A stretch of 52,576 bases of DNA, counting the filler, from Perkinsus olseni (taxonomy: Eukaryota): assembly GCA_013115125.1 (NCBI GenBank). It is 2 parts of 2 records of this genome, joined end to end, with 100 filler letters (N's around TTAATTAATTAA, not from the genome) between each part and the next. Parts side by side here need not be neighbours in the genome. Positions count along the whole stretch, not along the records: positions 26,344 to 52,576 come from JABANN010000486.1; 1 more part is not named here. One strand, 5' to 3'. Positions within the stretch are counted from its first letter, which is position 1; each line of letters opens with the position of its first letter. The notes under the pieces were generated by a model. That model did no database searches. It was given only the letters and a program-made list of their open reading frames with translations, and had not been told where the DNA came from. Below, in pieces: positions 1 to 52,576 of the stretch. The position numbers and the translations under genes are program-made.

Positions 1-1
1 G

Positions 2-71
<70 letters not shown>
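1..71. repeat. (GTT)n / (AAC)n trinucleotide microsatellite, truncated by the window start
   Basis: Uninterrupted GTT repeats from position 1 to about 71. Confidence 0.97.
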
Positions 72-1559
72 GATTGTAGCCCGATGTAGCAGAGTCTGAC
101 TTAGCCATACTTGACATCCACTCAGATACAGAGACATCAGAAGCATTATCCTAATGCGCCACTCAACTACACCACCGACATTTATATTGTACAGGCAGCA
201 TCATCGTCCAGCCAGCAAAGCAAAGCAAGATTGTCTTTCGCCCATTTCATGCTGTCCAAAGGGAGTTTGTTGATGATCAATCGTCGTTGTGGTGATCTCA
301 CCGGCGACCTTCGTTATCCGCTCGACAGCAAGGATGCCGATTCTCCCATCGATTATGATACGTACGTACCTGAACGATTCTTGTCATCAGCGATTCTCTT
401 TCGGTCAGGCACTTCGCTGGTAGCTTCCCTCAGTTCCCCTCTCTTCAAGGCTTTACCGATTTCTCTTATAAACTTGAGAATGCCGAGGCTGCTATAAGCT
501 GGCTATACACAGGATTTGTAAACAAGGAGACGAGCTTCATGAAAACAGGAAACACCGAACCGAGAACAGACCTCAGCGCCAATCAGATATTTATGGCCTC
601 CCTCTGCCACTACCCTATGGATGAGGATGAGACCATCACGTACCTTTGAGGATGTGTTATCGCCTTGTCCCAATGAGTCACCCCTAGGATTCTTTTAATG
701 ATGTTAAGGCTGTTCACGTGTCGTGTGCTGCTGTTCACAATGTGCTGCTGTTCACGGATATATTCCCGAGTTTGATAATGGTCCCGGCTGATGTAGTGAG
801 TCCAGTACTACACCGCGCCACAATTCCGTACCATCAACACCTCTTGGGGAATTATTTTCATCCTTGCAGCGTCCAAGGCTCGTCGATTACCTTAGTGGGT
901 GAGTTCATTTCCTTCGTCTGTCCGCATATGGAAAAACAGGCCTCGCAGCGCTCGAAAATCCTTAGCAATTACTGTCAGGTTTTGCTGGGGCCAGAAGGAG
1001 CGTAGGATGCTCTCTAGTCGACGCCTTCCTGCAGTCCGTTCCCTTGCCACCCTCTCTGTCATGGTGTCATCTATCACCGAAATATCCCTCTTCGTATGTC
1101 TGGCCTTCGACTACTCCTTAGTCTGTGAAGCCACCTACGGTTTGACAAGGGAAGTAGGTCATCATAGATGGGAGTGTCTGCCACGAACTAATTGCGGATG
1201 TCGTATTGTATTGTCTGCACACCAATGCAGCGCTTGTTTTCTGTCCTAGGTTATTGAGAGGAAGAGGAAAGGAGAGAACCAATTCAAAGTAGAGACTAGT
1301 ACGCTTCCTGGCCATTAGAGTCACTCCGTCACTCAGGATATTCGTGCGCGCAAGACAGATTTGCCATCGTTCGACGACGTTCTTGGTCCCGCAGTGAGGG
1401 GACAGTTGACGTTGAAGGTCAGTTGAGCATTCTGTCGGCCCTTGACAGGCTGAGAGAGAGGATGTATGGCCCAATCGCTGAGTAGATTGATTCGGCGGTG
1501 CGTTACACTCTTCTTAGTGTACTCTTTCGCTCTCTCCCTCTTTCTCCTTTCTCTCCAGG

Positions 1560-3090
1560 CCAACGCCTTGAGTGAAGAGCAGATTGAGGGTATGTTCAAG
1601 GGAGTCCCCACAGCCTCTGTCATTACAGTAAGATGGTATCTACGAGTCCACGCCTCCCCGAACTTCCCACTCCGTCAACATAGTCCCTTATCAATCATCC
1701 TGTCATCTTCAGTCATCGCCTATCATGAAGGCGTCCGACTCCATGTTGAAGCTGTCCGTTGACAAGAACGGGCTGTTGAGGATCGATGAGATGACCTGTC
1801 CTGAGGCCGTCGTCGACGAGGATGGCGAGGAGTCCTACAACATCCAATCCCGTATTTTTATTGACACTCCGAAGTGAGCTCATCCTCTGCATCAGCAAGG
1901 CGTACTCTGCTTGCTAACTTTGTCAGGAAGTTCGTATTAGCCTTCCCTCACTGGGAGAGCGGTCGGGTTTTGAAGAGCTACGCAATCAGGACCGATGGGG
2001 ATATGGCGAAGTCTAAGAGGCTTCTCTACGCCGGCTTGCTGGGAGATTATATCCTGGCCAAGAACAATAAGAGTGTTGCCATCGAGGAAGATGTTCAAGT
2101 TCGACAGTTCAAGCGTCAGCGAACCATGGGAAGTGATGAGCGCAATGCTACTGTAGCCTTTATTGACCAGTTCATGGTTGATAAGATTTGTAAAACGTAC
2201 AAGATGATGTCTAAGGTCAGTAGCCTACAGGGACTCAGTCGTCCTCTCTGGATGGTGTAATACCCTCCGCGCTGTTTTTAGGCCTACAATCATGTAAAGG
2301 CTGAGGACTTCGACGAGAATCGTGTACTTTTCACGGTGAGATCGAGTAAATCTGCATCATCCGCCAGCGGGTTACTACAGGTCCCAGATGTCCTGCCGAA
2401 GTCCCTTCTCAATAACCCTGTAGGGTTCGCTCCTCCAGCTTCCTCCTTGGAGATCACCGTTCCCAATGGCCGACGAATGCCGCGCTCGGGAGCGCAGGCC
2501 GCCCTTTCTGCACTTGTAGGACGCGTCACAAATCCCAGCGTCATTCTGGGGCTTCTTCTTCGCCACTATTGGTATACCCTCCCTTGCAGTTGTCGGATCC
2601 CGAGATGCTGGTGGCATCTAAAGACTCGCCTGGTGACTCTAAGGTGGTGTTCACTAGGAATCCGAACAATAAGAAGCTCATGATAAAGGAAGCCTCTTGC
2701 CCTGGTTTGAAGTTTGCCGCGTAAGTCAGTGGATACATACTAGTTTGGTTTTCACGTGTTCTCTCGCTCAGGATCTTCCCCGCCGTTTTCCCCGACTATG
2801 AATCTTTGACAGGGTTCAGCAAGTCCCTCTTCGAAGCCCCACCCGGCAAGCACAATTCCAACGCTATTAGATGGCTTTATATCGGGCTGATGCGCCGAGT
2901 CAAGGAGCCAACATCCAGCTCCGCCAATGACATCTTCTTGAAAGAGCTGTGCAAGTACGGTGAGGAACGTGATGCCGCCCTGGAGAAGCGAAAGGAAGAC
3001 GAGAGAGAACTCTATCGAGACCACAACGCCAGAAGTATTCGACACGAGGCTCTGAGCACGTGTCTAACAACCCTCTTTTACCACACATAA
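1560..3090 (+). CDS. Multi-exon hypothetical protein, paralogue 1 of the tandem 'CP..WLYxG..LC' family (true 5' end uncertain, may extend to about 700)
   Basis: ORF segments 1874-2217, 2282-2721 and 2772-3090 are bounded by GT..AG. Motifs KLMIKEASCP, NAIRWLYIGL..ELCK and KRLLYAGL..KICK align by eye with paralogues 2-4. Stop TAA at 3088-3090. Confidence 0.55.
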
Positions 3091-3285
3091 GCTGTTGTTG
3101 TAAAGAACATGTTAATGTATATCCGTAAGCTGTGTAACTTATTGCGTTGATAACTCTTCTGGGCTCATGTTTGTTCTTCATCCCTCGGGGACTGCCGCCG
3201 GCCAGTCCTATTACGTGAGGGAGCTCACTTTCGTGCTCCCATCTTCTTACTCCTGTGATTCAACCCGACTCCACGCTTCCATCTG

Positions 3286-4346
3286 GGGCCGTATGCGGAT
3301 ACTGATTCGAGAATCACAGGCACTGATTCAACTCACTATCTGATTTCCGATTTTGATTCAACTCACACCATGATTCACAAATGTTGATTCAGATTCCGTT
3401 TTCATGAGTAAGATTCATGATTCGTGAGTATGATTACTGATTCCAGATTCAGATTCAGGATTCGTGAGTATGATTCCTGATTCCTGATTTTTCTCAAGCG
3501 TTGATTCTGATTCTTGATTTGGAATCATGATTCCTGATTCAGAATCATACTCAGCCACTGATTCTGATTCTGAATCAATGAGTCAGAGTATTTACTCAAC
3601 CCAGTGAGTAAGAATCAAGATCCTAGATTTTTTCAACGTGATTGTGATTCGAAACTCATACTCGTGAGTATTTTACTCAACTCGAGAACGCCGCAGATTC
3701 AGAATCACATTTTTACTCAGCGTGTGATTCCTAATCATACTCACGCCGTGAGTATCCCAATTTTAGCACGTTAATTTCCCTTGATTCGTACCGGAGGTCC
3801 GGACACCCGGTACCGAAGGCTGATTCAGATTCTCCACGCTGAGTAATCATGCAATTTTCCCGCACTGGCTTGACATCGGTAATGGTCGCTCTAAGAATTG
3901 AACTAGGGTGGAGAGGATGATGGTTTAGGTTATTATCAACTCCCAACTAGGTGTCGTGATTCGCGGAAGAAGGCCCCAAGGGCTTCCCGCCATCCGACAT
4001 TTTTGAGTAATGAACAACGAAATTGTCTAAGTCGCTGGATCGCTCGTTTCGGCGAGCGCTAACCCCCTTCCAATATTCCGCCTCAAGTGGGTGATTCAAT
4101 TCAGTGATCGAGCGATACCGCGAATCAACCATCTGATTCTGAATCAGACGCTCTGAGTAAAAATCAAGCGAAAAATCGGCTTCTGATTTTTGAATCACGG
4201 TCGAGATTCAACTCAAGCTCGAGAGATTCTGATTTCGTACTCTGGAGTAAAAAATCACTGAATCATGGCGTATTACTCACTGTGTGATTTTTTTCTATGA
4301 GTAAAAAATCTGACTCACCCCTCGAATCAGTATCCGCATACGGCCC
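3286..4346. mobile_element. Non-autonomous DNA transposon (MITE-like), PIF/Harbinger-type
   Basis: Perfect 26-bp TIR GGGCCGTATGCGGATACTGATTCGAG (3286-3311) and its reverse complement (4321-4346). CTG is duplicated at 3283-3285 and 4347-4349. The interior is packed with TGATTC/GAATCA and TACTCA/TGAGTA motifs and has no credible ORF. Confidence 0.9.
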
Positions 4347-4547
4347 CTGTGGTGAACTATCTTGCTGAGCAGGGCCTGGGGCCGATCATTCACATTACTA
4401 GCTGCAGCATGGTGTAATGGTGATGATGGGCTCGCAGTTTATCTCTGTTCAACCTGCACTCCGAGGGCAATCGAGTGTCTTGGATCTGGGAGTTGAACCG
4501 CCAGAGTCTATGTGCCTTGTCAGGAACTCTATCCCTTCCACTCTATT

Positions 4548-6616
4548 ATGTTTTGCCGCTGCCGCCGGCTTCACTTAGTCGGCTCCTTGATTGCCTCCTG
4601 TTGCACGACTGTTGTGCATTGCAGCACCCACAGTAGCGTCAGCAGTACTGGTCAAGTAAGTTCAACCGCTGGCGATAACAACTCCTACCTTCCGAGGCCG
4701 CCGCCGCCGCCATCGATCACCTTACCATCTCATGGGGTGTCACTCTCTCAGGACAAGATGGCCGAACTCGACGCTGCGTTTAGCTTCATGCAAGTCATCG
4801 CCCGAAGCCTCAAGAGCATAGCACCGTCAGTACCCAAGAAGCCACCACCAACACTAACGCGCCCGAAGCCACCACCAACGTCAGCTACACCTCCGGTCCC
4901 CCCTCCGCCACATGAACCTTCGAAGCCTCTTGCACCATTCAGCGCTCCGAGAGGCCCCCCGCCTCAGAAGGTGGAGTCTGAGCTCAGCACACCAGCCTAC
5001 CCACGATCTCCAACTCTCTCCTCATACTCAGGCACCAAGGGTCTTCTTACAAACTGACGAGCAGTTGTTTGGAATATATCATACTTGGGGACTCACTGAG
5101 GTGGATTTAGCATGCTATTCTCGGAGATGCACGAGTTGCCTGTCAGGAGGGTGGCAGCATTAACTCCCCCCGCAGCAGAGTAACCTTCGTCTGGGAGTCT
5201 GCAGAAAATCACCCGCGCATACTGGAAATGAGCTGTCCACCTCGTGTCCGGCGTTCGGAGACTAACCCTCCTCAAGAAAGTGGCGCTGGAGAAGCGACTG
5301 AGCGAGCCTATTACTTCTTCCCGGGTGGAGGGCTATCGTGAGCTTCGGTGGTCGCCATCGCCACGGTCGGCCGATGGGAATTTTCAGGATCCGAAACGTT
5401 ACCGATCTGGGTTTGGAGCGAGTCTTTTTCCATGAAAGCCTCGCGAAGAACAAGGAGTCGCAGGGGCCTGCAGCGGATAGGCTCTGCCAGAGGATCACCG
5501 AAAGCGTGCAGAATATGACCTCCGCTCGCAGCCTTGCGCAAGATTGGAAAAATCATGAGAAGGTCAGTAGGAGTTGCATAGTCAGGATAATCACGAGCCG
5601 CTACTACTACTAGGCAGATTCACGGCCTCCTCCCCCCTTCTCTTGCCGCTCAATATGATGCTCTCTCAGAGTCCTCCATTCTTCGAGCTTCATAATCAAT
5701 ATCCCATGGGCCCCAACACCTCAGCCCATTATACCGTAATACTCAATGCTGCCATCGGTCAAATGCCCTCTTGGACTCGTATACCTTTAGCCTTTGTTGA
5801 GTACTCCTGCAGTTCCTGTCGCGAGCCGTTCCCGAGACCTTGGTAGACTTTCAAGAGGAAGCAGTTAACATCACAAACATGAAGGTAGTAACTCTGGCCT
5901 TTGGCCCGTCCTTCAATTGTCTTTAAAGCTGTCGCATTACTCTCAGTTCCTTCAAGGAACTGCCGGTGAGAAGAAAACCTATCGAGTGAAGTCTGAGCCG
6001 TCCCCAGAGGGCGTCGTCTATTCCCTCCAATTCGCTGTTGAGGACACCAAGCTCATACTTGAGAAGATGGTATGTCCGAAGAGGAGCTCGGAGGGTGGGG
6101 ATAATCAGGGAGAATTGGCCCGAGGGAAGAAGAAGAAAAAGTCTTCTAAGAAGAAGGTCAAGGAAAGTCCGGCTTCTTACTCCTTCAAGCAAGGAATAGA
6201 GTAGGAATTACCACCTTCATGCTACAGCTTCTCTCAACGGTTATTAGTATCGCAGGTCATTCCCATCCTCCTGGCTTGAGTTCCTTTCTATCTCGCACTT
6301 GAAGAAGTTCACTGTGTCCCTGCCAGACGGCTCTAACTTCGAGGATGTGAAAGCAGCGGCCCTGTGGCTCTTAGTCGGTGCGATCCACGAGACCACTCAT
6401 AAACTACAAACCTCTGAACATCTCCTGCAAGATGAAGATATCACCTATCTCACCACTTTCTATTCACCTGGAGATATTCTCGTCCGCCGATTCTGCTATG
6501 AGTTCGCTACGCCAGAGGCAGAAGATAAACAAGAAGCTGATGCCGAGCCTCCCAAACTAAGCAGGCTTGGTACTCTCAGAAAGTCGATATCTAAGCACCT
6601 CAGGCATCAAGACTGA
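4548..6616 (+). CDS. Multi-exon hypothetical protein, paralogue 2; hydrophobic N-terminus, Pro-rich segment, poly-Lys patch
   Basis: MFCRCRRLHLVGSLIASCCTTVVH start and Pro-rich ORF 4512-5057. Exons carry ILEMSCPPR, PPFFELHNQYPM, LILEKMVCPKR..KKKKKSSKKKVK and VKAAALWLLVGAIHET..RFCYEF. Stop TGA at 6614-6616. Confidence 0.65.
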
Positions 6617-6649
6617 TCATCCAACGTGCAGCTCATGATAAATTCGTGT

Positions 6650-6763
6650 TCTCTCCTTGACAGAGGTATCTTTATGAATATGCTCTCCCTTTACATGTAT
6701 TGTGATGTGCTGTCCGTGCATGTAAGCCCTCTCGAGTTGGAATACTACGGAACTGCCGTCAAC
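6650..6763 (+). repeat. Downstream (3' UTR/intergenic) sequence duplicated at 8586-8695, copy 1
   Basis: ACATGTATTGTGATGTGCTGTCCGTGCATGTAAGCCCTCTCGAGTTGGAATACTACGGAACTGCCGTCAAC differs at only a few positions from the copy after paralogue 3. Confidence 0.9.
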
Positions 6764-6936
6764 TCCGACCAGTCCTTCTACTCCCTTACACATGACCCTC
6801 AGCAAGAGGGTATTCATCACAGTAGTGTACACGACCCTCACGACTCTTGTCAACTGTTCCACCGAAGATGAAGTAAGCTAGCCCTGAGGGGCGCAATGGA
6901 CGATGATGGTGAATGATCGAACACAGTACGCTTGGA

Positions 6937-8563
6937 ATGTTCAACAGTCTCTTCGTTTCATGTTTTCTATCATTTGCGCTAGTAGCTGCAGTAGCTTACC
7001 TGCAAGCCCATCCTCTCGGGCCTCTCCATCCATCCCACCCTGTCTCGTTATTTCAGGAACCTAGTGACTCGCCTGATAGAAGCTCATCCCGAATGTATAA
7101 TGCCTGGGGAATTGGTGAGGTAGACAGGGGAGGAACACTCGCATAGCATGGGAAGTATGTTCATCATGAATAGCCTTTCAGGAGGGCGGAAGCATAGAAT
7201 CTCCCCGGAGCAGAGTAACCTTCGTGAGAGACCCCGGAGAAGAGCATCATCCGCGTATGCTGGAGATGAGTTGTCCACCTCGTATCCGGAAGGCGACCTC
7301 GAACGCGAACGAACGTGCCTACTACTTCTTCCCGGCCGAAGGGCTCTCGTGAGTTTCTCCTATCCTTGTCCTCGAGGCCAGAGTGCTGGAAGGAAGCGTG
7401 TTCGAGTGTTTCAGAATGCTCGATGTTTATGATGCCGCTTCGAATGAAACCCTAGTCGAGAAACTCGATAAAGCGGGGAGAAATTCCGGGGGAGAAGCTT
7501 CGGATGAGCTGTGTCGATGGATGGCCGAAAAAGTTCAGAGTCTCAAACTTAGCCGAAAGGGTCAATATGGTGATAATGACAAAGAGACGGTGAGAAGGTC
7601 GGCGTGATCAGACGCCTTAATGGGTGTATTGTGGGCGACCACTGTACAGGTCGTCGTGGTCGTGGTCTCAGGGCCCCCCCTTCTTCGAGCTCCACAGTCG
7701 GTTCCCCATGGACACTTCCGCACAACCTACTTATACTGTAAGTCTCAGTAGTCGTGGTCTTTACTCCAATCGTGAGCTAGGCCCGGCTAGAACCTGTGCG
7801 TGCCTTCACTGCAGTTCTTCTCAAGAACAGTCCCCGAGTACGTGTATGGTAGGGAAGTTGACCTGGGTGGACCCTACAAGGTAAGCAGTGAAGCGCCCCG
7901 CTTATTAGTGCAATATATTCTTGCTGTCCTCTCCATTATTCTCAGTTCATTCTTGCATCGGTTGAGGGCGGAAAGCGGTATCGAGTTAAAAATGAGACAT
8001 ACCCTCTAGGGTATTCCGTCTCCCTTGAATTCACGGTCAAGGACTCCGAACTACAGCTCCAGAAGCTGGTGTGCCCGAAAGTGACGTTGATAAGAGAGAC
8101 AGAGGTGGTGAACAGGGATAAGACTTACGAATTCCCTCGAGGCATCGTGTAGGACTCATCAGCAACACGCCGTATGCACTCGATATCCGCCATCAAACCC
8201 TTTAGGTCGTTCCCATCGAGGTGGCCTGCGTTCCCAACTCTCCAACACGTTAAGGAGGTCTCCGTGAGACTCCCTGTCGATTCGCCAATGTCCGATGTCA
8301 ATTTTCTCGACGTCAAGGCAGCCACCAAATGGCTTCTCATTGGCGGCATCTATGACACGGTTTACAAAATGGAGCATGGGGGCCTGGGAGATGAGCAGAC
8401 CTCCTACCTCATGCATTTCACCTCTGCAGTTGAGTTGTTCGCACGCCAACTCTGTTTCGCTTTCGCTGGTGAGCCGAAAGGCAGCGGAATTTTCGGTGGG
8501 GCGTTCAAGAGCTTCAAAAGGATGGTGCAGAGGAGCTCTCGGAGAGATAAGAGCCCGGAGTGA
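6937..8563 (+). CDS. Multi-exon hypothetical secreted protein, paralogue 3
   Basis: Signal-peptide-like MFNSLFVSCFLSFALVAAVAYLQA. Exons carry MLEMSCPPR, PPFFELHSRFPM, LQLQKLVCPK and VKAATKWLLIGGIYDT..QLCFAF. Nucleotide similarity to paralogue 2 (7210-7282 vs 5174-5245). Confidence 0.68.
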
Positions 8564-8585
8564 AAAGCTCAAGCGTCATTTCAAC

Positions 8586-8695
8586 TTCTCTTCTTGGCAG
8601 AAGTATATTTATGAATATCCTCTCACATGTATTGTGATGTGTTGTCCGTGCATGTAAGCCCTCTCGAGTTGGGATCCTACGGAACTGCCGTTAAC
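8586..8695 (+). repeat. Downstream (3' UTR/intergenic) duplicated sequence, copy 2
   Basis: Near-identical to 6650-6763, at the same position relative to the stop codon of the paralogue. Confidence 0.9.
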
Positions 8696-10622
8696 CTTGA
8701 TTACCCGATTTTCACGTCAATCAGATCAAACAAAAGAACCTTCAGTTATGTAGCAGAAGACGGTAACTCTAGAACAGGCAGCACAACCTCAATTGTGAGT
8801 GGGCCCCTTATGCGAAATTTATAAAAACTCTAGCCCTGAACTGGAGAATAAATTCCACTCCGAGAATACTCCCCTCTCGATTCAGTGCCGCGCGCTGCGT
8901 GGGGGTCACTTGCCAGATAGAAGGGAGTGACGCCGTGATGGTCTCGGATTGCAGTTTTTTGTCTACCTCTGCACCTCACAAGACGTGCGCCGGTTGTCCT
9001 TTGAGCCGGTCGCAAAACTTCGTCGCGAAGTGGTCCACCAGCGATGCAGTATCTTCATCAGATACTTGACGGACGTTTGTCGTTCCGCCATGTGCCATGA
9101 CTGAGGCTCAACGGGGATCGGGATGCTGTAGGAGCGCACCCAAGAGCGTGATCCGTGGTAGTTCCATGTCGAGCAGCATGCTTGGGGAATCGAGGAAGAG
9201 AGCAAGTGACTAAGATATTCGTCAAAATCCCAGAAGGAGCGATGCGAGCCCATCACTGGGCCGATGATTGATAATCCCTCCCTCCGAAAGCACACGGGTC
9301 TCCGAGTCGCCTACCCTCTACGCGAAGGCAGCGACTGTTCGACATAGGAGTATTCTCCTTATTGGAATCGACTATATCTCCCTTTTCCTATCATTCTATG
9401 GTTCGGTGATAGGGAGAGAGCGCGATGGGTGAGGGTCGGCACGCCAGTCTCATGTTGTTGTCATATTGTGGGTATCGTTGGTACGTATCTGCAAGGATTC
9501 GAAGGGATCCTAGTGTATTCCTTCTTCTCCCTCAATGTTACACCCCATCAGCACAACCCTCTTCCTCTTGGTGGCTGCTCATGGCTTGAAGAGTGTAGGT
9601 CGGGCACCTTCGACTCGCCCTCCTCGACTTCATTCCGATAGTACAGCAAGTACACTATGACAAGACGATTTCCATCTCAGGCGAGACGTAGTACACGAGG
9701 AGTATCTTCCTTCGAGCTGCGCGGGAAGCAGCACCCAGTAAGTCTTCGTCCTCAGTCCGCGTTCGGACGACTCATCACCTTCGCAACTCGTGCCGCACGA
9801 AACTAGCTTGACGAGTCGCCAGCAATAGGCCTTTTTTCGGTTTCAGACTCCTAGACCGAGAGCGAGATCACTCCCGGATGTGACCAAGGTAGCCCATGCC
9901 GCCTGGCATCCCAACCGTTCCGGGAGTGTATGTGCTGTTAGCCGTCTTCGCCCCAACGCGATGAAAGACAAAGCTACAGCTCTCAACACACTGAGTACGA
10001 AGACGCGCTCGAAGAATTCTACAAATTAGAAGAAGAGTTGAAGAGGAGCTCTGTGAGATGCTCTCGGGAATCGTTTCCCTCGATGGTTCCTCATGATTAC
10101 CATTGTCAGAGACGAGATTCTTACACCGATGCCGACAATAAGATGGATGGAGCGCAGTCAACGGCGACCGATACGGAACGTGACCACTCACTTTCGGGAG
10201 AGACTGAAGATGACTTACTGGAAGAAATTGGTGAATTATACGGCGAGGTGGGCTGCTGCTGCTGCTGCAGCAGCAGGAGTCGAATCGGATGGGCCTAGCG
10301 CACGCTACTGCTGATATGCGTGCTTCTCTCGTAGGGGCATCTCCCAGAACATGAGGGGATGATAAGATTACTGTCTAAGGAGGATCTGCGAGAGTTGGAT
10401 CCCTTATCCAAGAACGTGAGCTCAACTGCCCCTTGATACGTCCCGACAATACCTCTCATCAGGGTGGTACCTCTGATAGCGAGGAAAGCAGTATTGGCTC
10501 TGGGGTAGTAGACCACTCCTCCTCCTGCTGCTGCTAGCCTGGATTCGCAAATCGTCGTCCACTGCGTCTGCTGGCTATAGACTCATGTTGTGTCATCTCA
10601 GAGCCCCGCCGGTGACTCTACT

Positions 10623-12495
10623 ATGAACAATGGGTTCTGGATCTCCTCGTCTGAGGTATGTTCCATCGCTGCTGCGGCATTGTTCCCTTTCCTCTCACAA
10701 ATTCTTAATCTCCCTGCTCTCGGCCATCAGCCTGCCAGAAGCCGCTGAATGAATTGAAGATGTTTATCAGGAGTTGGACCGGGATACAAGGTACAGGGAC
10801 CAACCATCCCCTAAGACAAAACCGGACGTGAGTATTCACAGCGACTCCTCCCCTAGCGGACCTTCGCCTCAGTTGATACGTCACCCAAGCCAAGAGCCCA
10901 TGCTGCCTTACAGCTCACTCTTAGTACCAGGAAAAGGGAATACTCTGAAGGTAGTCCAGTAGGAGCAGCAGCGTAGTCGATGCAGCGTCTCAGAGCGGCG
11001 TCTTCGCTCCACCATCATTAATGAATCCCAAGAAGGCTGAGGTAGCACTTAAGGAGAGGATATTGAATGCTCCGCCCCCACCTGTGTTCGTGCAACGTTA
11101 GCAATGCGCAGGATAGGCGTTGCTTGCCTTGTTCTCGGTTGTCCCTCAGGAACCACCGAACCACTTCGCTATGGAGGGTTACATGATACGCTTCTCTAGG
11201 CCGAGAGTTGGACAGGAGCTCGGGATAGAGGAGTTGAAGTGTCCTCGTAGGAGCCCAGGCACTTTCACGGACTCCTTCGGCTTCGTATTTCCGGAAGGCC
11301 TTCGGTGAGTTCAGAGGCATTTTGGCTGAAAACATCTCCGGTAGTGATGATGTATTCATATTTTCGTGCCTTGCAGTCGTTTCAAGATGAGTTTTCCTGA
11401 CTTCGAAGGAGCACCTGACCAGGAGCAAGTTTACACCATACAGCAACAGACCGATCTTCTATCGGAGTCCTTGAGGCTACTTTACATCGGTACTGCTGCC
11501 AATCCAGAAGTGGCGAGGAAGCAGCCAGTAGAGGACACTACAGCTCTACTGAAACCCATAATGAAGGCTCTGTGTAGAATGGTAGAAGATGATATCGATT
11601 CCCATAAGTTTGGTGCTGAATATAAGCTCTTGAAGGTGCGTACAACATAGCTGGTTGAGGGAAATTACCGTTGCTCAGGGCGTTCCTTTCATGAACCTAG
11701 AGTACTTTACCGCTGAGAGTGGTAAGCGTCCAACAGTGAGGGTAGTAGGCCAAGCAGCGACCAATGACACGCCTTATCAACACACTCTCAGTTCACATCG
11801 GAGGAATTGCCGCCCGCGACGCTTCTCACCAACTCTGTTGATCCTACAGGTTTAGAGGTAGCTCAGTGCCATAATTTCGGACGCCTGACCCTATGGTAAT
11901 CAGCCTTTTTCATCCCTAGGTAGACGTTAAGAGCTCCAAGAAGGGTCGCCCGTTGTACTTGGTGAAGAATAAGGAATATTCTGTGGCGTTTGTCGCTGAT
12001 AACAATCGTTTGAGGGTCAACGCCGTGTCCTGCCCTGGAGATCGCCACACCAAGAAGATCAGCTTCGCCAAGAAATCGACAAAACCTGCGTAATGAACTC
12101 CTGGGTCGCGACTCGCCTTGAAATGAGCCCCACGCGGTTTCGATATCAGGTTGATGCCAGCTGAGTGGAAGCAGTTTGATCAGCTCAAGTCGTTCGGTGC
12201 ATTGGAGTTCTCGATCATTGGTGATGCTGAGGTGGAAGTGATAGACGCCGCAATCCGTTGGGTGTATGCTGGACTACCTCGTCTGCCCGAAGAACCGACT
12301 GTGGCACAGAAGAAGCAGAGAAGGTCGTTGAATGGTGATACCGCGAATGGTATGTTTATTCAAACGTTCTGCCGAAGCCAACTGGTACCAGAGGAAGACG
12401 AACAGTCGAAGGAGAGTGAGCCCAAGAAGAAAACGGGAAGCTTCCGCCCGGGCAAGATGTTCAAAAGGCTTTTCAGCAAGCCGAGTGATGATTGA
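10623..12495 (+). CDS. Multi-exon hypothetical protein, paralogue 4 (5' end uncertain)
   Basis: Exons carry IEELKCPRR, LRLLYIGTAA..ALCRMVE, GVPFMNLEY, LRVNAVSCPG and IDAAIRWVYAGL..TFCRSQ. Basic tail GSFRPGKMFKRLFSK. Stop TGA at 12493-12495. Confidence 0.58.
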
Positions 12496-13721
12496 AGCGT
12501 TGGCAGCAGCAGCAGCAGCCCACACGATGGCATCGTCATGATCCTTCTTCTCTGGTCTGTGCATGAACTGATCGTCTCTTGTGTTGCATGTCTCCTTGCC
12601 ACCCACTTGTTGTTCTCCTCGTGTTTTTGTGGTTGTTTATCACTTCGTTCAGCTCTGCGTTCATTCAAGTTCAGTATGCTGGTGGTCTCATCTATCGCGT
12701 TACATCCGGCCTCGAAAGCAGCGTACGGATATCAAACGAGGAATCTCAACCTCCCTTGGCCATCCGTCTTTCACGCCGCCGAGCATTTAATCTTTACTTC
12801 ATTACAGCACCGAGCACCACGAAGCATTCGCGTGTGCTTCTTCATAAGAGTAACTCTTGAAGAGTTCGTTTTTCTCTGTCCGTACTCTGGCACCCAACCA
12901 TGCTGTTACCAGCTTACTCATAGTATCATCCTCTGTGATACCACTGAGTGCGGTCTTGCAACTACTTAAACGAGCGTTCTCGCCAACCACTCGAACCATT
13001 TCGAAGGGCAGGTGAGGCGTTCCACCCAAGGATGCATGTTGGCATAGTGCCCGCTTTTATTGTTAGCGGAGAGAATCGCAGCGATAGTAAAAACACGGAG
13101 GACGAGAGTGTGTGCGTGCGCAAGCATTGTGACATCATGAGACCACACAGCGAAGAAACGCCGTCGCTGTTCATGCGTTCAAAGACACGGTACTACAAGG
13201 TGAGTGACGAAATACGCAGCACAGTGTCGCTCGTGCTGTCAGAATTTTTTAAATCCTAGATAGGGAGATGTCTAACGATGGTGAACAGTTCACCGTGAAC
13301 TTGATTTACCAACTCAACCGCACTAACGGTGTGACACTATCGCAAGACATGGACAGCACCAATGCCTTGACCATTGATCGGACAACAAGCATTCGGGAAT
13401 TGACTGCTATCCCCTTTCCACACTCCCGTACCATGGGTTTTTACAGGTGTGGTTGACTGGCGATGGTAAATGAACTCTATCTACTCTTTACTGACCCGCT
13501 GAATCAAGAGGCCAATATTGTTTGCGGTCTCTTGTGTTCGGCTTGAGGTTTGGCGCGCGCGGTAAGAACCACTGGCTCTTGTCATTGGCCTACTTCTCGC
13601 ACCTCTTCAAAACGCTGAGGTGAACAACCCAGAGAAAGAGTCGCTCCAGCACAGCACTTGGCAACTCTGTACAAGCTGGTACGATGTGAGAAACTTGATA
13701 TCATCAAACATGACAATGTAC

Positions 13722-16700
13722 TCAAATGATACGGCTTGCATAACACACAAAAGCTCCTCCAGACAGCAGTTCCAGCTTGACCTTACTCCGGGCTCGCCTC
13801 GCTGACGTCGGTAAGTCGGTTAGTCGGCTGACATCTTTGTCTCGCTCATTAGACGTAATACACCACGTCCGCAATATCTCCATGCTGAACAAGTCGCACT
13901 CCCGGCCAAGAACTTCCCAGAGTGTACCGACGACACGGGCGCTTCCTCCAACTAGGTAGTGATGAGCAGGAGGAGCGGCCTCGAACCTACGACAACGCGA
14001 CAAGGGCGAGCGAATCCAAGTTTCTCACTAACCTGCTATTGAGTGCTTCAATGTCTGGTGAGCGCACCGAGGCACAACCCATAAGTAAAGCGTCTGCGCG
14101 TAGGGCCTAGCAGAAGGGAGGAGTGAGGATGCCAGAGTGCGCTTCAATCTACCCGCTTCTCCATTCCGCTAGTGGACCAATACTGCCCACCGCCACTGTG
14201 GCCCACGTACAGAAAAACCTGCCGAGTCGCCAACGCTGCGATAACATCTTCAACCGGAGGCTCAGCGCCTGAAGACTGATACAACAAAACGCAAAAACAG
14301 TGGTCTCTCACCAGCTTGTCCCTTCCAAAAGTCATTAGCCAGCAGCGGCTCGAGTTTCTTGTTTGACTTGTTGAGGTCTCCGCTGGGGTCCAGCACGTAA
14401 TACCCTCCATTGCCCTGTGCTGGACGAGCCTCGGTCACATCCGACAGTAATAGATTGATGGAGCCTCCTCTCACCACTGGATGCTCCCTGAAAACTGCAG
14501 AGATGCCCCCCACTGAAGACGGTACAGTTACCCTGTGAACATGAACTCAATCGGCAAGTTCATCAAACAAGGTGCGAGGAACAAGTACAGTGGTGAAGGT
14601 CGAGAGCCGCTGGCGGACTTGAGGGATCTGGAAAATCGTGCTTCAACAGTTTCCGGAGGACTTGCCTTCCCACCTCTCCTTGATGGCATCAAACTCGAGA
14701 ACAGCACGGATCGCCTGGGTTGCCTTCCGACGTGCGAGTGGCTCGGGCAAGCTGTCGAGCAACTTCAAGTCAGCCTCAGGCGACGTGCAGCCGCCCTCCT
14801 CTGCTAGCAGCAGCGCAGACCAGTCGCCGAAAAGAACTTTCTTCAAACGCTGCAATGCCTTCTGCGCTCTTCTCTCGTAGTCTTCCCGATTCCGCCAAAA
14901 TTTCTGGCCGTCCTGCTTCGACTCGACAGCGAGGCGGACATCAGCAATGTTATCCGCTATAACTCCGTCGAAACCAGCCGCGGCCCGGAGCACCGATTCA
15001 GGAGGGCTCGGGAGGGGGGCCAAGAAGCATAGACCTGATGGGAGGTATTGCTATCTATCAGAGCGATGGAATAAATTACGCACCCCAAGGGAATCTGCGC
15101 AGCATCCAGAATTTGCCGAGATGATCTTGCTCTACGAAGACCGCGTTGAAGCAGGCAGGGCGACAGCGAGAGTCAACGTCATGCGGCCAGCTGGATTCGC
15201 ACAGACTACGAAGGAATCTGGCAGGAGAGAATGCGAGCGGTGGTCTGACTGGAAAGTGCTACTCTCGTCGCTGAAGGCGATGGCGAATGAAAGCGGGCAG
15301 ATCGTTATCGGATGCCCTTTCTGAGCATCGATACTCCGACAGCATAAACAGCGCTGCTCTTGAGGACCATGAAACTGAGAGCAGACGCCAGTCGGCAGCA
15401 TCGTGCAGAGGGTAGAACTACTTGCCTGCAGTGACAGCGGCTTCGGCCAAGAGGTTCCTTACCCGTACTCTCTCCTTCTTCGGAACTTTGCAAAGCAACA
15501 GGTCGCCGAGTAGAGTGAGCAGCAGCTTGCCGCTCCTTCGAGATAGCCAGGCGTTCTCAGCGTCGACTACTGCTCTGTTGAGGCATGATCTTGCTATCTC
15601 GACCAGTCTTGCTGTTTTCTCAATGTACGGACAACACTCTTTGTACTGTCTATTCTGCCATTGACGTTCCGTGATGACGCTAGGCCGTGGTTGACTGTGG
15701 CCCTCTGCGTCACCAACACGCAGTAAACTTTCCAGGCACGCGCCGCAGACCGCGCGCGCTGGACGAGCGTCGCATCGATCGCTGTGAAGACACTCAGCTC
15801 GGTGGATCTCCCTTTCAAGCGTTGGATGGTCACGCTTCAACCAAGGGTATTCGGGGATGCCCTTGTCAGCCTGACAACAGCCGACTAGCAGAAGTATGGG
15901 CCAGCGGCGTCCACCCACCTCCTCAGTGATGCTTCTAGCAAACTCATCAGCCACCGTTCGAATGACCTCGTTGGAGCAAGCAGTGGACTTCCGATAGAAG
16001 AATAGGGCCCCTCGTTTGGAGCCCATCTCATCGTGGGCAATCCCTGTGAGCAGGGCTGCTCTGTAGGCGGTCACCACCTGATGCGAATTTTGACATCACA
16101 ACCGCGAAGCGCCCCACCCTCCATGCCCCCGAGCCGCCGCAATCGCTCTCCTCATCGAAGAGATGCCTCGAGATGGCGTCCGGGCCGCTGGTGAAAAGCT
16201 TCTCGTCCGCCGGCGGCCAATGGAGGAGACGCAACTGACCGAGATTCTGGCGAGAGAGGCAGCCCGGCGAGGCCTCACCAATCTGAGACCTAGGGCTGCC
16301 CGTAGAACTGCCGCTAGGCCCTTGCAGTGGAGCCACTCGAGCACGGCCAATAGCAGCCGTGGCCGCTTCCACCCTTCGTCATCGAGTACGTCGAGGACGT
16401 TGTTGCTGAGATCTTGGACGCTCGTGGAGGTCCACAAGTTGGATGCGAAATCGGTGATGTGGGGAAGCCAGAGATCATCAGAGAGGCTGTCGCCATGAGA
16501 GCGTATATCGTGATAGAGGCTTGACTTGAGTACACGGAGGAAGGGACTGATTGGCAGGAGGGAGGCTCAGGTGTGCAGCGGACACGACGAGCCCAGACGC
16601 TCACCTTTCAGAGCTGCCTATAAGGACTATGCAGGCGGCCTGGATTTGCACGATATCTTCATACACTGTGTAGTGAGGTAGTGCTAGATGAAAAATCAAC

Positions 16701-18280
16701 TTGGATAAGTTACAACAACCCACGGCTGCGATTCTTCTGGAGTCGAGGAGCTGTGGAGTGGAGGATATGCAGTAGACCGGACTTCGAACCATTGCTGCCA
16801 TCACCTCTATGTCCCGTGCCATTGTTGCATCCACTCCTGTGAGTTCTCCTAACAGCGGTATGAGGACGGACCTCACCCTGGAAGTTTCGAACTCCGGCTG
16901 CGCTGCAGCGGCCGCCTTGGACAACAGAATCGAGCACAGCACGATTCTGATGCGATCAGAGAGGGTTGAATCGTCGATGGAGGCCAGGAGAAAGTCCAGG
17001 GGCATCTGACGGACCCATCGGCGGGTCTGCGAGGCCGTGTCGGCTACCTACGTAAGCTAGCAGCTTGCAGGAGTCGTACATCGCCATGTCGACCACAACT
17101 TCCTCGTGCAGCAGCAGCAGCAGCAGCTCCCGTATTGGTCTCTGTAGGGCCCTCACAGCCACGTCGCCAGTCGCCGATCTTGAAAGTAACGGCGAGAGAA
17201 GAGCGAGGGCAATATGGCCTACCGTGCAACAGTACGCAGTCTGATGACGTTGGTCATGATATTATCAGATGAAGGCGAAGCGACGAGGTCCTCGGACATG
17301 AGCAACGATAGTGTTGTGAAGATCTCATCTTTGTCCTCGGACTCTTCTCGTAAGGGGCCAGCGACCACAGCGGCTGCGGCAAGACGTATCAGCGTCAACG
17401 CAGCGGCGCACGACAGTCTCTACCGAGGAGTCGGAGGCACGACGAGAGCCGAAAGTCTGAAAATCTGCTCAGGACGGGTAGATCAATTGGAATTGGCCAA
17501 GTCATTCTCGGTACTAGCAAGTCATTCCAGCCTACTGGAAATACAGTATTCTCTGCGAGACGGGTGATCGGTTCTACCTGGCGAGGTGACTGTATTTCTA
17601 TTTTGATTTCCCTGAGTTACGATTAATGATTAAACTCTGGCCTCAGAAATAATGCTGTCCGTGGGGAGGCCTTGCCGCCTGACCGCTCGGCGGCCTTTGA
17701 GCGAGAGAGAGAGAGGACGTCATTTGCTTATCAAAATCACCCCCATACAAAACAGTACACGCCATGGTTTTTAGTTTCCATGCACATCCACCTTTCTTTG
17801 TTCTCACATGATATCGCTTACGAGTGAGCATTTCTCGATAATAATCTATGAGTTGATACACCTCAGTCACTCGCCGGAGTTCGGAATCAAGAGCGTACAC
17901 GAGGGTGAGCGAACGCCCTCCTTACCAAGACAAGCTAGATCTGTGCCATGGCTGCCCCCCACCAGCCTCGCTATTCGTGCGCCCAGCAGGGAGCCAGGCA
18001 GGGCCGGCATCACTTCGTTCTCGGTCTTCCCAGAGGCCAGCGATCTCAACCTCAGCCGGAGCCCCTGCGGCTTCAATTGAACTGCCTTGCAGACAGCCCG
18101 ACGACTCTTCGAACTCAGCGAGCCCTGACGCGTGAACGGTCGCTTGCGTCGGCGCCTGAGAGGGATTACCGCAGGCAAGTCCTTGATGATGGCCTGGAGG
18201 AGCTCCTCAAGCTGCTGTCCATGGTGGGTGCGAGATAGCTCGGTAAGCTTGTCGACGATAGTCGGGGAGCCGTCACCCAT
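13722..18280 (-). CDS. ESP1: Separase (peptidase family C50), multi-exon
   Basis: C50 motifs in consecutive exons: GYYVLDPSGDLNKSNKKLEPLL, VFLYVGHSGGGQY (catalytic His about 14198), ALLMGCASVR (catalytic Cys about 14074), YLVGGSARVVGTLWEVLGRECDLFS and GGAFVCY. Upstream helical exons run to an ATG at 18280. The N-terminal extent and last exon are uncertain. Confidence 0.88.
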
Positions 18281-18444
18281 GAATGGAGGGATCGATGAGG
18301 GAAGACCAGGGCCCGGAGGATTGACAACGCAGAACACAGGAAGGCCAGACTGTAGCTAATTCGTGGTGAGGATTATGACAGGTGTAAGGCGATCTCCAGC
18401 CTATGATGGGCCACCTAGAAGACGCTCGATGACGGAGGCTCCCC

Positions 18445-19020
18445 TCACATGCAATACGGCCTACCCTCAGTGAGCGGTGAGGAGCCTTCATCGCCCTTCA
18501 CACGACGGCAGGGCACGAGTTTATATATTAGCGGCCTGAGTGTCATCGGTGGAATCGACATCATCGTTGGGCGCGGTACATCGGCCCCTCCGCGAGCGTG
18601 GGATGGACACCGATCTCCTGCTGGAGGAATTCCCGAGTGAACGGCCGCTCCTCCGGCGTGCCACTTTCTGAGGAACCGGTGACATCAGGTCGAAGATTAT
18701 TCGACTTGCCTGCGGTGAAGGTGGAGAGGGAATGATGGTAACCGTTGAATTCGAAGTATCTCGACAGAGGTCAGTCGAAGGAGCAGACGAGACAGGTGGG
18801 CTGCTGCTGCTGCTGCTCACTCCCTGATTAGCTCGTTGATGATGACATTTCCCCTCGGTGGTGCGGGTATATTGTCACGCCCCTCAGTGTCGTTAAGAGC
18901 GTTGAAGATCTCCGCTCTCAGCTGAGCTCTGACCTTCCCCATCGTCCCTCGGGACTCCAGTGCAGTCTCCAGCGCTTCACGGAGTTCCTTCAGAGAATCA
19001 TCCCCTGGCTGGGGCATCAT
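18445..19020 (-). CDS. FOPNL: LisH-domain centrosomal/basal-body protein FOPNL / FOR20 / CEP20, 4 exons
   Basis: LKELREALETALESRGTMGKVRAQLRAEIFNALND..NVIINELIRE|YFEFNGYHHSLSTFTA|ESGTPEERPFTREFLQQEIG..|PLIYKL follows the FOR20 pattern over its full length. Introns are 18760-18820, 18668-18709 (GC-AG) and 18536-18579. Confidence 0.88.
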
Positions 19021-19282
19021 CAGCACAGAAGAGAGGCTGCCCAAGGATGACCCCTGAGGGACCGCCCACCCGCCGGGAAGCCTCCAATGGACCACACTAA
19101 TCAACGCTGACCAATATCTTATTGAGTATCGGGGAGCACTGAACACGTCACTTAGCCTGCTGCTGAGGGGAGCCAGAGCAAGCATCATCTATATACAAAA
19201 AATGAATTGCCCCAGTTAAGCCAGCACGGTATCTGCAGTACGATGGTGAGTCAATGGGGTGGGTCTGTGCTAGCCTGTAGCC

Positions 19283-21854
19283 TCACCGAAGTCGGCCACG
19301 GCGGCTGCTGGGTGATGGGAATCCTGTACTGCGCTCGAGCGCGGAGTACTAGAACCTGGAACTAAGCTACTCACCGCTCGGGAAGAGCAGATTGCCTACC
19401 GAATAGAATACTGTGGAGAGCATGGTCGTGGGGACTCATAAAAACATCATCTTCATCATCATCGTTTACGAGAGCATCCTCTGGCGGCCCGAAAGGTGTC
19501 GCTTTAGCATGGCAGATCTCTTCCCAGGTCCCTGTCCGCCGAGTCCAGCGCTGGAGGGCTTGCCTAGGGAGAAGGCCAGCATCACGTACAACTCAAAAAA
19601 GGGGACGCTCAGTGCGAACGTAAAATCGTGAGTGGGTCCAACGGAACGAGTCGAAACCATCTCCCTCTTCCCGAAACGACCAATCATTCCAGTATCATCA
19701 TACCTGTAGTCGCTCCACAAACACTTAGCCTTCCCTTCGCAAATCTTCGGGCGGATCTCCGTCGCCGACCCCGATCCATAGTGGTCCAGCAGATCACCAT
19801 CGACATACCCACCACGATACTAGAGCGCACTGGGTGTAGGGTAGCATAGCCGCTGCAGAGCCGGCCTACCTTTTCCTGCGGGGTCGGCTGAGTTGGTCTC
19901 CAGAATTTCATCTTCATCGAACTCTCATCAGAATCCTCATCACTGTAAACCTGAGGGAATTAACGATCGAAATATCTCAAATTTTCCGAGAGCATCCTTT
20001 CTGAGTAACTTACCTCAAAAATGAACATACTGCCAGCAGGGAGATCCTGCTTCACAACATCGTCAATCTGCAGCATCTTCGCTAGGGCCATCATCAACTC
20101 GCGATGGTTGAGGAAAACGCCGATCTTCAATCGGTCCCAGTACTCCTCAGCGGTCTGAAGGGACCACAGACAACTTGCACAAGAGGCTGAGGCAGAGCTC
20201 AGAGGAAGGCGATGGGTCGAATGGGGACCGCAGCGAGTGTCACCATCTCCCAGGGTTCATGAGAACTTGCTTCCGATGGCATCTTCAAGCCGATCGGCCA
20301 GTACAACCTGATAGGACAGGCACTAGCGGAAGACCCAGACACGGAGGAGCATCTCGAGCGGAGCTGCCGCCCCGAGGAGAGGGCAGTCCTCATCAGATGA
20401 TCACTCGCCGGCAAGACTCCTTTCATGCATCGAACGGGGATTCTAGTCGTGCAAATCCCCATGCCATATGATCGTCATTCTCACGTAGATGCAGTGGAAT
20501 TGAGAGTGGACGGCTTGCGTGCCAGTCTGAGCAGCACCTCGGGCATCCTCCCCATCCAGTACGTCACCTGGGGCAAAGCGGCCAGAATTCACACAGCGAC
20601 GGCTGCCGCTGCCGTGATGACCCCTCACCTGCTCGTCCCTCCCGAAAAGCTCTTCCGTCACCAATTGGTGAGAAAGGTCTATGAACATCTGGATAGTATC
20701 GTGTGACAACGTACCGTTTATGTCGAAATCTGATTACGCGGACGGCCATTATCGATTCATGAATGCCTCACGCCTAACGCATAGTTCAAAAGGTAACCGA
20801 CTTGGACCCTGGCACAGTATTTTCACTGCGCTCCTAAGTGCTCGCTATTACCATGTTCAGCAAATTCATTCTTCGAGCGCATGCTACGCGTGAAAATGAA
20901 CTCCAAGATCGCTTCTGAGTTTCGGATTGGCGGAGCGGACAGAGGTACGCGGTACTGTGATCCTGGCGGCCGCCCCTTCCGGTACCTAGTCCTTCATTTC
21001 TTGCAAAGCTGAAGGCATCGGCTACATTCTTGATAGCCCACGTAAGAGGCTTCTTCACCTTGGTCAGGTCAGCACCACAGGCAGCTGATATCAAGGATAA
21101 CAGGGCGTGCTGCTTCCGACGTAGAGTGGGGATATGCTCGGCCTCCCTACAGCAACAGCAGAGTGCTCTAGAGAACTAAACGGCCGCCAAATTACCATCG
21201 CTTGCGATCACGCTGATAGGTCGGCTTGCACGGGCCGTCTCTCGGCAAATTCATAAGGGTGTCCATCTTATGCATTGTCGTCATAATTGACACGATATTT
21301 GGCCTGCTTCGGAGGTACCCTGGTTGGCCGGTTCCCTCTGGGAACAGGCCTTGGATCAAGGACTGCGTAAAAAGGAACGCCATCCACACAGTGAGAGTAA
21401 GAGGCCCTTACTAGTAACGAGGCGACGTTTCGGTCCATCCGCTCAGCAAAAAAGAAAGAGCTGCCATCATTCACATAGCTGCCCTCTGGAAGCAAGTAGC
21501 CGTACTTCTCACGCAAATAACTGAAATTACCGGACGTAGTCGAGCGTTCGGCGGCGAGCAGTCGAACCCACTTGCCGCTCTCCCAATTCTCAGCGAGCCC
21601 AACTCTTGACAGTGCGGCGCCGTACTTGGAGAATATCGGTTCATGAAACTCCTCAAGTTGTGACTGAAACGACAAGACGAGATTGAGACAGGTCTCAGGC
21701 TTCCGTTTACCTTCATGTTGGGGCAGAGGTAGGGCACTGGGGCGTTGGGAGCCCGGTTGCCGTGCCGGGCTACGACGATTACTTTCTTCAGCGCCGCGTC
21801 AGCATATACCCTCGCCGAGAGAAACAAGCAGAGACCGAGTAGATGGCCGCCCAT
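19283..21854 (-). CDS. Secreted histidine acid phosphatase (His_Phos_2 clade), multi-exon
   Basis: Signal peptide MGGHLLGLCLFLSARVYA followed by LKKVIVVARHGNRAP (RHGxRxP motif). Later exons LSRVGLAENWESGKYLREKY and GVFLNHRELMMALAKML..DLPAGSMFIFEV. The 3' end is inferred. Confidence 0.85.
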
Positions 21855-22339
21855 AGACCGAGATTGGACAAGGGAAAGCGAAGCTTGGACGGGTGGCGTT
21901 ACTCCGTCATTTATCACGCAAGTCGTCGTGATCACGTTGAAACCAATAGGAGCTCTAGCGGCAACATCAGCAGGAGGGGGAGGACGAGGGAAGAGTCGTT
22001 GCGAACTTTAGAGAATTATAGCGATTAAATAATAAATTGAAATTCAACAGAGGCCCAACCCGAGGGCTGGCCGGACGCACAAATGTTTCAAGAAAGGCGG
22101 TAGACCATCGTCACCGCGCCACGAAATACAGTTGGGAGGTGTCCTTGGACCAACTTGGTACAGTAAGAAATAAAGGTAAATAAGAGTCGAGAGTAAACGG
22201 TATGAAAACTAATGGAAGGTTTACGTGTGTTTGTCAGTTCAAAGTCCGCTGCGGTCGCCGGTCAAGACTTGATGCTGATGCCTCGGCAACTCAACGATGG
22301 GGAGCTCTGTGCTGTGTTATTCAGTCAGCCCGGTCTTGT

Positions 22340-25300
22340 TCATATTTTGTACTTGCCGAGGGACAGGCCTCTATTGCCCGCTAGAATGGCCGCCAGCTCC
22401 TTACTGCTCTCCACAGGGACGACAGAGCACCTCTCTTGCTGCACCATCTCGGAAACTAGAGACCCTCGACTGCTTCTCTTCCGTACGGGCGCCTCCTTGT
22501 GAACGCCGTGGTTCAGATTGAGCCTGTGGATCTCAGGGAAGAACTTGGAGTCGGTGAGTATGAAAATCTTCAGGAGTATACCAGCAAGTGTGAAGAACAA
22601 CTCCAAGGCAGCTGCCATGCCGACCAGCAAAAACTCATCGTAGAATCTACTGTACTCTTTTTTTGTTACCCAATTTTCCGTTTTTCGAATGGTTTCCTTC
22701 GGACGTTCTTCAATTAGTGGGAAAATCTCCAGCGCATACGAATCAGTATAAGCGCAATTACGAGCGTACACTTTCACCAAACACGATGCGCCTTCCGGAC
22801 TGAATCCGAGACGGCAACCCTGCAGATCCGTGGCCTCGGACACGGCAACTTCGAACAGGCCAGAGCAGCCCGCTTTCAAATCCTGACCTCCGATCGAGCC
22901 CGACTCCTCTACGCAGACTACTATAGCGGGCGAGGACACGTCCGGGTAAACCTTCTCAAAGACCGTCGTCTCTGTGCCGTCATCATCTAACTGAACCGTC
23001 TAATGAAGGGAAACTTGACAAGACTGTGCGCGGTTGCTCTGAGAAACTCACTTGAAAAACCAATTCTCTTGAGTACTTGTAGTCGTAGGAGACGGATATG
23101 ATACCCGTATGCGTGCCGTTTTCTAATTGACTGAAAAGGAGGGGGTCCCCTCATAAAGCCAATAGGCCCCTTCTTACTCCACTAGGCTCACGCATTCACC
23201 ATCTGGACTGTAGGTGCCCGAGCAGCCGGGAGCGTCCGGCTTCTTCTCGAAGTAGTCATTCACGTCCTCGAACCAGGGATATCTGCAGGATAACTGCATC
23301 ACGCTGACCCGACGACATGAGAACCGGAGCCAGCGACGAGGTCTTGCTGGATCTAGCTCGGGACCCCGTAAGGAGAGGAGCTGGAAAACCCTTGGTGACT
23401 CCCTTACACGCAGCAGCTGGGCACAGTCCCATTGAGGTGGCAGTCCTCGGCTGATTCAGCATTGAATAGGAGACACACTGAGAAGGGCATCTGCAGGAGC
23501 AGCGGAACTACACCGACCTACGTGCTAAAGTGAGCGCCACCAGAAGACCTCCTCGAAAGATCGTCCGACTGGTAGGCGGCCATCGCCAAAGTACAACGCT
23601 GAATCTGAAAAGCAGCAGGGTCGGTGGACGGTAGGGGCATCGTAAGCTCACGTTGTGAGAGCAATGGGGGCTACAACTGACAGCATAGTGACGGCGAAGG
23701 TCGTCCATCGTCCCTGTATGCCTGCAGCGTTTATCTCTGATAGATAATACCTGCAACGACGAAGCATGTAGGAGCAGTGTCGGACGGTGGTACCTCACAG
23801 ATTGCTAACAATCAGGGCGATGACGACCAGGGACACATCATAGTCGAAAGGGGATGAGGAGTCTGGATCGATGTCCAGCTCGTCACGAGGGACTCCCCAA
23901 GCGAAGGACGTGGACCTGGAGGGCAAGTGGATGGACGCGACTCAAAGGGAAATGGGATGTAAAAATAGGATGCAGCTGCAAGGTGAAAACAGTGGTAACT
24001 GATGAATCGTCAGTAAAGATTAACCATAACAAAAACTGAGATACTACAGTGGTCCAAATCACCTTGGAACATTCTCGAGGAGTACAATATCGCCGGTATT
24101 CTGGGATTCTCGAGAGCACTGTAGCTAAGTATACCCGATATCATCAATAATGAGAATGAGGCGAATGCAGAGCCAAGGGATGCAGCGTAAGCGCAGCGCG
24201 AAGGATACTCACCGTTTGACGAAGCTCTTCTTCTGGGGATGCCGGTTGATATGCCAGAACCACAGTAAAAGCAGGACCAATAGGCCACCTGCGATCTGGA
24301 GGGACGACAGGACGTACGGGTAGGACACAGTGACCCATCCATCTTGGTTGCGCCCGACTGCATGATCGAACTCCCGTGTGAAGCAATACCAGGCAAACAC
24401 GGCGACCACCACGCCGACTCCGGCCAGCTTGAGAAGACCAAGTGGTTGGAGGTCCGGGCACAGTCCTGGATGCATGTGATGGCCGAGGACGATGGCACCT
24501 GAGCGCGAATGTAGGGAACACCACAGAGGCAACCGTCGACAGGCAACACGCTAGGGGGTGAACGTGGTAATGGCTCCCAGTGCGAAGATGCGGCATCGCG
24601 TAGTCACTACGTGAACAAAGAATTGGTCCAGAGAGCAAACCGTATGGTGAGAGTTACTCTCAGAGAGAATCGCGTTGAGGTCTTCAACGTGAAGATTGGT
24701 CAGTTCTATCCTAGAGTGGAGCTGGTGGTTGCTTTGGAAGGCTAGAGGATTCCCAACATCTTCGAGTATCGAACAACTTTCCTATCGCGGATGGAGGCGA
24801 GAAGGCCGTGAAGCGCAGGTCCAACACTCAGTGGCATTTTCCATCGATGAATCCACTATTACGGGTCTGGAAATTCTGTCGTGAAGTCCATGAAAGCAGC
24901 AGGACGCGCTTACCGAACATGATAGCGCTATGTGTCATGAACAACTGCGCTCCCGACCCGAACGTCCGCTCGACGTCTTCCTCAGCATTCTTGTCGTAGA
25001 TGAGCACGAAGAACTCCGTCAGCTGCAGACCGATGATGAGTATAATAACAGCTGTGGCAATAAGGCTCCGTCGCCGGACCACTACGGGGCTGTATCTAAC
25101 AACAACCGTCGTGATGAGCTACTGTCAACTGACCTACTCTAGCATGTACACGAGCACACCACTCTTGACCACACTCTGGTAGATGCTGAGCAGATGTGTG
25201 TACCACCCGAAAGGGCTACTAGAGATCCTCATGATCTGATAGGTAACGTAGCATACCCAGACGATGAATAGCAGTATGTGATCCGACAGGAACGTTGTGA

Positions 25301-26099
25301 ACCATCTGGGAACGAACTCTTCCCTTCTGACGAAGGCCAGGCACTTCCGCAGGAATTGGAACACACCCGCAGGGTTGAGCTCCTCGTGATGCAACAGACC
25401 GTGGTCGTGGATCCTCTGATAGTTTGGCTTATAACAGAAGAAGCAAACCACGTAAAGGGCAAGGATGGTAATAACCGATGTCACCAACAATACCGTTTTC
25501 AACTGCTGGCTCTTGTTCTCTCCGTAGCTGGGGAACTCAGACTCACTCGCGAATGAGAAGCAAGCGAAGACCAGCACTTGCGTAGCGCCCAGAAGAAGCG
25601 TCAACACAACCAGTACGTTGACGAAGAGCCCTCGAACTCCTTCCTGTTTTCGAGTGTGCAGCTTGTGGCGATGACCGTTGACCAAAGACCATGGCGCTGT
25701 CTCCGGGTACTTGAATATTCGAAATGGTAGCACCAATGTGAAGACCTTCGAAAGCACGCTAGAGCAGCTCCTCTCGTTTTCATCTTCGTCCTCGCTCTCT
25801 TCGGTGGTTTGAGTACCATGATCGGTACTCCTCTGATACGGCGGCGATGCGGCCATCACTGGTGAGCCCGCCTGGGTCGGGGGCGTCGATGCTGCATCAT
25901 CATGGGGCTCATCATCACTGCATAAGCCCCCTAGCTGCTGTGACAACGTGCTTGCGTCTACCGAGAATCGGACAGATCTCCTTATATGGGGATGAGGGGT
26001 GGGTGGTGGCGGCGCCAGGTTGTCGATGTCCTCCACAGACTGACCACGCGAAGCCACTCTCGGTGACGACGACGCCGGCTGCGTTAGCGAGATGTCCAT
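22340..26099 (-). CDS. Large multi-pass membrane protein of unknown function (possibly more than one gene)
   Basis: 321-aa ORF 25134-26099 has a disordered N-terminus and several TM-like stretches. More hydrophobic exons lie at 24828-25082 and 24209-24532, and a Cys-containing domain plus TM at 22520-22990. GT-AG boundaries occur between segments. Confidence 0.6.
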
Positions 26100-26174
26100 T
26101 CAAGCAGCTATGAGTTTACTGACAGAGTACCACGTAGAGGGTCGCGTGAAAGCGCCTTGGGAGCCTACCGTCTA

Positions 26175-26411
26175 CACCATTTCCAGACCTACTTAGTAAA
26201 ACCCCAGAGCAATTTAATAAAGCCCAGAGCAAATTAGTAAAACNNNNNNNNNNNNNNNNNNNNNNNNNNNNNNNNNNNNNNNNNNNNTTAATTAATTAAN
26301 NNNNNNNNNNNNNNNNNNNNNNNNNNNNNNNNNNNNNNNNNNNTTTTACTAATTTGCTCTGGGCTTTATTAAATTGCTCTGGGGTTTTACTAAGTAGGTC
26401 TGGAAATGGTG
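26175..26411. mobile_element. Termini of a TA-TSD (Tc1/mariner/pogo-like) DNA transposon; interior falls in the gap
   Basis: 26171-26242 and 26344-26415 are exact reverse complements. The TIR begins CACCATTTCCAGACCTACTTAGTAAAAC with TA on each outer side. Internal ~20-bp direct repeats TA(G/A)TAAA(AC/G)CCCAGAGCAA(T/A)T. Confidence 0.75.
26244..26343. other. Assembly gap / artificial linker
   Basis: 44 N + TTAATTAATTAA (26288-26299; stop codons in all six frames) + 44 N, exactly 100 nt. Confidence 0.95.
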
Positions 26412-27490
26412 TAGATCCCCAGTAGTAGTGCTAAGTCAGAAAATAGCTAAAAGATGGACGGGAGAGTACAAAGCACTCGCCTTATTTGAGCAACATAATT
26501 TCCCCGGAAAATCTTTTCAGCTACGGACCAGAAATAGCCTCGCAAGATCAGAGCGCACGCCCCGGAAATGAACCGCTCAGAGCGGCTATTCTCGTTTCTG
26601 AGGCTAACGCGCGTTCCCCGGCGCTCTCCGTCGGACCATGGCCCCCTGGGGCCGTCCACATCCCTCCTACGGTTGAATCGAGGGTTGAGTTATCAATGAT
26701 CAGGGCCCAAGAGTCAGTAAATCATTTCACGACGACTTGACGAGAAACCTGCTGATTGAGTTGCTGTCTGACAGCTCATATAACAACTTTTGATGAGCCC
26801 TCAGCAGCAGCTTTGATAACGATGCCACGTCCTCACGAGCGACTACTCCGAACGAGCGATTGCGATGCTGCTGCCAAATCACCGAGGAGGCGCCCCAACG
26901 AGAGGTTTATTGAGAATCAAACTCATGATGGTCAGGTTGAAATGATGAATTGAGGCTGTGCCAGAGCATTCTTGGTAGATCATTTCGATGGACGAAGTGC
27001 AGAAGTGCATGCAGACTCATGACCGAGGGATACATCATTTCCCGCTCGATGTCATTCAATCAGCTGTCTGATTTCATCTTCTTCGGAGAAGCTTCTGAGG
27101 CCTCTCCCGATCCAACTAATGTTCTCTTAGTCGGCTTGGACGGCAAAGGCAACCTGAATGGGCTCCGACGTCAAAGGGAAATGCCGGGAGCTCAGAGGGA
27201 GAACTGGATCTCAACCAACCGGATCAGAGTGTAGGAGGCTACCCCCGATAAGTCGACAGTTATTTCGGAGTCGGCTTCGTCGAACACCCCTATGTGACCT
27301 TTTTCGGCCCCATATCGCAGTAGGTCAACTTTCCCGATTCGCGGCGGGCCTCAGAAGAGAAAGATGAAAGATATTCACTCGGCGCGAAATAGAGGTGAAA
27401 AACAGCGGCGTATCCGTAGGAGCAATGCACAGTGGGACTCCGTGAGCTCACGTCTATATACATGAAAATTAGCAAGAACCTCCCAACTCA

Positions 27491-29390
27491 TCACCCCTGC
27501 TGGTTCGTGAGACTCAGCGGGTCTCTCCCCTCATCCGCGGGCGTTGCTGATAGCCTTAGCACCTACAAGAATGGCACTTCTCGTGGTGACGAGCAAGATC
27601 CCCACCAGAGCTCCATTCTCATCCAGCCACCCAAGGTGCTCGTCTCTCATCTCGCGAACACTCATCAATAGGTTAGGCCCCCAGTTGTCATCTCCGGCGT
27701 CGGTCAGCGGGAGAGTGCCGACCCACCTCTAAGCGACACTGCGTGAGCTTCTTACATACCAGGCATCAAATGGGACCCCAAACTACCCTCGACTTACCAT
27801 CGAGTCTGTCAATCTCTTGTGATTGACGACCGTCAGCTTGAGCTTGAGAGGCCTTTGGGCCTCTGCATCTGAAAAGGAGAGAATAGACAGCAAACGCTTG
27901 CGAGGGGCGATCATATTCCTTCTGAGATGGACGAGTGAGAGAGCCAGGCTGATTTCCACGTCTGAGATATGCCATCTGCGGTGGTCCGGCAATCTCAGAT
28001 GGCAGTACCATCATCAAGCATTCCGACAGTTCATGCATCAGATTCCGACAGTACACACGAGAGAGTAACGAAAGAAAAGGGAAACGTGCCATCATAGGAA
28101 AAGGGATCTCGCAGCGAGATTCTCGCTGTCCAGGAGCCGCGTCCCCTTCAGAGATTACCCTTTCTGGCCAGCAAATGTACGTATACAGCCAGCGCTTCCC
28201 GGCCATGAGGATGGCCGAGATGACCAGCTGGATATGCAGCCACCTGAGGATGACTCATAGCATCGTAGCCGAGCAGAGCACAGTCGAACTGAAGTCAACA
28301 GCGCTGGTGACGACGAGCCAGAGTTAGCCCGCCCGAATCGTCTGCTTCTCCCGCGCGAGGCTCCCATCCTGTTTCGCTTGTTGATGCGGGGCTACTGGTG
28401 GGCACGAAAAGATGAGTAACTCACCTGTATGCGGTGATTGTTCATCCACATCGGTCTGAGTCTGATAACTTCGCCTTTCTCAAAGTCCGACACACCCTCA
28501 ATCTTGACTTCTTCGCAACCACCAGTGCCGACGACGAGACGTTGAGTAGGAGTCAGAGTAAACCTGCGATTCTCTTCCACGAACTTCTGGTCCATCAGGT
28601 ACACGCGTGCTCGTATGACCTACAGCGTCTCCATCAGGGAGAGCGAGCACGGAGGAATCACTAACAAATACTTGAACAATTTGACCGCGGGGTAAAAAAT
28701 ATATTCGTAAGTGTCGATGAACTGCTATTTGAAATAAGATGAGAGGCTTATCATGAGACCTACTATATTTCCGCTCCCATCGACGAAATCTTCTCGATCT
28801 GATTTCCTCACTCCCCCGAGTAAATTCCTCCATCCCGAATCCTGGTTCTTCCCGAAGCTCTTAAGATCAAACCAAGTCTGGAGGATTGGATGCAAAGAGG
28901 GGGCCCAAGCGGAGCGCTCACGATAGTCTTCTGCTCATCGCGTTGATTAATCACGCTTATCTCGAAAGCAACGTGAGGGAAAACCTCCCCGTCACTCACT
29001 CCTGACATCAGAATGGACCACAATAATACCGCCGAGAACAGGGGCTAGACTATACCGTCGGTAGAGATCCGCTCCAGAAAGACATCCAAGCCCTTCTTCT
29101 CTATCCCTTGCGGGTAGATCGTAAGCTGAGAGAGCGGCAGTGAAGCCCACGGATTGCGACAAAAAACGTTTCGAAATAGAGCAGTCGCTGCTCACCCGAT
29201 GATGAAAGGACCCGCAGCGCTTCGTTGGCGAGCGAATGCACTCCCCGACTTTGTACTTCGCGTCATTCACCCGGAATATGAGCTCAGAGAACCCCGCATC
29301 TCCGCTTGCTGAGACGAGAGAAAATACTGACTCTACGAATTTCGCAGTGCTGAATGACCGAACGAGCACTGTCCCATATAGCGTAGTCAT
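27491..29390 (-). CDS. Double MATH (TRAF-like) domain protein, array copy A
   Basis: Spliced reading: SELIFRVNDAKYKVGECIRSP..|LTIYPQGIEKKGLDVFLE..VAFEISVINQ..GWRNLL..|VIRARV..EVKIEGVSDFEKGEVIRLRP..|VAAYPAGH..LAVYVH..LKLTVVNH..DNWGPNLL..GWLDENGAL|VLRLSATPADEGRDPLSLTNQQG*. The YP-G, LxVYL, WG and GWL-D-L elements are typical of MATH domains. Confidence 0.78.
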
Positions 29391-31093
29391 CGGCGGGGAT
29401 TCGGAACCTCTCTATTGCAGTCCGGTCGAAGAAGACTGTCCACAGCTGGCCTGATCCAAGTTTGAATATTGGAGCGAGCCCGGCCTAAGTACATTGAAAA
29501 TTTGTAAAGTTTTCGCCTTGTGTGAGTTTCGCAGACCAGCTCTCACGTCGCATCGACAAAAGTAGATTTTTGATTTTCTTTCCTGCGGCCACACATCAAT
29601 TCCCGCACTGATCTCGCGCTCATCACTGATCCCGCACCGTTGAGTTGCCGCGTCTTATGTATAGGGCTGAAGCAGTCAAATTCTCGGGAAATCGAAAGTT
29701 CGTTCCGAGAAGGCGATTCATTCACCACACGACAGCTTAGGTCATTCTGAGTTCACCAGTGCCCTTCGCGGCCGCTGAATCGTCTGGACTGAGAAGAAAA
29801 CCTTACAAATGTGCAGCAGTGATTCGAAACACCACAGCACGATGCATAAGCAAAGTTGAAATCGACTCAAAACCTCGCTTATGTTATCGCTGAGGACGCA
29901 AAAGCCATCCATCCTTCCACGACAATGCACCACCGACGCATGCTAGTGAAGCAAAAACGATGGAGGTGATGAAGACTTTTCGGGATTACCAAATCGAGCA
30001 CACCCTTACTCGCAATGACTCCTCTGGCGGCCATCTCTCGCTGACTGGATGGGGCCATGAGAATCAGAAAGTACTTCTATAGGAGCTGCTGACTACAAAG
30101 CGCAAGTTAAACATTTTTAGCGAGAATGTTGTAGCAGACGATCAACACAACAATCAGCTGATCAGATTGAAATCCCCTTCAGCACCTTTCTCGTCGGCAT
30201 GGTCGGTTATCGCCATCATACGGAGAGTAACGGCGGGGCAAAGATCGACCTAGGGAGTGGTCAAGAGAGCATGGGCCGTGATTGAGCTCATCCGTCGTCC
30301 GTCCTGCTCAGAGATGATATCTGCGTGTCGGTTGAGGCTCATCAACGAATGAAAAGATCAAGGAGGTTCCCTTTCAGGATCCTCCACGTTCAACAACGGC
30401 GCCACGAGGCCTCAGACGACTGGTCTTTCACATCACAATGGGCCGACTCCAGCTAGCTGCAGAAAACAATGCAACATGGAAAGACAAAATCAACCACTGC
30501 ATTTAATTGGGAGTAAAGGGTGGAAAAGTAAAAACACAGTATTCCTGGGAAATCACGAAGATCAGGAGCGTGCGCATAAAACATTTCACCGGAAACTGCA
30601 CTTGTCCGAAAGAATGATAGAGAAGTTTATTTAACGGCTGAGGCGCGCTAGTCAGGCAGCTATGATAACGGTGATCTCGGCCCGACAGGGGTGAGAATTG
30701 GCCTCTCTGGTACGACTTGGAATCTCTGTCGAATTGACTACATACGCTGACTCGTCGTGAGATACTCAGGCACCCCACAGGTCGCGAGCACATCAAACCA
30801 CCATAATCTCACTTACCGCGACGTACACCTATTGGGTGATATCCCCTCTTCATCTAGAGGCTCATTGTTTAACTCAACCCAGTACACGCGAAACGGTGGA
30901 GGCTCCTCTCTTCCTCAACAGCAGAAGCAATGAGTTGTACAGTCCTCTCAATTCGGTTTACGGAGCATTCAAGAACAGAGCTTAGTCCGGCTCCAGTCGA
31001 GGTGTAATATTATATTAAAAATCGTAAATCATGAAAGGGCATAAGCTATCGATGCAGATGATGACGATGCCATCGTATGACACTGAGTCTCCC

Positions 31094-32482
31094 CTAGGAC
31101 CCGCGGAGCCTGAGAACGAGTTGGAGTGTTGAGTTTCCCTCGATACCATAGTCGACTATCAAGCGGCCATCCATAAGTTGCTGGCCGGCGTAAATAAGCC
31201 TTTGAGTATCTGGAGGATGCAAAAGGCCGTCTTCAATTCTCGCCTTAACATCCTCGACCTTGTAATGATTGTAGCAGCGAATTGCCAGTGTGCGTCCATG
31301 GAGGTCTTGGATCGTGATAGGGAAGGGGGATCCGCGAACACAGCCATCCACAGCGAGCTCGGCTCCACGACGAACCGCCGACAAGGCCTCATCCGATAGG
31401 CGCTCGCTATCACCCAGTTGGCGCCCGTTGAAAGATACTCGCGAAGTCCTATCATAACCTACCCTCCACAAGGCCCTTCGGATTCCCTGCACGCTGATGC
31501 ACGGAGAAACGGCTAGCTGGACCACATTGTTCGCCGAGTCCCTCACCCTCACTGCCGACGACCGCTTTAGACTCAGCACTACCGAGCACGAACGTTCATT
31601 CACGTAGGCCGAGAGAAGCCCATCCTCCAGCTCCCGGCCATTGAGTACGAGCCGTTGATGATCAGGAGGGAAGCCCGTCTCTCGTTCCACCATTTCCTTA
31701 ACCCGCGCCACCGTGTAGGAGGAGAGAGCATAGATGGAGGCGAACCCGCCGTCAAGAGTATCCGCCCTCACGTAAAGCCTCCCTACAGCTTCGACCCTCA
31801 GACGTACGAAGCCCTCCGCCTCGATACCCAACTCGCTGGCAGTGGTTGTAGCATGTTGTGCACCACCATCATCACTGGATATACTCTGTTGTGTGAGCGG
31901 GATGCCCCAACGGTCCCTGATTTCTCGCTGCACCTCGGCAATTGTGGTGGATGGAATAACATCGATCTCAATGGGACGATCCCCATACGTCAAGAGTCCG
32001 ACCTCGATGGTGGCAACGGTAATGAGACGGACGATGACATGTCGAGTGAGTTGTCTACTCAAGTACTCGGCAACAGCACGATAATCTTGCTTGATGCTGC
32101 CGGGCACCACCAGCCTCTGATCATCCGCCGATACACCAGTAACCTCCTCGATCTTACCCTTGATAGTTGAAATTGTATCGGGAGCATCAACAGATATCCT
32201 CACAGGGGCACCGGTGAGTCTCCTCACAGAAATGTCGACTTCGCCACATAGCCGAAGGACAAAGTGCAGATCGCGTTGTTGATTGTGGTTCACTTCAGAG
32301 AGGAACTGGTCGTCTTGAACGGGCTGGCCATTGAGGAAGAGCATTTGTTGGCACTCCGCGACACCAATCTTAGCTGATATCCTAGTCTTGAGCTCCCTCA
32401 CCAGTTGGGACGTCTCGGTGTCTACTATCACTGCTGGATTATACCCATCAGCCTCGGAGGGGAAGAAGAAGAAGGTGGGCAT
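31094..32482 (-). CDS. Intronless polyprotein of six divergent ubiquitin-like domains
   Basis: Six ~76-aa beta-grasp-like units, e.g. [55 protein letters not shown] and [54 protein letters not shown]. The first in-frame ATG is at 32482. Confidence 0.9.
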
Positions 32483-34074
32483 GAATAGTCGAAGACCTGC
32501 TATCCCACGCGGGCAACTACCGTGTAACCACAACTTGAGATCCGACAATACGAAATAGCGGATCCATCAGTTGCGGCAGTACTACGCTATGCTCTAGGAA
32601 TGCGCCGAGGGAAGGAACAGGATTTTCGCTATGGCAAGCTTTTCTTGGCAAGTTGAGAAGAATTGCAGGCAACAGACCATCGATACAGTCATCATTACTC
32701 ATAAGTCACTAACGCAGTCCGAAATATGTCCTGTGTAATGAAGCCAGACTCCGCCAGTGTATGCGTGCATTTGCTAGACTGGCACGCATGCGCATAAGTA
32801 GCGGCTGTATCCGTGAATCTCGTCCGGCAAGTCCAAAGGTAAACTCGTGGTAGCCCACAGTGCACTACTCCCAGCGGAGCTAACTGGCACTGAGTATCAT
32901 CTGTCATATTGCATGACCCAACACCAGCAGACCTGGTAAGTGATCCCTATTACCAAGAAGAACGACAAGTAATCTGCTGAGTGATCTCAACATCATGCGA
33001 ACCACCCATCAGGGCACCCAGGATCTTTCAACACGAATTCGCAACTAACGCTGGTCTTCTTATACCATCACAACGGTTGGTGTATGAAGCTCCCAAGAAC
33101 TGAGCACATCGGTGAAACTATAAGTGAGCTGGTAACCAACAGCGCGCATCTGTCCGCATGGAGATAACGAGGTGATCCTGACGGGCCTCGGGGATGATAA
33201 AACGCTCATTTTTCATTCACCCGTGCCTTTCTAATCAAGCTGAACAACTTCTCTTTCTTAACCTACGATGTGCAACGTACAATCTCGCCATGTTTATCTG
33301 TTAACGACCCGTACCATCATGCTTTTTCGTGTTCAAATCGGCCTCAATACCAAATCCAGCTCTCCCGCTCGAAAAATGTCGACCAGTAGCATGCCGAACA
33401 GCAAGTTTAACGTTTGACTTGGCAGGCCTGGGCCGTGAATTCCGGAACTTCGGTGCAGGGACCGTGATGACTCTGGAAGTCTCCTTCGAGAACTTCGGAG
33501 CCTCCGTATAACGAGTATTGCACCATACCGAGTACCAATGCGATCTTACACTCTCATCTAATACACTCTTCAATTCAGCCCATGACAGGTAAAAAGCCTC
33601 CCAGTCGCCAGCCTCCGGCCCAGAAAATTCCCCGTAGACCCGTAGGGGGCAAGCCACTTCGAAAAACATATATCCTGAGAATTCTAAGTTAAATCAAGGA
33701 ACGAGATTCTCATTGAAACAGTACTACCGAAATGCCAGAACGATTGGTAATCGGTAGTCGTGGTAGGTTGTGATGAAAATGGGCGGAGCGAAGGAGTGTA
33801 TGGGAAATGATGGTCCAGTCCCGGAGCGTATATCATCCAACAATCGAGATTCAGTTATCTGATTTAACCTTCTTGCTGTGACCTCGGGGAGAGTCTCCGG
33901 AATCTGGTATCTTCCTCTTAGTCGACCTGAGGGACACGATAGATCCGAGCCTAGACGCTGTGTTCATGGATTTCCTGAGAATGCGACCGAATGGAGCACC
34001 GACGATGCTCCTTCATTTCGCACGCGATTCCATACGGAGCCGCGTTAGAACTTAAACGCCCCGCTCGAATATAC

Positions 34075-36014
34075 CGTTTTTGTGTCTTCACGAAGCTCAG
34101 CGGGTCTCTACCCTCATCCGTAGCCTTCGCTGATATTCTCAGTATCTACTAGGATACTCACTAGCAAGGAGGGCGAGGCAGACCTGGCCGTGATCCCTAC
34201 CAAAGTTCCTTTCTCATCCAACCACCCCATCCCATTATTTCTCAGGTCTTCGATATTCAACAGTCGGTGGGGCCCCCAGCTGTCATCTCCTTCGTCACCG
34301 AACTCGACAGCGCCAGACCAGCTCTGATCAAATAAGAATGGGGCGCGAGAAGCCAGTGAAGTGCCCCAGAAGCAGGCCCACTCACGAAAAGCAATGCATA
34401 GCGAGGCGTAGAAACATCGAAAACAACTCAATCAATGTGATGGGTGCACTCAGCTAGAGGTTCTCAGCGAAACTAACTGACGGAGATTTGTCTATCCATC
34501 GCTCGGCGAGCGACGCTCGCAAAGTCTAGCCTGCACAAGGAGTCAGTCCCAACTCACAACAGAGTCCACAAATCTTCTGTGATTCACTACAGTGATCTTG
34601 AACTTGAGTGACTCATTTGGCACTACATCGCCTGATAAAGAAGGGAAGCGAGGCACATGGTCGAAGACTGATATAGATAAGTCATGCCGACGAGAACGAT
34701 ACATTACAAGCGCTAGTCGAACGAGCACTTTCCGCACTTCAAAAGCCAGCTTTACTCAAACGAGGATTTCTATCGAACCACTTGAATGCTTCGTGCACGC
34801 AAGTGCCGTCGAATTAATGGAGAGGTGAACTAGGCGATTCCACTGTCTATCACAGGCATGGAGGACAGTCTTTCATTTCCATACTGCAACAAGCACACTC
34901 GTTGCCATTCGAGCCTAGTAGGTGTACATATACAGCGAGCCCCTCTTGGCCACGAGGATGGTCGGGGTGGCCTCCCGGATACGCCGCGACCTGAAACCGA
35001 AGCATAGCTTCATGAGGTGAGATGAGAATCCCGAGAGTTAACGACGCGACAGGATCATAGATGGCGTTGAAGAGTGACGAAAGAGGCTATCGAAAGAAGG
35101 AGCATTCTCGCCCCTACCTCTCGAGCCACTCCGCTAGGGGGGCTCGGGATTGCGAAGCCGCCACGAGAAGAACGACGATGAGGAGCCCACCTGTATGCGA
35201 TGGTTGTTCATCCATACTGGCTTTGGCCGGACGACCTCGCCTTTTTGAAAATCGGCTACATCTTCAATCTTAATCTCTCGCTCCTCACTACCGGCAGCGA
35301 CATGTTGCGCCGGAGAGGACGCCAGCTTTAAAATCTCTACCAACTCCTCTGGATCTATTGAGTACACGCGTGCTCGTATGACCTACGCACAAGGTGCCCT
35401 CGCTGCTGGACTTCATCCGAGCATCATATGCCTCAGAGTGACTCGAAACTCTAGCGAAATTCGCCTTACTATTTCCTCCTTCATGTTCTTATAATCCTTC
35501 CGCTCTGATGACTGAAGACCTCTGAAAATGTCCCTCCACCCGGAGTCCTCATTCTTGCCGAAGCACTTTACATCCACACGAGTCTAAGAAATTAACTATA
35601 CCGAGAAGACAGCTCGTGGTTAGCGCCTACGATAGTGCTCTCCGCATCCCGATGATTCACCACACTTATATCGAAGGCGACGCACGGATAAGCTTGGCCG
35701 GCAATTCCTGATGAGTATGGGAGGCAGGGCGATACGACAGACCGCTACCATCTGGAGAGACTCGCTCGAGGAAGACATCCAATCCTTCTTTCTCCCTCCC
35801 TTTGGGAAAGACCAGAAGCTGAGGGAATACCGAAAAATGTGTGTCTCCTAGAAGCACTACCATCGACGCTCACCCGATGATGGAAGGACCCACACTGCTT
35901 CGTTGAGGAGCGAACAAACTCTCCGACTCTGTACTTAGCGTCATCCACTCGGAATATAAGCTCAGAGGCTTCTAAGGTTCGACTCGCTGGGGAAGAAAAC
36001 GATGCCCTATTCAT
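34075..36014 (-). CDS. Double MATH domain protein, array copy B
   Basis: SELIFRVDDAKYRVGEFVRS, LLVFPKGREKEGLDVFLE, EIKIEDVADFQKGEVVRPKPVWMNNHRIQ, VAAYPGGHPDHPRGQEGLAVYVH, LKFKITVVNH, DDSWGPHRLLNIEDLRNNGMGWLDEKGTL and ILRISAKATDEGRDPLSF. The stop position is uncertain. Confidence 0.75.
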
Positions 36015-38039
36015 AACGATCTCGACGCAGTTAGCGATTATGATGGAAGAGAAAAGTCGAGAGCGTTATCCGGCGCCTCCAGCACCCCCGACCCATGCAG
36101 GAGTTACGGTCAGTCGTGAGACCTCTCATTTGAAGGCTTCAACTGATTCTCATCGCGCCCGCTGCTGAGTGAATGGACAAATCGCTAGCACGTACAAGCA
36201 TATTCAACCGTACATGGGTAAGCTAGGATAGAGGGATCGACGAGGTTTGCGACGGTTTTCGAGCCTGAGATCAATCCCAACCTGCATTGTTGAGTGCCAA
36301 GACTTCTCTGCAGGCCGCCATTTGTTGATAGGTGACCCCTGAGCGGGTCGGTGGTACGGCCATGCGGATACCGAAGAGTACAGGCGCGAACTGCAGAGCG
36401 CTAGTGCTCCTCATTTTTCCTATACAGCAAGCGGACAAGGCAGAGGCGAAGAAGGAACGCAAAATCGTGGATTGGAAATCTCCAAGTTTGCTAGCACTGA
36501 GTCGACGCTACGCTCCGCCATTCATCTTAATATATCAAGGTTGACAGACTGCTGGAGAAAGAAGGAGTGCAAGTGCAGAGAAAACCAACCACGACTTCAA
36601 TCAGTCCGCAAACAGGAGAATCTTGGCAGGTTCCTGGCCGGGGGATGCCAGCTCGTAAGGGGGCTCTTTCCTTCCTAGTCAGATGCCTAGCTCTTAGGCG
36701 TTGCTACTACGTTAGGGACCTGCTCCGCAAAGGACCAGCCATGCTCTTCGGCGATCTTTGACCAATCTCACTGCATGCTCGGACGCGTTCCTCAGATTGG
36801 AGTGAAATGGCCCTCGGGGAGATCCGTTGCCGGCTCACTCCGCGCGGTGCGCGTCACGAGTCGTAGCAGACGCACCTAAGTTTTCTCATTCGCATGGGCA
36901 GGGTTCAACGAGGGTCTTTGAGTGACTTCATGTCGATGACTTTCAAAAGGCGCAAGGAAAGTCTTAGTGTCATGACGGAGTCAACGCTTATTCATCATCA
37001 ATTTACGAGACCAAATGCATTTGTTGGGAGGTTCACCCAGAGGGCGGTACACCCAAAAGGTCAGCGATGGAAGGAATCCAAGTGAGAGACGGCTGCATGA
37101 AGGCCAGCATGCATCCAAGGCCAGTGATTCTGTCAGTATGGACGATCAACGAGCCCTAGGACGCTTTCCAACTGGAAGATAAAAATTCACCTGCATTGTT
37201 GGATGCATGCGACCACTTCTTGCCTGTGATTGACCGAGCGAACCCGAACCGGATACTGCGGCCATGGGAACAGAACGAAGCTGAGAGCTGGACAGGCGTA
37301 CGTTCTAGAATTCCCTTGAGTTGAGTACCGCAGAGCCCTGATCTGAGATAAGCGCAAATCTGCGAAGTTTGCAAACGATTGAACTCTGTCGCCCAGACAT
37401 CATCATGACATGATTGGGGGGAGTCCAAAGGGTCATTACGCAGGACTGTAACTGGCCATCCGCTTTCAGAATTTTGCGTAGAACCTTTACCTTTCTCTGA
37501 GATGTCGAATTTCAGAATTCGGGACATTCTCCCCAGACCTGGAGTTGGTGAGGATAATGTAAGATATACACATAGCGCTGGGCCTCGATCCTGGCGATAA
37601 ACAAGATCAGCCGGGCGGAGCGGTTGTCGAATTCCAGAACGAGATCCAGACGCTGTACTCTGCCCACTCTCATTTTATAACAATGTTAAAGATGGGTTTA
37701 TTGTGCCCTGACGACTTTCGAAAGACCTCGAAAGCTGATGGGAACCCTCATACCCTGGAGTTTGCGAGACTCCCAGAAGGGGGCCCCGCAGGAGCTCCAT
37801 CTTCCCCAACCATTTCGTATCCTCATCCGCTTGGCCATCCATGTCGGGAGCCGATTTGATCCCTTGCAGCGACCTACAACGCCATCAAGCTGGGAGGCTC
37901 CGACCCAGCTCTGAGAATCACCGCCTCCACTAACATGAACGCGTGTATAACGACGTGCTAAGTACGAACGGACGCAGCCGCACGGACGAAGTGCACCAGC
38001 TCAGGATGGAGCTGAGCCCATTCAGGGATGTCGACTCTT

Positions 38040-38720
38040 GACGAGAAGAGCTGCCAATCCTGCAGTAAGAGCGGATCACTGGAGGGTGCTGAGCTCCCAC
38101 CTGTCCATTGCCTGGGATGCGCAGGTCAACGAACGCCATTCGCAGGCTAATCCGTGAGACTGAAGAGAGCCGAGACATCTACGATTGGTCGAAGAATCCA
38201 AGCCTCGAGCAACTGCTAGAAGTCGAAGGTGGGTACAGGTGAATCAGTACTAGCGAATCACTACGGAAAAGCGGCGTGTTTATCCTATACAGGGCTCCAA
38301 TCGACATCACATAGGTGGTAATCGAGTTGAAGGCGATTACGACAGAGTCTGTGGGTCCTTTGTGATTCATCACCGTGATAATGTTCAACCGCCTTCAAGA
38401 GGCGGAGAGGAGCAACGCATAGCAAGAGAAATTTCATAGCCTATTAGTGATGACATTTATCAGAGTAGCAGGGGTTGGACAATTACGACGATAATCTTCC
38501 GAGATTCCCCTTCTTCCCCAGTATATCGCCGACAATGAGGCCACCAGGCGGATGCAGAACAACGAAAACGAGGACGATTACGTAAAGAAACGACTCGCTC
38601 CCATAGCATGGGGATTCTCCACCGCCTCGCCGCTATCTCGGTGGTTCGCGAGGCTCATTTCAGAGATAACGTTCCCGTAGGTGAGTTGTGTGCCCAGCGC
38701 TGAGATTAAAGGCAGCAATA
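38040..38720 (-). pseudogene. Highly degenerate MATH-family relic, copy C
   Basis: Fragments QLTYGNVISEMSLANHRDSGE (cf. copy D QVTYENVVSQITLVNHRND) and LNIITVMNHKGPTDSVVI (cf. LTVVNHKRLTDSMV). Intervening exons are not recognisable. Confidence 0.5.
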
Positions 38721-39575
38721 GGTGAATGACCCATGAACTAGTTGAAAAGACCCGTATCATCATCCACGGGTATCCTCAGAAGGTGAGCGCTGAAGCTACC
38801 ATCAACCTGGTTCATTGCCAGGATCTGCAGCTGAAAGCGAAGCACAATGCTCGCCACATCACACAGGTCAAGCATGAAAGAGAAAAAGCAGCCTCTTGTC
38901 TCGACGAAGCTCATTCGGGTGATAGAAAGAAGAGTGACGAAATAACAGAACAACATAGCTGTCCTTCGCAGCCGAAGCATACAACCTGTCGAGACCCAAT
39001 TGAGAAAAGCATCCAGAACCCCTCTCGCATATCCGAGATATCTCGGAGCGGTAGGCTCGATGCGGCTTGAAGCGTGTTGTGTAGCAGACTTGGTGTCATG
39101 AGGCGAACTCCGCACCCTTCCTCTCGGAAGAAGAGACAACTCAGAACTTGGAGTAAATGCATGAAACTCCTTGATATGAGACAGGGAAGGCTTTGAATCC
39201 AAGTTCAGTACTCGTACGTAATGAGGCGCGATTCACGTCGGAAATAACGAGAAGAAATAAGTGAGAGAGTCGATGGAGAGAGGCTTCCATCGCTGTGTAA
39301 TTAGTTTTCGGATCTAGCATTCTTGGCTAGCCCTTGCAAGGGTCTTCCAGGATCGGAAGCTCTCCTCTTCTTGGCAGACCTGCACACGGCATGACATGTA
39401 TAACCCACACGATAGCCCTGAGAACTACAATCACTCAACTTTAAGGTTGAGATTCGGGTGTGACATTACAAAGCACCCTATTTCGCTCATTGGCTGGCAA
39501 GCATATTAGTTTTGTCTCTTCCGCAGTGCAGATTTCATATAGCGTGGGGCAGCCAGGATCCGCTTGGTATGGTTC

Positions 39576-41546
39576 TTACCCCTCTTTCTTAGTGAAGCTC
39601 AGTGGGTCTCTGCCCTCATCCGTAGCTTCCACTGATGTCCTGAGTACCTGAAGAGACTAGTGTTAGTCTTCAACGCTTGCTCCGCAGTTTTGAACGGACG
39701 AATAACAGTCTGACTTACAGGAGAGCCCACATAGCAGAGCACTCAATAGCAGATTGGGCCCCCAGCTGTCATCTCCTGCGTCATCGGTCTGGAAACTGCC
39801 GACCCAGTTCTGAAATACAACGTAAAGCACTACGCAATCGAATAGAGATTTTGACGGACAACCCGCATCTTATGGGAATAAAACCCATCAGTAACACAGA
39901 CTCGATGCATTGAGGAGCGCTAATACTCCACGGGCAATTTCCGAACTTATTTCATAAAGGTCATCATGCGATGCTGCCCCTCCCCGGTACGATAGAGTCC
40001 GTAAACTCCTTCTGATTCACCACCGCGACCTTGAGCTGCAGTGACCGAGAACGCGATTCACAACCTGACATAGAAGCGTTAACTGCTCCGTCTGCCATGT
40101 GAGCTGCACCGTTTGATGAAACATCCAGACAATGTCATCAGACACATCACGCGTATAGAGGGCGAGAAGCGAGCATACTTCGGCCCTACTCTTTTCTAGG
40201 ATACGGCTGCTGTATACAGCAAGCGCCTCTTGACCAGCGGCGTGGTCTGGGTGACCTCCTGGACACACGGCGACCTTGAAGGAAAACATCAACGCAAGTA
40301 CTGTAGCAGCTAAGGATTCGAATAGAGATAGACGAGCGCCATAGCCGTCGCCGTGTGAGCAACATAGTGTGGTGTCAAAATAGTACACCTCGGGAGTGGT
40401 TCACCTGGGTCCGATAGTTGCCTTTCCATACCGGCTTGAACTTGATGTCCTCGCCTCTCTTGTAATCGGCAACATCTTCAATCCGAACTTCCTGCTCGTT
40501 AGGTCCCGGTGGAAGAATCGGAGCTGGAGTAACATTGAGTCTCGCATTAGTCAGGTCCACCCGTGCCTTCATAACCTACGAAGATTGAAGGAAGCTAAGA
40601 AATATGTTTGCCGATTCCCGAGGAGGGCGATGGCGAGCTCAAGTATCAAGGAACCCCTCTGGTGTCGAAAGCTCAAGAAACGCGTGAAATGGAACCGCAC
40701 TACCGATTGTAGGGGCAGTAAACACGCTGCGAGGTGCATTTACTGAGGGCTCTGTGTGGGGACTTCTCCTAGACTTACTATGCCTCCTTCATCATCAAAG
40801 AAATCTGGATCCTCTGCCTTCTGCAGTTCCTTTTCGAGAAGTTTCGCCCATCCCCAGCTACATGACTTCATATCGTATGGCATTCCCAGACCTCTTCTTG
40901 TCTGAAGATAAGCCCAAGACTCTAGAAACTGAAGGGCGCTCGAAACGTTGTAGGTTCACTCATGCCGAGATCCCAGTCGCAAGAGCACTTACGATAGACT
41001 GCTTATCATTTCGATGGTTCACGAGGGTTATCTGCGAAACAACGTTCTCGTACGTAACTTGAGCGCTCACGCCTAGAGGAAGACCAGCCAACAGACGGCT
41101 TCGCGAAAGACGGCAAGAAGGCCCCGTACCACTCGTAGGGAGTCCAACGACATAGGCGCTCAAGGAGTTTTCAACCTCGCCCATGGGATAAACCTTGAGC
41201 TGAAACAGAAGAGCAGTACTCAGGATGTAGCTCGATGCGTATGAAATGATCGAACAAGACAAAAACTGTCGTTCAAATTCGAGCCGCAGCGGCTTCCCCT
41301 CACCTGATAAGTGAAGAGCTCGATCAATTTGGTAGGTGACTTGATGAACTCTCCAACTTTGAAATTCGCGACGTCTTTAATTCGGAACACCAGTTCGGAC
41401 ACTTTCGGATCTCCATTGGCTGAAGACACATCGAGGAAGAGACCGTCCGGAAATGGGAGTACTACCATCCTACCTCCATTCTTGTCATCGTCATCGTTGC
41501 TTGGATTCCCTTGGTTCCTCGAGGGAGACTTGACTGCCGCAGGCAT
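39576..41546 (-). CDS. Double MATH domain protein, array copy D (possibly damaged near the 3' end)
   Basis: SELVFRIKDVANFKVGEFIKSP, LKVYPMGEVENSLSAYV, ITLVNH, EVRIEDVADYKRGEDIKFKPVW, VAVCPGGHPDHAAGQEALAVY, DDSWGPNLL and VLRTSVEATDEGRDPLSFTKKEG*. The GWLDxxG segment appears deleted near 39720-39745. Confidence 0.68.
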
Positions 41547-42149
41547 GAGGATCGTTACGAAAGAACTGCATTGGACTCGGGCTTGTATACGAATTATTGA
41601 TATCTTGGATATCTGTTCGCGCCTAGTGAATCTGTTCACCACGCTCACAAAGACAGCTCTTGCCGCCGAATCTACAGTCTGATGCCAATAAACTTGGAGA
41701 CCTGAGAATGCTCATCGAACGACGCATCCCACCGCTCTACGGTCTCGCCGAGACCTTCTTAGCTGAGCATAATTACTACTGAAGATGATCTTACCATCGA
41801 AGGGGAGAGATTTTTCTTCCACAATCGAAAGCACTGATGCTCTGAAAATTTGACGGAGCGAACAAAGCGGGCCCCCACATCTAGCTCCTAACTATAGGCT
41901 TGAGCAGGATGAATGAGAGAGTCTCAGCGACTCAATGACCTTCTGGAGGACGAATCAGAAAGGCTATGAGATCCCAATACTGAGGAGAAATATCAGTGCC
42001 GCGCCAGCGGAAATATAGTAAAGAAGGGCTGACACAAACGAGTTCCGAGAAGCAGCCTCTCAAAACTGAAGTTACTCGCCAGATTCTGCATGCTCAAGCC
42101 TTTGCACGCGTGCATGATGCACGTAGCATGGCTACTTTGAGTAGCCTAC

Positions 42150-42460
42150 TCACAACTCTCCTCTTTGTGAAGCTTAGCGGGTCGCGACCCTCGTCCGCAG
42201 ATACCACTGACATTCTGAGTAACTGCGAAGGGGTGAATGAGTCCATCAGCTTCAGAAATTACTTTTCCCGCGTGATCGAGAAAACTTTAAGCTCAAACCC
42301 GGAAAACTTCGAAACTGATGCGGTAGTGGCAGGCTCACCAGTTCGCCATCTCCATCCAACCATCCCTTGCTCTCATCTCTTAAGTCAGCAACGTTCATGA
42401 GTCGATTAGGGCCCTAGCTGCCATCCCCAGTACCACCAGGCTGGAAAGTGCCCACCCATG
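42150..42460 (-). pseudogene. Truncated MATH-family copy E (last two exons only)
   Basis: WVGTFQPGGTGDGS*GPNRLMNVADLRDESKGWLDGDGEL|LLRMSVVSADEGRDPLSFTK. The conserved Trp codon is mutated to TAG at 42414-42416 and upstream exons are absent. Confidence 0.75.
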
Positions 42461-43241
42461 ACCGAGAAGCAACTCAAACAGAATACCATTATGTACAAGC
42501 TACAGCTCTTCTACACTAGCCTCATTTGAAGCAGAGTGCGCCGACGGAGCAGTGCCCCGACCTCGCCAGCAGACACCCTGCCCCAGTGTCCATCACCTGG
42601 GATGATCGGGGAAACCAAAGAATCTTCAAGCTACTCGATCGTAGTGATCTCACCAGTAATCCATTCTCATCATACCGCTCCATGCTCATGCCTCTCGAAT
42701 CCGCAGAACACAAGGACTTGGCAGCCAGGAGACGCTTTAGTCACAAGATAATCTCGACCGATAACCATTCTGCACAGTCGCTTGGCTAGACTACTAGAGC
42801 CCATCTCCAGGAGATCATCTCCTGGGATTATCTGTGCAAGTCAGCGTTTTGCTCTAGTGATTGCTGTAGACAGCACTGTTCTCGTCTCTGACGCTAAGGC
42901 TCAGCGGCTAAGCGCCGCCAACAAGAGCGAAAAAATACAACCATGAGAAAAACTCATAGGAGTCGAAGCACCGGAATATAGAACAGCCCGAATTGTTTAT
43001 TGACTATGCAACACCACACTGCCACTTCAACTGAGAGAAGACCGTCTGACCAAAACTTACGCGGTATACCACCCTACCACGGGAAAAACGAACTTTCCTC
43101 GACCGCCTCCCAACACGGTCACGTAAAAAGATATCAGCCATGAAGACTGGAGCCACCACCGACTGCTACACATCATTGCCAAACTGGATCCAACATATCA
43201 TGAAGAGAATAATGTGACGACTATGACCTCGATAAGCTCAT

Positions 43242-44396
43242 TCAAGAAGATGCTGGGGGAGTCGCATTGGTAGGCATATACATCGACTTCACTGCGTTTG
43301 TCCATATACTATTAGAAGTAGATGTACCATGTAAAAGTAGTATCACTTCTTGACCACTTAACAACTTCCCTGCCATCTCGTTCACTATGTTGAGTGTCTC
43401 GTTCCGTATTTGAATAACCACCATGTTCTTAACATAAGACATACTCTTCGCTATCAGACTAGTACCATTAACAGCCACAGAAACCCCCACAGGCGTGTTC
43501 TTGTAGTACAAGTCACCTGTTACGTTGCCAACATGAGGTATAGTAATTACAGTTGGATTTGGTACCTCTACGCCGGAATAGCCAAATTGGGCCTGTATTA
43601 CACCTGGCACATCTGTCCAATATTTTTTCTTCAACTCAGCATCAGGTGGGAAAAACTGTATTGAGGTTGTAGATTTGCCCATAACCTTGGTGAAGTTATT
43701 GAAACCACTAATGCTAACAGATTTATCAAAATTAAGACCCTTAAAGGTAATACCCAAACCTTTCACGTCCATCTTGCCCTTCATGTTCAGCGAAACCGTA
43801 TCCTTCAGCATGACATCGACTCCAAATCCATCGAATACTGCTCTATCTGTAACATATAAAGTGGCATCATTAGTGAACTGAGTAGTGGCATGCCCAGCAA
43901 CATCCATCCGCGGTAGATAAACATAACCCAGCTGTTTACCATTAATATATATATCATTGCGTGACGGTAGAATAGTAGACGACATACTGTCACTTTTAAC
44001 GCTTATCTTCATAGTACTGTCCAAACATAGAGCCGCACTGGCGTCATTGCCACCACACTCAACGGGGTCGCGAATAGCCAACTCATTAAGATTCACAACC
44101 GATGAGTTCAGCCCGCTTTGCGCCATGGCTCTGCCACCAACGAACAATATCAATAATACAGCGACTATTATCAATATCATAAGTATAACAATGATAATCC
44201 ATAGCCATATGAACTGCTTACGACTTAGTTTGCCACAACAATACCGTTTAGCCGGTGCATCCGCAGCCAGTACCCCAGCACCGGCAAGTACTTTCTCATC
44301 ACTACCCGAGCGAATACCCTCTTCAAGCTCAGCTGGTGGCGGATGCTCCGTCTTACTTTGATCAGTCATACTGCTGTCTGACAACGGTTGGTTCAT
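43242..44396 (-). CDS. Intronless single-pass (type II) membrane protein, DUF3712 / LEA_2-like beta domains
   Basis: 424-codon ORF, likely start MNQPLS at 44396. TM helix FIWLWIIIVILMILIIVAVLLILFV followed by AMAQSGLNSSVVNLNELAIRDP..LGYVYLPRMDV..LYVTDRAVFDGF..VSLNMKGK..FDKSVSISGFNNF and VPNPTVITIPHVGNVTGDLYY, matching the DUF3712 pattern as recalled. Confidence 0.75.
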   Translation of the reverse strand: MNQPLSDSSMTDQSKTEHPPPAELEEGIRSGSDEKVLAGAGVLAADAPAKRYCCGKLSRKQFIWLWIIIVILMILIIVAVLLILFVGGRAMAQSGLNSSVVNLNELAIRDPVECGGNDASAALCLDSTMKISVKSDSMSSTILPSRNDIYINGKQLGYVYLPRMDVAGHATTQFTNDATLYVTDRAVFDGFGVDVMLKDTVSLNMKGKMDVKGLGITFKGLNFDKSVSISGFNNFTKVMGKSTTSIQFFPPDAELKKKYWTDVPGVIQAQFGYSGVEVPNPTVITIPHVGNVTGDLYYKNTPVGVSVAVNGTSLIAKSMSYVKNMVVIQIRNETLNIVNEMAGKLLSGQEVILLLHGTSTSNSIWTNAVKSMYMPTNATPPASS

Positions 44397-45523
44397 GTTC
44401 GTGGCAGCACTGTGACGCCGATGAGTTGCGAATATCGCTACGCCCTGATGATCGATTATGTCACCTATGGAGGAGATAGTGGTGCCAGCCCCACTGAGTC
44501 CATTGCCTGATCGCATCGGCTCCCTGGCTAGGAATGCTCGAACCGAAAGCAGGGCAGGTTTGGCAGATCTGCATTCCTACACAAGCCACGTTTGGGCGTC
44601 TACTACTTGCTTTTTCCGACTGGTACTGTTTGTTGGAGACTTAGCGCTACCATGCACGCAGGCGTAGTCTGTCTGTGAGGCAAAAATGGATGAAGTCGTT
44701 GCAACGAGCTCTTGAGCATTCCACGACCTTCACTGAGCCCAGGGCCTCAGAAATTGCACCATCTGACGTCAATTGGATAGACTCAGCATGGTGGAATCGC
44801 GCATTCTTTGCTTCATAGAGATTCTCTATTAGAGAATGTGCGTGCACAGGAGTTGTGCGCGACGAGTCGAGGAATAAGATAAAATCTTCCAATATGATTC
44901 AATGCTACGGCGATGATAGGCCATCATTGACGGGAATGCCAAAGGAGGAGGCAACCTCACAGAGTGAGCATCTCTTCCAGCTCCTGCGATGGAAGCAACG
45001 AAAACCTACACAATACGGACCCTGTCATCTCCTCTCTGCCTGCAAAGTGAGCGGACACATACAGCCAGCCTTCCTCGTCTATCAGCTCGGTAAGGCTGGC
45101 CTCCTGAATACATAGCAACCTCGAGAACATGTAACGAGAGGAAGACTCGACAATTCAGGAAGCGAAGTCGTGCTGCATCCGCCGGTCCCGGCTTAGTTAG
45201 ACTCTTGCCGATGTTCACAGTTGGAGACTCTCTGTAGCGTTGACATGCAGGGCGACCAAGAAGATTGCACTGCGTACTGCGCACTGAGTACTGCGATCCA
45301 ACATTGTTGGTCCATGGACCAACAACAGCAGCGATCTTGCCCCGCTTCACTGTGAAACGCTTGTACCATTCACGAGCACTCAAAAATGCAGTAACAGCGC
45401 ACGGCTAGCGGTCCGGGAGTGTGCTCCGATTAGAGATGGTGGAGACTCCCCACTGGAGGGCAGCTTGTACTGCTAATATTCACACCATCGATCGACTCGC
45501 TGAAGGCAAAGCGACGAGCTTTC

Positions 45524-46978
45524 CTACCTTCTGCAAGCCATTGGATCTCGCCTTTCATTTGCGGCTTTCACAGATACTCGTAGTACCTTCGTACCGTAGT
45601 ACCTGCGATTCCTACCAGTGTTCCTTTCGTGCCCAGCCACCCATTCTTTTTATCCCTCAGATCTACCACACCCAAGAGTCAGTTGGGACCCCAGCTGTCA
45701 ACAGCCTCATCGCAGGATGCTACGCAGGATGCTACATTTATTTCATCTCCATGATTCGAAGGACAGAAGCGCCATCAGTGTTATCAGCTCCAAGAGCTTC
45801 TTGACTACTCCCTTCTCTTCAGTTACCGGACAAGGTCATGAAAGCGCAATTCGAAATTGCTAATTTCTCCGGGGCGCGGTCTTGGAGATGTAACGCTGAT
45901 ACCCCAGCTTACAATAGAGTTCCCAAGCTTCTTGCGGTTCGCCACAGTGACTGTTAGCTTCAGCGATTTAGGAGCTTTCTCGGTTTCTGATATGTGAACA
46001 ATACGCAGCAAAAAGCCACAAAACCATCAGGAATGACAAGCATCGGGCACACCCAATTTCATTCACAATTTAATCGGAGACGCAAACGTAAATATTACTG
46101 GTAACGCGTAACTGTTCCTCACCCCTTCTCCCTAGTATGTGTATATACACAGCTAGACCCTCTTGGGAATCGGCATGACCGGGGTGGCCTCCGGGATACG
46201 CAAAAACCTTGACCACATTGTGTAATGGAGTTGGAGACTGGCGAGCACCTCACTTGAATTCGGTAGTTGCCTCTCCAGGTGGGCTTGGATTTCATATCCT
46301 CGCCTTCCTCAAAATCGACAGCATCTTGGATCCTGAACCCCAGCTCATCCCCCTCCACGGAGACACCCTCAAACGGAGCTAGTAGCGCCTTCGCTGCTCT
46401 GAGGTCCACCTGTGCTTTAATAACCTACAAAAACCATGCTTTGAGGAGAACTGAAAGTCGAGAGGTGGCGAAGGTCTTCGGACGCCGGATACTAATGATC
46501 GAGTAATCCGCTCCCCAAGAGGCCAAGTTGTTTATCGGAGAGCACGCGAAAGCATATGAAGGGACTCACTATGCCTCCTTCCTGATCGAATAAGTCTGGG
46601 TATTTTGCTGGCAGCAGCTTCTCGTGGAGAAGGTCCACGTCGCAGCTCGCTTCATTCGTTGTCAAGCAATCGTTGAGCACTCCGCCGGTCTAAATAAGTA
46701 CGATCACGAGGATAGTGAGCGAGAATATGCAGTCAATGACTATTAGTCGTAGGATCCGCTGCACAGACATCGTCATTCACCTGATAGTTGAAGAGCTCTA
46801 CAAGTTCTGTTGGCGACTTGATAGACTCCCCGACTTTGTACTTGGTAACGTCATCGATGCGGAAGACAAGCTCAGATATTCTTGCGTGTCCGTCATCTAA
46901 GGAGCAATACCCACCTCGCTTCTTAGTGTGCCCACATCTTTTCCCGATAAAGTCCATCTTATGCCACTCCCGTTTCAT
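45524..46978 (-). pseudogene. MATH-family pseudogene, copy F
   Basis: SELVFRIDDVTKYKVGESIKSP and FRIQDAVDFEEGEDMKSKPTWRGNYRIQ are present, but the LKVYP and ITLVNH exons of domain 1 are missing. DSWGPN*LL nonsense codon (about 45679), a frameshift before GWLG, and an eroded tail NERRDPMA. Confidence 0.72.
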
Positions 46979-47431
46979 AGATATCTACATGATTTCTTTT
47001 CCGAGTTTGATTTCCGAGCCTGTCCCGAGAGCCAAGAGAAAGTTTCCGTTTTAGAGAGCCGCTCAAAGGAACATCACTGCTCAGGCACATCGTCCCGTAG
47101 CGAGTGTTGGACGACTGCTCGTTGAACGTTACCAAACAGACGAAGAACGGACGGCACAAGTCATCCACGTTGACTGATATGCCGAGCGGATGCTGCTATG
47201 GGGCGGACGCGGCAAATTATTGAGTCTAGCTAATATCCAATGGATATGAAAATTCAGGGATTGCAATACCATTCGCCATCCTACCACGATCGTCGGCGTC
47301 GCTTACCGTTAGAGGAATGTCTTATTGTTGTCTATCTCCCAATCTCAGTGTGCATGCGTGCACCCTTTTAGCTATGGTAACACTGGTTGGTTGTTGTGCG
47401 ATCAGTACTGATGAGATTGGTATAAGTCAGT

Positions 47432-47451
47432 CGTAGCCATCTTGGCTCAAG
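47432..47451 (+). other. Genomic relic of the Perkinsus spliced leader (SL)
   Basis: CGTAGCCATCTTGGCTCAAG equals the 3' 20 nt of the 22-nt Perkinsus SL ACCGTAGCCATCTTGGCTCAAG. It is followed by TTCTG, not the GT donor of an SL-RNA gene. Confidence 0.88.
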
Positions 47452-48500
47452 TTCTGAATTGTTGGGTTCAGTCAATGTCTGACAACCCTCATGGGAGCGG
47501 AACACCTGCCGTTGATATACTACCGAGCTCGGCATGAGGAGCGGACTCAATAAATGACACTGCAGTACAATCTCGACTCACCGTGGGTGGAGATTGATAA
47601 CCGTATCATCGATAGCGATTAACATCGCTCACAGACGAGTGGAGAATGACCAGACAAGTATAGTCACAGTTCCAGTATAGTCGCGTGTTGAAGGACTCAA
47701 ATTATGAACGCTTATGGGGGCCCAAGCCTCACACCCACGACCCGTGCAACAGGGAATTGCCGGACCAAAGCGACTTCTTGAGTGATCCGAGTTTTGATAA
47801 TCTAATAACTAAGATCGTGCTTTGCACTCGGAGAACCCATACAGGTCAGATAATGGGCTATAGCCTGAGCCTCTCACAGGCAATTTCGCTGCGAGAATTC
47901 CAGAGTGTGGTGATATAGGCTATAGCGAATTCGTTGCACTCTCGAATGCATCCACGGCGATAGCTCATTCACCGTGGTTACCGTGAAATTCTATGCGACT
48001 TTACAATTGGATCAGAGGAATACTTTTTCATTCTGTATGTCTCGCTCACCGCATCGGATAAGCAATCAGCGTAGACGCCATTCGCTCGTGCAACAAACTG
48101 GCTATCCATTGGTGTCCGTTTTGCGCCACACTCTGAATTCGTCCCTGGATTTTTACGAACAGGACTGAAGGGTATTGCACTGGCGAAAGTTTCAGTTCCA
48201 AACATACCCTACGATGAGGAAATTTACGAAAGATGATATATAACCACGATGCATCCATCGTACGTTCTTCATGCTTCGTACTTCCGAAATTCGTACTACA
48301 AAGGACCAGGTTACGCGCGGATTCCTATTTGTCGAAGTCTCTTTACTCGAGAGGGATCCAGTCGATTGGTCGGTCTCTGTGGATTTTCGCTCATAAACGA
48401 GATAGCCTGGGAACTATCATCATCTCAAATTGAGTTACTAAATGCCGTGGAGAATGAATCGAAACTCTGTAAGACACTGATACTGATAAGATCCTGGTGA
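47432..48500 (+). pseudogene. Putative processed (retroposed) pseudogene beginning with the SL relic; 3' end uncertain
   Basis: SL, then 22 nt of UTR, then an ATG at 47474 (MSDNPHGSGTPAVDILP..). Downstream are broken + strand ORF pieces (47685-47918, 47974-48168, 48249-48500), opposite in orientation to the surrounding array. Confidence 0.5.
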
Positions 48501-48862
48501 CCATTGTTCTTGTCGAGTCGTCATTGTCGACGAGTCGGAGATGCAGAAAAAAGGTACGAGAGGAACAAAGTGAGCAAAGGGACACTGTGAATAGTAGTTC
48601 TGGAGTTATTCGTCGGTCTTGGCACTCTTTGCGCGTCCCTGCGCAGCCTCTTCATTGTTCGTAGCTCTCCTCCTCTTGGCAAAGCTGAAAGCACATCACT
48701 CAAATACCACAAAGATAGTCTCGATAACGCGGTGACACCCTCTGAGATTATTTGTCCACGAGCAGCACATTCATACTCTACGCAGTGGTCTTATTTACTA
48801 ATCAATGTGCGACACGAGAGGCATGAAATTTTCTTGCGAATCGCGACTAGCCTGAAGTGTGA

Positions 48863-50445
48863 TTACCTCTTCGTAAAACTGAGCGGGTCTCGACCCTCAT
48901 CCGCGGCCTCCACTGATGCCCTGAGTAACTAGGGAGGAGGCACCGAATTTGTTTTTCCCCAGTAACATTCGCGTTCTTACCAGCTCTCCGTCCTCATCCA
49001 ACCATCCTTTATCCCCATCTCTTAGATCTTCAATACTCAACAATCGGTTAGGGCCCCAGCTGTCATCTCCGACTTCTTCAGGTCGGAAAGTGCCGACCCA
49101 TTCCTGACAACCACCGCCTTCACAAAGCTGTAGCAGCGTCAGCCAGGCAAGAGAATCACGGTGACAGCTATTCAGTCGTGAAAGCCGAGCAGAAGTTTCA
49201 ACGCGCCCAGCGGCTCCGTGGCAGCATCCCCGTCCGTGGACCTAATCGCTGCCTCCCCTTACAATAGAATCCCCGAGCATCTGGTGGTTAACCACCGCAA
49301 CCTTGAGCTTCAGGAATTCGGGAGCTGCTTCTACTTCTGATATGAAGGCCATTCATCGATCTCAATACGGAGGCGAATCGCCGTCCATCCCACCTTTCTT
49401 TCCTAAAACGTGTATGTAGACAGCGAGTGCCTCTTGGCCATCAAGATGGTCAGGGTGCCCTCCTGGATACACCGCAACCTTGAAGAAATGAAATAATTTG
49501 GTGATACTCGATGCAGCGGACATGCGCAGCACTCTGGCGCGCTGGGCCAAAGCATCTCACCTGTATTCGGTAGTTGCCTCTCCATGTCGGCTTGAATTTC
49601 ACGTCTTCGCCTTTTTCAAAGCCGGTGACCTTTCCAATCCAAATATCCTCATCATCGGGGTCCGCCGCAGCCAGAACCAGCTTCGAGTGATTCAGGTCCA
49701 CGCGTGCCTTGATGACCTATACGAACCATAGTGAATAGGATAGGGAAATAGCCGAAAAGTGCAGAGAACTGCGTTCCAGGTGGTAGACTCTCTGCTACTT
49801 CAGACGAGAAGTCGATGGTACGCTAAATATAGACTCACTATGCTCCCTTCATCCGTGAAGAATACGAACTTCTTCGGCCGTAGCTCCTCGACGAGAAATT
49901 TATCCCAGCCGTGGGCTTGTGAATTCCGGAACGACTCGCAATACCTTCGCTTTGTCTGGACAGGAGAGTGAGCCCTTCACTGGTTACGAGAGAAATGCAG
50001 CTCAGATCGTACACGGATACTGGTTTATAGGAAAGCGAGATGCTTACCAAAGGTTCGCTGGAGTCCCAGTGGTTCTCTAGGCTGACCTCATAACCAACGT
50101 TTTCGTAGACACCACGAGGATCAATTCCTGAGATGATATAAACGTCGCACAGACAACAGCTATGAACGACGACCTGTACCATTCATAGGAACTCGCTGGA
50201 GGTAGAAGGCGAAGTTGTTTTCAACCTTCCCCATGGGGTAGACCTTGAGCTGAACGACCAACGCCCACTACGGGGATAAGTTGACAGCCCGGGCCTCCAT
50301 TACTCGATAATTGAACAGCTCGATCATTTCACTCGATGACTCCACAAACTCTCCGACTTTGTACTTGGTTACATTATCGATGCGAAATTCGAGCTCAGAC
50401 ACTTTTGGATCGGCTGAAGAGCAACAAAATCATACTACTGTACAT
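48863..50445 (-). CDS. Double MATH domain protein, array copy G (start uncertain)
   Basis: SELEFRIDNVTKYKVGEFVES, LKVYPMGKVENNFAFYL, VYENVGYEVSLENH, GWDKFLV, VIKARVDL, FEKGEDVKFKPTWRGNYRIQ, VAVYPGGHPDHLDGQEALAVYIH, LKLKVAVVNH, DDSWGPNRLLSIEDLRDGDKGWLDEDGEL and LLRASVEAADEGRDPLSFTKR*. Confidence 0.8.
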
Positions 50446-52111
50446 CTTCGCTAATTCCGGAAACAAAACGAAGCATCATTCCGAGCGAAGAGGGCTCCCC
50501 TGAATCTATCATGCAAACACCAAAGAAAGTGGGTTTTCAACGCTCCGGAAGGAGAAAGGAGGAAAAATTAAGAAATCGTCGAGCGGGAGTGAGCCATCTT
50601 ACAAGGACTGATTAGCTGCTCCCACTCGGATACTTCGCTGCCGCTTTCAACTGCTGCGGTTGTGGTCGGTTCATCATTCGACTGCGGCTCGGCAGCGGCA
50701 GACATTATGGCTGGCGACGAAGAGCTGCAGTGCAACTGCTACACTAGGGCGCGTCTCAAACGAGATCTCTTTCACTCGCGGAGGTTCAAATTTCACTGAA
50801 GTCAAACGGTGATTGACAGCCGTCAATCATCGACATCGATCAACAATACTATCCCGCTTCAGTGAGATACTAGGCATGAAGTCACACCAGTGTTGCTGTG
50901 ATAGCCCTCAATGTTGCACAGGTTTCAGCAACTAATCCAACCAGCCAGCGGCTCCGTGTCGTTGAAGAACCACAAGCGCCTCGTGACAAGACTATGAAGG
51001 TTCATTCTTCGCCTCAGCATGTATCAACCGAGAAAATCCCTTGGATTGACAAACCTTTTAACACGAGCCACATAGACAGAAAAGCGGTCCACGGATCTCC
51101 GCAAGACCGCTCATACAGAATCGTCATTGCAGTCGACAGTGACTGTAGCACGGCAACTGTGAGACTCATGAGACAACACAAGCTTGAATACTGCAAGACT
51201 GCCCACCCTGACGGTCTAAACCTCCGACGAGAAGCATGACACGTCCGGAATACACAGAGCGGAGAGGAATATCGCTGGGGCTGCTTTAGCCCAGCAGAGC
51301 CAACCAGGCAGTTCATGTCGCATCGGTGAGTTTATGCAGTCTCCCTGAATGAGTTTCTCCGATTTGAGGAAGCCTTCACGCGATCAGAGAGTCCTACACC
51401 GCTTTCTGTGCGGTGGAGCTGCTAGGGTGAGGCAAAAGCACAACATGAAGAAAAGCCCCATCCATAGAGTAAGGACAGACCGCTTGCACCAGTAGGATTA
51501 TCGCTCACCGTCAAAAAGTCTAGGGTTTTCAGACTCATTTCTCTTCTCATGCAATTCACACTGCCGTGGTTAGTGGCACAACGCTCCCGAAATAAAAAGC
51601 CTTGCTCACCGTCATTGTGCCACTATTCAGGGACCGATGGAACTCTGTAGACAAGTAGCAGATAAAACGTAACAAGGGGGCGAGCCTGCCAACAACCAAA
51701 CGGCTTGACGGGTTCGTTAGAATATATGAGGAGCTCTGCCATGTAAAGTCAATTCATCATTGAAGATGTAGCGGAAGTGAAGGAACAGAAGTTGAGAAGG
51801 AACAACCAATGGTAGTGCAAAGCGCTTGCAGTGGGAGTGCTTTGCGCTCAGCGTGCAAACCGTCCACTCTTGGTGGACCTCTCAGCATTCGACGCGCTTC
51901 TTTTTCTGTCGGACCTGGGAAACATACACAGCGAGCAAACCGTCTGGGCGGTTCGGGAACACAGCAGCCGGTCCGCGGCTTATTCAGGGCGTCCCATGAG
52001 CGCTTCAAATTGCACTAACAACGCACGCACGGGTTAACCGAGAGTCCCGTCCCACTATCCCACTCCCGTCCCGGGCACTATCAACTGACCCGTTGAAGGC
52101 AACCGGCCTCC

Positions 52112-52576
52112 CTACCTTATGGAAGCCAGTGGGTCTCGCCCTTCGTCTGCAGCTTTCACTGATGCTCGAAGTACCTTCATTCAAGTGAAGCGTGGATAAG
52201 TGAAATGAAGTGCGACCCCACCAGGGCTCCATTCCTGTCCAGCCACCCATTGTTCTTGCGCCTCAGATGTGCGATACTCACTAACCTGTTGGGACCCCAG
52301 CTGTCAACAGGCTTGCCGCCATCGGGCAGGAATGTGCCGATCCTGGTCTGACGAGCATCGCTCCTCCCAAACGTCAATGACGGAAGATGTTGCACAGGAA
52401 AGAACTTCCATCATGGAAGCATGAATAGCCTATGCCGTTCCTCTCAGTTACCCGAGACTCTCCGGTGGAGAGGGAGCAAGACTTGAAAGTGCAAGTTCTC
52501 CAAATTGTAGAGATATCCCGACTGTTGTTGCGCAACTCGTTATTGGCCATTGATGAATGATGACAGAGTAGTTGCG
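52112..52576 (-). CDS. MATH-family copy H, 3' part only (continues beyond the window or is truncated)
   Basis: IGTFLPDGGKPVDSWGPNRLVSIAHLRRKNNGWLDRNGAL|VLRASVKAADEGRDPLASIR*. Confidence 0.68.

Follow-up and report, generated by a model that had tools for sequence, protein, structure and literature searches.

An old, still-turning-over tandem array of MATH-only genes in Perkinsus olseni, with signs of one variable and one constant peptide groove

SPOP, the plant BPM proteins and the nematode MATH-BTB (bath) proteins share the MATH fold with the Perkinsus proteins described here, and SPOP carries a C-terminal nuclear localization signal (NLS) that the Perkinsus tail resembles. In contrast to those families, the Perkinsus proteins have no BTB or BACK domain, so that direct cullin binding is not expected of them. 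Nematode MATH domains are reportedly under positive selection (a finding ascribed to Thomas in 2006). The Caenorhabditis genes of this type are clustered and turnover-prone, as described in part of PMC12951971. For plants, sections of PMC10218331 define a MATH-only class comprising Arabidopsis TRAF1a/TRAF1b (MUSE14/MUSE13), RTM3 and the two-MATH At3g58420, treat TRAF1a/b as adaptors associated with E3 ligases, and report potato tandem clusters (StMATH04-08 and 11-14). Set against what those sections report, the locus analyzed here is alike in MATH-only architecture, tandem expansion and proposed ubiquitin-ligase adaptor role; it is unlike the plant genes in belonging to an alveolate, in standing apart from multi-MATH outside matches in a weakly resolved tree, and in its shared intron positions, constant/variable groove split and NLS-like tail. 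A literature search found no paper on MATH genes in Perkinsus, most subscription journals lying beyond its reach.

The window, i.e., the whole stretch of P. olseni DNA that was analyzed, is 52,576 nucleotides long, filler included; Bogema et al. 2021 is said to be the genome paper. A previous interpretation made from the sequence alone (the sequence-only reading) had proposed a tandem array of about eight co-oriented minus-strand copies with a common exon structure, of which A, B and G looked intact, D had a deletion, C, E and F were broken and H was partial. Eight copies or remnants of an 11-exon double-MATH gene were indeed located on the minus strand at 27,060-52,347, each in the state proposed. 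The proposed stop at 27491 falls within intron 10 of copy A, which continues to 27060, and exon 1 and exon 11 of every full copy had been overlooked. Copy A (30058-27060, minus strand as are all copies below) is intact, with an open frame of 353 aa and GT-AG introns; its exons 1-6 lie at 30058-30010, 29308-29196, 29125-29056, 29001-28922, 28877-28764 and 28619-28425, and exons 7-11 at 28243-28159, 27868-27798, 27728-27606, 27562-27495 and 27153-27060. The encoded protein runs from a short N-terminal arm through MATH1, a linker and MATH2 to a basic tail, and is 86% identical to P0009 and 91% to P0010. Copy B (36363-33851) is also intact and encodes 358 aa if the GC donor at 34906 is used and 365 aa if splicing starts instead from an in-frame GT donor at 34885 (93% identity to P0005), and intact copy G (50705-48606) encodes 352 aa with MATH1 at residues 40-166 and MATH2 at residues 183-312 (95% identity to P0007). 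When spliced by coordinates, A, B and G gave open frames of 11 exons each with identical intron phases, and 29 of their 30 donors are GT, the exception being the GC at B intron 7.

The remaining copies are damaged or incomplete. Copy C (38341..38845) is a remnant identified with exon HMMs, consisting of exon-3-like and exon-4-like pieces (38845-38620; 10.4 and 10.8 bits vs. best shuffles of 5.8 and 4.3) and a marginal exon-8-like piece (38379-38341; 7.6 bits vs. 7.1). Copy D (41546-39301) is spliced, as transcript joints show, but is frameshifted at the exon 9/10 junction: its exon 9 has 91 nt instead of 123, and reading ends after 304 aa at a premature stop 36 nt ahead of the last junction, giving a product that keeps MATH1 and loses the end of MATH2 (19.9 bits across 90 of 129 HMM positions) together with the basic tail. 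Copy E (42472-42157) is a 3′ remnant of exons 9-10 only, with a stop in exon 9; in other assemblies its nearest relatives, P0014, P0017 and P0018 (83% to P0017; clade support 98), carry two-domain annotations. In copy F (46896-45528) exons 2 and 6-10 are recognizable, with a stop in exon 9, while exons 3-4 and most of exon 5 are missing; it is 85% identical to P0002, in which exons 3-4 remain. Copy H (52347-52116) shows exons 9-10, the remainder lying beyond the window edge, and shares 98% identity with P0015, a 312-aa protein with two domains. A possible trace of a further copy, I (37176..37295, minus strand), matches the first 40 residues of P0016 (50% over 40 aa, E 2e-4); it is uncertain because the exon HMMs missed it. 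In another assembly, copy I sits immediately upstream of B. An exon-7-like scrap at 45119-45045 (BLAST E 0.03-0.9) was below the shuffle threshold in the exon HMM search and was rejected, and two plus-strand matches near 4420, barely over thresholds, were taken as noise. Rfam gave no match in the window, and none of 12 other long ORFs in it reached a Pfam cut-off.

Transcript evidence came from assembled contigs and reads of runs X7, X8, X10 and X21, with 15 of 57 joints listed. Among these, at least 5 of the 10 introns of copy B and at least 9 of the 10 of copy D were supported, and the out-of-frame joint of D was present in X7, X8 and X10. Copy A was covered in X7 and X8 with no joint among the 15 listed, and copy G lay outside the stretch covered by mapped reads. 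The X7 and X8 contigs stop at 34884, which is consistent with a branch at the GT donor of copy B. Contig depths do not permit expression to be ranked.

Two unrelated, intronless minus-strand genes lie inside the array. The first, between A and B (31094..32479), is not a MATH gene but encodes a multi-ubiquitin-like protein of 461 aa (PF00240, 164 bits, four stretches) whose final unit ends LRLRGS, and it is represented by a single unspliced contig in X7 and X10. The second, between E and F (43242..44396), has lower G+C and likewise is no MATH gene, encoding a 384-aa DUF3712/LEA_2 membrane protein. Separately, the depth of run X21 was 0-0.8 across 38339-41006 (C, D) vs. 5-13 for A, B and both inserted genes; this near-absence could reflect absence, divergence above 18%, or filtering, and was kept out of the evidence. 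The inserted genes, and the broken state of four of the seven copies lying wholly inside the window (C, D, E, F), are what would be expected of near-neutral turnover, in which tandem arrays form in number in Perkinsus, only MATH2 or one or two copies matter, MATH1 drifts as constraint on it relaxes, and surplus copies are redundant and decay. We regard such turnover as unlikely, though deserving serious weight; A, B and G retain open frames and both folds despite unalignable introns, which speaks against it.

That each full copy encodes two MATH domains was confirmed by the Pfam MATH_2 profile and by the predicted fold. PF22486 was reached in six of seven array relatives (P0001, P0003, P0005, P0007, P0009 and P0011 at or above the 32-bit cut-off; P0004 at 31.3), and spliced A, B and G scored 42-72 bits per domain against an HMM built on 49 outside MATH domains, the best of 200 shuffles reaching 1.1 bits; none of three single exons matched Pfam. 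The AlphaFold model of P0007, the close relative of G, has two all-beta domains, both beta-sandwiches in agreement with the eight-stranded antiparallel MATH fold, with a mean pLDDT of 71.6 and a pTM of 0.53, so that the mutual placement of the domains is not fixed by the model. By model comparison, residues 37-176 matched the USP7 TRAF and SPOP MATH domains at Z 15.4 and residues 178-325 matched TRAF5 at Z 13.2; the top Foldseek match was 6i68 (TM 0.75 by target). The sequence-only reading had also seen no BTB, RING or USP domain, and Pfam bore this out in the seven array relatives: BTB was absent at E≤0.1, and the 11-exon genes leave no space for BTB/BACK; the UCH catalytic domain (PF00443) was absent, the stop lying 40-47 residues past MATH2; and RING and zinc fingers, which together with a coiled coil accompany the MATH domain in animal TRAF1-7 and TRIM37, had no match, the P0007 model being without a long helix. 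The array proteins, with at least one MATH and no other recognized domain, thus belong to the MATH-only class. RTM3 has a coiled coil, unlike the P0007 model, in which none was seen.

Among solved structures, the top sequence match was the N-terminal TRAF domain of USP7/HAUSP (2f1w, 2f1z, 1yy6; E 6e-6), which was also tied for top fold match (rmsd 2.6, 128 aligned, 12-13% structural identity). The Perkinsus domains keep its groove Gly and Phe118 aromatic; unlike USP7, they come without UCH and UBL repeats, lack Asp164 in most copies, and are doubled. In the next-best 37 library matches (P0033-P0069), UCH was present in 17 and BTB in one. This affinity, together with the transcription and splicing of truncated copy D, would suit decoys, i.e., catalytically empty MATH proteins competing for the motifs of USP7- or SPOP-like enzymes and tuning them without bridging; we consider this very unlikely, and it leaves the fixed/variable groove split in two separate arrays, described below, unexplained. 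As to the origin of the double domain, all four introns of MATH1 in A, B and G occupy the same column and phase as those of MATH2, which points to internal duplication. The ancestor may have been a single-MATH gene, perhaps akin to the N-terminal TRAF domain of USP7-type enzymes. In a weakly resolved domain tree (127 columns, FastTree), MATH1 and MATH2 did not form one clade, although the tree weighs neither for nor against a single origin of the two, and the Perkinsus domains were placed apart from the multi-MATH outside matches.

Exon 11 encodes a bipartite NLS-like tail. By regular-expression matching, with no shuffle control, an NLS-like basic motif ended 12 of 15 tails tested (nine of them bipartite) and was absent from three. 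None of seven proteins had a hydrophobic N-terminal stretch, and no signal peptide or membrane segment was found in these seven, the first 35 aa peaking at an 11-residue hydropathy of 0.92 and the highest 19-residue value being 0.89. The same figures weigh against secreted effectors that bind TRAF or ubiquitin-pathway proteins of the mollusc host, and the lack of a signal peptide combined with an NLS-like tail makes a secreted host effector unlikely. The parasitic lifestyle, the fold in common with host TRAFs, and the spliced B and D contigs in run X10, labeled as another organism, are in favor of such effectors, which we nevertheless find barely credible; the role in host interaction raised by the sequence-only reading was not supported. 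The basic tail would carry the protein into the nucleus.

The duplications are old. The A, B and G proteins are 39-52% identical to one another, their introns are unalignable (only 3 of 54 pairs at p≤0.03), and pairwise paralogue dN/dS was 0.16-0.50 with near-saturated dS. Gene conversion was considered and rejected for the array as a whole, there being no frozen exon, an exon identity of 50-79%, and an identical-codon share of 47-60% per pair with no consistent peak; exon 2 of A/B contains an 85% patch that might date from an ancient conversion. Each copy clustered with its counterparts in other assemblies and not with its neighbors. Other P. olseni assemblies carry at full length the copy E that survives in this window as a remnant, indicating that turnover continues; I and J also occur in other assemblies, J (P0003/P0004) being absent from the window. 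Old divergent duplicates, four broken copies, gain and loss and no homogenization together characterize a birth-and-death family, as had been proposed. The family is also lineage-specific as claimed, since the 37 named relatives are 36 P. olseni proteins and one from P. chesapeaki. A second P. olseni double-MATH array (e.g., FOZ60_006359-006364; P0025, P0162-P0164) and P. chesapeaki FOL47_008939 have the same two-MATH layout at about 25-31% identity to this array; MATH2 of both arrays forms one clade (support 0.996), and several of these proteins have the basic tail.

In the MATH superfamily peptides bind along strand beta-7. The groove was here defined as the 11 positions that contact peptide in USP7, as given in part of PMC1334386, transferred by sequence alignment. 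In seven related, non-independent paralogues, with one P0015 strand re-anchored by hand, mean pair identity in the MATH1 groove was 0.29 vs. 0.45 elsewhere in the domain (P = 0.049, borderline), whereas in MATH2 it was 0.84 vs. 0.52 (P = 0.001). The second array pointed the same way (MATH1 0.33 vs. 0.48, P = 0.08; MATH2 0.75 vs. 0.59, P = 0.07). Of 21 paralogue pairs, 18 showed stronger conservation in MATH2 than in MATH1, without homogenization at the nucleotide level. The Asp164-Trp165-Gly166-Phe167 set of USP7 is absent, MATH1 having the Asp in 2/7 and the Trp in 1/7 and MATH2 having S/N-W-G-P in 7/7. Loss of function in the MATH1 groove would predict its variability equally well; contrary to near-neutral turnover, MATH1 retains its core, the groove Gly (7/7) and an aromatic at the Phe118 position (7/7). 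The proposed rapidly diversifying recognition repertoire was upheld in part: the MATH1 groove varies more than the remaining positions of its domain, though only at P~0.05, and against this the copies arose long ago and dN/dS averages 0.16-0.50. In all 12 domain comparisons dN/dS was below 1 (MATH1 0.29-0.47), which fits near-neutral turnover and disfavors a positively selected defence repertoire, with MATH1 recognizing virus or transposon proteins in the nucleus and sending them to degradation. In line with near-neutral turnover, strain differences of copy A (5 synonymous, 5 non-synonymous codons) could not be distinguished from those of its ubiquitin-like neighbor (15, 11; Fisher P = 0.72), and the 39 strain differences that were classed (40 of 625 listed) gave no signal.

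Defence is better served by the groove variability itself, by copies that are present or absent between assemblies, and by allele-like pairs of A, B and G, which differ more in MATH1 (42/376) than in MATH2 (20/389; P = 0.002). Relative to database counterparts, MATH1 of A and D (28/125 and 35/129 changes) exceeds the neutral expectation of 12-21 at 4.5-8% nucleotide difference, a background rate taken from a separate data set (run X21), while MATH1 of B and G (8 and 6 changes) falls below it, which argues against near-neutral turnover. The excess among intact copies is thus due to A alone, where changes are mostly in loops (alignment judged by eye), and only 1 of 11 MATH1 groove positions differs in each A, B or G pair; moreover, instead of alleles, P0009 and P0001 may represent paralogues or old haplotypes. 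In Caenorhabditis nigoni, MATH, BTB and F-box are the top dispensable families, with immunity speculated, according to part of PMC12951971. No virus or transposon link was found, and a literature search by titles returned nothing on a virus of Perkinsus. A defence repertoire, which is a special case of our preferred explanation with a foreign client, is in our judgment improbable. A bolder version, in which MATH2 is a constant ubiquitin-enzyme dock, MATH1 a diversifying sensor of foreign nuclear (virus or transposon) proteins, and copies and truncated decoys (D) segregate between isolates, strikes us as a longer shot still.

Our preferred explanation, held tentatively and with somewhat less than even confidence, is that the array, old and still turning over, encodes Perkinsus-specific MATH-only adaptors that act inside the cell, probably in the nucleus, and pair a client pocket that varies with a partner pocket that stays constant. 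MATH1 of every copy would recognize a distinct set of short peptide motifs (its clients), and MATH2 would dock one common partner, for which a ubiquitin ligase or a deubiquitinase is the likeliest candidate; the copies would then link different clients to one ubiquitin machinery in trans, standing in for the missing BTB/USP. The array is real, yet a moderately ordinary case of expansion in a known type of adaptor. Were near-neutral turnover true, it would add another tandem expansion to a genome prone to duplication. A defence role, if true, would give Perkinsozoa a first concrete candidate for cell-intrinsic immunity, and a sensor/dock system would be an alveolate counterpart, built from one domain type, of nematode F-box/MATH-BTB immune repertoires. 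If the two-pocket explanation holds, it would show a MATH-only protein acting as substrate adaptor without BTB, RING or USP parts, would bear on many plant and nematode MATH-only genes, and would provide a small and tractable family whose two copies of a single domain divide specificity and docking between them.

The tandem array of double-MATH genes on the minus strand of the window (27,060-52,347) is real. In a self-comparison of the window, exon-sized minus-strand repeat matches were confined to 27-52.5 kb, and eleven exons per gene were set by coordinates, guided by matching P. olseni database proteins. Copies A, B and G have open frames of 353, 358 and 352 aa, respectively, with like intron phases and a mutual identity of 39-52%; exon 9 of D is short and its frame ends at residue 304; of E, F and C remnants survive, and the window edge interrupts H. 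The first exon and the last, which encodes a basic tail, are present in all full copies. These definitions agree with the copies and states listed in a sequence-only reading, except that its 3′ limit of 27491 is a stop within intron 10, the end of copy A lying at 27060. A profile search with exon 6 returned 13 proteins, all from Perkinsus olseni, and the database protein P0011 was 94-100% identical to several window exons, which identifies the DNA as P. olseni. Elsewhere in the window, 5130-6763 and 7165-8695 (within 5130-8716) are tandem paralogous stretches of one minus-strand gene type, 78-88% alike in patches; minus-strand exons with an RHG motif at 21268-22007 are a probable histidine acid phosphatase, judged from sequence (weak His_Phos_2 match, E 0.044); and a perfect 72-bp inverted repeat at 26171-26415, around two 44-N runs (26244-26287 and 26300-26343), is probably an assembly join.

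The assignment to MATH made in that reading was borne out by domain scans and structure prediction. Pfam MATH_2 scored above cut-off in six of the seven relatives scanned, with no other Pfam domain in the seven, and several family members are already labelled 'MATH domain-containing protein' in public annotation. Compared with an HMM built from 49 outside MATH domains, each domain of spliced A, B and G scored 42-72 bits, values favoured by the picking of those domains as best hits, and 200 shuffles reached 1.1 bits. AlphaFold2, run with 22 input sequences on P0007, the database counterpart of G, predicted two beta-sandwiches with disordered ends (mean pLDDT 71.6, pTM 0.53). The top Foldseek match of this model was the SPOP MATH domain; with VIA-align, USP7 TRAF and SPOP tied at Z 15.4 for residues 37-176, and residues 178-325 aligned to TRAF5 (Z 13.2). 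By sequence, the USP7 TRAF domain is the nearest solved structure. A library search gave 210 matches, 150 of them listed, and among the 37 scanned for domains (P0033-P0069) UCH was found in 17 and BTB in one; the canonical [DNE]-W-G-[FYW] strand was found in none of 14 library matches checked. That the family serves as decoys of USP7/SPOP-like enzymes is improbable.

In A, B and G, each of the four introns of MATH1, the first domain, coincides in alignment column and in phase (phases 0, 1, 0, 0) with its counterpart in MATH2, the second; the simplest reading is internal duplication of a one-domain gene already bearing these introns. A weak FastTree domain tree (79 domains, 127 columns) lacked a clade of MATH1 with MATH2; it united the MATH2 domains of this array and of a second P. 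olseni array (0.996) and placed array MATH1 among USP7-like outside matches (0.979). Profile and sequence searches named 37 relatives, 36 from P. olseni, among them a further cluster whose locus tags adjoin one another, and one from P. chesapeaki; none was from P. marinus, an absence that is weak because the searches used a word index. The database models P0019 and P0020 resemble fusions of adjoining double-MATH genes, and an unrelated protein of 3539 aa, P0021, combines 19 MATH stretches with ricin-B lectin domains. Directly after MATH2, exon 10 carries a near-invariant DEGRDPL motif in A, B, D, E, G and H (e.g., 27562-27495), which reads EG-x-NP in the second array.

Part of 33701-43700 is contained in 20 of 21 listed sequencing runs. 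Contigs of four runs, rather than raw reads, were aligned to 27000-46999, outside which G and H lie. Among the 15 joints listed (57 in total), 14 were exact predicted introns, five of B and nine of D; all 14 were seen in runs X7 and X8 and eight also in X10 (labelled as another organism), and the DNA run X21 had none of them. The one other listed joint connects two places far apart, lacks GT-AG ends and probably derives from a paralogue elsewhere. Copy A was covered by X7 and X8 contigs, its joints lying outside the 15 listed. In every one of the three spliced runs the exon 9/10 joint of D breaks the reading frame; D is thus transcribed but truncated, and its database counterpart P0001 likewise terminates inside exon 9. 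The donor of B intron 7 is GC, an in-frame GT donor lying 21 nt further on; X7 and X8 contigs stop at 34884, adjoining this GT donor, and one X10 contig extends into the intron, so that splicing of B at the GT donor, or occasional retention of intron 7, is probable. Two intronless minus-strand genes also lie within the array. One, at 31094-32479 between A and B, is transcribed, holds several diverged ubiquitin-like units (four Pfam stretches) and ends LRLRGS in place of LRLRGG, and X8 and X10 also contain a second paralogue about 83% alike. The other, a DUF3712/LEA_2 gene at 43242-44396 with lower G+C and one hydrophobic segment, is covered without splice joints by single contigs of X8 and X10. 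At 45183-45250 lies a piece of about 70 bp of a high-copy repeat, with numerous loose contig ends in each of the four runs, a summed depth of 300 in X21 vs 1-13 nearby and no Rfam match; the adjoining 44605-45102 has X7 and X8 contig cover.

The claim of birth-and-death evolution stood as old duplications with recent losses that differ between genotypes. Between A, B, G and D, corresponding introns aligned no better than shuffles (3/54 pairs at p<=0.03) and dS was 0.7-2.1, which argues that the duplications are old; no young duplicate was found among the array copies. An IQ-TREE analysis took in 18 database sequences along with seven copies from the window, leaving out C and the mis-spliced model P0011, trimming P0002 and splitting P0016; every window copy in it clustered with counterparts from other assemblies at support 98-100, with identities of 86% (A/P0009), 93% (B/P0005), 95% (G/P0007), 75% (D/P0001), 83% (E/P0017), 85% (F/P0002) and 98% (H/P0015). 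We take the locus-tag prefixes of these counterparts to mark different isolates. Copy E, a 3′ remnant in the window, has both domains annotated elsewhere (P0014, P0018); exons 3-4 of F are still present in P0002; copy I (P0016, P0023) sits upstream of B elsewhere and has at most a trace in the window, and copy J (P0003/P0004) was not found in the window. These differences between assemblies point to recent, genotype-dependent losses. The P0002 model fuses F to the start of the DUF3712/LEA_2 gene, so this neighbourhood is the same in another assembly.

A hydrophobic N-terminus or membrane segment was found in none of seven paralogues, and among 15 C-terminal tails drawn from the two arrays, 12 carry a basic NLS-like motif, by a pattern of our own definition used without shuffle calibration; nine of these motifs are spaced in bipartite fashion, those of A, B and G among them, and D is without such a tail. 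Together, these features of the sequence make a nuclear location in the parasite likelier than secretion as an effector, and a role as host effectors is highly improbable. Pairwise Nei-Gojobori dN/dS among A, B, G and D (12 values, dS near saturation) was 0.29-0.47 for MATH1 and 0.16-0.50 for MATH2, and of the 21 paralogue pairs, 18 are more conserved in MATH2 than in MATH1 (mean 0.55 vs 0.45). Eleven peptide-contact residues of USP7, as given in PMC1334386, were transferred to both domains by sequence alignment. Contact positions were less conserved than the remainder in MATH1 (0.29 vs 0.45, P=0.049, with the P0015 strand re-anchored; 0.28, P=0.034 before) and far more conserved in MATH2 (0.84 vs 0.52, P=0.001), where the groove Tyr, Trp, Gly and Trp-Gly-Pro are unchanged in 7/7. 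The second array (eight sequences) showed the same direction below significance (P=0.08 for MATH1, 0.07 for MATH2).

Within the MATH superfamily, the Perkinsus family matches the MATH-only class as defined in plants and falls outside USP7, SPOP/BPM and TRAF. PMC10218331 describes MATH-only proteins with at least two domains, and tandem clusters of such genes, in land plants, as well as Arabidopsis TRAF1a/b as E3-associated adaptors; according to PMC12951971, MATH genes rank in Caenorhabditis among the leading families of dispensable genes. The occurrence in an alveolate, the internal duplication, the pairing of a constant with a variable groove and the NLS-like tail are new in this array, and literature listings on Perkinsus showed no paper on the double-MATH family.

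Building on the observed architecture, splicing, groove pattern and tail, we tentatively favour a reading of these proteins as nuclear bridging adaptors, with import, binding and the nature of the partner as we infer them. Near-neutral turnover with a decaying MATH1 is a rather unlikely alternative. X21 differed from the window by 3-8% in eight listed pieces, and relative to a neutral simulation at 4.5-8% difference, MATH1 of B and G had fewer changes than expected, and that of A (28/125) and D (35/129) more. Positive selection on the same adaptor, directed at viral or transposon proteins, is more doubtful still: just one of 11 groove positions changed in each of A, B and G (three in D), P0009 and P0001 are putative rather than established orthologues of A and D, and the ten classable A codons (five synonymous, five not) showed no difference from a control gene (P=0.72). 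As nuclear bridging adaptors, the proteins would be imported into the nucleus and work there, the fixed MATH2 groove docking one ubiquitin-system partner common to the copies and the variable MATH1 groove choosing the clients.
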